Origin: Amoebophrya sp. A120
Lineage: Eukaryota > Protista > Dinoflagellata
NCBI GenBank assembly: GCA_905178155.1
Contig: CAJINV010000005.1
Location: forward strand, 4,381,556-4,445,555
Length of the DNA: 64,000 nt
Direction: 5' to 3'
Shown: piece after piece, positions 1 through 64,000 of the stretch
Layout of the letters: every line of letters starts with the position of its first letter
How positions within the stretch are numbered: position 1 is the first letter of the stretch
Position numbers and translations under genes: made by a program
Notes under the pieces: generated by a model
The model's database searches: none
What the model saw: only the letters and a program-made list of their open reading frames with translations
Told to the model about the DNA's origin: nothing

Positions 1-284
1 TGCCCATGGAAAAACAGTCCAAGGAGCGGTTCATAATGACGGTGGGGAAGAACGTCGACCTCTCGCGCAAGAAACAAACCGCGAAGCGGTTCTACGCGGA
101 GCTGTTCTCGCCGGAGCAGGGCTACAACATGTTTCCCATCACGGAGGACGACCTGTTCCAGACGTGGGGACAGATGTCCGCCGAAACTGCCGTGTTGCAC
201 AACATGAAATGTCCGGAGTACCACGGGATCGGGGTGCTTGCGGTGCAGCCAATCCTGTTCGGCAAGTCGAATTTGGGCGGGTAG
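1..284 (+). CDS. 3' end of a gene, hypothetical protein (5'-partial)
   Basis: GC3-rich open frame from the window edge to TAG at 282-284, followed by AT-rich intergenic DNA. Confidence 0.6.
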   Translation, partial: PMEKQSKERFIMTVGKNVDLSRKKQTAKRFYAELFSPEQGYNMFPITEDDLFQTWGQMSAETAVLHNMKCPEYHGIGVLAVQPILFGKSNLGG

Positions 285-817
285 TACGAATTAATATATC
301 CGGAAATTGTCTGGGGGAAGGTGGTGAACGCCACGCACTGTAACCTTTATTTTTTGACAACGTGATGAAGTAGCTCCCGGCATTTTCTACTCGTTGGCGT
401 TGCGATTGTGTTTTCTTTCGAAAATAAGAAACGTTTGAGGGAAACTACTGTTGAACAAATACGAAACACCACGCACCGTACAGCTGGGTCATCTTCTGTA
501 CACGGATGATTTGGATGAAACTTTTGCACCAACATGATACGAAAAACTGGCAGCAGCCACGCGAACCCTGTGCGCAAATTTTACGGGAATGGGGCCAGTT
601 TGACGTCCCAACCATTCCTAAAAAAGAAATCTGCGGCCCTGCCGCTTCATCTTTCGCGGGCTTTGGTTTGTTCCGAGAGGAAAATGAAAATAACATCAAC
701 CAAAATATCAACATACTCCCTAATTTTCACTGGTACCGACCCACCGTGACCGTCGTCATCACTAGATATTTTCGTTTCTGCAAAGAAGTAGAACCGCCGT
801 ACTTCACGCACTTCAAT

Positions 818-2266
818 ATGTGGATGAACACGGAGCCTTTGTGGGTGGAGTTGAACGAATTGGGCGCCGAGACCGGGGCGGCCGATCCGAATTCGTACCG
901 CCGGCGGCAGCTGCTAACCTGGCGGTTGTCCAAGTCCTACGTGCTCTACTGCCTGCTCCTGCTCGTCGCCTCCACCTTTTTGCTCTTCTACAACCTGAAG
1001 CGGTGGGTGCAGTACGGCCACCTGCCCGAGTGGGACCGGCACGTCTGGGAGGAGTGGCTCGAGATTGGGATCACCGTGTGCCTCACCGCCGAAACCGCCA
1101 CGACGCTGTACCTGCTTGGCTTCCGGAAATTCATGCGGTCCTACTGGCTTCGGTTCGATCTAGCCGTTGTCGTCGTTCTCTGGGTGTGCGTCTTTCTCGT
1201 CGCGTATCCGCTGTGACAACCGTTGCGGCCTGATGTCGCATCATCAAGGTTTATCCCCATAGTGGTGTTCAGCTGTCTTGTACTCGAGAAAATAAAGACC
1301 TTTGTTGTGCAGTAGCGCACATCTTGTCAGTACTGTGATTGACCTAGATTTGCATTTTTGTTTCTATACTCTCTTGTTCCGTTGCTGCCGTTTCTTTAGG
1401 GGGGAGAAAATAAAGTTGTCACAAGTGATACCTCCGCGTCCAAGCTCGGGTGGGTATGGATTGCAAAAATGTCTGGGTCTGGAAACTTGTGATGCTAAAA
1501 TGTGGATGATGAAAACCGTTCCGAATGCAACACAGCATGACAACTTTCCAGAGCGCTCTCTCATAGGGAATCCGCATGAGAAACTGCGTTATTTCCGCGT
1601 GTACAAAAGATGCTGTGACTTTTGTTGGCTATGCCATACAGATTTCCTAGGTATGGAGAGCTAGCATTGTTACAAGTTGCAACCTTCCAGACCCAGACGT
1701 TTTTGCGTTTGATAGTGGGTGATGACCGACAAAAACGCCGAGACGAAGAAGCAAGAGGACAGCATGTTCGAGAATCTGGAGCTTCCATTTTTGATTCTCC
1801 GCTTCACGGTGCAACCCCTTCGTGTCGTGTCGCAGATCACGCAGCTGGTGCACCGCACGAGCACGAGTGCCGACGTGCCTACGACAATGCACAACTCCCC
1901 CTCCCCATCATTTGTATCATGGCATGAACAGCAATACGAGCGTCAACAAGAATGCATGTGTTGCATGACAAACTTGCACAGGAGTGTAGTGCTACTTGGA
2001 CAACTGCCAGAACTTCTCATTCGACCAGTTTGAAGAGGCAATTCGTGGAGTTGGTGCATTGCATTACAAACGAGGCGGAGGGCGAGTTGTGCATTCTCAT
2101 ATTTCCCGAGGTGGATTTCGCAGCTTTGTCCCGTTCGAGTAACACCGCCGGAGGGGTGGAAGTAGGACAGCAACTCCCGATGGGCCGCAGGGGAGTAGAC
2201 GGTATCAACACCTCATACGAAAGAGGACCCTACGCGGCTAACTACTCGCGACCGGGACGCGAGTAG
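818..2266 (+). CDS. Multi-pass membrane protein resembling a voltage-sensor (S1-S4) domain; multi-exon
   Basis: Hydrophobic helices and YWLRFDLAVVVV; GT-AG intron 1204-1425; removing 1455-1719 gives KLGWVMTDK...FLILRFTVQPLRVV. Last exon boundary uncertain. Confidence 0.55.
1455..1714. mobile_element. TIR introner-like element, family A (260 bp), TSD GTGGG
   Basis: TATGGATTGCAAAAATGTCTGGGTCTGGAA...TTCCAGACCCAGACGTTTTTGCGTTTGATA; GTGGG at 1450-1454 and 1715-1719. Confidence 0.9.
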
Positions 2267-2673
2267 GGACTCAGTGCTGGAATTGGTACAAAATGAAACG
2301 AATTGCTCTCTTGGTGCTAGTTCTTAAGTAGATTTGTCAGTCGTCTTCAGATGTCTGTAAAATCACACAACGCTGCTGCCACGTGCGAGAAGATCTTTAG
2401 CCAGGACTAAAATGAAACAAGAATTCGATCTGAATGCCGGCATCGCGATCAACAATCGTCAAGGAGGAGATTGAAGATTCAAATCGTCCATTCACATGAG
2501 GCTCCGCCATCAAATCGTGATCTCAGCGCTAAGTAGCCTTGTACGACGAACTTATGCTAAAACTTGATTTCCAACAGCGAAGTAAGTACTTTTGCAGAAA
2601 TGAGCTTCCTCTTTAGTAAACGCAAAAAAGGCCTCCACGTATCGGTTTCAAATAGCAACCACTTTTTCAATAG

Positions 2674-3720
2674 ATGAATAGCCAGATGAAAAAAATGCGA
2701 CAGATGAAGCTGCTTAAAGATTTGCGGCGGACCTTGAAAGCGGACGACGCCGCAGCCAAGCGACAGAAGAAACGAGTACAGGAGCGAGAAAGCCGGCAGT
2801 TGCAGGAACGTCCGGCATCGGTTTCTTCAGGGGTGGGCGTCAGAAGTGGGGAAGAGACGGCCGCCGCAGCAGTTGTTGCGGAGCAAAAATTGGCTCAGAA
2901 GCAAGGAAAGCTAGTACCAAGTCAGGCACTTCACACGACATCCTCAGCAGGCAAGAAGACCGACGAAGTACTAGAGCAGCCAACGGATTGCGAAGGGAGG
3001 AAATCAAGTGGTAAAGAGCAAAGTGAACAAACAAGCTATCAAAAAATCGGTGCGAAAAATCCACCGCGTGGCAGTTCCGATGCGGTCGGCGATAAAAATT
3101 CAGCGAACTATGCAAAAAACGACCGCGCCGCGTCATCGAGGTCAAAACCGGAGAGCCAGCGCGGCAGCTGCTTCCTGGTGAAGACCATGGTAAGTGACGA
3201 GTGGCAAACGTGCCCGTCCGCGTGGCAGCAGGTGACGGACCAGGTGCTGGTCAAGAGCGCGAAGTTTTCGAACAAGAAAGCCCTGCGGATCTGGCAGCCG
3301 TTCTACTACGACGGGAAGTGCGCGGAGCACCTGAAGAAGTTCTGCGGGTTTCCGAACGTGCACCACAAGCCGGGGGAGGACTTCTTCGAAAAGGTGAAGG
3401 AGGAAAAGTTCTTGCGGACCGTGGACCTGATCTGGGACAACCCGCCCTACACAAACCCGGAGATGAAGCAGAAGGTGCTGCGGGCGTTGGTCGCCAGTGG
3501 GAAGCCGTTCTGCATGCTGCTGCCCGTCGCCATCTTACACGCGGCCTTCGTCCGCGAAATCATCAGCGACATGTCGCAGGTCCAGGTGTTGTTGCCGCGG
3601 CGAGTCTGGGTCCGGAAGAAAAATCAGAACCCCGTCCCGTTTAAGCTCCTGCTCTGGTTCTGCTACAAGATGGACCTTCCAAAAGATTTGTACTTTTTAG
3701 AGGACGTGGAAGAAAAGTGA
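2674..3720 (+). CDS. Putative N6-adenine DNA methyltransferase with a Lys-rich low-complexity N-terminus
   Basis: SDEWQTCP, IWQPFYYDG, DFF and IWDNPPY (NPPY catalytic motif), PFCMLLP; intronless 348-aa ORF. Confidence 0.7.
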   Translation: MNSQMKKMRQMKLLKDLRRTLKADDAAAKRQKKRVQERESRQLQERPASVSSGVGVRSGEETAAAAVVAEQKLAQKQGKLVPSQALHTTSSAGKKTDEVLEQPTDCEGRKSSGKEQSEQTSYQKIGAKNPPRGSSDAVGDKNSANYAKNDRAASSRSKPESQRGSCFLVKTMVSDEWQTCPSAWQQVTDQVLVKSAKFSNKKALRIWQPFYYDGKCAEHLKKFCGFPNVHHKPGEDFFEKVKEEKFLRTVDLIWDNPPYTNPEMKQKVLRALVASGKPFCMLLPVAILHAAFVREIISDMSQVQVLLPRRVWVRKKNQNPVPFKLLLWFCYKMDLPKDLYFLEDVEEK

Positions 3721-4231
3721 AAATAAGAATGTTGTTTTCATTCTACATACTGGGAAGATCACATCATTTACAGCGACACATTGATTCCATCAAAGTACTA
3801 AGTACGCGTACGCGGACATAATCCAAAGTAAGTTGGTGACAGTGAGGCAGGTGGCGGACATGTTGAATGTCGCTGCATGTTTGCGCTCGCATAATTGATG
3901 TTCATCTTCCTACCTGGAGCTTTTTGTTCATTATTTTCGAAACAGAGCAGCGTATCGCGTTGCGTTCACATGGTGTCTGCCGCGTGCACGTTCCGCTGCA
4001 GTGCATGTGTTTCCTGACGACTTCTTCATCTTTGAGGCTAAGTGTAGTTTCGTCTGTTCCTCTTTCGTTTCTCTCTAAATCGATCAAAATTTGCTTTGGT
4101 TCCTCATCCTTAGGTCTGTCATACGTATCTGTTGTGTGTTGCAATATTGGTCTGCGAAACAGCTTGCCTCAAGAGTACATCTGTGTAAATCTAGATTCGG
4201 GTGCTGGAGGGTGCCCGCGGGAACGCCCCAG

Positions 4232-6281
4232 ATGAGTTCCTGCCGTCTCACCAACGAGCTCGACGGGAAGATGCTTCCGTATGTTTGCTTTGGTCGCATT
4301 GCCGACGCTCGGATTCTTTCTTCCGCCGGAGAATCCACTCCAGAAATCGCGCATACCTTCACGAAGCTGCTGACTGCAGCAAGGTAAGAGCGTTTTTGCA
4401 TCTTGCGGCCCCTCCTTGACACTATCAACAAAAGTCTTGGTTACAACACACCGCGGCTCGTAATTATATGTTTGCCACCTGTTGTTCACTTTTACTTTTT
4501 CGTTATCCGAAATAAACCTCGGTTCTTCATTTTTTTTCATCAGGTCCAAGATGAGCCCGGGGACGCGGATGCGGCTCCAGTGGAGCGGCGGTCTCGTTAT
4601 CCTGAGTAAAAACGTCCCCACACCATAGTTGTCATGCAGATTCGCAATGACAGGAACATTTGTAATGCGCATCTCCATGAGAGGCATTTCCAAGCGCGTT
4701 TGGGAATTTGTAATGCTGTAAACGGGATGAGCAGATGGATTTGTGACGCGACTGCACTTTCTAAACTGCACTACAATAGTACGGGCTGGAAGTTGTCATG
4801 CGTTGCTCCCAAAGCTCCTGGGTTTGTCTTGCTAAGTTCCCAACTTGACTATGGGGTGGGGACGTTTTTACATAGGATACTCGTGTGCTGCTTGCTAGAC
4901 GAGGAGGGGCAACTGCTGTACTCGCTCTATCAAATGCAAAAATGTCTGGGTCAGGAAGAATCCAAGTTTGTCATGCTTGTCTCGCATGACTCGAGAATCT
5001 GTGTTGCATAGGCACGAAAAGGCCCTCTTACCTGTCATGCAAAAACGCAGTTTGCCATGCGGAATACGTAAGACATGGCAGCTAAGAAATTTGTCATGCA
5101 TAGCTGCGTATTGCAGTGCGTCTATCATTCACTTTTAGCATTACACCCAGACATATTTGCATTTGATACGCTCGTAACGAGGTCGATTGCGTACCCAGAG
5201 GCACAGTCCTCAAAACTGCTGGAAGACCTGCAGGGCTTCGTACGAGCGGAGTTGGCGAAGAGTCCCGGGTTTTTGCACCAGCTCCTAGCCGAGGATGTTC
5301 CTTCGCCGGGTAGTTCTTCGACTGCAGCGTCTGCGCGCGGTACGGCCAGACCGAGTACTTCTACAGATGCCGCATCCAACACCTTAACCGGCACTGCAAC
5401 ATCAAGCGACAGCGTTCCGGGGGAGGAGGAGAGGGGAGCCACTGCTGCCGTGTTGTCGGGGGAGCCAGAAAGATCCAAGAAGTTGTGTTCTCCCAGGTCA
5501 GCGCCGTCCACAGCGGGTTCTACTTCGGAGGAACGGCAACCGACTTCATGGATGAAGGCCGAGACTTCCACACCATCAACTACAACAAGTTTCGGGGTAG
5601 TTAATACTCCACCACCGCCGCTGTCAGTTTGCACAGGAGACAGCGCGAAAAATGCCACTGGCACAAACCGACCCGCGGGTGGAGGTCCGACAGTATCTCA
5701 GAGCCGTATGCGGCGCCACATGCAGGCGCTGCTCCTGCAGTACGAGAACCCCGTGGAGGCGGCCCGAGTGTCGCGGCTGTTCGCAAAATCGGAGGAACTT
5801 CGGGAGACGACGCGGAACAGTATCAAAACCGTCGTTCGCAACGCGAACCAGATGCACGCCCTGGAAATTCGGTCCCGCGAGATGGAAGAAGCGTCGCAGT
5901 TCTTGGAGCAGCACGCAGTGAAGGTCAAGAAGAAATTCTGGTAAGTACGTGAAATATAACAACTGGGTTGCTTGATTCTCATTTTTTTGGATTCATTTTT
6001 CCGCCGGGATTATTACGTGGAAAGAACCAAAGCAAGAGCATCCTACATTTGACTCTAAAGCGCTTTGCTCAAGTAAGTTAGTAGTACCTTTAGAAGTTGT
6101 ACAATTCAATCTAATGAAAAGGTGGAAGAACAAGGCGATGCTGTTTGCGGGCGGTGCGGTTGTGTCCCTCTGCGCCATTCTGTTATTTTTCCACTTCGTT
6201 TACCCGCTTCTGCCAGCTTTCTTTCCAAACCAGCAGCCGGTCAGCAACGAGGCCGGTGAGGCACCAGCGGCAAGTGCATGA
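4232..6281 (+). CDS. Longin-domain R-SNARE (VAMP7/synaptobrevin-like), about 391 aa
   Basis: Exons 4232-4383, 4544-4597, 4885-4927, 5174-5940, 6122-6281 join in frame; SNARE coil ending KKKFWWKNK followed by a C-terminal TM helix; two GT-AG introns and two TIR elements. Confidence 0.8.
4598..4879. mobile_element. TIR introner-like element, family B (282 bp), TSD CTCGT
   Basis: TATCCTGAGTAAAAACGTCCCCAC...GTGGGGACGTTTTTACATAGGATA; CTCGT at 4593-4597 and 4880-4884. Confidence 0.93.
4928..5168. mobile_element. TIR introner-like element, family A (241 bp), TSD CGCTC
   Basis: TATCAAATGCAAAAATGTCTGGGT...ACCCAGACATATTTGCATTTGATA; CGCTC at 4923-4927 and 5169-5173. Confidence 0.93.
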
Positions 6282-7124
6282 CTTGCAAGACTGAGCCCAC
6301 GGGCAGCAAGTCAACATCCGTGGCTCTACTAGAACGGTTGTGCAGAGCGCGCGACTCGCTGGCCTGGTTAATATCCACTGAGGACGCAGGAGCCGGAAGT
6401 GGGACGTGCGTCAGAATAATAGTGCTGTGCAAGAAGAAGCACAGAAGGAGAGCGTTGCGGTGGGTGTGGCGAGATTGGCGCCGCGAAGAAATGCGTGTTT
6501 TCTACCTTTGTGCAGGTTCCTGCAAATTTTTGATTTTCTGACGTGTACAAAATCGTACGAAAAAGTCGAAATTTTGTTTGATGCTCGAGCACCACGGAGC
6601 TCGCAGACGCGGAGACGTTGCGCTGTGTTGCACACTCACTGCAGGTGCGAAAGAACGGGGAGTATTAACTATGTAAGTGATTCTAGCCAATTATGGGTAG
6701 CACGCGCATCGTGAGTGTGCCACCTGTGCGGCCCAGGTGTAGTTCTTTTGACACGTGGTGGAAAAAGGATGTCTTCCCGCAACGATTTGTTATTTCACTT
6801 GATCGAAAATGAAAGCTGCGCGATCAGATTATAACCGCGATAAATTTTTGAAGATCATTCTTCCGCATCTTCGCAGGAACGGATCCGCGATTTGGTTTTT
6901 CGAACTGTTTCTACATACTGGGCAGCATCGCTGCAATTGCTTGTGTTTTGTCTTTGCGACACTACTGCACCGCTAGTTGACACGTTTGTGACGAGGTCAT
7001 TCGTTTTGTACAGAGTAGCACGTCCCCCCAAGTTGCATTCTATATAGAGCAAGTGTTCTTGTTTCCTGTGTTGCAGGGGCGACAGATCCGTTGCAACAAG
7101 TGGTAGGTGGTGACCAATAGAATC

Positions 7125-8123
7125 ATGCCGGGAACGATTGTTTGTGCGTCTGGGTACTTTGACCCGATCCACTATGGGAGTGTGAGGATTGAAATTGACC
7201 AAGTTGAAACAGTTTGCCATGCATAAAATCGATACCAGTTGGGAGCCCAATTTCCACGCAGCGCATGACAAATCTCGGCACCGTCTGAATCCAGTTTGTG
7301 ATGCTGTTTAGGAACAGAGGGCGTCTCTTGTCATGCTACTTTAGCAGCTCTATCGCAGACCCCAAACAGGCGGACAGTCGGTCTCACTTAGAATCCCTGC
7401 AAGAGAGGCACTTCGTGCCTTGCAATTTATGCATGAGAAATTACATCAACTTTGTCGATTTCAATCCTGACACATCCATATCCACCCGGGCCACATCGAG
7501 TACCTAGAAAGGTCGAAATCGCTCGGGGACAAGCTGTACGTGATCGTGAACTCAGACAAGCAGGCGGAGATGAAGAAGGGCAAGCCCTTCATGAAGTGCG
7601 TGGATCGCCTGAAAATAGTCCGGTCGCTCGCCTGCGTGGACGCCGCCATTGAGGCGTGCGACGCGGACCGGAGTGTATGTGCTTCGTTGCGGATCATCAA
7701 GCCGGACATTTTCACCAACGGCGGCGATCAAAAGAACGAAGGTATTTTTACACTTAGGTTTCCTTGTTCTTTCATCGCTGTGGAGATGTCTTCATCGACG
7801 GCTGCACTGACATATAGTGCAACGGAGAGTCATCCCCGTCGCTGAATGTTTCATTTGTAGGTGAGAATGACCGCAGATGGTTCCTTCCTCAAGCCCGCAG
7901 CTAGTATCGAGAGCGACGTCGATTTTTAACAACATCAATTACGAAACATCATGAAATGGCTGCATACGTGATGATCATCGCAGGTGTGCCAGAGGCGGTT
8001 GTGTGCAACGAGCTGGGAATCAAAATGGTGGATGCTTTGGGGGACAAAATTAACAGCAGTAGCTGGCTGATTGCGAATTCTTTGGGGGAAGAGAAGGTGG
8101 TGAAGGCGGACCCCAACCAGTAG
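7125..8123 (+). CDS. Cytidylyltransferase-family nucleotidyltransferase (TagD/RibL-like), 147 aa
   Basis: Exons 7125-7172, 7486-7741, 7984-8123 give SGYFDPIH|PGHIEYL, IVNSD, KPDIFTNGGD and KINSSSWL (HxGH and SSS motifs). Confidence 0.88.
7173..7480. mobile_element. TIR introner-like element, family C (308 bp), TSD TCCAC
   Basis: TATGGGAGTGTGAGGATTGAAATTGAC...GTCGATTTCAATCCTGACACATCCATA; TCCAC at 7168-7172 and 7481-7485. Confidence 0.93.
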
Positions 8124-8826
8124 GTGTCTTTGCGATTACAGAAACGGATGGGAAGCCTAGCTGTTGCTGTTCGCAAGAACTCTATGTTGTTGTTTGCGAC
8201 GCGTCGTGTAAACAAAGCCAATTTACTGGGCTGAAATAAATCGAGGGATGGTTGATGACGCCGTTGTTCTCTGGAACCAGCTGCATGCTGCTCGAATTGT
8301 TTTATGTTTGTTTGTTCACAGAGCTTCACGAATTATGAAGCGATAAGGTTTTATTTAAAAAGCGAAAAAAGTAAATGAAGCGACGCAGTGAAGCAGTTCT
8401 ACGACTTAGCAATGGTCGCGCGAAGACTGGTATCGCGGCCACTGGTCGCGTCATCAAAAATCAGCACCACAAAAAACCGATCGCTCGAGGTCATTGGAAA
8501 CGGAGTAACGTAGCAAATGGGCTTTTGTTCGAAATCACCTTATGTTGATCGAAAATTGGTTTGGAAAATCGGTTTCCTGGTTTCGTCATGTGACGCAAGG
8601 TCGTTTTACCGGTATTATATTTCGACTTCGTGAACTTCAAAAAGCGATCCAACAGCGACCTCCAAATAAACCTCGTACTTTCTTTACGCGCCCCGTGCAG
8701 CTCCATGCTACTTAGTCCGTATCTCTGAAGAAATTCGTTTTCACACAACTTTTTTGAACAAGGAGTACGCACAACAGTTGTTTCTGACGAGAATAAAGCT
8801 TTATTACCTGCTCTAGGACATTAAAC

Positions 8827-10042
8827 ATGACGACTAGCAGCGACGAGGAAGCTGCTCCGGGCGCCACGAGCGGCGGCCGGGGTAAGCTGGAGCAACAGCA
8901 CAAAAAGGAACTAAAGGAATTGAAAGACAAGTGCAAAAATGAGCAGAAGAAGGCCAAGTCGGACAAGCAGGCCAAGCGGGAGGTCGAGGCGAAATACAAG
9001 CAAATGGAAGACGAACTGGTGGAGGCTTTTGAGAAAAAAATGAAGGACCTGTTTGGATCGGGGCAAGCGGCAGAAAAAGATGAAGAATGCCAGGAACAAC
9101 AACAACAACTTTCGCCGTCCGGGGAATCACGATCCTCGCCCAGTAAAGAGCGAAGTCCGGCGGGTGAACAAACAAAAAGCGCGGGCGGCGACGGGACAAG
9201 AACTGGGGAATCATCTGCAACAAGAGACGACACTGCTGTAGCTGACAAAAGTCCAGTGGCTGGCGATGCGGATGCCTCTGAAGAGCCTACCGCGGGGCTA
9301 ACAGAAGAAGAGAAGATTGCAAGGAAGCGGGCAAAAAAGCAGCGACAGCGAGAAAACAAGGAGCAGAAGAAAAAGGATGCCGTAGCAGAGAGGGAGAAAC
9401 TCATGGCCGGCGTGGTAACAGAAATATTTACTTTTATCTCTTCCTGTAAAAGCTGTCTATGAATAGTTTGTTTTTGTGATTGTGTGCGTTCTTGCGACTC
9501 CTTGCAGCTTTGCCGGTTGACTTTCGTTTCCCATCGTTTGAATGGTATCGAATTCTTTCCCCATTTTTTTGTAGGTACCGCTGTCCCAGATCGAGAACGA
9601 GCGCATGGAGAAACAGTTGACGCGGGAGGGTATGCAGATTTTCGACATCCCGTCGGACGGGAACTGCCTGTACCGGGCGCTCAACCACCAGCTGCAGCTG
9701 GCGGAGTACCCGAAGCGGTTTAGCTACGACGATCTGCGCAATCTGTGCGCCGACACGCTGGAACGGTACAAGGACGAGTACAAGCTATTTATTTCGGACG
9801 AGATGGACGGGTCGGAGGCAAGCTGGCAGCAGTACCTGCAGAAGGTGCGCAACGCGCTCTGGGGCGGGGACATGGAGATCAATGCGCTCGCCCGCGCGCT
9901 CGAGTGCCGCGTGCAGGTCTACCAGGGTGACGGGGACCCGGTGCTGTCTTTTGGTGAGGACATTGCCGATTGGGAGCTCCGCATCACTTTCCACAAGTAC
10001 CTCTACACCTCAGCGCACTACAACTCACTGCTTCCCCTTTAG
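8827..10042 (+). CDS. OTU-domain deubiquitinase (OTUD6/Otu2-like)
   Basis: Coiled-coil N-terminus; GT-AG intron 9415-9574; DIPSDGNCLYRAL, WGGDMEINAL and HYNSL OTU motifs. Confidence 0.88.
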
Positions 10043-10492
10043 CAGTTGTACAGGACATAATTTTCTTTGTTTATGATCTCCGGCGACAAGTCCCTTGTAG
10101 CACGCATAATTGTAGCACAGGACTACAAGATCGTTTTGAAAGAATAGTCCTTCCAAAGCGCTCACATTGATGATTCGCCCCGGGCAACGAGCGAATAGTG
10201 AAGCCTCGTTGCGGAGTGTGTGTTGACGGTGGGTGTTCTTACAATTTAGAGTTTTTCTTTTTTTCTTTTCGGTCGAGATAGAACAATAAATATCCAGAAG
10301 CGCATAATTTTCCTTCACGCAGTTCGTCCTCACCCGGTATTCGTATTGAGAGCAGAAGCAAGCGCTAATATTCTTGCGACATCTTTATTTTCTGCTGTGT
10401 TAAAGACCGAGCGCACAGACAAAGAAGGAAAGTGCTTAAAAAACCTGAGCAGCCGCAAGCGTGACTAAAGACAAAGATATCAGTTGAAAAAG

Positions 10493-11831
10493 ATGGTGAC
10501 CACTTCGTCGGCGGGCGCGAGCGCCTCGTTGCTCGGACGAGGCGGGGTGTTGGACCTCTGCTCTCTGTCGGACGATGCCTGCAACAACTTGATCGGCATC
10601 TTCTTGAAGGCCAAGCCGGCCATGGCGGTGGAGTTGGTCGACTTGTGCGAAGAAGAACAGGATCCAGACCCGGCGTGCGGGCGGTTTCGCGGGTCCATTA
10701 AAAGCTGGTGGCCGGTACTTAGCTTCGATCTGTAAAGATGCCCATAACATCTCTGTACTTACACTTAGGATTAGCTTCATTCTGTTAGGTTGTACTGTTC
10801 ATAGTACCATCTCCATCTCCTACTAACTGCGGCGGGGATAGTTACTAGATCGATATACCCAAAAAACAGGAGAAAGGCTACGGTTTCCTGGAATGCGAGC
10901 ACACGTTCTCGATGTACGGTTGCGATATTTACATCAATCGGTTGGCCATTGGGCTTTTTCAGAAGCACGATGAGGTCTTCTTCAGCGTGGAGTTGAACAA
11001 AGAGGGGAAACCGCAGGGGAAAAACCTGCTCCCGATCAGCGCAGAGGCAAAGAAGCGCCAGCTGCTGGCCGCCACCGATCCAGATTTTGATCTGGATACC
11101 TATCTCGCGCAGCACAAGCTCGGGCCGTACAATCCCAGCCACGAGGAGCAGGAGGCACAAAACCGAAGTACTCCTGGTTCCCTAGATAAAAGCTTGCTTG
11201 CACCATTTGTCTGTTTGAGACTCCTATGACAAGATGAAGGGCAACTCAACATGTGTGTTTTTGACGGTCGTCCCTCTGCCTGCCTGTCACATGGTCATGG
11301 TGTTTCAATGATGACGGATTGAAAAATAGGGAACAAGCGGACGGGAACCGAGCGCGTGCAACAGGACCACGGTCGAGGGCAATACGGCAAAGACGGGTGG
11401 GGCGATCCCTACGCCTGGTGGGGCCCGGCGTGGCGGGACGGTCCGTATGGCGGCAAGGGCGGTAGCTGGCATGGGCAAAAAGGGGGTTTGCCCTACGGGG
11501 AGCGGGCCAAAGGGGGCGGCATGTCCACAGCGGCGTTGCGGGAGCACCTCTTCCGAGGTATGATACTGAGCTGCCAGCACGTGTTCTGCTTGATGATGTT
11601 GCAAGTACTTATATAAACATGTGTTGAGTCGATCTGGCAGAAGCAAGTTGTTCCGGAATTGCTGCACGTTGGACGAAAATTTTGGTGCGCCGACGGACTG
11701 CGCTCTACATAATTTTTACCCACGCCATTTCAGGTCGAGACAACGGTGTTAGCAAGGGCAGCAAAGGTGGACGGACGCCGGGTTTTTCGCCCTTCGACTT
11801 GGAAGATGTCCTTCCTCCTCCTCCCCGCTAG
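10493..11831 (+). CDS. Cold-shock-domain protein with a Gly-rich tail
   Basis: GT-AG introns 10715-10869, 11168-11329 and about 11558-11733; the first join gives FRGSIKSWWP|EKGYGFLEC (RNP1-like) and VELNKEGKPQ. Confidence 0.75.
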
Positions 11832-12613
11832 TGGTCCTTCGGACTTTTGTTTGAAATCAAGATGCGAGTACATCAGAGTGACCTACAGGACAAGGAGTCT
11901 CGCGACGACTCTCGAGAAGAATATACGCAAAGTTGTGTCCGTCTCCGTCCAAGCGGGGGTGCCGTTAGTGAACAAGCATCGGTCTATTCAGTGAAGTACA
12001 CCCACAAGGAGCATTTAGTGTCATGAGCAAAGTGCAAGTAAAAACAACATCAAAGAGCCGATGTGGCCGCGTCTTCGATTATACGTCGGACCGGGTGTGG
12101 TCTATCAGGAGACTAAGAAGCAAGGAAGAGGTCTGAGCCAGAGGCCTCTGGAGTCGACAGCTTTTCCGCCGAGAAAAACTGCGCTGAGTCGAAGGAGCAA
12201 CACCACGAGCGGGAAGGTTCTGCCGTTCCAAAAGACGGATTTTTCTAGACGAAGCGGCCGCCTTAGCGAGGAGCGAGACTGAGAAAGAACGGAGCGGAGC
12301 GCAGTCGAATTGGAGATTACAGAGCATCCTGTCGTGTCGTGTCAGTACGGTTTACTTGCTGTAAGTTTTCTGCAGCCCAGCAACATCACAGTTTCCTTCC
12401 TCGCAAACGTAGGCGATAAGAAACAAGTTGGCGCCGATCCGTTTGGAAGATACGGAGAGTACTTCTACGTTCCCACAATAAAGGGCGTCCTATAAAAATA
12501 GCGGCGTCGCTTCTTTGAATTGCTGCCGTGCGTTTTGTTCTAGTAGAAGTAAAAAGGGTGGCGCCTTCGGAAACCGAGCTCGACGCACGACAACCCGCGG
12601 TCACCGGACAAGA

Positions 12614-12865
12614 ATGGGGGAGCAAATTCTACGGGACCGGGGCGGGGAGGAAGAGGTACGCCCGAAGGAGAGGAATAAGAAAGGCGGAAACCACGACGAG
12701 GAGTGTGGAAATGGAACAGCTGGCGAACAAACCGCTGGCGGTACTGCTACTTTCTGGGAGAAACACGTCGCCGCTATGCGTACCGAGCACTGGCTGCTGC
12801 TGTGGTGCTTTTTCGTGGCTGTGTTTGCCATTGTAAACATTGTTATAACGCGCACAGATGTGTGA
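12614..12865 (+). CDS. Small tail-anchored hypothetical membrane protein
   Basis: 83-aa ORF with a charged N-terminus and a C-terminal hydrophobic helix WLLLWCFFVAVFAIVNIVI; upstream exons possible. Confidence 0.35.
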   Translation: MGEQILRDRGGEEEVRPKERNKKGGNHDEECGNGTAGEQTAGGTATFWEKHVAAMRTEHWLLLWCFFVAVFAIVNIVITRTDV

Positions 12866-13428
12866 AGGTGGTCCAACATTTGTTTCTGTATACTAGGAGT
12901 AGGAAACTTCTTTAGAAAGAAATAAGCTTTCAAATCCCGACAGAGACGCCCAGCGAAGTAACGAAGAAAACTGGCTGGAAATAAATATTCACAGGATGCT
13001 CTGCTGGGAAACGACAGGCAAAGGGCCCTCGTCATGCGTAGTAAATTGTGTCGGTCGAAGTCAGGTGCGTAGAAGATCTGTACGTTGTGCGAATTTTTAT
13101 CTCGTCATTGCGGAGAAGTGTACATGGCGACTCCTATCAACAGGTCCTAACCCCTCAAGCACATCGGTAACTATTTTTATAATTTGGTCGCTCCTCACTA
13201 CTAACTTCGGTAGATCATTTATTGGTTTTCTCGGACGATCACTAGTCTCGAGATGTTGCCCACGCTCACCAGCCGGAGTTATGTGACTTGATCTGCAAGA
13301 GCTTCTTAATCGCGTACGAGATGTAAAGCACAAAATTAAGTACCACGGTACTACGTAAGTATGTGACCTTTTGAGAACGGTAATTGACCTGGGGGAAGCC
13401 CCCGTCGCAGGGCGCGTTCGGCGGCATC

Positions 13429-16400
13429 ATGACGTACTACCCGCTTGTCTCGATTATTGGCTGTTCTCTCTTTGTCGCCCTCGTGCGGCTTGTGCACTTT
13501 CAGTCGCGCCCCGGGGACCGCGCGATCCACTGCTTGGATCGCAGTAAATCACCCCCAGTAGAAGGTCCTGCACAAGCTGTCGCGAATGCACTTCCCCCGA
13601 ACGAACCACAGCCGGCGGACGGCACGACAGCGCCAAATGTTGGCGAGCCACCTCCTGCAACACCCTCCGCGACTGCTGCAACCGCATCAGTTGCGTCACC
13701 TACGAGCAGCACGCCAGAGCCACCGGCTACTACAGCGAACTCAGGGAGTAGAAGCACAAATTGGTGGCCCTGGTCGGCAGATTCATCGAAAGCCAGTACT
13801 AGTGACAACAGCAAGCAAGAAAATCCGGATACAATAAATAAAGTTGATGGTGGTTCCTCGAAGCCAGGGCAGGTGCCGGTCGCCTCGCTGCCGGACTACC
13901 ACAGTGTCGTCACCGATACAGGTTTCTGCCGCAATAGCGCCTGCTGCATCGGCAGTCTGGAATCGGACAAGGGGACGCGGCCGTCGACCATGCAGGGAAA
14001 GTGCCTAGACGTCGAACAGTGCGCCGCGAATGCCCGGCCTTTGATCGAGGGCCTGCGGCGGCCCCGGCGCTACGCCTTCGTATTGAGCTTCTTCGGGCAG
14101 GTGCCGCAGGAGCTGGACTTTTTGCAGCAGCTTCCGAGCATCCAGCGCGCCATCGGGCGCATGCAAAGCCAGAAGCCGGGGGCTGTCACGGTGGACGTTG
14201 TCCTGCTGATTCACCCGGGCCGGCAGATTGCCGCGCACTACAATCCGCTGGACAAAACGGCGATAAAGCACCTGCAGGCAAAGCACAACGTGAAGGTCCG
14301 ACGCGTGCCCTGGACCATTCCCCCGGGCGCCCGCTTTGACCGGGGCAACGAAGGGTGGTGCGGCGAACAGGATTTCATCCGCCTGCACGCCTGGAACATG
14401 ACGGACTACGATGCGGTCGCCTATTACGACAACGACGTCGAGCTCCGCGGCGACTATCTGCCGCTGTTTGAGTGCGTGGACGGCCTGGATGTGACTCTTA
14501 CCACGACTGGCGGCGTGGGCGAGCCCATCAACGTCGGGTTTTTCGCGCTGAAACCGAAGGCGAAGCTACTGGAGGCCGCCGTCCACTTCTCAAAGGTCGC
14601 GGGGTTCGAACCCAAGCGAGGCGGCTGGGCCGACGCAGGGTTCTGGCCGAACCAGTACTACTTCATCGGGGCGGAGTGCGGCCAGGGCTACTGGCTCACC
14701 ATGCTGTTCCGGCGAGACCATACCGTCGTGCGCGAGGCGTACCGAAAGGCCGGGCTGCCGCTAACCGCGGTGCGGGCGGCGTCCATCGATCGCTGTGTGT
14801 GGAACTACCAGCTCTCTTCCGGGTGCGACGCCATTGGCGGCGCGAGGTGCGACAAGGTCATCGGGCACCACAAGCCCGCCCGGGCCGGGTCCGACGACAA
14901 CGAGTGTTTGAAGAAGGGAATTCAACAGTTGTACCGGGAAGACGGGGTGGAAGGTCTTGTAGTCTCAAGACCTGCTGTTCTTGCGGCGATGAATACGACA
15001 GCTTCACTTAGTACCCCCGCGATGTTACAGTTGAAGGACTTCCTGCCCGCAAAGTATCTCCCAAGCGAGAAGCTTGCAGAGACTACGCAGCCGGACGCCT
15101 CTGCGGCCGTGTCGCTCGCAAACCTGAAAGAGTTTCTGTCGCTGGGTCCGCTTCCGCAGCGACTCCCGTGGCCGGGACAGTGGAAGAACGGGCTGCCCAT
15201 CCAGTGCAAGCAGCCGGACTGGCTGGTCCGCAAAGATTTGCTGTCGCTCGACGTGAACCCGCACAAGACCAGTCGGCGAGTGCGTGCGGTGCTCGTGGTG
15301 AGCGTGATAACGCCGAAGGGCCAGGAGGATTGGGGCGCGGCGGAGAAGCGGCCGCCGTTCCTGCTCACAATGCTCGCGGCGTCGCTGCAGCACCTGCGAC
15401 GTTTCGGCCATGGCCTGATCCTGCGGCCGGACTTCACCCCGCAGCTGGACGGCACCCACTTGCAGGCCTGGCAAAAGAAAGCCTGCGACCGGGAGAAAAA
15501 GGACGAACGGCAGTGCATGAAGGACATGCAGCGGGAGAACTTCAACTGGGAAAAGCATTTGATGCTGAACGACTACCTGCAGTTGAAGTTCGGGTCATCT
15601 GGTACTCCACCGGGTACTAGCGGGGACGAGGACTCGCAGAGGTTGTATCGGTTTACGCACGTGGGCATGCTGGACGCGGACGCCGCCTTCGTCAACTTTC
15701 ACCTGGACTCGCTCGGGATTCTCGCTTGGAATTTAGCGAAGACAAAAAAGCAGGTGTTCGTCGGGAACGAAGATTGGTTGCGGGGGGAGAGCGAAGGCGC
15801 GCTGCTTTCGCACGCGAAGCGCGCCAACGGCGGCCTGATTTTCGCCGCGAACTCCAAGTTTTCGCGCAGCCTGTTCACCGATACCTTCCAGGCTCACGTC
15901 CGCGGGAACGAACGCACCTCGACCCCCTGGACAACGGGCGGCATCTATCAAAATGAAAAATCCCCCCTCCCCATATCAAAACGGAAATTTGTGATGCTGA
16001 TTTGTGACCACAAATCCGCTTTGTATTGCACAGAGGCACTGCGGCCAGATCCCCAGGCTACGTAGGGGCGTATGGGTCTAGTAGTTCAGCATGGCAAGCG
16101 GGTCACTTTTAGGGCGAACAGCATGACAAATCGCTTCCATAATGGGGCGGAAGCTTCTGCCCTTGTCTTCTTGCAAGACAGATGCGATTTGTGACCTCAA
16201 ATCCGCAACGCAAATTTTTGGAAACATACCTTTTTAATATGGGGAGGGGGGATTTTTCCTCTCAATAGCATCGTGGCGCAATGTTCGTCCAACGAGCAGA
16301 TCTGTTTGAGCGACTTGATGTACGGGCCCCCGCGGACGCAGGCCGGGGCGATTTTCCCCATGCACCGGTATTTTCTCCTCGGATCGGGGAAGTTTTGGAA

Positions 16401-18748
16401 CCGGGGCCGCGCACCACAGGCGCCCACGGTGCCGCTTCCGGACCACCAGCTGCACGTCATGCACTACATGGGAGGCGGTCGGCAGCAGGCGGTCGCAGAT
16501 CTGTGCGAAAATACGTACATTGCGCAGGCCATCGGCGAGAGCGCGCGCAACGTTCTCGGGGTTTGCGGGCAAAGAGTAAATCCGCCAATCAGCTGCTCGA
16601 GCCATCCCGATTCCCTCCTCCTGGCGAATACGGATGTTTACCCGAAAAAGACAGCGGAGCCCCAGGACCCCTGGAGCGGTCTAGTCGTTGATGCCAACGG
16701 CACAAATAAAAATACGCTGGTCCTCGCGCCGGGGAAAGTAGAGGCTGCGGCCCAACAACCCCCACTGGAACCCGGGGTCACCACACTGCCGCCAGCGGAA
16801 GTGAAAAAATCCGGTGCAACTGTTGAGACGGCCCCCGCCGCGCCCAACGTAGAAGTAGTACTCACGACGGCTGCCCCTGCGAACCCAAGCGCAGCTGACG
16901 ACCACGCGGACGGTACAAAAATCAAGAACGCCGCCGGGGCCGGACCGCTTACCAAAAAATGCGGTTCCGGGCAGCCCCCGACAGAGGCGTGCAGATTGCA
17001 GTACAGCTGCTGCGACGTGCAGAACTGGAGCTGCTGCGGGGAGGATAAGTTTGTCGTGCAGCCGAGGCGGGCCTTGCGGAACACGACGGCCGTGGGGTTT
17101 TACCTGCACGTCGGGGGTCGCGGCGAGTCCGCGGCGGTCACCTACCTGGCTTCCCGGGTGCTGTATTTCAACCCGGGCGCCCCCATCTACATCATGTCGG
17201 ACGGCGCCGAGCAGTACGAGGACTTCTGCCGCGAGCTGAGCCAAAAATTCGACTCAAAGTGCATCGCAGTGTCGTGCCCGTCCGCGGAGGACCGGTGGCA
17301 CCCGTGGCCGTTCTTCAAGCGGTTTCGCGACGTGGCGGTGGCGCTCCCGGAGGTCGAGTATCTGGTCATGCTGGAGCCCGACAACACCCTGCACTCGGCC
17401 GTGGACGTGAGCACGTTCACGCACGACGCGGGCGGGATCCTGGACCACAACGGGAACTTTGGGGAAAGCCTCGTCCAGTATGGGGAAAGCCTGGCGCAGC
17501 AGCTCCCGGGCAAGGAGACGTTCAAATGGGTCTACAAGGGCACGTATCAAGTGCAAAAATGTCTGCGTCTGGAAGGATGTAACCTGTGATGCGCATTTCA
17601 GAACACACAAAAATCTCTCATGCATAGGTAGCAAAAGCTGCCCACTTTCTGTCACCAAAATGGGGGACTTGTCATGCGTGTTCGGCATTGCGGAAGCTTG
17701 TCGAAACCTGTGATGCTAGAGCTTCCATGCCAGACCTTCTGCGTCATGCAGAAACAGCATGACTCTTCCAGACCCAGACATATTTGCATTTGATAGCACG
17801 GGGCTCGCGGGCGGCAGCTACTACCGGCGCACGGCGATTTTGGATGCGTTCGCGGACGAGGTGGCTCAAAAAATGGACTGGAAGAAGATCTACAAGCTGG
17901 GTCCCAGCGCCGCGGTCTACTCGTCCGACTTTGCGATGCCGATCGCGCTCGCGTTCCGCGGATGGACCTACGCGCCCTGGGGGGCGGTGCGCCAGGCCTA
18001 CGGGTCGAATCCCGACCCGACTCAGCCGCAGCGGAACGTCTCCATTATCCACTACAACCGCGACATCACCGGCGGGAAGCCGGCAACGCGCATCCGCTTG
18101 TCCGAAGCCGCCAAGGCGGAGGCCGGGGCGTCCACGACCACCGTGGGGCAAAGTCGGGAGGTGAACGCGGCTCCACCCGCACCACTTCCGGCGGACTGGA
18201 TGCTGTCGGTCGTGCGGGCCGGGAGGCGGGTCCGCGGCCCCAAGGAGGAGTGGGCGCGGCGCGCGATCAACATCTGCCAGATGTGTTGGAATCGGGAGGA
18301 GTACGTGCGCCGGTTCGGCACGGAGGTGTGCGCACCGAAGTACAGCTTCAACTACACCGCGGAGATGATACCGAAGGACGCGTATTGTGAAGAAAAATCC
18401 CCCCTCCCCATACCAAAACGGGATACTTCTGAAAATTTGTGATGCTGATTTGAGGCCACAAATCGTCTCTGTATTGCAAGAACGCATATCCAAAGATCTG
18501 GCCGCTTTCGGCAGGCAATTTGTAATGCTGTATGGCCTAGGGAGGACATGCCTGCCTTGCTAGGCCCCTACAGCAAAACGGCCCTACTCCAGCTTTGTAT
18601 CTGTGTGCAGTCCTCTACTGCAAGACAAATCCGATCTGTGTACGCAAATTCTTCATCACAGACTTCCACTTCGATATGGGGAGGGGGGATTTTTCCTTTT
18701 GATAACGCGAGACCCGGGCCGGCGGGGGCGATACAGCGGATGCGATAA
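13429..18748 (+). CDS. Large type II membrane multi-domain glycosyltransferase (GT8-like, GT34-like and a third GT-A-like module), about 1469 aa
   Basis: N-terminal TM helix; FIRLHAWNMTDYDAVAYYDND; MLDADAAF...NGGL...NEQ; VMLEPD. One continuous frame after removing three TIR elements. Confidence 0.7.
15946..16267. mobile_element. TIR introner-like element, family D (322 bp), TSD GCATC
   Basis: TATCAAAATGAAAAATCCCCCCTCCCCATAT...ATATGGGGAGGGGGGATTTTTCCTCTCAATA; GCATC at 15941-15945 and 16268-16272. Confidence 0.92.
17545..17795. mobile_element. TIR introner-like element, family A (251 bp), TSD GCACG
   Basis: TATCAAGTGCAAAAATGTCTGCGTCTGGAAG...CTTCCAGACCCAGACATATTTGCATTTGATA; GCACG at 17540-17544 and 17796-17800. 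Confidence 0.93.
18383..18704. mobile_element. TIR introner-like element, family D (322 bp), TSD ACGCG
   Basis: TATTGTGAAGAAAAATCCCCCCTCCCCATA...TATGGGGAGGGGGGATTTTTCCTTTTGATA; ACGCG at 18378-18382 and 18705-18709. Confidence 0.92.
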
Positions 18749-19575
18749 TACGTATCGACTCTATCGATCACGCTGTGCACGAAAGTTTACCGATCTTTTC
18801 GTGGAACCTCTGAGGCGTATATGAAAGAACTTTTGCAATGTGCGTCATGATCTTCACGCAGGCTGTCGATAGCAATGTCGCAAAGATGAGATGGTGCACA
18901 ACTTTTGCATAGGATAACCACTTTTACAACAGCATTCATATAGGAAAAAACCGTCTGCGATGGTTCCGTCGCTTCTGTGCTGCCAGAAGGAATTTGAAGT
19001 GTTCGTGTGTCCTGCGGCTTCTATGGTCGGTTCATAATAGATACTTAGTATCGGTGACGAGACAGCCTTTGCCTTGTTGCAGCAAACTTTCCTGGTCGGT
19101 CAACGTCCGTGGTTTTTTTTGTACAGAAAAGAAGAATTAGAATTTGCATATGCATAATTTCCCTCATCGGTTTCGTTCTTCCACTTTTTCGTGCGCTGTG
19201 GTTTCTGATGATTTTTTCAAGACAAAATCGTTTTCAATTTTTTCAAGTTCGTCGTCCGTCGCCGTCGTTGTTCGTTTTTAGACAAGCACATGCTCCTTTT
19301 CGGGACACTCTGAACTAATTTTTTTGTCTTCGGAAAAAAAAGAATACAATCGCAGCTACTCCCCTCAGAAGTTATAAGTAGATTATGTTTGGACCCTGTA
19401 AAAAGTAAACCCGCACTTCTTTCATCGTCTGGAAGATTATCGGAAAGTTGAGTAAAGATCTCGGCGCTAACTAAAGGTCACGGTATCGTCACTTTACGAC
19501 ACCACTTGTTGCCTCAGTTGCAAATAACTTCGAAGCGGCAGTAGACCTAGTACTGTCAAGAAGAACAGAACAACA

Positions 19576-21226
19576 ATGGCACACGTCGAGCGCATATCAA
19601 ATGTAAAAATGTCTGGGTCTGGAAGAATGCAACTTGTCATGCTAAATCTGAAGCATTGAAAAATCTGTGTTGCATGATTGCCAAAAGTGGTCCAGTTTTG
19701 ACCAAGTCGGGAGGGAGTTTCTCATGCAGGGTAGGCATGAGAGAGATCGCGCAGAATCTGTCATGCTAGGTCCTGCATTCCAGACCTCGTGTGTCATGGA
19801 AAAGCTGCATGACAAATCTGACAATCTTCCAGACCCAGACATTTTTACAATCCATAGCGCAAGAAGCGACCGCTAGATGAGCATCTGGTGACGCTTCTCC
19901 AGACCGCAGACCCGCCGACGCGCGAGGAATACGCAGTCAAGAAGGTCGAGCTCGCACGAAAAATGGACCGGTTAGAATTCGTGTCCAAGGCCCGGATGAA
20001 GTTCATCAAGAATCTGCACGAGAACAACGAAAAGAAAGTGGACGCCATCCTGTGCCGACCACCGGGAAAACTTGCGGAAGTACTTACTACAACACCCTCC
20101 GTCGATGGGTTTACTTTGTTTTTTTTTTGTACGTGAGCTGCGCTCCTGGGTATTAATTAGTTGGTACATCCTTCTCGATGAAGAGCAGAAGCCTGTGTTT
20201 CGCTGCAGGCTCTGAGCGTTGCAACAGATGAATTCATTGGAGTACTATAGCTATCGAGTCAAAATGAAAATCGTTTTCCAGGTGTCTAAGCAGGGACTTG
20301 TGCAGGCGGACGCTTTATTTGAGACGCTGAAGCAGGATGCGCTGAAGAAGAAGTCGATTCCAAAACGGCTGGATATCGTCCACAATTACTGCGTCCATCT
20401 GGAAGTGCAGCAGAGCAGAGGTATTTCGTCCACTTGCGGTTTTGAATTTCCTGCAGTCACTATTATAGACGAGTTCGTTTTGCATCGTACAACATGCAAG
20501 GGAACTACTTATCGTGTTTCTGTTTGAGTATGACTACACGATAACTAAGAATTTCCTGGATCAAGAAAAATACATCAAGAGGACCAAAGCACCCCTTGTT
20601 AGAAGAAATGCAAACGAATGACGAAGCGAATGCAGTAAAACCACGCGACCACAACAGGCATGCAAACGCCGGATCAAATGGATCCCTTGCCATCGCCGGA
20701 GTTGTTTCAGGACATCAATTTTATGGACATGAATCCCACCTACACCGACTTGTTGAACAACGAACCCTCGCCGTTTAAGCCGGCGGATGGAGCCACGCGC
20801 GACCCGCTCCTCGCCGTCTGCTTGCTCCTATGAGAGTGAGTGTACTACAACTCCCCCTCCCCCTCTGTCATGCGAAAACGCAATTCCATTTCCAGCCACT
20901 GCCTCACATCGCTATCTTGCATAACGGACTTGGGAATCCAAACAGTACTATAATAGTTCGCACGCATTGTAATATAGTGATTTGTCATGCAGATGCCACT
21001 TTTCTGAGTCTGACCTGATCTCTATTGCTGTTCTTGGCTCCTTCAAATGAGGGGGAGAGGGAGTTGTGCTCACTGATAGCTCCAGCCGTACACGCCGCCA
21101 CCGCAAATCGTCGAGGCGCAGCAGCGGGCAAAAGCACGCGCGGTCGAGCAAGTGGCCGAGCAGAAGCGCATCGAGAAACTACTCGCGCGCAAGGAGAAGG
21201 AGCGGTTCGCGGCCCTAACTGCGTGA
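19576..21226 (+). CDS. Hypothetical helical protein, multi-exon
   Basis: MAHVER|KKRPLDEHL after removing the family A element; three GT-AG introns; AVCLL|QPYTPPPQ...FAALTA* after removing the family E element. Confidence 0.55.
19595..19856. mobile_element. TIR introner-like element, family A (262 bp), TSD GCGCA
   Basis: TATCAAATGTAAAAATGTCTGGGTCTGGAAG...CTTCCAGACCCAGACATTTTTACAATCCATA; GCGCA at 19590-19594 and 19857-19861. Confidence 0.93.
20829..21078. mobile_element. TIR introner-like element, family E (250 bp), TSD GCTCC
   Basis: TATGAGAGTGAGTGTACTACAACTCCCCCTCCCCCTC...GAGGGGGAGAGGGAGTTGTGCTCACTGATA (TIR with an indel); GCTCC at 20824-20828 and 21079-21083. Confidence 0.85.
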
Positions 21227-21938
21227 AGCAGGACGTTAGTTGTATATATTCTCTAGTTGATGTTGAGACGAGGAATCTATATGTAGTTTAATTGAGTTTG
21301 AGTAAGTTAGAAGTAGAAGAGCTCCAACCCAGTATGTGTGCCCAGGTCATTTCGCACAGCCCCTCGCATCCCATTCATTGCTGAGATCCTGTTACAAATT
21401 TCTACAAAAAAACTGTACCCCATTTTTTGTTGTTAGAAATGTTGGATCCCTAAATCATACGGACATTAAAGTGAGACGTGCTTTTTCCGCGACAACCCAC
21501 GAGGCTCTACTTCTCTCGGATTTTCCCTTTTTACACTAAACCAGTTCCCTTTTAAAACGAGTCAAAAATAATTTGCATCTGCACTGAGGCAAGTATCTCA
21601 GCAAGTGCAGGCATCAGTCATTTGCATTTTTAAGCGAGTCACGTGTAAGCATTCGGGATTTTGGGGACTCCCACAGCGGAGGTCAATGCAGTGCCATCAA
21701 AAAAGAAGGACTTTGTCATGCTACATAAGCATCAACTCGAACGGATCTGAAAACCTTGTACACCAGTTTGTCAAATGTCATGGTAAAGCATCAACACACG
21801 AGCAGCGCAGACCACGCCTGTAAGGAGGCACAGATGCCAAAGGATCTACGCATGTCGAAATTGGGCACGAGATGACGAAAACAGCTTATGAATGTTGTTC
21901 GACATCGTTCCGATTAGGTAGCACAATAAATCGGTCAA

Positions 21939-22160
21939 GATCCAGCTTCTCGCGTTCGTCGCAAGAACTCAGTGTAGTAGCAAGCAAAAATACCTCCATC
22001 CCTCTACCTGATCCAATCAGAAGTATATCGAGATCACCATTTTCTTGAAACGCTGTACGTCTGCCCAGCGCATCAAGCAGATCTTGATAAAGCAAAAGGC
22101 GATCTGACAAGATTGAGTTCTCGATCCACAGCAAATCTTGTTAGCTCTTCACCAAGGATC
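21939..22160. promoter_or_regulatory. Intergenic GATC cluster upstream of NOG1 (function unknown)
   Basis: GATC at 21939, 22010, 22032, 22080, 22101, 22123, 22157. Confidence 0.3.
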
Positions 22161-22492
22161 GTCGAGGCCAATAGATGACGTATCAAATTGCTCTAGGGCG
22201 ATGTAGACAAGCCAAATTATCGAATGCTCACCGACCTAAAAATGGTTTTTTTGAATATCACAAGCCTCTGCTTTTATCAAAAAACAGAAAGGACAGACTG
22301 CAGTCCGGCACTGGTCAGTAGTAAGAAAGAAAAGCGTAAACACTTATTTGCACCGCATTCAGCCACTGCCGCTCTAGTCTTTACGTTTGTCGAAAGTTCA
22401 GCTGTTGCGTAGAAAATAAAGAACTAGCCGGAAAATAAATTCTAGTTGCCTTTGTTCTTTCACTTATTTTTATCTAGAATTGATACAGCAAC

Positions 22493-25400
22493 ATGTATAA
22501 GTTCAAGGAGATCCAGACGGTCCCGCCAGCGGACGCGATGATTGACATCATCCTCTCCAAAACGAACCGGAAAACACCGACGGTGGTGCACCCGGGCTAC
22601 AAGATTTCGCGGATTCGGAATTTCTACTTGCGCAAAATCAAGTTTTGCCAGTCGGCGTACGCGGAAAAGTTCCAGGATATCCTGTGCAAAAATATCGTAC
22701 TCGTAGTGATCGCAATTATGCATTACAAATCTACTTGATAAGGTAAATGCGCATTACAAATTCAATTTGTAATGCTGAGCCAATTTGTATTGCGATTTAT
22801 ACTAGTACGATACTTTTGCAATGCATACAGGACATGCTCTCGCAATTTCCGCGGTTGGACGACATTCACCCCTTCTACGCAGATTTGTGCAATGTGTTGT
22901 ACGACCGAGACCACTACAAACTCGCGCTGGGGCAAATTTCCACCACGAAAAACATCATCGACAACTGCGCGAAGGACTACGTGCGCATGATGAAGTTCGC
23001 CGACTCTCTGTATCGGTGCAAGATGCTCAAGCGCGCCGCGTTGGGACGCATGTGCACCGCGGTCAAGAAGTTGGGGCCGAGCTTGAAGTACCTCGAGGAG
23101 GTCCGACAGCACCTCAGCCGCCTGCCAAGTACGTTTTTTGTTCATCTTCTACAGCCGATCTTCGTCGTTCTACAGGGCCTTGGTTTATTGTTCAACTGCG
23201 TTCTACTCGTCTTGTCGCTCTGATGTTACAACTTACTACTGCGCATAAAGATAAAAAGATTTTTTTCGCGTAGAAGAAATCGAAGGAAATTATCTTCGTG
23301 CGTGCTCCCTAGCAAGGAATCTTGATGGTTCTACTTCTTCTCTTCACAGGTATCAATCCCACGACACGCACCCTGATTCTTACCGGGTTCCCGAACGTCG
23401 GAAAAAGTTCTTTCATGAACACGGTGACAAATGCCAACGTGGATGTGCAGCCTTACGCGTTCACCACCAAGTCTCTATTCCTCGGCCACATGGACTACAG
23501 GTAGATACGATCTATGTATAGTTATTGATGCGGGGCTGATGAGAATAGATGAAAAACAAAAAGAAAAACTACCGGTGCAGCGTATCCAGTGGCACTTCTT
23601 TCTTTGCACTACTAGTAGTTGTATCTATGCAGACAGTCCGCCTTGGTGACTGTGCCCATTGCTAGTAATATTTTTCCATGATCGAAAAATAATAAATGAA
23701 ATCACAGATACACCCGGTGGCAAGTGATCGACACGCCGGGGATTTTGGACCACGCTTTGGAATATCAAATGCAAAAATGTCTGGGTCTGGAAGGATGCCA
23801 GATTTGTCATGCAGGATTTCCATGACCCATGAGGCCTGGAATGCGGGACCTAGCATGACAAACTCTGTGAGGTCTTTGTCATGCCTACACTGCATGAGAA
23901 ATCCCCGCCCAACTTGGCCGAAACTGGGCAGCTTTTGGCACTCATGCAACACAGATTTTTGCATGATCCAGATTTAGCATGACAAGTTGCAATGTTCCAG
24001 ACCCAGACATTTTTGCAATTCATATGGAAGAGCGGAACACGATCGAAATGCAAGCGGTGACTGCTCTGGCGCACATTCCGGCGACCATCCTCTACTTCAT
24101 GGATATCTCTGAAACGTATACCTTTATTCTGGCTTCTTGATGTAGTAGTTTTTGTGCTTCTGAGGATGATGTTTTTGCGATTCTCTACTAATTTTGCTGT
24201 GCAGGAGCTTTCCTTGCTGTAGTCCATATGCTATTCATATCGCGAAGAAATCGCAAACTGAATTTAATACCTTAACATCACAGCTGCGGACGCAATTTGC
24301 GTGAGCAAGTGAACCTGTTCAACTCACTGAAGCCGCTTTTCCGGGGAAAGCCACTGCTGATCATCGTGAACAAGATTGATTTGCGAAAAATGGACGACTT
24401 GCAGCCGGAAGAAAAGGCGCTGCTCGAATCCATGACGAAGGACATGGAGAACGAAGTCACGGTATAATTTTTTCTTTGTTGTCGAAAAAGAAAAACGGAG
24501 ATTAAATGCGCTGGATTATTGAACATGTTCGCTGATGTACTTAGCAGACACTCCAAAAATCGATGCAAATCTGGGTGTCCGTGGCTTGCGACTGATTTTC
24601 CGGCGTCAGGCAAAGATCAGGTTCACTAGCCGCGTTTCGTGCACAAGAAACTTTCGCGAAGATGATATTAGATAAAGTAGTCTTAAGCGTAATTACTTAT
24701 ATTCACCGTCTTGTACTGAAACTGAAAACAGCTTTTTCCGGTGTCCGTGCAGCAGAAGGAGGGTGTTGACGCTGTGCGAACGAAAGCGTGCGACTTGCTG
24801 CTTTCCCGCCGGATCGACAGCAAGATCAACAGCAGCAAGGTAGACGCCATCAAGAACCGGATCTTCATCGCGGAACCCACGAATCCGAGCATTGCCAGCA
24901 AGCGGCCCCCGTGCATTCCGGAAAGCGTGGTCTTGCAGCAACAGCAGCAGGCCAGCGCAAGCAGTAGCAGCAGTAGCGCCGGCACGACCCAAGCGACGAG
25001 TGCAGAAGGGACGAAGAGGGTCTTGGAGAAGGATCTGCAGGAGGAACACGGCGGTGCGGGTGTCTACGTGGCGGACTGGAACAAGGAGTGGCAGCTGTCC
25101 AACAGTAATTGGAAGTACGACGAGATTCCGGAAATTATGGACGGCATGAACGTCGCGGACTTTATCGACACCAACATTTTGGAAAAGCTGGCGAAGCTCG
25201 AGGAGGAGGAGCGCGCGGAGCTGTTGGCCGAGGGCCTGGAGGACACGGAGCAGGTGTTGAAGTCCTGGCAGGACTGCGAAAAGGAGATCGGGCTGATGCA
25301 CCGGGCGATCAAGGCCAAACAGAACGCGAACCGCGATCGCAAGGCCCGCAACGCCATGGGAACAGGGGGCATTGAACGCAAGCGAAACAAGTCGTTGAAG

Positions 25401-26144
25401 GAAGTCGTCGAGCGCTTGGAGAAGCGAACGATCGGCGAGGAGAAGCCGGTTAACGTGGAGAAATTACGAGGTCGGTCCAAGGTGCGCAAGCGCCTGAATC
25501 GCGACGAGGAAGAGACCGGGGGCAAGAAGCGAAAGGCGGTATACGCTACTTCTATATGCTTGTCGCAATCAATTTCTTCGATTCAGAAATAAAACCTTTT
25601 TATGGAATCTTTTCACCATTTTCACGAGCAAAAGAACCTTCTCGTCTAGCTGGACTTGTTCCTAGCGGTGGATTCGCATTTGATTGCTGCACCAGCGATC
25701 ATCTAAGTAGAACAGCGCGGCCTCGGCTTACTACATTGTGCCGGTGATGTTATTGCACAAATTCCTCGATTCAACATCACAATGTCAACATGATAATCAA
25801 ACTTCTCTGCTCAACAGGACGACGGTACGGCTATGGACGTGGACAACGACAAGAAATCGGCGAAGAGAACGTCGAAATCGCTCATGCGCTCAAGAACAGC
25901 GGGGCGCTCCAAGTCTGTCAAGGTCCGGGGTCTCTCCGTGCACACGGATCGCAGCCAGAGCCGGATCGCCACCAGTATCGGGCGGCCCGAACTGCAGGAG
26001 AAGGCGGAGAAGGAAAAGCGAAAGGCGGGGAAGGTGCGCAACAAAGAGGCAAGAAAGGGCGAGGGCGACCGGCACATTCCGGACTTCAAGCCGAAGCACT
26101 TGTTTACGGGAAAACGAAGTATCGGCAAAACCGATCGGCGCTGA
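22493..26144 (+). CDS. NOG1: Nucleolar GTP-binding protein 1 (60S biogenesis GTPase)
   Basis: [68 protein letters not shown]|[13 protein letters not shown], and C-terminal [17 protein letters not shown]; five GT-AG introns and two TIR elements. Confidence 0.96.
22678..22827. mobile_element. TIR introner-like element, family F (150 bp), TSD CAGGA
   Basis: TATCCTGTGCAAAAATATCGTACT...AGTACGATACTTTTGCAATGCATA; CAGGA at 22673-22677 and 22828-22832. Confidence 0.9.
23763..24024. mobile_element. TIR introner-like element, family A (262 bp), TSD TGGAA
   Basis: TATCAAATGCAAAAATGTCTGGGTCTGGAA...TTCCAGACCCAGACATTTTTGCAATTCATA; TGGAA at 23758-23762 and 24025-24029; reverse-orientation relative of 19595-19856. 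Confidence 0.95.
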
Positions 26145-27124
26145 GAGACTTTTTTATGCTCATGATCAAGATATCGTTATTGTCCCTGCAACGGCCGTGG
26201 TTTTTTGTCGCTACATTCAGGCATTTTTTAGTCTCGCTTCGCAGGCTATGGCTACGTGAAAAATGTGATTGAAGAAAAACGTGGTGATATTCGCGGTATA
26301 GGAAAGTGCATTATTTCACGAAATTCGTCAGGCGGTCTTGGGCTTTCGCTTTGAGAGCGCTTTTTCTGCGCTATGCGCTTTGTGAGAGATGCACGAATTA
26401 TGCAACTTTGTTCGTACTCACTTAGTTTCGGTGTTGAGCTTTTTCTCGCCACTTCCGTTCCATCTGCTGTGCGTGCATTCGCATTACTTATGCTGCAATC
26501 GTATACATGAAATCTTGCTGTCCACCTCGTCGTCGTATAAATTGGCTCGTCCCCCCTGGCTCTTCGTTCCTGTGACACGTAGCGCTATCCCTAATGCAAA
26601 GGTCGTCGGTGATATATTCCTTCCTTGTTTTTTGGCATTCCACGTTTCCCGTTTCGGCTTTTTTTACCCTTCCTCGGTACGTGCCTCAGTTTGTTTTGAT
26701 CGTGCAAGGATTATTTGTATACGCAGACAGGAACTACAAGCTGCGCTTTCGTTCTATAGGCAGGCTTCAGCTTTTCGTTGTCGTAATGCCATGTGCGCAA
26801 GTTCTTTCGTCAACTGTAACTGACTTGAATGCATACCAGAAGTTGATGTCCGATATATTTTCCCAGGCTCTCGTCATCCTTTGATGAGTTGATCCCACGC
26901 ACTACCCGCACACCTCGGAACTGATAGTTTAAATAACTGTCAAGAATAGGAGGAGCAAGTTCCACAGCTTCCTTGAGAACATAGCGCACACGACCATCGT
27001 TTCTAGTTGTAGTCAGCCTTGAAGAGTTGGAGTTCATTCCTTCGCCTGTAGGATTGCGAGCGCAACTGTATCTCTTGTTTATTGCGGTCTTCTTGTACAT
27101 TAGCTTTTTTCGTGAACAAGCAGG

Positions 27125-28701
27125 ATGTCGACCAGTCAAGTTGGACTGCCGTACAAAGGCCGGTCCCTGGCAGTGAGCTCCACGGTTCGCAGAGCGCCGA
27201 AGTTTTCCTTCGGCTCCGCTACTTCAGGACTGACCAAGCTGCTCGCAAAAAGCGCCGCAGACGTCCCAGGGCCTGGCGCTTATGAGCCTGAAGGGTCACG
27301 CGACGGCCGCAAGAGGACAGCACAGGCGTACGCTATACTTTAAATTCATAATATTTTTGCTGGGGGGCATCTTCACGTGCCCAAATACTTATATTCTCTC
27401 TGCAGTTTTCAGACCTGCTATGCTTTTGTTTGTGACACAATCGATTGCTTCCTTGTGTGCCTCGATGAAATTCAATTTCAAATCCATTTTTCGGTTAAGC
27501 AGAGAAAACCAAACAATCAAAATCGAGTTTGCGTGTTTTCCTCCTCATCACAGGTTTTCCTTCCGCCCGAAACCACGCTCATTGCAGTCGAACACAAACG
27601 CCGTTGTTGGTCCGGGCAGCTACGACCCCAGCGATAAGCTTTCGAAACCAGCATCAAGGTATAACTTATGTGTAAAAGAAACACAAACACGACATAGGCC
27701 GGAAAGTTAAAATTTTTGCTTCCACTCTCTCGTGAAGATGTGAAGAATGAAGTAAAGAGTTTGCTGCAAGAGCCCCGGCACTTTAATGAAAATATGATGA
27801 AAAATTTATTACAGTCGCGGCGGCTTTTCGCATGCGCGGCGGTCCGCGGGACCGTCATCCTTCAAGAGCTTCCAGCCCGGTCCTGGAGCGTACGATACGC
27901 GCGCAGACATGACAAAGCAAGGGCTGCAGTTCAGCTTTCGGCGTAAACCTGCCGCTATGGATCCAACACGAGGCACGCCTGGACCAGGTGCCTACGAGGC
28001 GCCGGCATCCGCAGCCTCCAATTCGTATCTAGAAAATTATGTTTTTCGATTTGATTTTCATTTTAGCGTTCCACCGGACCACGAACAACACTGCTCATTC
28101 AGTACAGCATTTTATTTTTCTTTGCAACTTTGACTTTTGTTCATTTTGCTATACACCAATGAATGCCTTTCTACACCAACTCAGCGCGACGGCAAGGTCG
28201 GTGCATGGGATCGCGAAGCACTCCAGCCGAGCAGTGAAGTTTTCCGGGAGCCAGCGGAATCTAGCGCCCTTCCGCAACGAGAACCCGGGTCCAGGTGCGT
28301 ATGACCACGCGGCTGGCACCTCAGTCAGCGCGAGACAACCCCCAGCCTATTCGATCCGCGGGGGCGGACGGCCAAAACTCATACGCATCGCAAATATGTC
28401 TGGGTCTGGCAAGCTGTGTTGCTGAATGGTCATGATTGAGTGCCGCGCCTCTAAGTGCAGCGACGCATGACAAATCTCTCGAACGCTTCCTAATGCGTAG
28501 TGCGCACTACAAACTGCGATCTTGTATGACGAAAGAGTGGCACTCTTGCTGCATATGCGCAGCACAGATGTTTCACGAATGCAAGACACACAATACAGGC
28601 ACAACCTTTCCAGACCCAGACATATTTGCATTTGATAACTCAAGCGGCCTGACAATCCGGGACCCGGTGCGTACGATGCAGCGTACACGCAGTTCTCGTG
28701 A
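27125..28701 (+). CDS. SHIPPO-1/ODF3-like PGP-repeat axonemal protein
   Basis: Repeated PGPGAY/GPGSY motifs with FSF across several GT-AG-separated exons; PKL|KRPDNPGPGAYD after element removal. Confidence 0.8.
28382..28637. mobile_element. TIR introner-like element, family A (256 bp), TSD ACTCA, TAC left end
   Basis: TACGCATCGCAAATATGTCTGGGTCTGG...CCAGACCCAGACATATTTGCATTTGATA; ACTCA at 28377-28381 and 28638-28642. Confidence 0.9.
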
Positions 28702-29442
28702 TTTTGTAACAGCTTTTTGTTTGACTCTTGTAAGAGAATGTTTGAAATTAGACTTTTAGGCAACTGCACTTCAGAGTTCTTTGAAATGGTACAACATGGA
28801 CGATCGATGCATTTCGAACATCCAGATGCAAGTACTTATTCACATCAATGAGAGCCGCCCCCTTCGGTTCTTGTTACTAGCCCGTACTCCTGCTACCCTT
28901 TTTTTTGTATTTACGACCTAGCTACAGTTTTTTTTTTGACCTGACCTCGATTGTTTCATCCTATCAAAAAGTCGCAAAAGCAACGCAACCTTGCTTAGAA
29001 GTTCAGACCAGTTCTTTTAGAAAAGTTCCGTAGACATCGACGTTTCTCGTTTCTGCACCGCACCACAAGGGTTGGGATCATGAAAATTGCTATGTCATCG
29101 TTTCTGAACACGTTTCGCATATAGGAGCACCTGGGAAAGAACCTCCTAGCAAAGACCAATCGTGATGATAGAAACATGTTCTTGCCTCTGTGGCGGAACG
29201 CTAGAAGGTGAAGTGGAAATGCAATTCTCAAATATGAAGGGAATGTCGACGGGCATGCGGAAATAACCCGAAGCAGTTTGTTCTACATCTCGCGAATAGC
29301 AAGTAAGAATACCACGACCCAAAAATAAAAGACAATGCGCGACAGATCGGCGGCCTCGTCAAAGTATGAAAGAAATTGCCCAAGATTTTGGATCAGAAGA
29401 CAGCATCAGCAGGGGTGCAGGCAGAGAGCAAGGGATATCAAA

Positions 29443-31167
29443 ATGATACGTTTCGGTTTCGGATCTTCGTTTTCATCGATTTTCAAAGCAGTCATTCTCT
29501 TTGTCGTGAAAGCTGCACTGCTCCAAGATGGATTCGTCGTCTTTGTACTAGCTGCTCTGGACACTGAGCTGGTTCTGGAAGAGTTTTCGTTTCTTTTTGG
29601 CCGCGCCAGGAAACAGTGCCGGGAGGAAGCAGTTGATGCAAATTCTACTTTTGAGGACCTGCGATCTCCGTGTCTTGTGCAGGCAGAGAATGGCGTGCTG
29701 TATCAAGTGTACGGGCAGGGGCTGCTTGCGATAGCACCAGGCGGTGAAGAGCAAACACAATTATCCTCTGAGATCGAAGGCGGTCAGGAGCCGAGCCAGC
29801 CGCGCAGTGTGGAGGTGGTCCACGGGGTAGACACAGAAGGAGAGAAATCCACTGGCGGATCTACTGCTTTGTCGTCGCTAGTGAAGACCCACGTGGGCGT
29901 GGACTTCTTTCGAACTGACGCTCCCGTGAGCGTCAAAATTCGGGTAGGGGCGGGCGTATACACAGTGCAGGACCCGAACCGGTTTGTTGCGCCAGAGGAC
30001 TCGAGTTCGGACGGAGGGGCAGTAAAGGAAGCAGCAAAGGACGAAAGGGCACCAAAAGAAGCAATGCGCAAATCCTTCACCGTGGAATTCGAGCCCCAGG
30101 GACGCATTCTGTCGCTGAGTCCACGCCATCTCACGCTTCCAGCTGTTGTGATCCCCGACGCGAAAACGAAGCACGTCCGGTTTTGGGAAAACTGGGCCGC
30201 CAAATCGTGCTCCTCCTTGTTGCGAGGCCGCGCAGGGGGGAGGGGAGGGGTCCGTGGTGGCAAGGAAGGACAAGCAGACGACGCAGCGACGGTGGAAAAG
30301 GCCATGTTGGAGAATTGCCGGAGGGTGCAGCAAAACAAGTCCGTAAGGACAACTACTACCCTTCTACCTTCAGCAGCGGCGGAAGTAGATAGGGAAACAA
30401 CTAAGGTTGTGTCGACGCAGCTCGATGAAGATGCGCCTCTTTACCAGCTGTGGGGCTCGACCAATTTCTCCTCATTCACGGAGTACGCAAACCGTGCCAT
30501 AGACGCAACTACTAGGTGCCGGGCCTTCGAAAACTTCCATTACAGCGGTGAAATGGCGCTCGGCATCTCTTTGGCGGATTTGCTCCTGCAATTCAGTAGT
30601 GCGTCTGTGGTTCATCGCCAGAAAAGTACTAGCGGCACCAGCAGTGGGGAAAATACAAACTTGCATACGCTTCTGGAACTCGAACTCGACGCGCAGGGAC
30701 TAGACGCCGCATTGGTTTATTCCTTGGCGGCCTCATCGGAGGATCGCGCGCATTTACGAAGAAGTACTCCATCTTCGTCCATGCCAGGCAGAAATAGAAC
30801 GCGCCTGCAGCGGGCTCGGTCTCTTGGAGAAGGAGAAGAACCACAGGAGCCGGATGAGGCTCGTCCACTGGAGCTTTTGCAACGCATCACTGTCGAGTGC
30901 CAGAAGAGCCCTCCGTGGCTTTACGAGCCGATCTATCAATATCATGATGTTCTGTTCAGTCATGACCCTACCCTCACGTCAGTACCGCAGGTGGAAAACG
31001 ATTGCAATGAGATTGCTGCTTTTCTTCGCGCACGATCTTTCGTGCTCGAAAGGGAGCAGCTAAACAACTGTGCCTGCGACGAATGGAATCTAAGTTTCAG
31101 GCGAGAAGCAAGTGCATCCGATTCTATTCTCTCGTACGGTTCGCAGGCGAACCAGCATAACATGTAG
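29443..31167 (+). CDS. Hypothetical protein with an N-terminal hydrophobic/signal-like segment
   Basis: Open frame of about 574 aa; no recognised domain; 3' end uncertain. Confidence 0.55.
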   Translation: MIRFGFGSSFSSIFKAVILFVVKAALLQDGFVVFVLAALDTELVLEEFSFLFGRARKQCREEAVDANSTFEDLRSPCLVQAENGVLYQVYGQGLLAIAPGGEEQTQLSSEIEGGQEPSQPRSVEVVHGVDTEGEKSTGGSTALSSLVKTHVGVDFFRTDAPVSVKIRVGAGVYTVQDPNRFVAPEDSSSDGGAVKEAAKDERAPKEAMRKSFTVEFEPQGRILSLSPRHLTLPAVVIPDAKTKHVRFWENWAAKSCSSLLRGRAGGRGGVRGGKEGQADDAATVEKAMLENCRRVQQNKSVRTTTTLLPSAAAEVDRETTKVVSTQLDEDAPLYQLWGSTNFSSFTEYANRAIDATTRCRAFENFHYSGEMALGISLADLLLQFSSASVVHRQKSTSGTSSGENTNLHTLLELELDAQGLDAALVYSLAASSEDRAHLRRSTPSSSMPGRNRTRLQRARSLGEGEEPQEPDEARPLELLQRITVECQKSPPWLYEPIYQYHDVLFSHDPTLTSVPQVENDCNEIAAFLRARSFVLEREQLNNCACDEWNLSFRREASASDSILSYGSQANQHNM

Positions 31168-31642
31168 CGACGCCTCGTGTGGGATGTTCAGAATTGTACT
31201 AGCAGTAGCTGTCTACCACTACACTCGTCATCACTATGCAGGAACAATCGCTGTAGACCGCTGGTGTAATGGCTTTAGGCCGTTGAAAGAAATATATCGT
31301 GGTACTGGTAGTTGTTGTAAAAACGCGTCGTGCACTACTACTCACGTTTCTATCGTGTAGACATGGGAATAAGCGGCGTCATCGTGTATGTGGGCGGGAA
31401 TTGGTTCGTCATCGTGTACGGAAAGTTTCGGATTTTTCAAAGTCCTGTCGTCTCCACCTTGCGGTATAACTTTTACATTAGAAGAAGTGTAGAAGGACCT
31501 GGATTAAGAAAGCGTTTTTTTTGAATTGGCTCCGGGGGATTTATTTTTCTTCGAAACATGCCCATCCCGCAAATTCGATATCTATAGCTCCGAGCACGGC
31601 ACCTGACGCCTCGCGGCTACGTGTAGGAAACGAGTTTATAGG

Positions 31643-33976
31643 ATGGAGCTTCGGTTTTTTATATTGCTGAGTCCAGCAGCTTTGCTGCGTGCAAGTGAAG
31701 ATGTTGTAGTTTTGTCGGACACAAGCGAAGCGCAGCTACCGCCGTACTCGCCCCGGTCTCCGTGGTGCTGGTCCGGCTGGATAGAGCGGTTACCCGACAC
31801 GGAATTTGTTTTCGGGGACTTGTGCGCGCAGCAGCTCTCCGTCCATCAAGATCACTTGGAGCCGGAAAACCAATTTTTCATCATCGAGGCCGCAAAAAAG
31901 ATGACTGCGGCGAGCAAGGAGCAGGCCCTGGCCATGATGGCCACGCTTTCAGCGGAAGCGCACAGCAAATCGACTATCGACGGGGAGCGCTGCCTCGAGG
32001 GACTGCACTACGTGACTCAGGTGGAACAAGCGTGGCAAAACCGCCGGTCGGATCCGCGCTGGAGTACTCCAGACCTAGAATGGAAGTGCCGCATGCTGTG
32101 TGACCTACATCCGCGGTGTGCAGTGTACTCGTTTACCTCTGCGACTGCCGTGTGTGCGCTCAAAACCCGTGACGCGCTCGAAGGACCCCTGATAACAGCT
32201 GAAGACTCTGTTGCGAACAGGCGGATCATCAAAGTGTGTGCGGCGCGTGGTTGTTCAGCGGACGTTGCGCTGCGGCTGCATGCTCCCGAGCTTTCCATCA
32301 GTCCGCAAGAGCGTGCGTGGCGCGTGTGCTCGGATTGGCTGGAAAACTACTGTGAGTCAGAAAGTAATCTAGAGCGATGTGCAGCGGTCGCTGCCTTCGA
32401 TAGACACGCAGCTGCCTCTACCACCAGTGGGAACGGAATTGCTGCGGATGACTCACACGACACGAAAAATGCTTGCTGTGTTGCGAAGGAGGAAGTCGAG
32501 TCCCTTCTCCTCGTCGGGCACGACAACAAGCAGAACACCTTTTGCTCCGGCGATCATTTTGCCAATCTTTTTGACTTCTCCAACCCCGAAACACGCAGAA
32601 GCTGTCAACTGGCTGGAGATGATGGAGGAGGATCTGCTTCTTCGGACGAGGGTCTAGCGACTTGCTGTGCGCCGACCGCTGAGATCATGAGCACACTTAC
32701 GCCGATGTCGACGGATCCCGTAACTGCAAGTAACGAGAAGTGCACTCTGGATATGTGCCGTAGTCCCTCGGTGTTTGACCAACACAACGCCGCTGTTTTT
32801 GACTGTTGGGCGGGTACACTCGGCGAAAGCTCGTTCCCATGTGGAGGTCGCAACACGGTGGCGCAGAAGACCGGAAAAATCGCGCAGCTGAACTCAGAAA
32901 TTTATTTCCAATACACCTGCTGCGCACAGGAGCGCGCAGTGGCCCCAGGTGCTTCTTTCGCGAGAAAGGCTGCTGTTCCAGAGCAGGCCGCGCTGGTCAA
33001 CAATCGACCCTCACCGCCGGAAGAAGGTGATGCCCCGGTACAACCGCCGCCGCCGGACCAGGAGGGCCTTGAGTCAGAAGCCTCTTTCGCCCCGATCGAC
33101 CACCCATTTGGCGGTGCTGCACCAGCTGGAAGTTCCGATGAGCCAGCCAAAGTGGAAATTGCGGGATATGGCGTTCTCAAGTGTTACATTCTCAACTGTT
33201 AAGTACATGATTTGTCATGCAAAATTCCAATCAGAATCGACACGAGCAAGCTGCTTCGCATGACAAGTTCCCGAAGGGACAAACAGGATGAGAATCTGCG
33301 CCAAATCTGTCATGCAAGAGGCGCAATCTTCCCCCTGTCAGTTTGCCATTTTTGCATCGCAAACTTATGTAACAGTTGAGAATGAAACAGTTGAGAACGC
33401 CATACGGGACAGTGTGTGCTCCAGAACGCGGAAATCCGGTATGCGAAGACACAAGGGCTGACGCTGCTGCAGCGGACGGTGGGCGCAGTGTTGCCGTCGT
33501 ATCAACCTTGCGGAGGACTACAACAGGTCGGCGAACAACATCCACCGGTAGTACAACTACCTAAATGGCCCCTGTCAGCGGGGCAGTGTGCGAGCGCGTG
33601 TTTTTACTTCGAGAAGGACATCAACCTAATCGAACAAAACAGCGGTGGCTCTACTTCAAGGGTACCACTGCGGCAAGAACTCGGTACTAAAGGTTCCCGT
33701 AGTTCCGATCTGATTTCCTGTGATTACTACGTTTTTCGCGAAAATGGGTCTCAGTGCAGTCTTTACGGAAAGTTGGTCGACAAGAACTCTACCGCCTTCA
33801 CCACTCTGGATGCAGCTGCGGCACTCGTCGGCAGTGCGGACGACGTGCTCGCAACGAAGGTCGCAGAAGCCGTCACTGTCGGAAAAAAGTGCAGGCAGCA
33901 CGCGGATTGGCCGAGGGTGCAAGAAGATTTGAATGAGGTTCGAACGCGATGGAAATGCCAAATGAACGAACCGTAA
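31643..33976 (+). CDS. Secreted Cys-rich protein with PAN/Apple-like domains
   Basis: Signal peptide; CRMLCDLHPRCAVYSF...CALK and CASAC...CDYYVF...CSLY; EIAG|QCVLQN join after element removal. Confidence 0.65.
33167..33404. mobile_element. TIR introner-like element, family G (238 bp), TSD CGGGA
   Basis: TATGGCGTTCTCAAGTGTTACATTCTCAACTGTTA...TAACAGTTGAGAATGAAACAGTTGAGAACGCCATA; CGGGA at 33162-33166 and 33405-33409. Confidence 0.93.
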
Positions 33977-34573
33977 AAGTGATGTGCACGCAACTTGACC
34001 TTCCGTAGTTCCCGGCAAGAGTATGTGAAACAGGAGTATGAAATTATTGTTGCGCTACGGCCTTCAATATTTGTCGGAGTTCTACTTTCTTAGTAGATGA
34101 AGCGAATCCATCGCCATTCAGCTGAGAGACCTGTATACTTCGGGCCGTTTTGTTTTTAAATTGGTGGTTGCGCTCATTCGGATTCGGTATGGCAAAATTG
34201 GTAGTGAGAGTGTCTCGCCGTGCGCAGGGTGGAAGAGGTAAACCAGCAATCTCAGAAGTGATGCAATTGTCTTGGGTCGTAGGTTGTAGTCCGTTATCGG
34301 GTCATCTGCTTAGATTTTACGGAAGCCGATAAAACGTAAAAGTAAATCGTATCGAATGAAAACTCGTCTGACTCGTTCTGGCTGGAACTTTTAATTCAAG
34401 CGGAAATAATTCTTTCGCGATCGTGTACAAAGTTGCGTACGATAAACAGAAAATTTTCATCAGATCGTGTTTTTTTTTGTCATCTCGATGGTGGGGGCCA
34501 CTACATCGAGTTGAGGCTGCGGGGAGGACTCTTTGTAGAGCGTATAGGAGTATACTAGAGAAAAACAGCAAAT

Positions 34574-37485
34574 ATGGCCTCTGCTGCGAGCAGCTTGCCG
34601 CCGGAGGCGGTGTCCGACGCCGGGATTGTGTTGATAAAGATGCGAAACCTGGTGTACTCCACAAGAAGTATCGGGTACCGCGCGATCCGGCACGCTATCG
34701 CGAAGACGAGGGGGGCCGAGTTTCTGACCGTGAAAGAAGCCGACGAGTGCTTCCGCAGCGCCTCGGTGTTTTTGGACAACCGGGAGTTGTGCACGCTGTC
34801 CCGAAAGTACGGCGACGGTTCCTTTGTGGACAAGAAGCTTTCCCTGGGAACGGAATTCTGTGGCGACCTGATCCCGACCGAGATCAGCAGCGCCCCAAGA
34901 AGAGGCTTGGTGCAGAACGTGTGGAAGAGCTGCTGTGCGGCGTTCGGTAGCGACCAAATCGACCTGCTCGACTTCGTGGAGGCCACAAACCCCGGCGCTT
35001 TCCCGCACGTGAAGGCGGGGCGCGTCTCGCACGAGGAGTGCAAACAGCTACTGCTGTCGGAGCTCGAGGACCTCATGCTCATGCTCGGAAAGTCAGCGGT
35101 ATTTTCGTCTTCTGGATCATTTATTATCATGGATGGTAGGCCTAGGCGTAGGAGAGAGCACTTACAAAAGACAACTCAGGTCACTTTCAAATCCGATTCT
35201 ATTTGCTTTCGACTAAGTAGTAGAACCTGGGGACTAGGTTACTTACTGTGTAAAAATCATTGGCAATGATGAACTAATATCAAGGTGGACGCGGAAGTGT
35301 TCATGCAGTATGGCACGGAAGTCTCGTCGCTGTGCGCGCTCGATGGACAGTTTCAGAACGTGATGGGCATGTTTTCGAAGAAAACAGCTTTGAAAGACGA
35401 CACGCTCGACCGACAGCTCGCGTTGGTGGACCTCTTCGTCAGGAAATTCAACGAGATGAAGGACCACCGAGCAGTATTTATGCTGTTTCACTACTACGAC
35501 CCGGCCGGCAGAATGGCGCTGGACTACCCGTCCTTCGAAGCGATGTGCATCGGAATCGGCGTCAACATCACACCGGCCGAGAAAAGACTTATCTTCGACT
35601 TCTTCGGACCCACTGGAGTTATAGTGGTATGAAGTTTACTAGTTAGTTTTGCTTTTTTTTCTGTGCACAGCTTTTTCCATGAATGCTAGGCACGCTACAG
35701 GTCAGCATTTACTAGATCTGGATCGTGCTGCCTGTTGGAACAGGTATTTTATCGTTTCAAAATAAAACAAACACATAATTTTTCTGCAGAGCGGTCCGTT
35801 TTTGCGATACATCTTCTACTGCATGGAGTATGCAAGCGTCGAACTTGGCAGACCTGCGGACTACGCTGAGATTAGGGCCAGCGGACCCGCGGCACACGAT
35901 CCCGACGCGGAACCACGGGAGCTGTGTGCCAAGATCCGAAATCACCTGATTAAATTCCATCCGCGGGGGCTGTCAGTGGTACAATGTCGTTGTCGCCTAC
36001 TTTTGAAAAGTAAACATGACAGTTTTAATATTACCACGTTCCACTTCCAGCTGGAAAAGGAAAGGATAAGAAAGAAGTTTTGTCACGTTACAGGAAAAAT
36101 AAATCTCGGCTCTTGATGATTCTATCACCTTCTCAGGCCTTCAACATTATGCACACGTTGAACCGAGTTGGAAGCAAGATTGACAAGCGGGAGTTTCAGT
36201 GGGGCCTGGACGTTTGCGGCCTTCGCCTAGGTACCGCGGAAGCGGACTACCTGGAGTACTTTTTTTCGTCCGGCACGCCACAGGTCGACAAAGAAGAATG
36301 GCTCGACTACTTGCGCGGCGATCTCGTCGCCTACGAAGAACTGAAAGCGGAAGCAAAAAAGAGAATAGACCAGGTAGAGCGTTTGATAATTTAGGACGTA
36401 CTTCTACTTTACTTCTTTTGTAGTTTGATGAAAAACTGCAAGTGAGCAACGATTGCGTCGTGAAAGAAAACTTGTACTTCTTCGCTCATCCAGATTTTGC
36501 AACAGGTAGCAAATAATGCGTGCTTACGTCTTGGAAGATTTGGGGAATTTGCAAACTGTCTCTAGGTGTGCCCCGGCGAAAATGAGTACCACAATGAGGA
36601 CTACAAGATGAAGAAGTGGGAGCCCGCTTTTGGGGGCAGCAGCTTCGTGGCGGCGCAATTTATTCTCGATCAGTACTGCGTGGACCACCATCCGATGGTT
36701 GACGACGTCGGTCCGGAGAAGCTGCGGAAAGAGTTCTTCGACTACCTCGGCGAATCCCTGGCCATCGGCCGGGCGGCAAAAGCCAAGGTGGTCAAATACC
36801 TGTGTGACGAGGGGCTGCAACACGACAGGCAGAAGTGGCGCAAGTACTTGTACACGTGTCTGCCCTCCTATGGAAGTGTCAGAATCGAAATTGACAAAAT
36901 CGAAATAATTTGTCATGCATAAAATGGCTTCCAGTTCGAACCCAGTTTCTAACTGGCGCATGACAAATTCTGGTGGTGCCTAAATCCAGTCTGTAATGCT
37001 GTTTAAGCAAAGAAGGGCGATTCTCTCATGCTACTGTAGCAGCTCGAGATACAACCCCAAGCAGGCTTATAATCGGTCTCACTTGCCTGCTCTGCAACAC
37101 ACGCATTCCGCGTCATGCATTTTATGCATCACAAATTTGTCGAGCTTGTCAATTTCGATCCTGACAGTTCCATACCTCCAGAAACCCGTCCGAAAACGTG
37201 GTCCCCGGAGAGGAGTTATCAAATGCAAAAATGTCTGGGTCTGGAAGAATGCAACTTGTGATGCTGCATTTGGATTCCAGAAAAATCTGTATTGCATGAG
37301 TACCAAAAGGAATGCAATTTTTGCTACGCGGAGAGGGCATTTGTCATGCGGAATAGGCATCAAGAAGCTCTCAAAAAATCTGTGATGCTAGGGCATGCAT
37401 CACAGACATCAGGGCTCGTGCAAAACGTGCATGACAAGTGTCAGAACCTTCCAGACCCAGACATTTTTACAGTTGATAGGAGTGA
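34574..37485 (+). CDS. Calcyphosin-like multi-EF-hand protein, multi-exon
   Basis: NPGAFPHVKAGRVS, YYDPAGRMALDYPSF, IDKREFQWGL...VDKEEWLDYLRG; the stop TGA forms only after removing 37217-37483. Confidence 0.65.
36869..37174. mobile_element. TIR introner-like element, family C (306 bp), TSD CCTCC
   Basis: TATGGAAGTGTCAGAATCGAAATTGACAA...TTGTCAATTTCGATCCTGACAGTTCCATA; CCTCC at 36864-36868 and 37175-37179; colinear with 7173-7480. Confidence 0.93.
37217..37478. mobile_element. TIR introner-like element, family A (262 bp), TSD GGAGT
   Basis: TATCAAATGCAAAAATGTCTGGGTCTGGAAG...CTTCCAGACCCAGACATTTTTACAGTTGATA; GGAGT at 37212-37216 and 37479-37483. Confidence 0.93.
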
Positions 37486-37801
37486 AGTTAGTACACGCAG
37501 CTGCGAAGTAGTAGCTGATACATATATTAGGTGTCGTTTGATGACGGCACAGACAATTATGTCGTTTCTTGATGTTCATCCTTTAAGCGAAGAAAACAAA
37601 CAGTTTGTATTCTAATGGCGTACAATTATAAACACTTTTCAATTATTTGGTTAGGAATGAGTGTGAATCACGATTACTCAGACAGAACAGAGATAGCGAT
37701 AGCGAAAACATTGCTGGCTCAGGATTTGGAAAAGTTGCACTTTGAAAAGAAGATGTTGCGCAGACATCTTCCGGGGATAGGTACGATAAGATGAGCAAGA
37801 A

Positions 37802-38150
37802 GATCAAACAATGGAAACAGTCTGCTGCTGTGTTTCAACAGAATGCGCCCCTCTCTCAAAAAAAGAAATTCGATCGCGCCTGTCTCTCCTCGAGGGAACC
37901 AATCAGGATCTTTTTCTGATGCTAACTTTTGTCGTGAAAAAGAAATCAGGATCATCTTTCAGCCAATCGTTGATGTTGATCGGAAATAAAGGCTAGTTCA
38001 AAGTCTGGTGCAACGAGTGATCCAATCGCGTGTCTCCTCAAATGTGCACCGGATTGGTCCGGTCTCTCACTGATCCCAAAAAACGAAAAGCGATCGACGT
38101 GTAGAAAAATCGATCCACTTCTATGTGCTGACGAGAAGAAGAGGAAGATC
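37802..38150. promoter_or_regulatory. Intergenic GATC cluster upstream of the WD40 gene (function unknown)
   Basis: 10 GATC in about 350 bp: 37802, 37872, 37907, 37950, 37978, 38019, 38072, 38092, 38112, 38147. Confidence 0.35.
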
Positions 38151-38449
38151 AGAAAACCACGAAATGCACCTGATATAATACGAACCGGAATCAAAAACAA
38201 AATCAATCGTGAAGAGTTGACGATTACAACGTAAAGATGAACTCAATAGTCGCACAGGGCCGCTTTTCGTGCAAAAATCTCTACAGTAATGATGCTTATG
38301 ATATTTGCTGCTGAAGATTAGTCATTGCCAGCCCTACATAGATACAACACGATCTGTGGCTCAGTAGTAGAAAGTAAGAAGCTTCTATTTCCGCGAATTT
38401 GTGAATGTTACCTCGACCAGCACCCGCTTTTAGCTAGTAAGTTTGCAAA

Positions 38450-41400
38450 ATGAGAAGTACTTGGATTCCAGGGCGGTACTACGAGCGGGCCCCCACCTTC
38501 GTACGCGACCGGCCGCAGACATGGTAAGAGCTTGAGTTGTAATTTGGCGTTTTTTTTTGAGATCGAAACATACGACAGCATGAATTTTGAACGGCCATCG
38601 AGAACGTTATAAAGAAAAAGCAATCGAATCATAATCACACACAGTTTCATCGCCAGCGGTCGTTTTGTTTTGGCGGTAAATACCGAAAACGGAAAGATCA
38701 TCGACCGCTACGATGCCGGCGGCGAGGTGCTCGCACTGCAGGGGACGAAAAGCCATGTGGTGGTGTCTATTGGAGGGGCGACAGAGGAACTCGGTAGAGC
38801 GGTCACAGGCCGCCGAGGACAGAATGCGCTAATTTTGCTAAAGCCAGGCACGCACATCCTGCGTACCGTTACCGGCACAGGAGCCGCACAGGATTCATGC
38901 AGCACAAAAGGGCCCGCGCTTGTGAGGTACGATGTTGCAGAGGGGGAAAGCGTTTGCAAACTGAGCTACCGGGAGGCAACGGGAGAGGTGCTCGGAGTAC
39001 TGTGCAAAGAAAACAAACTGAAAAGAACGACGTACCGTGTGGTTGCCTTTGCCGAGGACACGCTTCAGCCGAACGTGGTGCCGAGCTTTCCAGAATTTCC
39101 CAGCTTTTCGTCGAGCAATCCCAGCGCAAATGCTTCGTCTGTGCTTTTCGCTGCAACGGAGACGCACTTGGCTGTTGTTTTGCCGGCGAGAAGCAGAACC
39201 GTGCTAGTCGCGAAAACCAACGACGAAGCTTGGGCTCCCTTCGTGCACAAGCGGTGCATCACGGCGTTGAGCCTGGATCCGAACAGCCGGCATTTGGCGG
39301 TTGGCGACAGCCGTGGTATGGTGTACACCTGCTTCGCACCGTTCTTAACACCGACGCTCACGCCCACCGCCTCGAGTTCGAAAAAGCTGAAGACACCACA
39401 GTACCACGAGAAGAAGGTCGGACAATCCTCGGCAGTAAAGACTGCAGACAAACAAAACCAAAAGCAAAACACCACCGAGAAAACAAATACTGACGAGCAT
39501 GTTTTCTCAGACGAGGGCCTCTCCGACGAATCGGACTGCGAAGATGAACAGTTGCTTGTACAGCAACCCGACACCGCGCCGCTCCTGTTGCCGCAAGCCA
39601 ATTTGACGGAAAACGCGGGGCTGCACCACTGGCATGCGCGGGAGGTCACCGCGCTCGGGCATTTAGGGGAAAGCGAAATCTTCTCGGGTTCCTTCGAGTC
39701 GGTATTGGTTTTGCGAAATTTGGAGACGGACACGAAGAAGTTTTTCCCGCGTTTGGGAGGCGGACCCATCGTGCACCTGCAAGTCAGCCCGGACTTTCGG
39801 AAAATGGCCGTGGCCATGAGCGATAATACCCTCGCCTTCGTCGACCTGCATGAGGCGAACAAGGTATAGCATGAACAGCAATACAAACACCACCATAAGT
39901 GGAGCCTATGCATGACAAGTTGTGTGCCGAATGCAGTACTTACTTACTACGCCGAGATACTTTTACTTAAATTAGATTCAAGAGTTTTTTGCTCGAGTTC
40001 ATTTGGTTTTCTCTAATGACGCAGTCGTCCTTCCCGAAAAAATCATCGTGCGGTGAGGCTTGAATAAACGAATTCAAATTTTATATCGTTCCGATCCTGC
40101 TGCAGCGATTGGAAAAAGTAAGAATCCATGGGGTACCACTGTCAACCAGCAAATGCACATACAACAGGTTGCGCGTCTCCGGGGTTTGCTCACGCCGCAC
40201 GAAGTGGACGAGCAAGCGGCAGACGTCTGCGAGAACAACCGAATTCAGTTACAGAACCTTCCGAACGGGGATCTGGCGATCCACAGCGGCAGGGGTTGCG
40301 TCCAGTTCTTCGGCCATGATAGTAACGCGCTCAAGAACAACGCTTCAGTCGATACTGCAGCAGGGAGAATGCGATTGGCCGGAAGATATTCGAAAAGAAC
40401 GCAGGAAGATGCGGCGGCCGAACAAAAGTTGTGCGGCCTGGAGGCGATTCACCCCTACCATTCCCTAGCGGTGCAGGCGCGGAATGGTGCGACCGCTGTT
40501 CAGTCGTTGTTAGAGGAGGCGCAGAACAAGGAGGACAGCGGCCGCGGGATGTACTACTGGAAGAAGTTTGGCGCGCAGGGCGCAAACGCCAACAGTGCCT
40601 TGAACCACCTGGAGCAACCGTGGCGCGTGACGCACTTTGCGCACTTTGAAGCCGCAAGCTTCGATGTGAACTTATCCGGCGACGCGACCACTACGGCGGG
40701 TAGCAAAGGCGGGGAACAAAAAGACAGCACGCAGAACAAGAACCAGGTTCTTCACCACTCCCGTACTTCTACAGCTGCGAAAACATTAACCTTGTGGCTG
40801 GTGACCGTGGAGCAACGACCGGCCGGGGCGGTCTCCAAGGAGCAACTGGACGTGGTACCCGGCGCGTTGCTGAAGTTTTGGAAGCAGGAGAAGGGTAGTT
40901 GGGTGTTGGACACTTCCGTGTACGATGCGCACTGGAAGCCAGTGACTGGCCTCTTGGCCTACAGTGGAGACTACAACTGCGCGGCACTTTCTTACCCTAC
41001 CGCAGGAGCTGCCAGTCACGGAAACAACATCCAGGAACAAGCTGGACTACCGCAGGAGGCGAGCAGAAAAAAGAACAAGACCGCCAGCGCGTCGTTTGCG
41101 TCGAATTCGTTTGTCATCACCACGTCGGAGGACGGCACCGTGAAGAAGTGGCAGTACGAGCGGACGACCGTGAACGGAAACAGCAACACCCGCGTCTGGC
41201 AAGCCACCCAGGTGGGGAAGTGGAAAGAGGAGGAAAAGATTGATTGTGCCGCCCTAACGGTCCAGGACGGTTCCTCGCTCGCTTTTTCCTCCGAGGAATC
41301 TATTGTCCTCTGGAGCGCAGATACGTTCACGCAACTGGGCGAAGTAATGACACAGAAGGGGCCGGCGCTCCTAAGGAGCAACAATAAAGCTCCTGCGGGT

Positions 41401-42735
41401 CGTGAGGATGCAGGTGCGAGCAAGATGCCAAACGCAAAGGAGGAAGGAGGTCAGTGGAAGATCAAAAACTCTACTTCTCCGCCCCCAAACTACAAGATCT
41501 TGCAGCTGGAATTCGCCGTCCTGAATAGCGAGCTTTTTGCTTTGCTTGCTTTGGGCTTTCGGAAGCTAAACGTTTGGGATCTTCGAGCGCAGCGAATCGT
41601 TCACCAAATCCCAGACGTGTTCTCCGATCATTTCGCCTGGAATCCAAACACCCTGCAGCTGGCGTTGCCAAATGTGTTCGGTGGTCAGGGAGCCGAGTCG
41701 GCGGAAGTCAAGGTATTGATTCCTTTTCAATAAATTGCTGAAATTCAAAAGGCTCTTCTTGGCATCTTCTTCCAAATGGAATGCGACGATGAATCTTCTT
41801 TCCTATCACGATGCACTCGCACTATTTGAATCAGTTACCACCTGTAGGATGCATGCCCCTCGAAGTGTGAGCCCACGTTTTTAGCTTGTGGATACCGACA
41901 CTTAGAGACGTGACGAGCATTTTTGCCATTTTTCATTCATATTCATCAGATCTACGTTCCCGCGCCGTCGGCAACGGGAAGCAATGGCGTCGAGGTCTTA
42001 GAACTTTCCGAGTCCGTGGGAACACAAGACAAGGAGGAAGTCGTGCAAGTGTGGTTTGAGAAGGCGGAAGACCGGCTTCTGGTCTGGAATCTGAACAAAC
42101 AACAACTCGTTGCGGTGGAAACTAACTTCTCAAGTAGTAGTTCGACGGCTAACAAACTTTTTGCTGTCAACGACGGAGTACATAGTGTTTTGGAACAACA
42201 AGAAGGTGGAATTCGTGACGACGCTGAAGCAAGCCAACCAGTGAAGGGGATGCATTTTTCCAGACTCTTTGCACAGTCGACGTCTGGGCAAGCGTCATCG
42301 GGTGATGCCAGCGCTACATTGCCGAAAGACGAAGTTCGACGGCAACAGATGCTACGAGAGGCCGTGGGCGCAGTTGCGTCTTCTTGGAGCAACGGCGGAG
42401 GAGCTGCTCCGTACCTAGCCACCAATAAGCACTTAATCGAGAGGGTCGTGGATCCGCATACCGCGAGTCACGTGCTGCCAAAGCCACAGCACCTGCTGCA
42501 GAGGTTCCTTCACTTGACTCTGTATAGCAACGCCAAAAGTCATAATAGCGGTCCGTTGTCGGGAAAAATAAGAATGGAAGCAGCAGAGGACATAGCGACA
42601 GAACGACCTTACGCGGCAGCCCCTGCAATAGCGATGGGTGGTCTACTACCGGAGGAGACGATGGGTAGCGCGTCCCGGGAAATCAACTCTCTTCCGTGTG
42701 AAACTGCCGACTTCTTCGCAAAATTGAAGATTTAA
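38450..42735 (+). CDS. WD40-repeat protein, WDR75/UTP17-like (SSU processome)
   Basis: LHHWHAREVTAL...SGSFESVLVLRNLETDTKKFFPRLGG-PIVHLQVSPD and TTSEDGTVKKW; GT-AG introns 38524-38644, 39864-40167, 41713-41949. Confidence 0.75.
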
Positions 42736-43195
42736 TGCATTGTCAGTACAACATCATCATCAGCGTGAAGATGGACCACGAACACGATCCACACACTTGT
42801 GATTTTCGGACGCGCATCGTAAGAAAGTATTTGAATTTGTCACATGTTGCTCGTCAAGTAGCAGCCAATTCAGGTGCTGGCTTCCCGACCTGCCGCCTCC
42901 GTGCGCCAGTAGTTTCACCAGTGTTCTTAGATGTGTCCTCATTGAGAGCGCAGTCGTACTGTCCATTTTTTTGTACATGGTAGGTGGGGGCAGGTTGAGG
43001 TTCTTCCAGAAGATAGAATAATGAATCGAGAGGAGGAGGCTTACTGAGCGACAAATGCTTCTCGTTTGATCATGTAGCATATGCTTTATTTTTACACGCG
43101 CGTCTGGGTCTGCTGACACCTCTTGCTTATCTGATAGGATCGATGTAAATTCTTAGAAGAGGTTTCGCTATCTTCATCGGCCGAGGCCAGAGTGT

Positions 43196-44569
43196 ATGGC
43201 GGCGGCTTGTTCTACCTCCAGAAGTCTGAGACCACCGCGCTTTCTGGCACGGAAAGCCGCATCTACTGTTCAGCGAGCCGCGCGCGCTTCGTTGGCGACT
43301 CCGGATGATGTCGGTCATGACTCTAGTACTTCCAAATCCAAAAATCTGCGAGGATTTTTCGCATCTCGCCCACATCGCACGGTCTTTCATGTCGCGCATC
43401 AATCGGAGAGATTGTTTCTCTTCGCCTACCACGGAAACGCTCGAGCTTTCTCCACCGCGTCGGCAGGGACGACAGAGAGTGGTTCTAGCTTTCAAGCAAA
43501 CAGGAAAAGTGCAGCGCGACTGCGCACGTACTACGATGTCTTGGAAATTGAGGATCGACAGTGCGACAAGGCCACGATCAAACGGCAATTTCGGAAATTG
43601 GCGAAGCAATACCACCCAGATAAGCAGAACGCGGAGGCGGGGGCCGCCGGCGCAGGAGCGCACGTGCAAAACGTAAACTTGGAGGAGAAGTTCCGGGAGA
43701 TACGGGAGGCGTACGAGATTCTGGGAAACAAGTGGAAGCGCGGCCTGTACGACACAGACCTGCGCAACGCCCAGGCGGTAGCCACCGAGGTCGAGGAGGA
43801 GTCGTGGACGCGGCACTGGGACAACGAGAGTCTGCAGGACCGGGAGAAGCGGCGCGAGCGGTACCGGCGCTATGCGCGCGGCGACCGGAACGACTGTCCG
43901 CCGGCGGTGCATAACGTGCCCCTGTGGGGTGCGTTGCTCGGTGGCTCTATCATCTCCTTTTCCGTGTGGCAGATGTGCGTGATGACGCCTGAGGTGGACG
44001 GGTTTCGGGCGGAGGAGACCTTCTCAGATTCCGAAATGGACATGAGTCGGAGTTCTTTGGTGTTTGCCTTCTACAACCCGGTCGAGGAGACCTGGGAGCG
44101 CGTGCTCGACCCACATGGACGGGAAATTCTGCCGCGCGTGCACTTCCTGCAGGACCGAGTGGCAAAGCCAAAGGGCGTTTCATCTGCAGGCAAGGCAATA
44201 AATGGACGAGACCAAGAAGAACAGATTGAGCCATGTAGCACAGCAGCCGCATCTACTTCCGTTGCAGTAGAATCTTTATCTTCGCCGAAACCGGAGGAGA
44301 ACATTCTACCATCGGCCGAGCCACCTTTTGTGACGACGGCAAGTGAATTGTCGCGGATGCCTTCCTACGTACCGCCCCCGAAAGCGCTGTATGCGCTGTA
44401 CCCAAAAGTGAAGGTGCAGAAGGCGTGGCCAGAAGTGGAATTGCCGGTGGTGCTGCTGCCGCGGTGCCGGGTACGGTACTGGCCGCGGGTGCGGTTTCAG
44501 ATCTTCGAAGATCAGGCTGACGGCCGACTCGGGACTCCCGGGCCCAAGTGCGGTTGGGTGCGGGTATAG
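43196..44569 (+). CDS. DnaJ (J-domain) protein with a probable mitochondrial presequence and one TM helix
   Basis: TYYDVLEI...IKRQFRKLAKQYHPDK...KFREIREAYEILG...YD; Arg/Ser/Ala-rich N-terminus. Confidence 0.88.
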   Translation: MAAACSTSRSLRPPRFLARKAASTVQRAARASLATPDDVGHDSSTSKSKNLRGFFASRPHRTVFHVAHQSERLFLFAYHGNARAFSTASAGTTESGSSFQANRKSAARLRTYYDVLEIEDRQCDKATIKRQFRKLAKQYHPDKQNAEAGAAGAGAHVQNVNLEEKFREIREAYEILGNKWKRGLYDTDLRNAQAVATEVEEESWTRHWDNESLQDREKRRERYRRYARGDRNDCPPAVHNVPLWGALLGGSIISFSVWQMCVMTPEVDGFRAEETFSDSEMDMSRSSLVFAFYNPVEETWERVLDPHGREILPRVHFLQDRVAKPKGVSSAGKAINGRDQEEQIEPCSTAAASTSVAVESLSSPKPEENILPSAEPPFVTTASELSRMPSYVPPPKALYALYPKVKVQKAWPEVELPVVLLPRCRVRYWPRVRFQIFEDQADGRLGTPGPKCGWVRV

Positions 44570-45216
44570 TCAAATACTGCAAGAACGGAGAATGTTACCA
44601 TATCCAAGTAGATTCGCTCCTTCGTAACGCTCTAGATTCGATAACTACACCAGATGACACAGTGACAGTGTTGTATTGAGTAAGTGGTTGTTGATGTTCA
44701 TGGGCCCACCTCGGTTTTGTCACTTCCGTTTCGGATGCAGGAGCGTCGGTTATCTCTTTGCACAGCCATAACTACTGGCGATAACGTCTGCGTCGGCAAG
44801 AACAAAGGAGTTTTGACCACACAAGCGTCTGCTTCTTGACTCTCGGTTTGTGAAAATGAATTCGTGGCTTGGACAGTCGGTTGCGTTTTGATATTGCGAT
44901 TGCGAGGTAGCGTAGTATCGGTTGCCCCCAAGTGACCCACATCGGAACAAACAAGGGCACTTGGAAGTTGCGTTTCAGTTTAGTGAGAAGGAAATCTTCC
45001 ATTCTTGCGTTAGCAGCCATGAAGATACTGTACTTTTTTAATTTTATCGTGACAGCGGAAGTAAATTCATTTATATGAAGTCGACGTAGTATTATCACCG
45101 CGATTTCCTTTCATCTCCATGACGTGTAATATGACCCACTCTATTTTCCCCTGCGAAGCATTATTTTCTATCACGCTTTGGTATAGAAATTTTGGACTTT
45201 AACAATTCCGAAAAAT

Positions 45217-46238
45217 ATGTCTGGCTCTACGAACCCTCTGATAGCAGCGGACTGGATTCCCTGCAGACGCGACGAATGGCGGCTGAACAGCCTTCGGGTG
45301 CAAGAGTATGAGCATCTTGTGCGCGCACGCGATCCACAAAACGGGCTTCGCTTTTCCTACGCGGAAGGGGACGTCGGGAGTACTGCTGCGGAGAACAAAT
45401 CGAATCCGAAACACTGGCGGTGCCAGTGCCAGGGAATCGTGGGAGAGATGACGATAGAGATGGAAAACGTTGAAGTTTTCTTCATCAGCGGAGACAAGAC
45501 GTGCTTCTTTCGAGGTGACTTGCGGGCGGAGTTCTTGGATCCCGAGAACATGGCGACTGCTGCACGCGTCGACAGCCTCACACACGGCGTCTACCGCGGG
45601 CCGGTGGATCTGTGTGTTTTCGAAGCCGAACTGGGAGAGGCGGAACCTCCGGGCCGCGAAGAGGACACGCAAGATGTAGTTAAAACCGCTGTGTTTCTCC
45701 GCGTAAGCAGTGCGACGAGCGGGCTCTTGGAGTACTGGACCACTGCAACGCCTGCGCGTCTGAACATTACGCATCTCATATCCTATGTAAAAACGTCCCC
45801 ACCCCAGAGTCAAGATGGAGATTTTGCAACACAAACCTTGAAGTTTTGGGAATCACGCATGACAAATTGCAGGCTGTAGTGTAGTGCAGTTTATTAAGGG
45901 AAGCCGCATAACAAATCGATCTCTTTATGCTGTTTACAGCATTACAAGTTCCAAAACACGATTGATAATGCCCCTCATGGGATCGCGCGTTACAAACGCT
46001 CTTGTGCTTGCAGATCTGCATCACAACTCTGGGGTGGGGACGTTTTTACTCAGGATATCTCAACACGTACCCGCACAGCAGAGCAGCTGAACAGCAAAAA
46101 TCTTTCGACGGATTATTGTCCTCTTCTCCGCCCGGCGCGGGGGCTGGGTCACGAGCGTGGTACCGGGTCGAGAACAAGAAAGTGCTCCGCACCAAATTAT
46201 ATCGTCGGAGCACAGCCGCTGGCTACAATTATACGTGA
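45217..46238 (+). CDS. Hypothetical protein
   Basis: GC-rich frame; ITHL|NTYPHSR join after removing the family B element; stop at 46236-46238. Confidence 0.6.
45779..46057. mobile_element. TIR introner-like element, family B (279 bp), TSD TCTCA
   Basis: TATCCTATGTAAAAACGTCCCCACCCCAGAGT...ACTCTGGGGTGGGGACGTTTTTACTCAGGATA; TCTCA at 45774-45778 and 46058-46062; inverted relative to 4598-4879. Confidence 0.94.
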
Positions 46239-46555
46239 GGAACCGTGCCGCTGAGAAGATAAGGCTGGAGTTGTAAAATAACTACCGACTTCAAGCAAGA
46301 CCAAGAGCTAAAAGATGAAACGTCTAGAGATTGATGTTTGTACGTACTTATCCACTCCTTGCAGCTCGTAGTTGTTAAGATCACGAAGACCGCCGTGCGG
46401 GCGAGAAAGAATTGAACGTCGCCCAAAAATAGATATCGAAATCCTTGTTGTATGTAAAAGTACTTTTTCGACACGAAAAAAACCTCGCATCACGGAAGGA
46501 CGAATGTGAGAAATCTTTGTCAAAACTAGTGAGGCATCTAGTTGTTCGTTGCGAG

Positions 46556-46752
46556 GATCATGGTCTTACCGGCGAGAAGAGATCAGACTTTCAAGTTACT
46601 CCCTAATGCTACGATCACGATTTGTTTTGCACTGGAGATCTTTAGTTTTTTGTGATCGAGCTGCGGCAGCGTTTTCTTTGCGGATCCAGTTTTTTTTTGT
46701 GCGGTCTTGGTTGTTTTTTTTGCTAGATCGGCGCTTTATCTTGCACGGGATC
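46556..46752. promoter_or_regulatory. Intergenic GATC cluster upstream of the zinc-finger gene (function unknown)
   Basis: 8 GATC in 197 bp: 46556, 46581, 46613, 46637, 46654, 46683, 46726, 46749. Confidence 0.35.
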
Positions 46753-46992
46753 GTGAACGAAAATCAAAATGTCAGCGGACTTTTGAGTTGAATTTCACGA
46801 ATTCTCATTTTTCCAGCAAATTTTTTCACGTGCAAGTTATTTGTGTGACCAGTGTGCGAAGACAAAATCACTAGGAAGTTGGAGTCACAGCTTTGAACAA
46901 GACCAAGACCACCACTCTGCAGAGGCAGACGGCCTACCACTGGATCTGGTTGGTCCAAACGGCAACAGAGCGAGGTTTTCAACAGGGAAGAT

Positions 46993-49650
46993 ATGGTGAC
47001 GTTCAGGGTTCCACGTTTTGTGCGTCTCTGTGTTGCGGCACCAGCGCAATGGGCGGCACTGGACGTGCTCGGCGCCGGCATGCACGAGCAGCAGCCCCAG
47101 CGTCAAGGCTCGAAAAACCGGCGGCGTTGGGGGGACATGTATGGAGACGAAGAGCAGGACGAAGCTCAGGCGGTTGAGGAGTTATTGGCATACGAGAGCG
47201 GGTTTTCGCGCTCTCCCTCCGACGAGCCGGCCGAACCGGCTGCAGAACGTGCGTCAGAAGAAGATGATACTCGGTCGTCTAGGCTTGCGAGCGCACCAGC
47301 ACTGGAGCGCGTTGCAGAAGAAATACAGAAGCAGCTCGCGCCTTTCTCGGGAACTTCTCGCTGGTGCGGTGCCACGGAGACACCAAGCAGCTGCAGTTCA
47401 ACGAATCCCCGACCGCATATGGCAAGCTCGACAAGGGGCACCGCGACCGTGTCGCCCTGCAGCAGCCCCCGCAGCTCCGTCCCCGCTTCCTCCAGCCCCT
47501 CCGGGAGCATTCCTTCGCCGACGGTTGTAAATCTACTACGCGACGCCGTCAGCATGCCGGAGCAGGACGAGCTTTGGTTTGCGGAGGGTGCGACGGGAAA
47601 CGCTGCCCGTGGGGGAAATAAACTTTCGTTCCCGCATTCCAGCAGACAGGCACGATGGACAAGAGGACCGGGTCGCAGCTCCCCCGGATCTTTTTCGACT
47701 GTGTGCGGAGCAGAAGAAAGTTTGGCTTGCGTTTTTGCTGATGAACTGGAGAAGGCGTCGCCGAAGCGCACCAGTTTCCTGCGCACCTGTCAACGGAGTG
47801 GAGACGAGTTCGTTGCCGGATGCCTGTCACTCGAACGCACAAACTCGCGCTTTTTCGCAGCGCGCGAGAAGATGCAGGCCATCTACGAGGAGCTGGGACT
47901 CGCGCTCGATCACTTCAGAAGGCTGGAACAAAGGCAACCCGGCTTCCGGCCGGACAAAGCGACGGCGGACTTGCATCGCCGCGTGCGGCGCAGCCGAGGT
48001 CTGCTGCACGAAGTGCTTCACGGCAAGCGATTCCTGAACTACCAGGGGCGGATGTACAACGACAAAGGTCAACTACATTGCTGCGCGACAAAAGAAGATG
48101 CCGATGGTGGTTCGCAACAATCTTGGATGTTGGAGGAACAACGGCGCGACGAGGGCGTGCTTCAGCCCGAGGGGGGACGCGCCTCCTTGGGGAGTGTGCT
48201 GCACCCCCTGTCACTGTTGGTGCAGGAACTGCAAAATCATGATAAGCTCCGTCTTAGTGAACTTCAACAGCGTGAATTGCGGTCCGAACAACCCGAAGTG
48301 AGGGAGCGAGACGAGGAGCGCCAGGAGACCTACTACCCGGGGCATGAACCGGGAGGTGGCGACGAAGACGAACGTGCACCGGAGAGCGGATTCGAAATAA
48401 CGGCGACGCCAGGGGACAGTATTTCCCCCACGGGGGCGGTATCCACCCAAAACGACCGGGCTGCACGCTATTGTTCCGTTGAAGGACCAGAGCAAGACCG
48501 CCCGCAGGCCGGCCCCATGCAGAAGGATGTCGACGATAAGCTCGCGGAGTGGTGGCGCTGTCGATTTGATTTCGGATGCAAGCCTTGCATATTTCACCGG
48601 ACGAAAGGATGTGAGCAGGGAGCCGCCTGCATGTTTTGCCACACTTGCACTGCAGAAGACCAGCGGCACTTTTACAGGCTCAAGAAAACGGTCCGCCACA
48701 AGATCTCGATTCTGCAGCGCCAGCAGAGAATCGCGAAGATCGTGTCGGAGCCGAAAAAGGGCAAGAAGGCCGGCGGCGGAGGACCTACTGTGTCGACGAA
48801 GAACTCGTCCAACAGCACCGCCTCCAGGTTTGGACTGCTCTTGGGCAGCCACAGAGCCCCGGACTACACAGCCGCCGCGCAGCTGCACAACTACAGCGCT
48901 GGTCCGACAGGAAGTGGGACCGCAAAAAAGCTAGGGTCCAAGTCGAGTGAAAGGAATTCACATGATGTAATACCGTCCAGTGTTGCTTCCTCGTCGAAAG
49001 CTTCGCCGAGCACACCACCAGGATCGTTCGCTCCTCCCACGGCTTACCACTGCGGACCGGATTCTTGTGCGCTTGCCGGTGGCGGAGGCGCGACATTCGG
49101 GCAGCTGGTAGGCCAGGGCTGTGTTCTGGCTGAACCGCCATGCTGCTTTTACGTGTACCAACCGACAAATGTTGTGCAAGTTCCCTATGCCGGCCCCGCT
49201 CCCAGTACGACGCTGGGCCTGGCAGTCCCGCATCCGGCGGGAGGGTGCTTTGTGCAAAGCCATTGCCCGCCACATGCACAAGAACATCATGTTGACAGAA
49301 TGGATCAAAACAGTCAACACGTTAATAGCCAGGGGATTCTGAACACACCAGCGTCCGTTGTCACCATTGCTGAGAGTCCGGCAACTGGAAACCTGTCCCC
49401 GTGGCGCACAGCGCTCAACCGGGAAGCGCATCCTTTTCAACCCGCGACCCGCCAGCGCGTCGATTCTGCAGACAGCGACGAGGCACTGCGGCTCGTGGCG
49501 CAAGTAAGTGCAGTAAAGTATGCGAGGGAGGAGGTGCAATTTCCGTTGGACGCTGCAGAATGGCCCAAGCTGCCGTCACCCAAGGGGCGACCCATTTCTC
49601 TGCAGAACGCAACCGCCGAAAAGAAGAAAGCAAAGCCCGATCCAAGATGA
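46993..49650 (+). CDS. Low-complexity protein with a C3H1-type zinc finger
   Basis: 885-aa ORF containing CKPCIFHRTKGCEQGAACMFCH; also LNREAHPFQP (PAM2-like). Confidence 0.7.
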   Translation: MVTFRVPRFVRLCVAAPAQWAALDVLGAGMHEQQPQRQGSKNRRRWGDMYGDEEQDEAQAVEELLAYESGFSRSPSDEPAEPAAERASEEDDTRSSRLASAPALERVAEEIQKQLAPFSGTSRWCGATETPSSCSSTNPRPHMASSTRGTATVSPCSSPRSSVPASSSPSGSIPSPTVVNLLRDAVSMPEQDELWFAEGATGNAARGGNKLSFPHSSRQARWTRGPGRSSPGSFSTVCGAEESLACVFADELEKASPKRTSFLRTCQRSGDEFVAGCLSLERTNSRFFAAREKMQAIYEELGLALDHFRRLEQRQPGFRPDKATADLHRRVRRSRGLLHEVLHGKRFLNYQGRMYNDKGQLHCCATKEDADGGSQQSWMLEEQRRDEGVLQPEGGRASLGSVLHPLSLLVQELQNHDKLRLSELQQRELRSEQPEVRERDEERQETYYPGHEPGGGDEDERAPESGFEITATPGDSISPTGAVSTQNDRAARYCSVEGPEQDRPQAGPMQKDVDDKLAEWWRCRFDFGCKPCIFHRTKGCEQGAACMFCHTCTAEDQRHFYRLKKTVRHKISILQRQQRIAKIVSEPKKGKKAGGGGPTVSTKNSSNSTASRFGLLLGSHRAPDYTAAAQLHNYSAGPTGSGTAKKLGSKSSERNSHDVIPSSVASSSKASPSTPPGSFAPPTAYHCGPDSCALAGGGGATFGQLVGQGCVLAEPPCCFYVYQPTNVVQVPYAGPAPSTTLGLAVPHPAGGCFVQSHCPPHAQEHHVDRMDQNSQHVNSQGILNTPASVVTIAESPATGNLSPWRTALNREAHPFQPATRQRVDSADSDEALRLVAQVSAVKYAREEVQFPLDAAEWPKLPSPKGRPISLQNATAEKKKAKPDPR

Positions 49651-50508
49651 TGTTAGGGTCTTTGTTGAGCAAAGATGAACCAGTCAGCCGAAACGGAACT
49701 TTTTACAAAATAGGCTTTACATGATGTTTCACGATAGCAGCCACGGGTCGACGCAGAAAAAGAGGTTTGGTGTGCAAGAATTTTTTGCACTGCTGTGTGA
49801 TGCGTTGTACTGCACCAGTTTCCGCCACTGCACTAGTTTCTGGGACGAGACCGCGAAAATGTTTCTTTCGGGTGCGATTGCAGACACAAAAATATTGTCT
49901 TGGCACGACAAAAATGCACCTAAAATTGATAGTTCTTGAACAATTTAACTACTTACGTACTTCAGCAACGCGAAATGAAAGAAAGGCGGGTAAGATGAAT
50001 AACTTGCTGTACTTTGAATTGAGCTGCTGCTCTCGACGATGTTACATGCGCCTCTGCATCGGCCTGTATCGAGTATAAGTCGATGGATGGAATTTCAATT
50101 TTCTTGATTGGCGATGAAATTTTCTGAAAAACAAAGAGAATTTGCGATGAATTGACAGAAGAAATGCAGGACCTGGGATGTCAATCGGGACATCCAATTT
50201 CGATGGAGAAAAGGCATTAGAAAAGTGGCGACTTTAGTGCTTTTCGGATGCCCTTTCGCTTTTTATTCCTAGCAGAATAAAGATCAGGTTTTAGGATGAA
50301 ATTGGAAGTAGTTCTTGTTCGGCCAGGCCATCGGTCTTTTAGCGTTTGCCTATGGTGCCGCTCGGTCTGATCCACCTTGGTTTGTGGAACGATGTTGCGT
50401 CGAACTCTAAAAGTTCGCAGTGAACCCGAAAAAGAGGCTTGACATCGCAACTGTCCTTATCTTCTGGAAAATTGGAACTTCAACTGGAGCCGGTACAAGC
50501 GAAGTATA

Positions 50509-51616
50509 ATGGCCTTAGTCCGCGTTACACCCCCTCGTCGGGGATGGATGTGCTCTACAAAGCACATCACCTTGGGTGCGCAGTCGCGGGGGCAGAAGGT
50601 GTGGTTCCGCAAATTCTTCGCGAATCACAAGCAGTGGTTCCGCATGAAGTGGCATCTGAACGACCTGATTCTAAAGCAGCGGCTGCATTTGACCTTGCCC
50701 TGGGCCAAGGAATTGCAACAGTATGCGGAAGACATGATGTATTGTGCGAAGAAAAACACCCCCCACTACAACGGGCTTGTCGAATCCATGCTAGTGTCCA
50801 GCGCAGCAAGACAAATACTGTATCGCCATAAGCTCCTGTCTTACATCGACGTACTACTATAGTTTGATTGAGGTTTTTCGCGTTAGCTGAATAAAAAGTT
50901 TCGCGCGCAAGGGTACGGAAATCAGGATCACAGTACTGTCATCAAAATGATGAATTCATACCGGAGTGACGCAACTACTGAAAGAAATCATCCTGAAAAA
51001 TCGCGCAACTACAAGGTATGAACAGCTGGTACCACGGTACAAGGATCGGCCTTTTTTTTTCACGCGACTTGTGAACAAATGGCAAACGCGCGAAAGGGAC
51101 GGGGCGCCCATGGGCTTTTTAGAGTTTGTCGACCGGCCCGGGGAGTACAAGCCTGCGCGTCCGGTAGGCGAGGAGCGAATGCGGTATATCGAGCACCAGC
51201 TCGAGCACGGGACCAGGCGGGAAAGGCGGATTTTTGCACGGAAAGCGCTGCGCACGCCTGACTTTTTCAACAGAAAAAGAAGTGAGACTGTGGAGCTTGG
51301 TTCGCGCGAAGAAGAGGACGGCGCCATTGGGGCAGCAAGCCACCACCTGCTGGATGCTGCAAATAAATCCGGTGGCGCCGCGGTGAGAGCAAGGACGCAG
51401 CTACTTCGTGAAAGTCTTGGCGAGGACCAGCTGCTGCTCCCTAGAAGCCTCCTGCAAAATTTGAATCGGCGGTCAAGAAGAAGGAGGAAAAGTGGCGACG
51501 GTGCGATCATAGGTGGAGAGACTGAAGCGGGCCGCTCGAGTTATTCGCTTCCGACAGTGCTACCAACTCAGACTACGACGCATCCTGATGTAACAGCAGC
51601 GCCAGCGATGCCATAA
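50509..51616 (+). CDS. Mitochondrial ribosomal protein L17 (bL17m)-like
   Basis: LILKQRLHLTLPWAKELQQYAE...LYEQLVPRYKDRPFFFTRL...RDGAPMGFLEFVD; GT-AG intron 50820-51015. Confidence 0.8.
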
Positions 51617-52060
51617 CTTGATGACTAGACAATGAGTACACCTGTTGCGAAGTGCTACCATAGACTGATGGTGCTTGTCGGCGCTGCGCATCTGGTAGAA
51701 TAGGTCTTGGAGTTTGATGATGGAGTCGCCAGTGACTTTGTCTTGGATCATAGAAAATTTGCTTCGGCGGGCAGCTCCTGTTTTCCAGATCTAAAACATA
51801 AAGATCAAATTAGATCGGCGGGTTGTCATAGATCGCACTAAACTCAGCAAACACCACACTCAAAGCCGCGAAATACACCGACAAACACCTAGACCACACA
51901 GTGCACATACTCGCTTGCGCATAGGTCTGTTTGACGACAATCACTTCATATTTCAAAGTCTCCTTTTGTATTTAAATTTAATTTTCCAATCTAAAAGCAG
52001 AAGCACATACTTAGACTTACACGTGTACTCTTGAAGCACATTCAGAACTCGAAAAGTACC

Positions 52061-52786
52061 ATGTCTGATCTGAAAGTTGCGTCCACTATCGAGTTCTTCT
52101 CGAACTCCGGGAAGGAAGCGGATGCCGCAGGTTTTTTGAAGGTTGCGGAGGAGGTGGTCACCAAAACCGAGCCGGGTACCAAGTTGTGGTGGGGCGTGAA
52201 GTACACGCCGATCGAACAGCTGGGGCAGTCCCCGCAGCCGGAGCGCTTTGGGATCGTTGACTTCTTCGTGGATGATGCCGCTAAGGACGCCCACTTCGCC
52301 GGGGAAGTTCCGAAGGCGGTGATGGCCAACGACCAGACGGAGGCTCCCATCGTGAAGGGCGGCCTGGACGCGATCGTGGCCTCCGCAAAGGGGTGGAGCG
52401 TGCTGGTGGCCCCGAAGGTCAACGCGGCGGAGCAGATGAACAACGCCAAGTTTCTCGGGTACCTGCCCCTGAAGGCCGGGCCCGGGCAAGAGGAAAACCT
52501 GAAGAACCTGTTGCTCGCGGGGCACCAATTAGTGACCGAGAAAGAGCCCAAGACCCCGTTCTGGGCTGCGGTGCAGAACCAGAAGGATCCGACCGAGTTT
52601 GCGATCATTGACACTTTCGACAGCATGGAGGGTGTCGCGGAGCACTTCATGGATCCAGCTGTGGTTCCGACCGCGGTGCAGGGCGCGCTGAAAGAAAACC
52701 CGACTCTGATCGAAGGCGGTTGGGAAGAAGGCGTCGTTCCGAATGTGCGTGTCCTGGAGATCGTTGCGAAGAAGATCCAGCTGTAA
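52061..52786 (+). CDS. Tandem antibiotic-biosynthesis-monooxygenase (ABM)/quinol monooxygenase-like protein
   Basis: Two internal repeats: EPGTKLWW...FGIVDFFVDDAAKDAHFAG and EPKTPFWA...FAIIDTFDSMEGVAEHF; intronless, high GC3. Confidence 0.72.
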   Translation: MSDLKVASTIEFFSNSGKEADAAGFLKVAEEVVTKTEPGTKLWWGVKYTPIEQLGQSPQPERFGIVDFFVDDAAKDAHFAGEVPKAVMANDQTEAPIVKGGLDAIVASAKGWSVLVAPKVNAAEQMNNAKFLGYLPLKAGPGQEENLKNLLLAGHQLVTEKEPKTPFWAAVQNQKDPTEFAIIDTFDSMEGVAEHFMDPAVVPTAVQGALKENPTLIEGGWEEGVVPNVRVLEIVAKKIQL

Positions 52787-53633
52787 GCGGAGACAACTTC
52801 TTCGCACTAAAACTGCTGGCTGCGAGGACGTGTGCTTGTCGTCAATTGCTTGACCGCAGACTTTTCCTGCTGCCAGGTTTGTCAGCTATCGGTGTGATAA
52901 CAAGGCGCGCTATCTTCAACACTGTCGCACTTTTACTCTAGAATCTGAGTACTTAAATCTATTACTTACATACCCCAGGTGCGTTAGGTACTACACTGTA
53001 TGATGATGTAAGTCTAACATCTATAAAGATGAGCTAAACGAAAAGGGCACCGCCACGAATTGACAAAGCTAAGTGTATAAGCCTTCTGTTGATCTGTTTT
53101 TGTAAAATGACTGACACCGAGAAGTACACGCATGAGCATATTAGCACTGAGAGCAACGGCAAACCTCCGCTGACCCAGCCAAATATGCTTGAAAGACCGT
53201 TTTTCTCCCCACTACTTAGTTTTGTAGCCGCATGGAAAAACTATTGCGATCTAATATGCCATGTTAGATCGCTCATGCAGCGCAAGTTTTGAAAAGACTT
53301 TGAAATGATGAGATAAGGCAATTTTCCGCTTCAAAAAATTGAAGATTAAGTAGCAAGCAGTCGTGCGGTGTTCTGAGGATCGCGCATTGACATTTCGAAC
53401 CCAGCGTTTTCGCACAAACTTTCTTTCTACGTCGGAAAGGATCTGTCTTTGAAAGATCGAACTGGTATCGCGTTTTCCTATCCGTCGCGTTTGGTGATGA
53501 AGAAGCTTGTCTCTATCTAGCTCCTCTACCTCGTTGTCTTTTCTCTGTCTCGGTTTGTTCGACCCTCTCAAGCGCATGTCAGACGCGATAGAGTAATTGA
53601 ATACTTGACGGCGAAAAACAAAAACAAAAAGAC

Positions 53634-55046
53634 ATGAGTGGCGCGGGGGGCATCGCGCCGGAAAATGTGGGAGGGGCCGCTGCGCAGACGATCGGCGCGA
53701 ACGGGGCAGCGGCTAGTACAGCGGCTTCCAGGTACGACACGAGCCAGATGGATTTGGCAACGCCCAAGTTAATCGAGCGGCTCATTTTGGATGCCCGCAC
53801 TGGCTACCCGAAGATATTCATTTTTGGATTGTTGCTGATTCAAATGAAGCGATTTGTTGCCGACAACCCGCCGCCCAAAGCTTCGACTGATTCTCCCGCT
53901 GGTCAGTTGGTCGGCGGAAACGGGAACGTTGCCGCGTACGTGAGTCGTTTTTTTCTTTCCTTCGTCTGCTACGCGTACGCGGGTACTGTCGCTGCGGACG
54001 TTGTTTTTTTCGCGCGCACGCCGAAGACCATGCAGAATCCGGACCTCTTCTTCGTTTGGCTGTTCTATTTTTTCCTGTACCACGTCGAATCCATCGTGTT
54101 GGACCTGTTTCGCTGCAACCTGTTTTACACGACGGGAGGAGGTTCTACTTCATCTTTGCCAACAAGCACAGGCAGCGGGAAGTCGCCCCTGGTTGCCGCC
54201 GGCTCAAGTCGCAGCCTGATGGCTCAAAGCGGTGCAGTGCAAGAGACGAATCTGTTGAAGAGCGTGCTTTCGCTGCCCGTGCGTTTCTTCCTGTTGCTAA
54301 CCAGGGTCTTCCGGGACCGGGTGCTGAATTCAGCCGCGATTCAGACAGTTGCGAAGGTGCTGTTTACGATGGACCTGACCCGCGTCAGCTTCAACGTCCT
54401 GGAGGCCTCGGAGAAGCTTGCGGGAGTAGAGGACGGAAGCAACTTCCGGAAGCAACTCTGCTTTATGAGCTGGGGAATCATGCTCTTTACCTGCGGCCCC
54501 GGCATTCTGCGCGCGGTATTTTTCGACACCAAGGCCGGGTGGAGGTCGGTGTCAGTAGCTGCTGGAGGGACTGCAGCAAGTACTATACCAAGTACAGCGA
54601 GCGGGATCGGGAATAAAATCGCTGCACCAGCTACAGGGGATGCCGCTGGTGCAGGAGTGACGGCACAGCAATCCCCTGCAGGTGCCTCAACTTCTCAGCC
54701 TGCGAAGTCGAAGAGCGTACGCCTTGAGCTCTTTTTGAAGACCAACTACCTGTTTCTGTCGATCGTTCTGGGAAACGTGTTTTTCTACTTGCACACGCTG
54801 TACAACCGATGTGCCGACTTCGTCACGGACGCCGACGTGGAACACCGGAGTTTGGCGCGGTGCCTGCACAATTACGAGGCCGTGACGAAGGTGCGTCACC
54901 CATACGTCGAGTCCGTGCTGGTCACGACCGCATTCACGTGTGCACTCGATCTGTTTCTTTACGCACTGGAGTACTACCACCGGTCGGAAACCGTGCTGTT
55001 GCAGCAGGAACAAGCGACGGCAACCAAAGCCAAGAAATTGCAGTGA
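53634..55046 (+). CDS. Multi-pass membrane protein (possibly TRIC/TMEM38-like)
   Basis: 470-aa ORF with about 6-7 hydrophobic segments; family call tentative. Confidence 0.55.
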   Translation: MSGAGGIAPENVGGAAAQTIGANGAAASTAASRYDTSQMDLATPKLIERLILDARTGYPKIFIFGLLLIQMKRFVADNPPPKASTDSPAGQLVGGNGNVAAYVSRFFLSFVCYAYAGTVAADVVFFARTPKTMQNPDLFFVWLFYFFLYHVESIVLDLFRCNLFYTTGGGSTSSLPTSTGSGKSPLVAAGSSRSLMAQSGAVQETNLLKSVLSLPVRFFLLLTRVFRDRVLNSAAIQTVAKVLFTMDLTRVSFNVLEASEKLAGVEDGSNFRKQLCFMSWGIMLFTCGPGILRAVFFDTKAGWRSVSVAAGGTAASTIPSTASGIGNKIAAPATGDAAGAGVTAQQSPAGASTSQPAKSKSVRLELFLKTNYLFLSIVLGNVFFYLHTLYNRCADFVTDADVEHRSLARCLHNYEAVTKVRHPYVESVLVTTAFTCALDLFLYALEYYHRSETVLLQQEQATATKAKKLQ

Positions 55047-55559
55047 GGAAATTATATGAACTCAAGACAGTGGTGTGTGATGATGCCCTAGAATTTACTT
55101 CTGGACATGGATCTAGTTCTAGAAGCCGCCTACGGTGTACCAAAGGCACAAAGTATGGATCGCTGCTACCAGCATTGGCTCGTCTTGTTGGAAGCCTCGC
55201 GCGACCTGGGGCTGTTCGTATCTGTGTACTGTATCCATATAAAAATGCTACGATGTTGACAATAATCTCTCTACTTACTTTCGGTATTCTTTTTCCTACA
55301 AAAGGTGTGGCACACCGGTGATGCAGCACCTGGCGCCGTCTGTTCAGCGTGAAAAACATCCCGTTTTCGATGAATTTGTAAATATCCCGTTTTGCTGCAA
55401 CATAATGGCTTGTAGTGCATGAGTGGGTTATAAATGAGTTTTCTTCCATCCCTATGTGTGTCTTCGACTTATTACTTTTCGCTTTTTTGACGAGTTGGTG
55501 AGACGGATTCAAAGCGGCGCTGCCTTGCGTCCCCTCCCCGAGTCAAACTAACAGTTATC

Positions 55560-57756
55560 ATGTCCGCCGCGCCGTCAGTCCGAGGGGCCCTTCTAGCCTT
55601 GATATCCTGAGTAAAAACGTCCCCACACCAGAGTCAAGTTGGGGATTTTGCAACACAAACCTTGAAGTTTTGGAAGCCACGCATGACAAATTGCAGGCTG
55701 TATTGTAGTGCAGTTTAGTAAGGGAAGTCGCATTACAAATCCATCTGCTTATCCTGTTTACAGCATTACAAGTTCCAAAACACGAGCGGGAATGCCTATC
55801 ATGGGGATGCGCGTTACAAGTCTTCCTGTCTTTGCAAATCTGCATTACAACTCTGGCGTGGGACCGTTTTTACTCAGGATACTTGAATGTGTTGATCTAT
55901 CTCGTTCTGTACCGGCTGAAGCAGTCTGAAATATCAAAGTGAAAAAAGCCCCCACCCCATATCGGAAACCGAAGATGCGCGAATTTGTGATGCTGTATTT
56001 GAGTACACAAATCGACTTGTATTGCTAGAAGGCCAAGAGACGAAGCTGCGGCCTAAATTGCAGGCAATCTGTCTTGCTGTTTCCCAATTCCAGTTGCCTC
56101 CTGTCATCCTGGAGCTGCAAGGCTTTCCCACGCTGGACAGCACTACTGTCCGCATCTTTTGCCTTCTAGCATCACAAAGCTGATTTGTGACCACAAACCT
56201 GCATCACAGATTTCCGTTTTGATATGGGGAGGGGGCATTTTTCATTGTAATATGAAACGAACCTGGTGTTGTGCACCCTAGAAACGCCGAAAGGGGCCGC
56301 GGCCAGTATCTCATCTGCCGGCGGCGGTGCTGCGGTTGGTACCGCGACTGCAGGGACACCACCTGCAACAAATATTAGTACTACAACAAAGAGTAGTACT
56401 CTGGCTGCAGTTCATCTTCCAGCAGAGAGCACGAAGGCGCCGGCGATCGGAGGTGCAGCTGCGCCCACTTTAATAGAGCAAGAAAAGAATGCAGCTCTGC
56501 AAGAAGCTACAACAACGACAGCAGCACCGGCGGTTGCCGCAGGAATTCCACTTCGAGACGCGGCGACAGCTGCACCGCGGTTCAACATTACTTTTTCACA
56601 GGCGTCGAAGGAGTTCGTGCCATGTACGCGCGCGTCGCAGAGTCAAAGCTCGCGGCCCGGCACGCCGTGCATGCCGCCCGCGAAGCGCTACCCCTACAAA
56701 AGCTGGACGCCGTGGCGTGCGGAGCTCGGGGAACGCATTCTCGCCGCGGTCACGCCCGAGGGGGCTGAGGCGCTTGAGAAGAAGTGCAACGGGTGGACGT
56801 TGTTTGGAGACAGCACCTGGTGCAACAAAGCCGTGAAGCCGGAAAACTGGAGCGGAGTTCCAGGTACTGCAGTCGGCCTGTCTTTCGGGGTGGAGGAGCG
56901 GGATCTGTGGAGCGAAAAAATGAGTAATTGGTTCAAAGTCCCCCTGGTGCAGCTGTTCGATTGCTTCCAGGACCCCGGGAAGTCGCCGGCGCTGACGGGG
57001 CGGGCGAATCCGCCGGCGGACACGGGGGAGTGCAACGACAACGGACCGCACTGCTATTCCGGGCGGTACGAGGGCTACCAGGTCTGCCTTTCCGAACCGG
57101 CTAGGGATGCTATCACGAAGGTGAAGAAGATTGAGCCAGGGACTTCGCTGAACAGCACGGGCATCTACCAATTTGTGCAGGGCGACGAGTCGAGGGAGCT
57201 CGACAGGTGGCGACGGAACTACACGACCTTGTCGAACGTGCTGGAGCACTGGCGGCAGCGACCACCGGTCGCGGTGCCTACTAAAAGTGTTAATACTCCT
57301 GCAGTTGTTGAACAACCTTCTGCAGCCGCTGGGAAAAATGATTCGAATCCGCCGGGAAGCAAACCTAAGTTGTCGGTCTTTTTGAAGATTGATGTAGAGG
57401 GGTCCGAATGGGGTGTGTTAGAAAAACTTGCAGCGCCGGAACACGAGATGGATCGAAACTTGATTCGGACACTGGACATGGAGGTGCACTTCGGCAGCAA
57501 TACCGATCCGCGCAAGAAGGAGTTCGGCAATAATGCCAAGGGGGGCATCAGCTTCGAAGTGAGCATCCTGGAGCGGTTGAGGAAGTACTTTTATGTCACC
57601 GGCTCCACTCTCGAGGTGTATCGAGAAGGCTGGCACCCGGACAAGGACTGTCCACAGAGTAACTGCGATGAGCCGATGCTGCACTTGGCGGGGGGCATGG
57701 GCATGGCCGCCTTTGCAGTCAGCTACGTTAACAAAGCGCTCGTGGACGGAAGTTAA
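55560..57756 (+). CDS. Type II membrane SAM-dependent methyltransferase (FkbM/METTL24-like)
   Basis: The TM anchor GALLAL|NVLIYLVLY and SE|TNLVLC appear after removing two elements; LSFGVEE, FLKIDVEGSEWGVL, LDMEVH. Confidence 0.75.
55603..55881. mobile_element. TIR introner-like element, family B (279 bp), TSD CTTGA
   Basis: TATCCTGAGTAAAAACGTCCCCAC...GTGGGACCGTTTTTACTCAGGATA; CTTGA at 55598-55602 and 55882-55886. Confidence 0.94.
55932..56252. mobile_element. TIR introner-like element, family D (321 bp), TSD TGAAA
   Basis: TATCAAAGTGAAAAAAGCCCCCACCCCATATC...GATATGGGGAGGGGGCATTTTTCATTGTAATA; TGAAA at 55927-55931 and 56253-56257. Confidence 0.92.
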
Positions 57757-58314
57757 GGAAGTTCAGGCTTTTCAATAAGCCCTTTTTTTGCCGCGAACAC
57801 GAAGGATTTTGAATCTGTGTAAAATGACTCGGCTCATTTCTCGCATGAAGCGGAAGCGATGCGAAGAAGGTCACAGACAGATGATTTTATCCCTTTTTGT
57901 CAGGAGGGACCACAAAGAAATAGACTCGGCAGTGTAGTTGGACGAAGCAATTTTCTTGGATTCAGACCCCAGGATGAGCCGGGGCGTTGCCACGGAGGCT
58001 ACATGTTTACATGGAGGAAACATGGTGTTCCGCGGTATGATTTTTTTTGACAGCAAGAGCGATGTTTGATGGTGTTCTGTTGCTGGCGTTCTCTTTTGGT
58101 GTGGCTGTTTTCACCGCAGCTCCGTTTTGTCTTGTTGTGGCAGTTTCAATCAAATTGCCAAAGCCTTTTTTCATCACGACCAACATACGTCTAAACAATC
58201 ACCACTGGAACTATAGTCGCAGCTGTGGTGTCAGAAGTAGCTGCAAGTTTACTTCTAAAAGTTTCGGCACTCCTCGTCGAACATACAGGAGATAGTGAGA
58301 ACAGTTGTACTACT

Positions 58315-59628
58315 ATGGCGCTCCACAACAAGAATAAGATGCGGTTCGAATTCGTGTACCGAGGCGCGAGCTCTGTTCTGGACCTGGACACGACAGAGTT
58401 CGTGATGGCGGCGACGTGTAACGCCGAGACGGACGCGGTATCAAATGTAAAAATGTCTGGGTCTGGAAGAGTGCAAGAGTTGTGATGCAGGTTTTCCGGG
58501 ACACACGAGGTCTGGAATGCGAGACCCAGCATGACAGATTCTTTGAGGTCTCTACCATGCCTTTCCTGCATGAGAAACTCCCCCGCAATACTTGGTCAAA
58601 AGCGGACAGCTTTTGGCACTCACGCAACACAGATTTTTGCATCATTCAGATTTAGGATGACAAGTTCTAATCTTCCAGACCCAGACACTTTTGCATTTGA
58701 TACGCGGCCACGGTCGACGACTTGGTGGCCTGTTTGGATGAGGAGCTGGAAAAGGGGTTCCAGCTGAAATCCACATATCAACCGCAAATATGTCTGGGTC
58801 TGGAAGGTTGGAACTTGTGACGCTAACTTTGGACTCTAAAAGAATCTCTATTGCATGACCAGCAAGAGGAGTCTAGTTTGTGCTACGCGGGGAGGCATTT
58901 GTCATGCGGCGTAGGCACCATCAGGAAGCCCTCTAAAAATCTGTGATGCTAGGTTGTGCATTACAGACATCCTGGGTCATGCAAAATATGCTGAGAAACC
59001 CGGCAACATTCCAGACCCAGACATTTCTGCATTTGATACCACACGGCTGACCACCAACAAAGATACGTCCGACGAGCGCATCTGGTTGGGTTTTTTCCCG
59101 GTGGCGGATCTGCTCGCTGCGGGTGGTCCGGTATTTGTGGATGTGGAGCAGGTTGCGCCCGGTAGTGGAGCTGCTGCGACCGGCTTTCCACGGTCGGCGG
59201 CGGCGCGTGCAACCCTGAATGAGGGTCGTGCGCCGCAGAACTGTCTTGACACCACGCCGGCGTCTTCCAAGCAAGTCCAGGCAGGAATGAACAACGATCA
59301 AGAAGGAAACGCCGAAGATCATCCGCGTGGAAAGAACAACTACAACACCGAGGTGAATGGCGACAAGAAACCGGCGCTGCCGACTTTTCTGCAGGAAATG
59401 GGAAAGCAAATGGCCGAAACGGTGCTGAAGCAGCAAAATGTTAAGGAAACTGTGCTGCCGCACTTACAAGACCTGGCGACGGGGGACCCCAGCAAGCTGC
59501 AGAACATGCTCGAGAATCACCCCATGCTGTCGCACCTGCGTGGCCAGCTGTCCGACCCGGACAAACTCCAAAAAATGCAGCAGCGCATGCAGGAACGGCT
59601 GCAAAGCCTGCAGGGCTCTGGGGCGTGA
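58315..59628 (+). CDS. Hypothetical protein with a C-terminal STI1/DP-like repeat
   Basis: ETDA|ATVDDLV...QLKST|RLTTN joins after removing two elements; DPSKLQNMLENHPML...DPDKLQKM. Confidence 0.6.
58439..58702. mobile_element. TIR introner-like element, family A (264 bp), TSD CGCGG
   Basis: TATCAAATGTAAAAATGTCTGGGTCTGGAAGA...TCTTCCAGACCCAGACACTTTTGCATTTGATA; CGCGG at 58434-58438 and 58703-58707. Confidence 0.94.
58776..59038. mobile_element. TIR introner-like element, family A (263 bp), TSD CCACA
   Basis: TATCAACCGCAAATATGTCTGGGTCTGGAA...TTCCAGACCCAGACATTTCTGCATTTGATA; CCACA at 58771-58775 and 59039-59043. Confidence 0.93.
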
Positions 59629-60473
59629 AGGGTTCGATAGAAAGACTCTTTTTATATCCTGCGAGCGGGCTGAGCACGTGACGATGTGGCGAATATGCAA
59701 ACTCATGTTACTGACGTCACAAACTGGTGCGTAAAGTGGTTTATATTTTCGAGTTTTTCACACAAAAAGAAAAAATAGGGTACGGCTGATGAAAAAGAAA
59801 AGCAACCAAATGCATCTGAAGGCAGAAGAGCCACGACTTGCTTCTTGAGCGTACTCTACAATGTAGGATATCTCCAGCTGTGAGTTGTCATTGCCATTTG
59901 AGTGAGCGATGCGGGAAATAACAGAGCGATGCGCGAGAAGATATTTAGACGATCGGAGGGAGAAAAATGAGAGCGATCGAGTGAGCGTGGTGCAAGAGCC
60001 CGGTGCAAAATAATCGTCAGAGAGCGAGTTTTTTGGAAATAAAAATGTTTTTCGAAACGGTTTTCACTTCGTGCGTCATTTTGCAATGGCTGTGACTGAT
60101 CTCTGGAGGAGTCGGTTGCTGCATATGCTATTTTTGAGTCTATCTCAGCTTTTTTCTTTCTCCGCCAAAGGGCACACTGCCAACATCATCATCAGCTTTT
60201 TTCTTTCCGATCAAGCAACAGGAACGAAGATCTCCATGGATCAATTTTGCGCCCATTTATTTGGGTTTTTTTGGAACTTTATTACTCCCCATGAGTTCAT
60301 TCCCCTTGCCTCCGGCGATCATTTTTTGTGCTATTTTTCTTGAGGCACTATTTCATTGGATTTTTGTCTCCACTTTCACACACTGACTCTTACAATTTGT
60401 GATTTTGCCGACCCCGCCCCTTTTCTTTTTCCCCAATTGAATATCCGTTCGCGGATTTTTGAGGGACTATAAA

Positions 60474-63400
60474 ATGAGATCATCGACCTCGTCGCTTTCA
60501 ACGCGGTCAACCGCCTCCTCGTCCGCTCGGGGAGCTGGAGGCACTAGTCGTATCAATAACTTTTTTGACGGGGATCGCGATCATCGTGTTGAAACGGCTG
60601 ACGCAAGATCCGACGGTGGGCTACACCTATCGGGGTCGAAATCCTCTTCCACAACATACCAGACTCGCACAGCTGATGTACAACTTTGCAAGACATACAC
60701 GGGGAATGATCATAGTACAAGAACCGGGTCGCCGTCGCTCACGCTTCTGGATATTGACGACGAGGAAATAGCGCAGCTGCAGCGCGACATTTTTTTCGGG
60801 AACGCAAGCAACGAAGCCCGGCCTCAGATTCGGCACCGTCTAAGCAGCGGCCATGCAGGCGCCCGAAAAACCGACCAGGAGGGGTACCGCACAGCGGGCA
60901 AGAAGGTTTATTCCGGAACCAGTCCGACGTCTCCGCTTAGCTCGAGTCCAACATCTCCCACGACCGCGACGACCGCGCCGAAGAGCTCTGGGGTCAGCGC
61001 GTCAACAAGTGCTGATCAAGAATGTTGGTTACTGGCGGAGCTTGTCGATGCCTCCGAGCACGCTTACTCTAATTCCAAATACACAGCACAGGAACTGGAA
61101 GTCATGCGTGGGCATATTCGACAGCAGCTCGCAAAGGACAGTGACGAGGACGAGGACTTGTGGAACTACGGTGCTTCCTCTGAGGCTGATACTAGTGCCG
61201 CTCTCTCGCGTGTGAAGCGGAAAAATGCACTGCTGATGCGAAAGAAAAAGGCACTGCGCTTCCGCTGCCTCTGCATCCTCGCCTACACCGGGTTTTTGTC
61301 GTTCCGCTGCGATCCCGTGTTCTCGCGGGAGATCACGGAGAGCACCTGGAAATTGCTTCTGATCACGGTGGAGTTGGCGAATGGCATCTTTTTCCTGTTG
61401 GACACACTGGTGGTGCGTCGGCTAATCTGGATGACATCACATCAAAACGATTTTTTGGTGGCGCACCAAGCAGGACGAGGTCGTATGTTTAATACAACTG
61501 CGCTGCCCGAGCCGAAACCGAATTCGGTTTTATTTCCTTGGATCTCCTGGCCGGAAGTCGTGGAAGTCTTGCTCCTCTTGGGCGCCACGCTGACGCAGTT
61601 GTTTTACCTCTTCGTTGCCACGCCCGCGACCAGCACGCGGAGCGACGCGTTTTTCCTCCAAGTGCTCGCTTTGCTGTGGCTCGTCCGCGTGCGCATCCCG
61701 ATCCAGGCACTGTTTTTCCAGAAGACCCAGGAGCAGAAGGAACTGCTGGCGTTTCGCGACTTTCTCAAGACGCTAACGGGCGGCCAAGGGGACGGGCAAT
61801 CGAATAGGAACAAAGGTAGCCCTCGCCCGAGAACAAGGACGTTGAAAAGTACGAGCACCTCCAAAGGACGAGGGCCGTCCTCGTTGGCGACGCGAGTTTC
61901 CTTGACGAAGATATTTTCCACGATTGTGTGGAGTTTTCTTCTGTTCGGCATTCTGTCGTACGTGCTGGCGCTCTACGTGGCCATGGAGTACAAGCAAAAC
62001 TACGAGGCATTCCAGCAGTACAGCAAGATGTCGGGGTGGAACTCAACGAAGCGGTTTGGCACGACGACGCGCAGCTTCGTGCAGTTGACGCGCGTGGCCT
62101 TCATGGATACCCGCGTTCTGCACGACGTGGTCCGGCACGCCCTGGGCTGCTACCCGTCCTTGGGGTACATCTTTCTGTTCCACTTTTTTCTCTGCGGGTT
62201 CGGTCTGTTGAATGTCATCCGAGCGTCCGTCGTCAGTTACGCCGGCGTAAAGACCGCCGTCGAGGAATTGGAAATGCGAAGCAGCCAGTTCGGAAACAAG
62301 CCCACCGACGCTAACAGCGGACACTTGCAGAAACTGGCCGAAATTTACGATGTTTTCAAGTTTGTCGCGGAGAAGAAGCTAACGCGGTTTGCGCTCCATT
62401 CAAGTGGTGGCACTTCTCTGGATGTGGACATGATCATTGACAGCAGTAGTTCATCTGAGGAACACCACTCGCTCTCGTCTTCAGCCTACGAAGCCCGTAT
62501 AAGAAGTCGGAACAAACAGACGGAGGCTGCCCGGCGACTCAGACACAGCAGTAGCAGTCGCGTGCTTCAGGCCTCGCGGATAGTTACGTCGTCTGCAGGT
62601 CGTGGCCCGGGCGCCTTTGCTCGGAGTAGATCCTCTCCTATCGGAGTGAAGGAAGTGGCAACTACTACGTCCTCTGGAGCAGCAGGAGCGTTCCAGGTCG
62701 CTGCGAGGTTAGCGGCAATTCCAGAGGAAGCGCGTCGGGAGTACGAGAAAGGTGCTGCTCGGTGCATCGGTGTGCGGAATGTCGTATCGAAAGGAAAAAT
62801 CCTCCCTCCCCATATCAAAACGGAATTTCTGATGCTGGATTTGCGTACACAAATCAGGTTTGTATTGCAGAGAGGCACTGCGGCCAGATCCCCAGGCTAG
62901 GTAGGGGCGTACGGGTCTAGTTGTTCAGCATGGCAAGCGGCTCACTTTTAGGCCCAACAGCATGACAAAGCGCTTCCATAATGAAGCGGAAGCTTCTGCC
63001 ATCGTCTTCTCGCAGAGGGGGGATTTTTCCTTTTGATATGTCGTTCCCATGCCACCAGACGTGAAAATTCAGATATGGCTTGCTCAGATGTTACAATCTC
63101 AAACGTTACAATAGAATCTGAAATTTGTGTTGCATGAACAGCATGAATACCAAAGAGAGACTTGGGCTTTTCGCAATACAAATTTCGGCAGATCTCCATG
63201 CGGTTTGGAGTTCCGAAACTTGTCATGCGCGCTCCTGTGGGAGTAGGCCAGATGTTGTGCATTTTGCAACACAAATTCTAGATTCTGTTGTAACGTTTGA
63301 GATTGTAACACCTGAGCAGGTTATATCAAAATCGCTTTCATTCTACCATCGGAGATGCCCCCTCTTGTGCGCGTCCCCGCGCGCAGCTGTTTGTGCGAAG

Positions 63401-64000
63401 AAAGGAGTTTGTCAGCTTCTTGATCTCTCAAAGACTCTTGCCCATGGAGGAGAATTTCGTTGACCCGAATCGAAGTAAGGTCGATGAAGATACGTTAATT
63501 CTGCTGAATGCGCTGACCGCTGGTTTGGTCGATGTGGCCGAAAACGGATTAGTACGACAAGTGCATGGAAGAAAAAGTTCGATTGCAAAGCGGCGCGAAA
63601 ACCCACAGCAAAGTGAAAATGGTTCTTATCGATCCATGTTTTACAACAGCCGGGCGCAACAACAGGAGGAACAGAGTTGCTGCCACGTCCTGTTCCCCAG
63701 ACTTTGTCAGCTGATGGAAGACGAACTCAGGGCGGAGCTGGGAGAAACAAGCGAGCACGGCGGGCCGTTGTGTGTACAACACGTGTTCGCAGACGTGGAC
63801 GAGCTTTTTGGCGCTTTGCACAAGATGCTGCTAGCCGCAGATGGGACAAACCTGGGCCGAGCAGCGGCGCACACTGCAACGAGTGCCACCTCCGTGATAG
63901 CCAAGGCGGCCAGCAGCAAGGACATGAGCATTCTGTGCAAGGGTTTCCATGCGGCGGCGCACACCAAGCTGGAAACGGAGCTCAGTGCGGAGCTGCAGCA
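60474..64000 (+). CDS. 6-TM ion transport (voltage-gated cation channel-like) protein, 3'-partial
   Basis: S5-pore-S6 pattern IVWSFLLFGILSYVLAL...FGTTTRSFVQL...IFLFHFFLCGFGLLNVI; the frame continues across two elements and a GT-AG intron to the window edge. Confidence 0.7.
62785..63038. mobile_element. TIR introner-like element, family D, internally deleted (254 bp), TSD TGTCG
   Basis: TATCGAAAGGAAAAATCCTCCCTC...GAGGGGGGATTTTTCCTTTTGATA; TGTCG at 62780-62784 and 63039-63043; closely colinear with 15946-16267 but 68 bp shorter. Confidence 0.92.
63074..63325. mobile_element. TIR introner-like element, family G (252 bp, TIR about 60 bp), TSD TCAGA/TCAAA
   Basis: TATGGCTTGCTCAGATGTTACAATCTCAAACGTTACAA...TTGTAACGTTTGAGATTGTAACACCTGAGCAGGTTATA; TSD has one mismatch. 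Confidence 0.9.

Follow-up and report, generated by a model that had tools for sequence, protein, structure and literature searches.

Introner elements have been described in Amoebophrya sp. A120, an algal parasite whose genes are full of them (PMC7789003, Farhat 2021). In the part of that paper available to us, the A120 inverted repeats consist of TAT, about 7 variable nucleotides and an A-run, with direct repeats of 3–5 nt; the elements average about 240 nt, form a hairpin, fall into many families, coexist with GT-AG introns and have RNA-seq support, and their splice position was left unknown. A later introner survey (PNAS 2025, PMC12130899), whose A120 entries were available for 40 of 58 rows, classes the A120 families as TIR DNA elements. 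Among those rows most families are 'Unknown', with automated TSD calls of 2–6 bp, family 38 is entered as 'Ginger, 5-bp TSD, TA/TA termini' with homology to an integrase-like ORF, and neither a register nor an internal motif is given.

The window analyzed here, a stretch of 64,000 nucleotides, belongs to Amoebophrya sp. A120, since two annotated A120 proteins (P0001 and P0121) map onto it exon by exon. Its elements are A120 introner elements and as such already published. An earlier reading of the sequence alone had called the class reported from Amoebophrya and not wholly new, which stands; the link is exact rather than one of resemblance, these very elements having been published with RNA-seq support, as far as the accessible text of PMC7789003 goes. 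The two sets share the organism, a TAT start followed by an A-run, inverted and direct repeats, the mean length of about 240 nt, the hairpin and the division into families, and no difference in kind from the published elements emerges from the available text. Direct repeats were found at the boundaries (n = 327 copies: 5/5 identical in 251, 4/5 in 42, 3/5 in 15 and 2/5 or fewer in 19), and TAT was followed by an A-run in families A, B, D and E, the run being weaker or absent in C, F and G. Genomic repetition was seen for 21 of the 22 elements first listed in the window, which have a relative at 74–96% in loci L001–L149; element 20829 has none at this cut-off in these loci. Contigs, too, were placed in their thousands. 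Compared with the direct repeats of 3–5 nt given in the accessible part of Farhat, the TSD is strictly 5 bp in this analysis, and the details that go beyond the published account are the cut register, bracketed to 3–4, and an internal motif, TGTNWTGC, common to all TIR families. The two genes with annotated proteins and the elements are given below.

818..2266, + strand: Ion_trans-domain gene, annotated A120 protein P0121 (241 aa); 3 introns, all elements
1205..1430, + strand: old TAT..ATA element, overlooked earlier; TIR 13/16, repeat 2/5, no internal motif
1455..1714, + strand: family A with a perfect 5-bp TSD; joined exactly in P0121, GTAT..ATAG alternative present
1880..2101, + strand: family F, overlooked earlier; one TAC end, repeat 3/5; register 0 is incompatible with P0121
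4598..4879, + strand: family B, in a synaptobrevin-domain gene
4928..5168, + strand: family A, in the same synaptobrevin-domain gene
7173..7480, + strand: family C; splits the start of a cytidylyltransferase-like domain, the Pfam profile resuming at position 10
15946..16267, + strand: family D, in a long ORF
17545..17795, + strand: family A, in the gene of 15946..16267; GTAT..ATAG alternative, +1 codon
18383..18704, + strand: family D; an RNA-type contig piece starts at 18705, 44 of its letters lying elsewhere
19595..19856, + strand: family A
20829..21078, + strand: family F; TIR with a small indel, DNA-type contig unbroken across it
22493..26144, + strand: NOG1 gene, annotated A120 protein P0001 (694 aa, identical); 2 elements and 5 GT-AG introns
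22678..22827, + strand: family E, in NOG1; exact join in P0001, an RNA-type contig piece ends at 22672
23763..24024, + strand: family A, in NOG1; exact join in P0001
28382..28637, + strand: family A with a TAC end, in a SHIPPO-repeat gene
33167..33404, + strand: family G
36869..37174, + strand: family C
37217..37478, + strand: family A, at a stop codon
45779..46057, + strand: family B
55603..55881, + strand: family B
55932..56252, + strand: family D
58439..58702, + strand: family A
58776..59038, + strand: family A
62785..63038, + strand: family D
63074..63325, + strand: family G type; repeat 4/5, mismatch silent at the protein level

All 22 elements of 150–322 nt that the sequence-only reading placed between 1455 and 63325 are real, and its family counts (A9, B3, C2, D4, E1, F1, G2) agree with ours, the two G copies having a common TIR type and unlike interiors. 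Its list was incomplete by two elements, 1880–2101 and 1205–1430, which were overlooked because their flanking repeats have decayed. The claim of 43 TAT ends among 44, with a single TAC, was reproduced (the TAC end belongs to element 28382), while that of a 5-bp repeat in each holds perfectly in 21 of 22, the repeat at 63074–63325 matching at only 4/5. Of the elements said to lie within coding sequence, 37217 closes its CDS, the last repeat base being the T of TGA. A scan for a perfect TSD plus TIR found 20 elements at 20–23 of 25 TIR matches, and in five order-3 Markov shuffles nothing scored 19 matches or higher. On average there is an element every 2.7 kb, and the genes carrying them are conserved. 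One candidate, 21594–21979, has a 5-bp repeat, but with a TIR of 11/25 and no relative it was rejected; five further weak TAT..ATA pairs (11/16) are at chance level. No TIR match was found in viral contigs, and Rfam at the gathering threshold gave 0 matches in the window, to group I, group II or other self-splicing RNAs.

The annotated A120 proteins lack exactly the element plus 5 nt at 7 of 7 junctions examined, five in the window and two in locus L025. The A120 protein models are transcript-based and the evidence for removal is therefore second-hand; the NOG1 junctions were read from peptide mapping. NOG1 homologues are ungapped across the 22678 join in 102/108 cases and across the 23763 join in 107/108. 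For the 22 elements first listed, support from outside the window comes as a protein for three (1455, 22678 and 23763); among the matches listed, RNA-type contig pieces flank one side only of two junctions (18383 and 22678), and runs X9 and X10 gave 68 and 3 reads, over repeats only. Deleting the element plus 5 nt left an open frame across the join in 22/22, as had been claimed, a result partly built in because the deletion rebuilds the pre-insertion sequence. The first reading's exclusion of read-through is borne out too, stop codons occurring in each of the three + frames of all elements. Elements occur, and are removed, in either orientation (49:47).

The window elements do not have the GT or GC donor and AG acceptor of U2-type introns (0/22 when the junction is slid along the repeat), in keeping with the earlier claim; sliding, however, cannot reveal the in-frame GTAT...ATAG alternatives (+1 codon) at 1455 and 17545. 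The perfect one at 1455 is not used by annotated protein P0121. Over a wider set, GT-AG was reachable in 8/167 and GC-AG in 2.

A hairpin with a short repeat is a known substrate of reverse-transcriptase template switching, and the joins could be such switches over hairpin and direct repeat, in genes that are dead or are spliced at a nearby GT-AG; indeed, 21 of 23 elements have an in-frame GT..AG pair within 30 nt. We consider this extremely improbable. At 1205–1430 the join is exact despite a repeat only 2/5 identical, which a template switch does not explain; the join is therefore not defined by how well the repeat copies agree. The remaining two elements have no such pair, the ungapped NOG1 homologues at both joins are not reproduced by the nearest GT-AG alternatives, and so high a density of elements, in genes that are conserved, speaks against dead genes or artefact.

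Excision could also occur at the DNA level in expressing cells, as for ciliate IESs, the transcripts copying an empty site. The internal motif does resemble a site on double-stranded DNA (arrays all in one direction in family B, spacing of 31–33 bp), and a signal of RNA pairing was not found: a wobble test showed no selection on pairing (G-U 250 vs A-C 267). We nevertheless regard DNA excision as very unlikely, since a DNA-type contig is unbroken over 20829–21078 at a depth of 41.7 vs about 45 (contigs drop rare variants), other contigs run into element ends, and removal stays exact in old elements that have one motif or none.

The position of the cut was approached through decayed repeats. 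In our numbering, register 4 means that the left repeat copy is kept at positions 1–4 and the right copy at 5. At 1205–1430, the annotated peptide (P0121) is reached only by a 231-nt removal in registers 3–5; at L025:7766-8007 it is reached only by registers 0–4. Provided that a single register applies, the duplication is therefore cut at register 3 or 4, a bracket resting on two annotated junctions, on the assumption of one fixed register and, for L025, on an equal repeat state in the A120 reference and the metagenome locus. Between the two we would favor register 4. Every intron would then open with N-UAU and close 4 nt beyond the hairpin, without AG and with its last two bases random, and the UAU would match positions +2 to +4 of the host GUAY donors. 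Host donors read GTA at 22/23 positions (GTAT 11, GTAC 6), of which 5 are backed by P0001 and the rest were assigned by eye, with one coordinate mis-set. In Table S4 of PMC7789003, as far as available, the second base is T in 9/9 predominant A120 sites, and in A25, whose inverted repeat begins TTA, the sites begin TT; these positions may reflect an aligner convention. The phase bias of 72/44/32 (n = 148) corresponds to 49% phase 0 under register 4. A codon-likelihood test on 29 imperfect repeats placed register 4 ahead by only 2–3 log units, the register-1 value including an arbitrary stop penalty. In the exons next to 15 non-silent repeat mismatches, Pfam searches turned up no conserved domain that crosses a junction. 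Mismatches were rarer at repeat position 5 than at position 1 (5 vs 18); a second count gave 2 vs 10 (p 0.04) and, with a looser cut, 4 vs 11 (p 0.12). This comparison, being post hoc, does not enter the register argument.

End-to-end pairing is predicted in 24/24 elements on both strands (z -5.6 and -9.8), with the terminal three pairs predicted open in 4/24 sense folds. Among 546 ends, the terminal T, A and T differ in 8, 3 and 9 respectively, which except for the A is close to the repeat-decay rate; post-insertion constraint on the terminal TAT is weak, 20/293 pairs with a repeat of 2/5 or worse having been left out beforehand. The explanation we prefer, and hold to have an even chance of being right, is hairpin-guided removal by a retuned U2-type spliceosome using the paired ends as a ruler. 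The 25–30 nt inverted repeats would pair in the pre-mRNA. The first cut would fall one base before UAU, N-UAU being read as a host GUAY donor under a relaxed demand for G+1, and the second would lie four bases beyond the 3' AUA, AG not being required; the ends are symmetric and would therefore give an equal signal in both orientations. Nearly the whole set of spliceosomal proteins is present, as are U2, U4, U5 and U6, and U1 snRNA was not detected.

A precedent exists in Fritillaria, where, in the available parts of PMC11282704 and PMC13326754, MITE-derived, TIR-bearing non-GT-AG introns arose en masse with GT-AG introns kept, and the non-canonical ones are spliced by a modified U2 spliceosome; they prefer AG-AC and AG-AT ends, whereas A120 acceptors have no sequence. 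The disregard of GTAT...ATAG at 1455 and the random last two bases under register 4 are unlike spliceosomes that read AG. Within a stable stem, moreover, the UAU and the U-run would be out of reach of snRNAs.

The sequence-only reading had proposed a second, hairpin- or end-defined pathway beside the U2 spliceosome. What stands of it is a MITE-type element with a 5-bp TSD, removal of element plus 5 nt without GT-AG in both orientations, and a join set by the element ends; its separateness does not follow, as N-UAU under register 4 resembles the host GUAY donors and fits a retuned spliceosome at least as well. A spliceosome-independent activity, either a transposase-derived enzyme or a hairpin endonuclease working with a ligase, might cut at a fixed distance from the stem; to this possibility we give rather less than even credence. 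It would account for the lack of a fixed acceptor sequence, the AG ignored at 1455 and the working of both orientations, and under register 4 the 3' spacer is 3 nt longer, as in Euglena (3 nt vs 5–6 nt spacers). In the accessible text of PMC12501133 and PMC11282704, separate machinery and circular products are proposed for Euglena, and the euglenid nonconventional introns are like ours in TIR-paired ends (predicted 24/24 in A120), TSD-like repeats, a spacer-length rule with a longer 3' spacer, and a proposed MITE origin. According to the same sources they carry a CAG/CTG code and a purine at the exon start, whereas A120 elements have TAT/ATA ends and no exon-base rule; the full code, N3-CDG ... 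CH'G-N5-6 / R, is absent, the flanking exon bases having no fixed letter. A separate pathway also leaves the match of N-UA to the host GUA donors, in A120 and A25, and the undetected U1 unexplained, and it calls for an enzyme that is hypothetical.

Decayed target duplications are natural markers of the cut position, so that a single computation on the A120 genome and RNA-seq data already available can settle the register at thousands of sites. If register 4 is true and lariats are found, a spliceosome can pick a 3' site by structure alone, without AG; otherwise there is a new activity that cuts and joins RNA. Either outcome would explain a harmless transposon invasion of exons. Our broadest proposal, tentative and somewhat short of an even chance, is that transposons in the tens of thousands are removed in A120 through recognition of no more than N-U-A at the 5' end and a count of four bases past the hairpin, with an acceptor free of sequence, so that any insertion is scarless either way, and that one integrase-type transposase reading a helically spaced TGTNWTGC array moves all TIR families.

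The motif recurs at a spacing of 31–33 bp in all TIR families, and in family B in same-direction arrays. Helical phasing relative to the element end was not supported (R 0.27 at 10.5 nt), and no transposase-like ORF was seen in 9 TIR pairs >400 nt, one ORF being scanned by Pfam. TGTNWTGC probably represents transposase sites, and by analogy integrase-type DDE chemistry is the likely mover: the putative transposase would bind these common internal sites and insert copies in either orientation. In the available part of PMC10045372, neither IS3EU/GingerRoot nor Ginger2 is reported as introns. The TA..TA termini of IS3EU/GingerRoot are found in the window elements, its 6-bp TSD in 0/327 copies; Ginger2, with a TSD of 4–5 bp, is like the window elements in this respect.

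The sequence-only reading had listed 22 elements in seven TIR families, and all of them were reproduced. Of these, 20 were recovered in the window by scanning for inverted repeats flanked by 5-bp direct repeats, with 20–23 of 25 TIR positions matching, against none at ≥19 in the shuffled controls (n=5); 20829-21078, whose TIR carries an indel, and 63074-63325 (repeat 4/5) completed the set. As claimed, 43 of 44 ends read TAT, an open frame spans every join once the element and 5 nt are deleted, and sliding the junction gives GT-AG or GC-AG in no register. Stops occur in all three frames of every element. The count was incomplete, since two elements with decayed repeats had been overlooked:

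1880-2101, + strand, element with a decayed repeat
1205-1430, + strand, element with a decayed repeat (2/5)

All recognised genes of the whole window lie on the + strand. At 39864-39921 an internal piece of family F, 58 nt long and with both ends gone, stands where a GT-AG intron begins, which suggests that copies may decay where removal is not needed. In the AT-rich intergenic stretch 21550-22300 there is a single copy of the internal motif and a 5-bp repeat at chance level; a search for relatives found none.

Exon 2 of NOG1 shows 100% identity to an annotated Amoebophrya sp. A120 protein (694 aa), which matches 22493-26141 exon by exon, and a second A120 protein matches 818-2263. In A120, more than 60% of 66,565 RNA-seq-supported introns were reported as non-canonical, with 29,850 repeated introns whose inverted repeats begin with TAT and whose direct repeats are of 3-5 nt (Farhat et al. 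2021, PMC7789003). Given this protein identity and the matching description, the window elements are a re-observation of the published ones. The class, the organism, the TAT ends and a 5-bp example are thus already in print, and the register of the cut and the internal motif are two testable additions. Farhat et al. report the splice position as unknown, and a literature search found no paper fixing the register or describing the motif; Farhat Fig. 3 and S19-S25, 18 A120 rows and two files of the PNAS 2025 supplement, and a 2023 study of dinoflagellate introners in Current Biology lay outside its scope and may bear on the point.

The A120 gene models, built from transcript alignments with non-canonical sites permitted, agree exactly with the predicted joins at 22678 and 23763, where homologues are ungapped in 102/108 and 107/108 cases, and at 1455, 1880 and 1205. 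In one RNA-type contig the GT-AG intron 25538-25816 is missing. A contig piece of this type stops at 22672, immediately short of the left repeat, 203 of its letters remaining beyond that point, and a second piece begins at 18705, at the right repeat, preceded by 44 letters; each covers one side of its join and is consistent with exact removal. The element at 20829 is crossed unbroken by a DNA-type contig of normal depth, which argues against common excision at the DNA level. At L025:7472-7725, a metagenome locus, an element with a TIR of only 13/25 and a perfect repeat is still excised exactly in the corresponding A120 protein.

Decayed repeats were used as markers of the cut position, numbered 0 to 5 within the duplication. 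At 1205-1430 the annotated peptide is obtained only by removal of 231 nt at register 3, 4 or 5. At L025:7766-8007, mismatched at position 5, the Asp of the A120 protein is given by registers 0-4 and not by 5, and at 1880-2101 register 0 is ruled out. Assuming a single fixed register, that leaves 3 or 4. Register 4 would make introns start N-TAT and end ATA-NNNN. In Table S4 of Farhat et al. (PMC7789003) every donor listed as predominant for A120 is NT-, and for A25, with an inverted repeat starting TTA, TT-; this pattern may reflect the aligner. Insertion phases were 72/44/32 (n=148 with confident frame, of 309; p 0.0002), a bias for which target base preference fails to account (p 0.002-0.012) and which, read at register 4, corresponds to 49% phase 0.

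Host donors in the window follow an unusually narrow consensus (GTA at 22/23 listed positions, GTAT being the most frequent). A perfect GTAT...ATAG intron on offer at 1455 is unused by the annotated protein, and register-4 acceptors have no sequence, which argue against an ordinary spliceosome. End pairing was predicted for 24/24 elements on both strands (15-29 of 30 pairs; folding z -5.6 and -9.8). A search for RNA-pairing bias found G-U and A-C mismatches equal (250 vs 267) and terminal bases vary near the repeat-decay rate, so single changes are tolerated.

The family A TIR core, used as a query, retrieved 149 metagenome loci from a near-identical organism (one exon 100% identical to an A120 protein). 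In this larger sample 327 elements were called without use of the repeat. The repeat was 5/5 in 251, 4/5 in 42, 3/5 in 15 and lower in 19, and a 6-bp repeat was found in none of the 327. Family A lay 49 times with transcription and 47 against, with 6 ties, under a strand model correct in 30/32 window blocks, and a slide to GT-AG was possible in only 8/167 elements. The join is therefore not defined by repeat identity, orientation or splice dinucleotides. Removal is very probably of a ruler type, in which the paired element ends would guide the cut. As executor we prefer a retuned U2-type spliceosome, to which we give an even chance; its closest model is Fritillaria (PMC11282704, PMC13326754), and the A120 spliceosome is described as nearly complete, with U1 snRNA undetected (Farhat et al. 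2021, PMC7789003). A separate enzyme system could carry out the removal instead, a less likely candidate whose closest model is Euglena, with spacers of 3 nt and 5-6 nt and a machinery reported as unknown (PMC12501133, PMC11282704).

All seven families share an internal motif, TGT[ACG][AT]TGC, at 15.3/kb inside elements vs 0.4 outside in the window and 14.9/kb vs 1.4 in the metagenome loci. Copies are most often spaced 31-33 nt apart, the leading or joint-leading distance in 10/13 clusters, and in family B every copy points in one direction, so that the motif looks like a site in double-stranded DNA. Since exact removal persists in two old elements, one lacking the motif and one with a single copy, we infer that the motif serves transposition and not removal. 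The TA..TA ends and the 5-bp repeat point to a putative integrase-type transposase as the mover. IS3EU/GingerRoot elements have similar TA..TA ends, with 6-bp instead of 5-bp repeats (PMC10045372), and A120 family 38 is marked Ginger-like, with a 5-bp TSD and TA/TA termini (PNAS 2025 table, PMC12130899). No transposase was found among ORFs in the nine TIR pairs >400 nt, by Pfam on one such ORF, or by TIR match in viral contigs.

Element length is flexible, since lengths of 457-1104 nt occur among other copies whose repeats are perfect. The element L018:505-1608, of family C type and 1104 nt long, is GC-rich inside and contains an open frame of 238 codons, for which Pfam gave no match. At L065:3991-5021 a family A element harbours a nested family B element. 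RNA reads of another isolate (run X9) compared with 15800-35799 match family A interiors only, at 90-95%; their flanks differ, so related elements lie at other sites in that isolate.

Follow-up and report, generated by a model that had tools for sequence, protein, structure and literature searches.

The introners of Amoebophrya sp. A120, a marine parasitic protist, are described as non-canonical introns whose inverted ends start with TAT, followed by seven less constrained bases and then an A run, with short direct repeats of 3–5 nt and a mean length of ~240 nt (PMC7789003). In the text of that paper, the elements are divided by their ends into 1,954 families, no transposase is reported in A120, and general mobilisation by transposases is rejected. 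The A120 family lengths listed in PMC12130899 are 149, 208–209, 214–227, 252–261, 278–279, 305, and 319–322 bp. The same source lists family 38 as “Ginger; 5-bp TSD, TA/TA termini” (TSD, target site duplication), and its authors state that there is no homology to known Gingers. Ginger DNA transposons have TGTNR termini and TSDs of 4 bp (Ginger1, most Ginger2) or 5 bp (TDD-4/5) (PMC2836005). In MITEs and other class II elements such as Emigrant/Lemi1, short repeated sites lie internal to the terminal inverted repeat (TIR), occur in both orientations, and are arranged differently at the two ends (PMC1636448). For subterminal repeats that bind transposase, hAT, CACTA, Sleeping Beauty, and pogo are cited there.

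We analysed a stretch of 64,000 bp, here called the window. It contains 23 elements of 150–322 bp with TAT...ATA inverted ends, which fall into seven end families (Table 1). An exact 5-bp TSD without a strong target sequence flanks 21 of the 23, and the terminal TAT is replaced by TAC at 2 of the 46 ends. An A run near positions 11–15 of the inverted repeat is seen in families A, B, C, F, and H and is weaker in D, E, and G. The elements are non-coding, occur in both insertion orientations within families, and belong to high-copy families whose summed depth is thousands-fold over unique DNA. The smallest family analysed (109 bp) consists of two inverted repeats and a single 32-bp pair of sites. 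The gene that hosts the family F element has a NOGCT domain downstream. An origin of 3-nt insertions from hairpin P-nucleotides was considered and is unsupported (25 of 49 vs 28 expected).

Table 1 Elements and one remnant in the window. Sense refers to the internal sites; skips are those in contigs of the RNA-like runs X3 to X6
Position	Family	Length (bp)	Sites and other features	Skip
1455..1714	A	260	5-bp TSD; sites at +34(+), +73/+81(-), +120(-), +179(-)	
1880..2101	E	222	No exact TSD	
4598..4879	B	282	Six sites, all + sense; three pairs 31–33 bp apart	
4928..5168	A	241		
7173..7480	D	308	Six sites	
15946..16267	C	322	Three 32-bp pairs	With one TSD copy, X3 record 9
17545..17795	A	251	Called sites all + sense	X3 record 9
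18383..18704	C	322	Orientation opposite to 15946 element	
19595..19856	A	262		
20829..21078	E-type	250		
22678..22827	F	150	Outer sites face outward	X5 record 20
23763..24024	A	262	Orientation opposite to 19595 element	
28382..28637	A-type, diverged	256		
33167..33404	G	238	Two convergent pairs, 45–46 bp apart	
36869..37174	D	306		
37217..37478	A	262		
39864..39921	E remnant		Minus strand; in GT-AG intron; two sites 32 bp apart; 90% over 58 bp	
45779..46057	B	279	Six sites, all antisense to gene	284 nt; X3, X4, X5, X6
55603..55881	B	279	Six sites, all antisense	284 nt; one X5 contig, depth 3.6
55932..56252	C (C2)	321		326 nt; X5
58439..58702	A	264		269 nt; X5
58776..59038	A	263	Right-end site decayed	268 nt; X5
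62785..63038	C, internal deletion	254	Without right-end pair	259 nt, depth 93–114; X3, X4, X6
63074..63325	G-type	252	Two TSD copies differ	257 nt; X3, X4, X6

The window elements resemble the A120 introners in their TAT inverted ends, boundary direct repeat, non-GT-AG removal, and high copy number, and their family lengths match the listed ones (PMC12130899); their assignment to this kind of element is based on these shared features. They differ in that the direct repeat is uniformly 5 bp rather than 3–5 nt, and the passages of PMC7789003 on introners describe terminal repeats only and make no mention of an internal word, of the spacing of paired sites, or of phasing from the ends. The 5-bp TSD is shared with TDD-4/5 of the Ginger2/Tdd group (PMC2836005). 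In contrast to Gingers, the window termini are TAT and not TGTNR (PMC2836005), and the elements have no coding region. No Gypsy-integrase-like transposase, the Ginger type of enzyme, was found among the nearby ORFs scanned. Subterminal repeats are repeated short sites near the ends that are conserved above their flanks, and the window elements have such sites. Tn7 makes a 5-bp duplication and has an integrase-like fold. Specificity in its TnsB end arrays comes from several sites that are weakly conserved but placed at set distances, and the two ends are asymmetric (PMC9308760). The likeness to Tn7 is one of description. That system is bacterial and multi-protein, and its termini, site length, and spacing are unlike those seen here. 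From the MITE repeats, the window elements differ in being removed from RNA as introns and in carrying one word, with putative binding, whose sites extend over the whole element and which is common to 13 or more end types that differ in their TIRs.

The preliminary description had reported an internal motif, TGT(C/G/A)ATGC, in all seven families. This observation holds and is stronger than had been stated. On both strands, 64 of the 67 strict matches in the window fall within elements (6,107 bp, 10.5 per kb), against 3 in the remaining 57,893 bp (0.05 per kb), and each of the 23 elements has at least one. In 500 dinucleotide shuffles of the elements, the mean was 1.6 matches and the maximum 7, so the motif is enriched over a composition-matched background. 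Among held-out elements from another assembly, 237 of 244 contain it. The example counts were likewise correct: TTGTCATGC and TTGTAATGC occur twice each in 4598–4879, GCATTACAAAT twice and TTTGTAATGC once in 22678–22827, and TGTCATGC twice in 20829–21078. The full word is ~12 bp, (A/G)YYTGTV(A/T)TGC(not C). It is longer than the form first given and also looser, since position 5 of the core can be either A or T.

Matches near 1962, 21714, and 39910 had been regarded as isolated, which is true of 21714 only. Two elements (1455–1714 and 1880–2101) lie to the left of the stretch covered by the preliminary description, and hence the match at 1962, inside the second of them, is not isolated. The match at 39910 belongs to the family E remnant and has its partner site 32 bp away. 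The only unattached strict matches in the window are thus 21714 and 49796. This remnant apart, the ordinary GT-AG introns of the window lack the word. A full-text literature search with the motif letters gave, among the matches listed, only papers unrelated by title. Dataset S2 of PMC12130899 holds no match to “amoebophrya”, and we found no description of the internal word in print in a search that covered passages of PMC7789003 and parts of PMC12130899.

The word is conserved above its surroundings. When the sites were located on an outgroup copy, variable columns made up 11 of 172 in word sites vs 328 of 878 in the flanks, and in all 14 held-out alignments the core is better conserved than the rest of the interior. 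Together with the enrichment, this supports the earlier claim that a shared code was kept while the inverted repeats diverged. The ratio of core to other change is 0.16 on internal and 0.37 on terminal branches (Fisher P = 8e-7). Such stronger constraint on internal branches is expected if the copies with intact sites are those that propagate. On terminal branches, the inverted-repeat positions 4–30 have a ratio of 0.71 and are thus less constrained than the core. CpG decay was rejected as an origin of the word: TpG/CpA positions depart in 3.5% of cases in cores vs 17.9% elsewhere, so that core conservation is not a dinucleotide effect.

The sites are also phased, at distances that change by roughly one helical turn of DNA. 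Same-direction pairs 31–33 bp apart (three turns) account for 37 of 162 pairs (null mean 4.5, maximum 13). They are found in 10 of 14 family representatives and in 6 of the 8 family consensuses, against a null value of 1.3 (0 of 20,000 reach the observed number). The first inward site lies ~33, 43, or 55 bp from the element end. These pairs and this end offset are new features of the anatomy. Across 13 family ends, the offsets are phased with a period of 10.5 bp (R = 0.80), in a post hoc test on hand-picked ends. RNA helices of 11 bp would yield similar end-phasing figures. The geometry is not universal: families E and G have convergent pairs 45–48 bp apart instead, and the first site points outward in F, L, and N and at one end each of B and H. 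A general 16-bp lattice was considered and rejected: 27 of 40 pair distances fall in its post-hoc bins, but the end offsets do not follow it (R = 0.17), and hence only the 31–33 and 45–48 bp rules are retained.

In RNA-like contigs, the element and one copy of the duplication are skipped, with non-GT-AG boundaries, in 10 of the 14 elements examined. The runs were taken as RNA by guess, but GT introns are likewise points at which their contigs end. In the DNA-like run X1, the element ends are retained. As the two TSD copies of 63074–63325 differ, the RNA joint is localised there. The raw RNA run X9 covers family A repeats but not the window locus and is therefore uninformative on splicing at this locus.

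Among the 134 of 199 ORFs of at least 200 aa scanned with Pfam, there were host genes only and no transposase or integrase family. No autonomous copy was present in 425 kb of loci. Candidates for one were 21 unpaired family A ends and 7 long candidates; the long candidates inspected either had decayed or contained secondary insertions, and a transposase frame was present in none of them. In a collection of viral sequences, the end pattern of family A had no match and the motif-pair pattern had at least 120 loci. Among the viral loci listed, none was an inverted-repeat element with a TSD; the four motif-rich ones are unrelated, three of them being short tandem repeats.

We think it somewhat likely that the word is a dsDNA site bound by one mobilising protein common to all the elements, either a transposase or its DNA-binding partner. 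Several protein units would bind the phased sites on the same helix face, assemble beside the TAT ends, and carry out cut-and-paste transposition at these ends with a stagger of 5 bp. Specificity would in that case reside in the internal array together with the terminal TAT, leaving the remaining inverted repeat free to diverge into many families. Excision from RNA would depend mainly on the ends, through an inverted-repeat hairpin, and not on the word. A candidate enzyme class, taken from print, is that of the integrase-like region encoded in family 38 of A120, for which the same TSD length of 5 bp and TA termini are listed (PMC12130899). The preliminary description had put forward a common factor of three possible kinds; such a factor is still what we infer, and among the three, a dsDNA binder is favoured over a single-stranded RNA splicing factor because antisense-only copies are excised, families insert in both orientations, and the phasing is close to one turn. 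Counting against a mobilising protein are the lack of a transposase or autonomous copy among the scanned ORFs and loci, the general rejection of transposase mobilisation in PMC7789003, the non-universal pair and end geometry, and the fact that known MITE repeats resemble part of the TIR (PMC1636448), which the word mostly does not. The constraint on terminal branches also counts against it, as a role at the level of the host would give the same result.

Such a role could be played by a host or domesticated DNA-binding protein that reads the phased sites on the chromosome and flags the element either for excision during transcription or for packaging, so that the host keeps the word after insertion. 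Orientation independence and helical phasing suit any dsDNA binder, every window element has kept a strict site, and U1 snRNA is undetected in these genomes (PMC7789003), so that a novel boundary reader would be needed. However, the terminal-branch constraint, although present, is weaker than the internal one, ordinary GT-AG introns do without the word, and two copies, 62785 (no site within ~70 bp of the right end) and 58776 (decayed end site), are still skipped. We regard this explanation as unlikely but worth keeping in view. The word might also act in RNA, where it would either be bound by a protein to direct splicing or supply complementary blocks through which the intron folds into an exon-joining hairpin. 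The removal in RNA-like contigs, a predicted motif–motif pairing probability of 0.40–0.87 in 8 of 9 consensuses, and a slight sense excess (276 sense vs 229 antisense strict matches in 155 elements) are consistent with this. Family B, however, has unidirectional sites with zero motif–motif pairing and is skipped even where all sites are antisense (45779, 55603), while the in silico removal of its all-sense copy at 4598 gives one open frame across this joint and the next (4928). Moreover, 14 elements have at least two antisense strict sites and none in sense, 16 show the reverse, and pairing alone needs no identical letters across families. No compensatory change is seen at the variable base of 8 predicted pairings (+0.026 vs −0.013), a test of low power since the TIR control is weak too. 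We consider action in RNA distinctly improbable.

Common descent accounts for part of the sharing. The convergent-pair spacers of D, E, and G are similar (4 of 13 with z > 3), F and H have a three-site module in common, and interior ancestry is probably shared within each of these groups; among the spacers of the 31–33 bp pairs, overall similarity is faint (mean z 0.76). That the word is nothing but an ancestral remnant without present function, multiplied within the elements by duplication and inversion, is nevertheless very improbable and appears largely refuted by conservation within families, where cores change 3–6 times less than flanks. Of 127 spacers compared between families, just 2 have z > 3, while the distance between site starts stays at 31–33 bp, and consensuses with the word masked give no between-family BLAST match, masking also lowering sensitivity. 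A wider form of the mobilising-protein reading, to which we give little weight, is that one protein reads the helically phased DNA code both for moving the elements and for flagging their exact removal from RNA, as a domesticated transposase-like factor that replaces U1-type recognition.

Both the movement and the splicing of Amoebophrya introners are stated to be open in PMC7789003. The word is a concrete bait for isolating the protein and a filter for finding the autonomous element. Relating site number to splicing efficiency and to copy age would separate a mobility signal from a splicing signal. If one protein does serve both roles, a single hidden grammar would govern non-canonical introns that number in the tens of thousands and whose ends are unrelated. 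With one conserved and phased word in common, the introner families would be united as clients of one machine.

The window is eukaryotic, with genes co-oriented on the + strand, GT-AG introns and numerous short insertions. A search for inverted ends that took no account of the motif called 22 elements, and inspection added one. These 23 elements are 150-322 bp long, belong to seven end families (A 9, B 3, C 4, D 2, E 2, F 1, G 2) and terminate in TAT...ATA; 21 have an exact 5-bp target duplication. These features agree with those in the text of PMC7789003 for the Amoebophrya A120 introners, to which the elements are assigned by feature match and not by genome look-up. The family lengths likewise agree with the A120 list in PMC12130899 file 8, among 38 of its 58 rows. 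Close element pairs with 35-73 nt of exon between them are frequent (see the table). The CpG observed/expected ratio is 0.57 in elements (0.66 with motifs masked) and 1.09 in the whole window, a depletion that is possibly a sign of element methylation.

The preliminary description had proposed that the word TGT(C/G/A)ATGC, read on both strands, recurs in all seven families. We confirmed this, as each of the 23 elements contains a strict match. Element DNA (6,107 bp) holds 64 matches and the outside (57,893 bp) holds 3, whereas 500 shuffles of the elements gave a mean of 1.6 and a maximum of 7. The word is thus rare elsewhere, as had been stated, except that one outside match belongs to a family E remnant, which sits in a GT-AG intron and retains a 32-bp site pair and no ends. 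Another lies 3' of a gene's stop codon, in a stretch that BLAST did not match to any held-out element (E<1e-3). An iterated matrix extended the word to about 12 bp, (A/G)YYTGT(C/G/A)(A/T)TGC(not C). This longer form has 121 sites in elements (19.8/kb) and 0.92/kb outside. At the variable position, T is nearly missing (2%).

Coordinates of elements and related features
Position	Feature	Observation
4598-4879	Family B copy	All sites sense; in-silico removal restores one frame
45779-46057	Family B copy	All sites antisense
55603-55881	Family B copy	All sites antisense
62785-63038	Family C copy, deleted	Right-end pair absent
63069-63330	Element	Duplication copies one base apart
19595-19677	Family A element	Matched by run X9
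23940-24024	Family A element	Matched by run X9
39864-39921	Family E fragment	Intronic remnant
21590-21790	Stretch 3' of a gene	One strict match (21714)
4598-5168	Close element pair	
36869-37478	Close element pair	
55603-56252	Close element pair	
58439-59038	Close element pair	
62785-63325	Close element pair	
L035:632-1465	Long held-out copy	Secondary insertion
L039:3304-3760	Long held-out copy	Secondary insertion
L070:571-1051	Long held-out copy	Secondary insertion

For a held-out set, we scanned metagenomes for the family A end, which yielded at least 171 stretches (170 loci), all from a single other assembly, whose strain may or may not match. A motif-blind finder requiring ends and the 5-bp duplication called 244 distinct elements, none identical to a window element. 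Family A dominates the sample, accounting for 150 of the 261 clustered sequences, a count that includes window copies. Strict matches occur in 237 of the 244 (12.7/kb), and the word is also present in the new end families H, I, J, K, L, M, N and O. Against this enrichment, these loci also hold 500 strict matches (1.65/kb) outside called elements. Of these, 426 have another match no more than 250 bp away; we tentatively read them as uncalled or decayed copies.

The word is conserved, phased and strand-independent. With sites set on an outgroup copy and variability scored among the remaining copies, variation is seen in 11 of 172 core columns versus 328 of 878 other interior columns. All 14 held-out alignments agree, so the word is better conserved than its flanks, a comparison the preliminary description had called for. 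Among 40 of 147 rows of sequencing-run data, one of 39 interior variant places falls in a core (22% expected). TpG/CpA departures amount to 3.5% in cores versus 17.9% at non-motif positions. Regarding spacing, 37 of the 162 same-direction pairs in the window are 31-33 bp apart (null 4.5, max 13). Such pairs also occur in six of eight family consensuses (null 0/20,000) and 10 of 14 family representatives, with unlike spacer letters. Length changes of at least 2 are rarer in these spacers (22/313) than in others (74/537). In E and G, two convergent pairs at 45-47 bp take their place, a class found in four of eight consensuses (P=0.003). An inward site lies within 62 bp of 350 of 488 held-out ends (67 at 33-34, 241 at 41-45, 8 at 53-56); F, L, N, one end of B and one end of H are exceptions with outward first sites. 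A post hoc fit of end offsets to 10.5 bp on 13 hand-picked family ends gave R=0.80 (P ~3e-4). In the smallest anatomy, a 109-bp family, a single 32-bp pair and the two inverted repeats make up the whole element.

We lean towards the word being the site of a shared transposase, whose binding is putative. A double-stranded DNA-binding protein would sit on sites three turns apart that are also phased with the end; cleavage would occur at TAT with a 5-bp stagger. Comparable cases are the cooperatively bound subterminal repeats of the Emigrant MITE (text of PMC1636448) and the several weak, properly spaced sites required by Tn7 TnsB (text of PMC9308760). The text of PMC12130899 describes one A120 family with TIRs, integrase-like coding homology, a 5-bp TSD and TA termini. 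Long element copies and a Pfam scan of 134 of the 199 ORFs with at least 200 aa yielded no transposase, and the text of PMC7789003 reports none in A120. That a host DNA factor reads the word is fairly unlikely. On trees, the ratio of core to other changes is 0.16 for internal branches and 0.37 for terminal ones (P=8e-7), with 0.51 and 0.71 for TIR positions 4-30. Mobility and host selection are not cleanly told apart by this, because terminal branches mix post-insertion decay and unsampled propagation. An RNA signal is decidedly unlikely, and a relic devoid of function is highly improbable. Spacer comparison suggests real kinship of the D, E and G interiors, and F and H have one module in common; the sole BLAST matches shared among eight consensuses are short and motif-centred, and none remained after motif masking.

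Motif-motif pairing is predicted in eight of nine consensuses and is zero in B, and a low-power test found no compensatory change at predicted pairings. By a codon classifier, which gives the correct sign in 20 of the 23 window elements, both orientations occur in every family with at least three classified copies, with 276 sense and 229 antisense strict matches in 155 elements. We guessed the contig runs, all from one study, to be RNA. In the first set, the element plus exactly 5 nt is skipped for three of seven elements among the contigs listed; the other four have no joined contig among these, two having low-depth retained contigs. In the second set, it is skipped for seven of seven. Skipped elements include both Family B copies with six sites all antisense and the deleted copy. 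At 63069-63330, the imperfect duplication localises the RNA joint in three runs of a single sample. For this one element, one cut falls at its first base or one base earlier, and the other 5 or 4 nt beyond its last. The 3' boundary therefore falls within arbitrary target DNA, and its distance from the inverted repeat is fixed. Run X9 (raw RNA, same species label) matches only a family A element; its reads apparently derive from one locus with other flanks, and the differences listed fall between motif sites, none within.

Within held-out elements, insertions are most often 3 nt long (74 events; 44, 16, 17, 10 and 21 at 1, 2, 4, 5 and 6 nt), a peak absent from deletions (4 of 3 nt). Most 3-nt insertions resemble a 2-nt repeat that encloses one extra base, while of the 21 six-nt insertions 14 are repeats of 5-6 nt. 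Both may be excision footprints and, in exons, would preserve the frame. Secondary insertions in three long copies terminate beside CATG in short repeats of ATC/ATG or ATGA, which suggests that another mobile element inserts at the motif or its edge.

The elements, and internal binding arrays as a principle, are already known. Neither the word nor its spacing is mentioned in the searched text of PMC7789003 (including supplement text), PMC12130899, PMC9860276, PMC11282704 and PMC12005148, figures and some files apart, or in the wider literature searched. The shared word makes two open questions directly testable.

Follow-up and report, generated by a model that had tools for sequence, protein, structure and literature searches.

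The window, a stretch of 64,000 nucleotides of the marine parasite Amoebophrya sp. A120 (contig CAJINV010000005.1, positions 4,381,556 to 4,445,555), encoded a protein 100% identical to an A120 protein and carried elements whose inverted ends read TAT...ATA and whose target duplication was 5 bases long. The focal pair of elements, 19595-19856 and 23763-24024, was located in the following genes:

19576..21791, + strand, gene of a 229-aa product, host of the elements at 19595 and 20829; 3' limit at the poly(A) site
22493..26309, + strand, NOG1 gene, host of the elements at 22678 and 23763; end taken from a transcript contig

Both focal copies were in + strand genes, as originally predicted. Namely, the first gene contained introns of the GT-AG type and received its poly(A) tail at 21791, and the second encoded the Pfam domains NOG1_N, MMR_HSR1, NOG1 and NOGCT. 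Three pieces of the 229-aa product had no match in Pfam.

The elements followed in transcripts were:

15946..16267, introner of family C, orientation F, in a 1484-codon frame; 327 bases skipped in 4/4 RNA-type runs
17545..17795, introner of family A, orientation F, in the 1484-codon frame; 256 skipped in 3/4
18383..18704, introner of family C, orientation R, in the 1484-codon frame; 327 skipped in 4/4
19595..19856, introner of family A, orientation F (reference), duplication GCGCA, after codon 6 of the 229-aa gene; joint 19588>19856, 267 skipped in 4/4
20829..21078, introner with weaker inverted ends, duplication GCTCC; 255 skipped in 3/4
22678..22827, introner of a 150-base family, duplication CAGGA, splitting NOG1_N; 155 skipped in 2/4
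23763..24024, introner of family A, orientation R, duplication TGGAA, inside the NOG1 GTPase domain; joint 23757>24025, 267 skipped in 3/4

Elements whose removal was judged from the reading frame only were:

4598..4879, introner of family B, reversed relative to 45779 and 55603
45779..46057, introner of family B
55603..55881, introner of family B
58439..58702, introner of family A, orientation R, frame restored on its removal
58776..59038, introner of family A, orientation F, frame shared with 58439

Other elements of the window were:

1205..1430, degenerate introner, duplication copies matching at 2/5 bases; element+5 absent from gene model P0001
1455..1714, introner of family A, orientation R; absent from gene model P0001
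1880..2101, introner starting with TAC, duplication copies matching at 3/5 bases
4928..5168, introner of family A, orientation F
7173..7480, introner of family D
28382..28637, introner of family A, orientation R, starting with TAC
33167..33404, introner in a 708-codon frame
36869..37174, introner of family D, facing the same way as 7173
37217..37478, introner of family A, orientation F
55932..56252, introner of family C, orientation R
62785..63038, introner of family C, orientation F, shortened
63074..63325, introner, duplication copies differing at position 4 only (synonymous)

An element-like stretch at 47191-47419 was rejected, its frame being open when the stretch was kept. For the host of 4598, the codon model scored +19.7 on the + strand versus -11.9 (a frame outside the training set), and for the host of 58439 and 58776 it scored +44 versus -8 (a frame inside the training set).

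TAT..ATA, a 5-base duplication without mismatch and ends that match each other occurred together in 19 elements, versus 0 in each of 20 shuffles. The 5-base repeat, which was not a search criterion, was exact in 295/378 elements. Mismatch between the arms was 2% at positions 1-3, 24-34% at positions 4-10 and 9-10% at positions 11-28. The elements had the traits of MITEs: inverted ends, a duplication of fixed length, many copies, no coding capacity and a size of ~110-350 bases. They were the same elements as the A120 introner elements, which the available part of Farhat et al. 2021 (PMC7789003) describes as about 29,850 copies with a TAT start, seven variable bases and an A run, inverted repeats, direct repeats of 5 bases, and removal supported by RNA; no cognate transposase is reported in that part. 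All of the introner traits were present here, namely the inverted repeat starting with TAT, the direct repeat at the border, repeated families, and removal without GT-AG. According to the same source, a clear splice signature is lacking, the direct repeats measure 3-5 bases and the borders are unknown, and its text and supplement text, as far as available, do not treat orientation relative to the host gene.

Removal in both orientations

It had been predicted that removal was independent of orientation. In RNA-derived contigs of runs X3-X6 (the RNA label was a guess, the runs came from no more than 2 samples, all within 1 study, and the library method of these assemblies was not on record), 7/7 elements tested in 15800-24200 were skipped, including both orientations of two families. 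The skipped length was exactly element+5 bases in 7/7. Contigs that skipped elements also skipped GT-AG introns, one of them carried a poly(A) tail, and a single contig (X4 record 6) lacked all three elements at 15946, 17545 and 18383. In the raw RNA runs X12 and X13, 2 reads and 1 read matched, respectively.

In the DNA run the elements were kept, since contigs extended 24-27 bases into all four ends of the focal elements. DNA contigs were unbranched at the element ends with a uniform depth of 42-45; with 15/401 joints covered and rare variants lost from contigs, a rare empty site may have escaped. In the RNA-type runs, low-depth contigs with an unremoved element were present alongside the joined contigs. 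NOG1 and other hosts would be broken if the elements stayed: retention of 19595 would introduce a stop at aa 27 of the host frame, and 204/209 coding-frame copies would shift the frame or add a stop.

The focal copies were colinear reverse complements as predicted: 19595-19856 and the reversed 23763-24024 were identical at 222/262 positions without gaps (84.7%), versus 65.7% with gaps on the same strand. With the 35-base ends trimmed, the interior scored 268 reversed and 13 direct. The other inversions of the original prediction were also confirmed. Family B 4598-4879 was inverted relative to 45779-46057 (80.6%) and 55603-55881 (83.3%), which matched each other directly (87.1%), and the neighbouring A copies 58439-58702 and 58776-59038 were opposed (69% reversed; interior score 97 vs -4.5).

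Orientation was counted in 324 strand-called copies from the window and from a close relative; the latter contributed 78 metagenome loci, and one of its protein pieces was 98% identical to A120. Both orientations were present in 9/9 families with >=5 called copies (68:50 in family A). The pooled ratio was 184:118 against 170:132 expected (P=0.011). Perfect evenness did not hold, the pooled bias being mild (~60:40).

Since the elements were removed both ways, the signal had to be confined to their ends. The recognition by symmetric features that had been proposed was partly upheld. The rod into which the elements folded was the same in both orientations (z -9.3 and -9.8), only 5/1204 interior columns depended on orientation at p<0.01 (12 expected by chance), and no orientation-dependent interior 5-mers were found beyond chance; the termini, however, were polar, as described below. 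The implied contrast with the spliceosome was not supported. Any signal placed within an inverted repeat necessarily reads alike in both directions, and introners of Polarella use ordinary splice sites in either orientation. The proposed bidirectional motif was real, with 9.3 occurrences per kb inside the elements and 0.07 per kb in the flanks, but it was near the ends in 1/40 copies of the 150-base family. The copy of that family in the window (22678) was removed.

There was no sign of selection on pairing at the RNA level, because G-U pairs were no commoner than A-C pairs in the stems (226 vs 238) and sense folds were no stabler than antisense folds (12/23, in a set that included the false element 47191 and left out 1205 and 1880).

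Polar ends and the cut register

Canonical U2/U12 ends were lacking: in 242/280 copies none of the six registers offered GT-AG, GC-AG, GA-AG or AT-AC. GT-AG was feasible in 8 of 280 copies, and neither focal copy contained a usual splice pair.

Among 324 copies, the 5' triplet was TAT in 312 and TAC in 10. It deviated 0/1/11 times at positions 1/2/3, and the mirrored 3' triplet 6/3/3 times (permutation p=0.001; 0.012 in the coding subset; 24 deviant ends, some sharing one end type). The 5' T was invariant (0/324 deviated), TAC was allowed at the 5' end, and a changed last A was allowed at the 3' end. The 5' TAC, which breaks a stem pair, occurred 10 times versus 2 for the wobble-compatible 3' GTA. 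Since different changes were tolerated at the 5' and 3' termini in the transcript, the machinery was polar. The ends were symmetric in sequence, yet they were handled asymmetrically.

At five informative gene-model junctions the 5' cut could lie only 1 or 2 bases upstream of TAT, where 1 and 2 were inseparable and the source was predicted proteins (two A120 gene models, with 3/5 junctions from a related strain). This set excluded the L056 junction 10219-10676, whose flank crosses a neighbour. Element 1205-1430 alone placed the cut 0-2 bases before TAT. In homologue searches at locus L024 for duplication positions 1 and 3 there was no match, and tests by codon model and AT bias of which duplication copy stays were uninformative. 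With a register of 1 or 2, bases +2 to +4 would be donor-like if the cut was 1 base before TAT; canonical donors here started with GTA in 9/9 and GTAY in 8/9 cases, T being commoner than C. The first intron base showed no preference for G (A 86, G 82, C 64, T 48). In the available part of Farhat et al., the nine top A120 motifs of Table S4 all have T at the second base, as placed by the HISAT2 aligner (PMC7789003). These motifs fitted our register and were not counted as support, since the borders were aligner-placed.

That no signature had been seen is explained by the constancy of element+5, with which the border slides over six equivalent positions. Polar termini together with a narrowed register amount to a specific rule. 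To the available part of Farhat et al., the present analysis adds the constant element+5, the counted orientations, the polarity of the termini and a 5' cut narrowed to 1-2 bases before TAT.

Introners removed in either orientation were already known elsewhere with GT-AG. The available part of Roy et al. (10.1101/2020.10.14.339549) describes transposon introns with inverted repeats and target duplications in Polarella glacialis and Aureococcus, present on both strands with a one-way bias, and cites Huff et al. 2016 for introners in either orientation. There, GT/GC/GA and AG sites come from the element or the duplication and particular targets are needed, whereas the A120 duplication had a flat base composition and no consensus. 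Recruitment of canonical sites from the duplication was not seen here, AG at the 3' cut being not enriched (21 vs 19 expected).

Like the A120 elements, the nonconventional introns of euglenids (Nomura et al. 2025, PMC12501133; PMC11282704) lack GT-AG and have inverted repeats at their termini; their direct repeats obscure the borders, their cuts lie at a distance from the stem that is smaller on the 5' side, and a MITE origin is suspected. They differ in the motif (CAG/CTG, offsets 3 and 5-6 and a purine after the 3' cut, versus TAT/ATA and offsets that sum to 5). The A120 elements did not show the N3-CDG...CHG-N5-6 signature, and the purine rule was not seen in the A120 copies. Euglenid nonconventional introns leave as circles (PMC12501133; PMC11282704), and the word 'orientation' is absent from the Euglena paper of Nomura et al. 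(PMC12501133). In Fritillaria borealis, an adapted U2 spliceosome deals with non-canonical introns of transposon origin, which is a precedent for the mechanism proposed below; this species belongs to another lineage, keeps the preferred ends AG-AC and AG-AT, and has a modified U1, versus an undetected one in A120 (PMC11282704; PMC13326754).

Proposed mechanism and alternatives

We lean towards a polar, spliceosome-derived machine that would read only the element ends, alike either way, and remove the element with one duplication copy. Removal either way would likely be possible because each mirror-image end carries both start-like and end-like cutting signals. A DNA transposase working with a stagger of 5 bases would insert the element, and in the pre-mRNA its inverted repeat would form a rod in which the two ends meet. 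The 5' cut would fall 1 (or 2) bases before TAT, so that the intron would start with N-UAU or N-UAC, equal to the GUAY donor of the organism with the first base free. The 3' cut would be fixed 4 (or 3) bases past ATA, set by distance and without AG. The forward end would serve as the donor-like UAU, and its complement AUA as the 3' ruler, possibly supplying a putative branch A. In A120, U2, U4, U5, U6 and most spliceosomal proteins were found, and no U1, according to the available part of Farhat et al. (PMC7789003). The GTAT/GTAC of canonical introns paralleled the TAT and TAC starts of the elements, and on balance we counted this match for a spliceosome-derived machine.

Over 60% of Amoebophrya introns lack GT-AG and are apparently spliced without U1, and the mechanism was left open in 2021 (PMC7789003, available part). 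We tentatively suggest that one rule might cover the tens of thousands of 'signature-free' A120 introns, which would be independent of U1, start with N-UAY and end without AG four bases past the AUA at the hairpin foot. Since the donor and the 3' marker are mutually complementary, the transposon could perhaps land in any coding sequence, phase and orientation and be removed without a scar. If so, this shows how a host can take almost all the harm out of a transposon wherever it lands in coding sequence; the invasion would thereby be explained, and the range of what the spliceosome, or a new machine, can recognise is widened.

It seems unlikely that the rod and its TAT/ATA base are the target of a separate protein endonuclease-ligase system, which would cut each side at a fixed offset and join the exons, as has been proposed for the nonconventional introns of euglenids. 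The 242/280 copies without a usual splice pair, the U1 undetected in the available A120 record and the strong rods in both orientations would suit such an enzyme, and in Euglena, where cuts are also offset from the terminal stem, the authors prefer non-spliceosomal factors (PMC12501133). However, the allowed 5' variants were those of the organism's own spliceosomal donor, GTAT/GTAC, and the stem-breaking TAC was commoner than the wobble-compatible GTA, which argues that sequence is read more than pairing.

The two duplication copies differed in 44/267 elements, and the mismatches between them were uniform in position (p=0.44). In coding frames, 23/31 were at third codon positions (a fixed register predicts 42%, p=0.0004) and 19/31 were synonymous, versus 26% under neutrality and 33-39% under a fixed register (p 0.002-0.015). 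Both excesses would be expected if the cut pair slid within the 5-base duplication between molecules at constant length, either copy reaching the mRNA. We consider this improbable, since the excess was equally strong at outer (12/15) and inner (11/16) positions, the five gene-model junctions shared one narrow register, and conversion from element-free alleles would presumably yield the same excess.

A hairpin with direct repeats favours template-skipping artefacts. The joints might then be homology-driven skips, made when reverse transcriptase switched template in the library or when a polymerase jumped the hairpin from one duplication copy to the other; direct repeats are a known setting of such artefacts, and the RNA evidence came entirely from assembled libraries. 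This origin was nevertheless very improbable: NOG1 and other hosts need the removal to be intact, 1205-1430 was removed at the same length in a gene model despite 2/5 shared duplication bases, and skipping offers no cause for the invariant 5' T.

Excision at the DNA level in a subset of chromosomes that is expressed, as for the internal eliminated sequences of ciliates, would explain symmetric, transposon-like ends, is orientation-blind by nature and could retain either copy through repair via the duplication, but it was hardly credible given the DNA contigs that entered the element ends unbranched (at 15/401 joints), the contigs with unremoved elements beside joined ones in the RNA-type runs, and a terminal polarity that tracked the transcript strand.

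Skipping of the elements in transcripts

Two family A introners, transposon-like inserts absent from transcripts, were the starting point of this analysis. According to the original prediction, they are colinear reverse complements, and pairwise alignment confirmed it: 222 of 262 positions were identical without gaps, and the interiors aligned in reversed orientation only. The inversion within family B and the opposite facing of adjacent family A copies were likewise borne out by pairwise alignment.

19595-19856, in a + strand gene: family A, reference (forward) orientation
22678-22827, in the + strand NOG1 gene: 150-base family
23763-24024, in the + strand NOG1 gene: family A, reversed

All seven elements in 15800-24200 were skipped in RNA-type contigs, with skip lengths of 327, 256, 327, 267, 255, 155 and 267 bases, each equal to the element plus 5. 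The predicted independence of removal from orientation held, as contigs skipped forward (17545, 19595) and reversed (23763) family A copies as well as forward (15946) and reversed (18383) copies of family C. A single contig skipped three elements consecutively. This evidence came from four contig sets whose RNA label was guessed and which represented at most two samples from one study. Four GT-AG introns were also skipped in the element-skipping contigs and one contig had a + strand poly(A) end, so the contigs derived from transcripts. A library artefact behind the joints was unlikely. Excision from DNA was also unlikely. DNA-run contigs (depth 42-45) crossed the borders of the focal elements and reached 24-27 bases inward; therefore, bulk DNA keeps the elements, although rare empty sites may occur. 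According to frame analysis, the hosts, including NOG1, would be truncated if the elements were retained. Low-depth contigs from RNA-type runs carried unremoved elements (window 20799-21108 and 18425-18693) beside the joined form, and these could represent precursor, retention or DNA carry-over.

Anatomy and orientation of the elements

Every element started with TAT, ended with ATA and was flanked by a 5-base direct repeat (the duplication). The window had 24 elements (23 from the finder and a degenerate one at 1205-1430), and strict cases numbered 19 versus none in 20 shuffles. Family A was divided 5 to 4 by orientation (n=9), family C 2 to 2 and family B 2 to 1. Excising an element with one duplication copy restored long + strand frames, for example 1484 codons spanning three elements.

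A scan for family A ends identified 134 loci, of which 78 were long enough for use. Together with the window they provided 397 distinct elements; 324 were kept, and 73 were dropped for having no strand call or fewer than 3/5 duplication matches. Strand was assigned with a codon model for which the window frames were the training set; where a copy had both a local and a neighbourhood call, the two agreed in 209/215 cases. Evidence from the loci came from reading frames and a gene model, not from RNA. Orientation ratios in nine families were 68:50, 29:11, 17:22, 14:23, 19:11, 5:6, 8:3, 5:6 and 3:2. Only the 150-base family (29:11) individually departed from even (p=0.006, uncorrected); in coding frames its ratio was 21:7, a clear orientation bias. 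The pooled ratio of 184:118 against an expected 170:132 (P=0.011) probably reflected a mild bias. Overall, no strong orientation bias was present among the window and the 78 loci.

If retained, 204 of the 209 copies lying in supported frames would disrupt the frame or introduce a stop. At one locus of a close relative (L056), the A120 gene model joined across family A and 150-base family copies in both orientations. The 661-aa gene model there (3691-11583, minus strand) carried three GT-AG introns plus about 20 introners from several families, with some inter-element exons of just a few codons.

The outermost ten bases of family A (e.g., 19595, 23763, 1455) existed in two variants, shuffled with respect to the interior: 19595 and 23763 have reversed interiors, yet their + strand starts are alike. 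This pattern suggests that ends have been exchanged. Families with unrelated ends shared the 8-base motif TGTSATGC, on both strands and often 25-65 bases from each end. Its density was 9.3 per kb inside elements versus 0.07 in flanks (window and loci), and it is a candidate transposase or host-factor site.

Recognition through the ends

No duplication consensus was found, GT-AG, GC-AG, GA-AG and AT-AC were absent in all six equivalent registers for 242 of 280 copies, and no orientation-dependent constraint was seen in element interiors. Thus, the signal was in the ends. The original prediction of recognition by symmetric features stood as to this location, but the reading of the ends was polar. 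Taken in the direction of transcription, the 5' triplet differed from TAT in 12 of 324 elements (TAC 10, TAA 1, TTT 1), never at its first T, and the 3' triplet differed from ATA also in 12 of 324 (six changes at the last base, three at the middle and three at the first). The permutation p was 0.001 (0.012 in the coding subset, 0.002 on adding two L001 copies); the finder accepted elements with a single deviation, and one end type was shared by several of the TAC ends. Strand-biased mutation would be expected to shift positions 1 and 3 alike, whereas the observed shifts were opposite. Locus L001 switched between convergent gene blocks (225-1573 and 1729-6890), a useful control for strand-dependent end polarity.

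Five junctions were informative on the register, that is, where the cut pair falls along the duplication: two in the window's own gene model and three in which the A120 model was set against a related strain. At coding-informative mismatches the A120 gene models kept the left copy at position 1 (three junctions, one of them also at position 3), whereas at position 5 two junctions kept the right copy, which narrows the 5' cut to one or two bases ahead of TAT. If the offset is 1 base, the intron would start N-UAU or N-UAC, the invariant T would be +2 and the tolerated change +4, like the organism's own donors (9/9 placed GT-AG introns started GTA, 8/9 GTAT or GTAC). Among the donor bases of spliceosomal introns, the +2 U varies least. 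The 3' cut would then fall four bases beyond ATA, and AG was not preferred.

In coding frames, mismatches between the two duplication copies were synonymous in 19/31 cases and third-position in 23/31, above the fixed-register prediction; this would reflect either a sliding register or the conversion of one copy from element-free alleles. In 15 of 378 elements, the inverted ends were good but at most one of five bases matched at the 5-base offset (e.g., L004:10802, L038:6329, L024:2009). Some of these had a longer repeat, such as the 8-base one at L038:6329, or were inner matches, and other duplication lengths are possible.

We slightly favor removal by a derived spliceosome, perhaps without U1, in which donor recognition would be relaxed and the 3' end would be set by a distance rule. 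Because a single inverted repeat carries both signals, this machinery would not distinguish one orientation from the other. Both focal copies were predicted to form a rod whose closing end is TAT/ATA, and stem pairing may have a role in removal. In the stems, G-U pairs were no more frequent than A-C pairs, and therefore the symmetry was fully explained by transposon ends. The main rival, a separate endonuclease-ligase of the kind suggested for Euglena introns (PMC12501133, in the text available), appears rather doubtful.

Comparison with known introners

A window protein matched a protein named from Amoebophrya sp. A120 at 100% identity. The anatomy matched the A120 introners as described in the available text of Farhat et al. 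2021 (PMC7789003), so the elements were already known. Introners of Polarella and Aureococcus are reported, in the accessible part of 10.1101/2020.10.14.339549, in either orientation with canonical sites; A120 elements share the either-orientation removal, elsewhere known for canonical sites only. The accessible text of PMC7789003, PMC12130899, PMC9860276, PMC11453091, PMC12005148, PMC13326754 and PMC11282704 contained nothing on the orientation, constant length or register of Amoebophrya elements. Parts of PMC12501133, PMC12621601, PMC8469720 and PMC8240250 were also covered. The elements are real and already known, and the end-based rule proposed here is testable and bears on how they are removed.

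The identified genes (ion transport, NOG1, WDR75, DnaJ) and all long frames in the window were on the + strand, consistent with the co-oriented gene blocks reported for the genus in the available text of PMC7789003.

Follow-up and report, generated by a model that had tools for sequence, protein, structure and literature searches.

Two introner elements with hairpin-forming ends in the NOG1 gene of Amoebophrya sp. A120 and their precise absence from transcript-like contigs

According to the available sections of the 2021 genome paper, more than 60% of the introns of Amoebophrya sp. A120 are non-canonical (Farhat et al. 2021, PMC7789003). The introner elements defined there have ends joined by an inverted repeat of 8-20 nt, consisting of TAT, seven less-conserved nucleotides and at least three A, and carry direct repeats of 3-5 nt over the exon/intron borders (5 bp in the legend of Fig. 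S19). They number 29,850 copies in 1954 numbered families, and are depleted in translation and ribosomal genes. The same sections leave the position of the border undefined, call the splice motifs highly variable and report that a cognate transposase was not found in A120; an A120 family of elements with terminal inverted repeats (TIRs) and integrase-like frames is described in PMC12130899. As to the splicing machinery, they list U2, U4, U5, U6 and 83 of 89 spliceosomal proteins as found, and U1 and the minor spliceosome as not found. Later texts, in the parts available, repeat the 2021 account (PMC11282704, PMC12130899, PMC12005148, PMC11453091), and our literature search, with subscription papers outside its reach, found no mechanistic follow-up on the removal of A120 introners.

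The window, that is, the whole stretch of 64,000 nt analyzed here, contains the NOG1 gene of Amoebophrya sp. A120. With exons taken from contig joints, its coding region on the plus strand (22493..26144; ATG at 22493, TGA at 26142-26144) comprises eight exons encoding 694 aa, and the spliced frame is identical to the A120 protein CAD7950847.1 (P0001; GSA120T00025223001). For a second gene of the window, too, the match to an A120 protein is 100%. A Pfam scan of the NOG1 exons recovered NOG1_N, MMR_HSR1, NOG1 and NOGCT in this order, with matches in six of the seven pieces scanned; the 18-aa fourth exon was left out of the scan and one part of the last exon gave no match. The protein is longer than most relatives among the matches listed (694 aa vs about 640-660), and a low-complexity Gln/Ser/Thr stretch is found at about 24935-25010 (about aa 385-410), N-terminal to the NOGCT domain.

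An earlier note on this DNA, made from the letters alone, had described NOG1 as interrupted twice and otherwise intact. The spliced frame is intact, but the interruptions are seven in number: in addition to the two elements on which the note was based, labelled F and A, the gene carries five ordinary GT-AG introns on the plus strand, at 23129..23349 (221 nt), 23501..23707 (207 nt), 24116..24283 (168 nt), 24462..24731 (270 nt) and 25539..25817 (279 nt). The donors of these introns read GTA in all five cases and GTAT in three.

Both elements lie where they had been placed, the end given for A (24029) including its second repeat; the letters F and A are family labels from that earlier reading and not the published family numbers. 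Element F (22678..22827, 150 nt, 33% GC) is flanked on the plus strand by two copies of the 5-nt direct repeat CAGGA (22673..22677 and 22828..22832), and element A (23763..24024, 262 nt) by two copies of TGGAA (23758..23762 and 24025..24029); no strand is assigned to the elements themselves. Each starts with TAT, ends with ATA and has inverted ends of the form TAT-N7-AAA that form a long stem, the arms being complementary over 16 of 20 nt in F and 18 of 20 nt in A. The RNA folds have z scores of -5.6 (F) and -9.8 (A), with none of 200 shuffles equally stable in either case, and an exact flanking 5-mer has a chance probability of about 0.001 per site; on account of both, F and A are not chance occurrences.

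Left unspliced, both elements lead to the premature stops that had been predicted: the frame ends after 81 aa if F is retained (TGA 22736-22738) and after 249 aa if A is retained (TGA 23823-23825). Together with one repeat A measures 267 nt and is in frame, yet contains a stop. In silico excision of either element together with one repeat rejoins a continuous NOG1 frame. No register gives GT...AG borders in F or in A. Among the six precise cut registers of each element, GA...AG is possible in one for F, while AG is absent from all six for A, which departs in this respect from the 5' G and 3' AG of canonical U2-type introns (GT/GC/GA-AG).

With TIRs, target duplication, non-coding sequence and many copies, F and A have the features of MITEs, and at 150 and 262 nt they are too short for a transposase. 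Copies of A are located elsewhere in the window at 19595-19856 (reversed, 85% alike) and 58439-58702 (83% alike). No close copy of F occurs in the window (best 48%); F is repeated in the genome, its end at 22827 continuing into other flanks in 47 and 51 contigs of two DNA-like runs. F and A are A120 introner elements and, as such, already known as a class published in 2021 (Farhat et al., PMC7789003) and in the gene model.

The earlier statement that both interruptions fall within conserved motifs holds for A and only loosely for F. Across 119 homologues, the stretch that A interrupts, directly after the G3 motif, is nearly invariant (L228 98%, E229 93%, R231 100% and N232 98% conserved; 114 of the 119 aligned there), whereas F falls on variable residues (Q61 8%, D62 3%), six residues upstream of the invariant F-P-x-x-D-D-x-H-P-F. 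Segment length is constant at the site of F in all 111 homologues spanning it and deviates at the site of A in 3 of 116. In yeast, the available text of PMC6968927 reports that a NOG1-disrupted strain survives on a plasmid copy and that a G3-motif mutant of NOG1 is dominant lethal; by analogy, we assume NOG1 to be essential in Amoebophrya as well. Because ribosomal and translation genes are reported to carry fewer introners (PMC7789003), the presence of two in NOG1 runs counter to the trend.

We regard it as very likely that F and A are removed at the RNA level. Contigs of run X3 contain seven joints, two for the elements and five for the ordinary introns, and their listed pieces match with no other letters. 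The F joint (22672>22828) skips 155 nt and the A joint (23757>24025) skips 267 nt, each with five ambiguous letters. Since the ordinary GT-AG introns are absent from these same contigs, the latter are taken as mRNA. Runs X4 and X6 contribute one contig each (2468 and 2458 nt), which among the joints listed has piece offsets or a length consistent with all seven cuts, 770 nt separating exon 1 from exon 7. The type of these three runs was guessed as RNA; they bear one sample label, come from one study and consist of contigs, which lose rare forms.

The inference of the earlier note that excision must be nucleotide-precise and efficient can be compared with these data. Precision is seen directly in the two joints. 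Efficiency is roughly supported by contig depth in X3, a poor measure of splicing efficiency: the spliced contig has a depth of 112.9, unbroken across the A joint, vs 3.62 for the contig inside A (23836-23958, identical), the only such contig among the matches listed. In the three raw RNA runs (X9-X11), no reads fall on NOG1 exons at 90% likeness; partial reads amount to 134, 3 and 2 in X9, X10 and X11, respectively, nearly all on the arm of family A. A separate observation concerns X9, in which 118 raw RNA reads join part of the family A arm (23940-24014) to one same foreign flank, an abundant transcript thus retaining an element fragment in a run without NOG1 reads. The public gene model CAD7950847.1 already omits both elements, and is probably not independent of the RNA contig data. 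A reading of A as a canonical in-frame GA/GC...AG intron, with 6, 12 or 18 nt more removed, is contradicted by the contig joint.

The contigs of runs X1 and X2, in contrast to those of X3, contain the ordinary GT-AG introns and are DNA-like. From the unique flanks they extend 24-27 nt into F and A, a distance below the 31-letter threshold for bridging, and their breaks are confined to the repeated arms (X1 contigs 19830-22704, 22803-23786 and 23998-28481). X1 depth at the locus is 41.7-44.4 vs 42.8-44.6 for neighbouring unique contigs, and one A120 NOG1 protein is present among the matches listed (120 of 5996). Within the limits of contig data, with copy number judged from contig depth and protein matches and with X1 and X2 possibly being the source reads of the window itself, the NOG1 locus is single-copy and its elements are present in the DNA.

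Scanning the window without any repeat requirement gave 22 pairs of TAT and ATA ends with an A-run in each arm; an exact 5-nt repeat flanks 16 of them, and the remaining six share one end with such a pair; a wider scan gave 57 arm pairs, many nested or due to chance. From these scans 23 elements were chosen by eye, three with degenerate and 20 with exact repeats, the latter being 20 different 5-mers. Together with one repeat each, the 23 elements account for 9.7% of the window. They interrupt long plus-strand frames, which are reopened by excision of element plus one repeat (for instance, at 15946 with 854+630 codons and at 62785 with 781+233). A GT/GC/GA...AG register is available for 2 of 22 elements on the plus strand and 4 of 22 on either strand. 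Family A is found in both orientations in plus-strand frames reopened by its removal (17545 reversed, 58439 forward, 58776 reversed).

Several further observations were made on this population. Of the 20 exact 5-nt repeats, 13 start with a pyrimidine and 14 end with a purine, which amounts to a weak, symmetric preference in the target. Close pairs of elements, 24-73 nt apart, leave micro-exons (gaps 1431-1454, 4880-4927, 37175-37216, 55882-55931, 58703-58775 and 63039-63073), and in DNA contigs of other genomic regions two element ends lie 5 letters apart, as if a second element had inserted beside the first. The coding region of an ion-transport-domain protein (PF00520, P0121; 241 aa, about 780-2265) carries three elements.

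Exact flanking repeats mask the true cut, while degenerate repeats reveal its position. Degenerate 5-mers flank the elements at 1205-1430 (2 of 5 letters matching), 1880-2101 (3 of 5) and 63074-63325 (4 of 5). In the A120 gene model P0121, 1205-1430 is excised with five additional bases, no more and no fewer, and registers -2 to 0 from TAT are the only ones to fit; 1880-2101, in the same model, rules out register -5. At 63074-63325 both forms of the repeat encode Gln in an open frame, so that the protein cannot fix the register. Judging from the P0121 elements, the upstream repeat is mostly retained as exon and repeat identity is seemingly unneeded. With a cut at -1, every chosen element would start N-TA(T/C), T-A at +2/+3 being true by construction since the elements were defined by TA(T). 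In the listed part of Table S4, T is in second place in 18 of 18 predominant non-canonical classes, and T is retained at +2 in the non-canonical classes listed for both strains (Farhat et al. 2021, PMC7789003), a bias that may stem from the aligner.

Taken as a weak hint, the pattern suggests cuts one base ahead of TAT and four bases beyond ATA, which would mimic the local GTA(T) donor. The hint comes from two sites in a single annotated protein, and the register pattern may be visible already in the figures of Farhat et al. (2021). As AG is missing from every register of A and the in-frame GA...AG of this element is unused, scanning for AG does not set the 3' end. A more speculative extension, which we put forward as somewhat doubtful, is that the splice-site variety of A120 comes down to one rule, by which the cuts are measured from the stem at -1 from TAT and +4 past ATA, with no need for G at +1, a terminal AG or a matching repeat. 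If true, with a spliceosome that no longer checks the two terminal bases every insertion would become a perfect intron, whatever its orientation and target, and the NOG1 pre-mRNA, in which five ordinary introns stand beside two hairpin introns, would be a ready test substrate.

The reading that we favour, at a probability of about 0.8, is that F and A are MITE-like introners that stay in the DNA and are removed from the pre-mRNA, likely by an adapted spliceosome, with ends likely set by the stem and not by GT-AG borders. Taken separately, definition of the ends by the stem is probable, whereas for catalysis by the spliceosome the odds are even. Insertion by a TIR-transposon route would have duplicated five target bases, after which the paired TAT...ATA stem would draw both exon ends together. 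The 5' cut might then fall one base before TAT, producing an N-TA(T) donor like the GTA(T) of the organism, and the 3' cut perhaps about 4 nt past the stem with no AG; an adapted spliceosome could read such a donor without its first G. Orientation independence would follow from the symmetry of the element ends. A missing 3' AG is hard to reconcile with standard spliceosome chemistry. F, taken alone, allows a GA...AG reading, which counts against the favoured explanation. It is the N-TA(T) starts set beside the GTA(T) donors, together with T in second place in the classes of Table S4, that favour an adapted spliceosome.

RNA-level removal could instead proceed without a spliceosome, through a structure-reading endonuclease acting at the stem base followed by an RNA ligase, an explanation that differs from the favoured one in the catalyst alone and to which we assign a real, though minority, chance. 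It fits the lack of a 3' AG in A and most elements, the strong stems and the use of both orientations, and agrees with the U1 not found in A120 (PMC7789003) and with the nonconventional introns of euglenids, described in the available text as having unconserved borders and an end-joining stem (PMC6221363). The N-TA(T) element ends, which resemble the local GTA(T) donor in either orientation, speak against it, as does the T kept at +2 in the non-canonical classes of both strains. Because this register case consists of two sites and a table that aligner bias may have shaped, the nuclease-ligase explanation stays close.

Template switching classically occurs where a hairpin is combined with a direct repeat. 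The joints might accordingly be skips of reverse transcriptase over hairpin and short repeats, the mRNA keeping the elements and the ribosome hopping between duplicated codons, which is conceivable in that any 5-nt repeat contains one whole codon in every frame; the RNA evidence here is cDNA-based, as is that of the 2021 paper in its available sections (PMC7789003). Our literature search on template switching at hairpins with direct repeats found nothing, and we consider this explanation highly improbable given the depths in X3 (112.9 for the spliced contig against 3.62 inside A among the matches listed, poor measure though depth is) and the clean removal, in the gene model, of an element with a repeat matching in only 2 of 5 letters. 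Excision at the DNA level during some life stage, as for ciliate IESs, with transcription of the cleaned gene, would agree with transposon-like ends and the exact loss of one target copy, and minor or stage-specific forms would be invisible in contigs. X1 and X2 contigs enter both elements at normal depth, unbranched at the would-be joints, and the joined form is absent from DNA as judged from contig paths among the joints listed, which makes this explanation slightly less probable still. We know of no separate somatic nucleus in this group, so that the excised form would be passed on to the offspring and the elements would disappear. The least probable explanation in our view is the one that the earlier note had named as its refuting case, namely a dead or minor locus with a second, uninterrupted NOG1 supplying the transcripts. 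The protein matches listed are 120 of 5996, which leaves some room for it, but the listed RNA-like pieces fit this locus with no other letters, including upstream of the ATG, and the frame is intact across 694 codons. An identical intronless copy would moreover double the exon depth and break the DNA contigs at exon ends, and neither is seen. Contig depth, the contigs themselves and the single A120 protein among the matches listed thus give a second NOG1 no support.

This locus adds one clean example to a published intron class. It is also a test case, being a single-copy conserved gene, essential in yeast, whose protein needs an AG-less intron removed to the base; because of this requirement, artefact explanations are unlikely. 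The proposal that NOG1 is a good internal control stands, and argues against the joints as a mere reverse-transcription artefact. Ordinary and hairpin introns can be compared within one NOG1 transcript, and the hint of a fixed register makes the cutting mechanism testable with existing A120 RNA-seq.

Three described systems resemble F and A. According to the available text, the MITE-derived introners of Micromonas and Aureococcus (PMC11282704, PMC7789003) are likewise non-autonomous TIR elements with target duplication, in which the insertion is the intron and the frame is restored; they differ in that one canonical splice site is their own and the other is supplied by the target duplication. 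Here, by contrast, none of the registers of A supplies an AG, and no 5-mer occurs twice among the 20 exact repeats of the window. In euglenids, as far as the accessible text goes (PMC6221363, PMC11282704), the nonconventional introns are alike by description in their unconserved borders, end-joining stem, target-duplication-like repeats and coexistence with GT-AG introns in the same gene; they belong to an unrelated lineage, and in their arms CAG/CTG is located a few bases in from the ends, vs TAT...ATA here. With the published A120 introners the two elements share the host, inverted ends, direct repeats, hairpin, non-GT-AG borders, removal in RNA-seq (here at the contig level) and a repeated, many-copy nature. 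There is no difference in kind; what the present window shows is an exact 5-nt repeat in 20 of 23 elements, and a few informative sites that fit one register.
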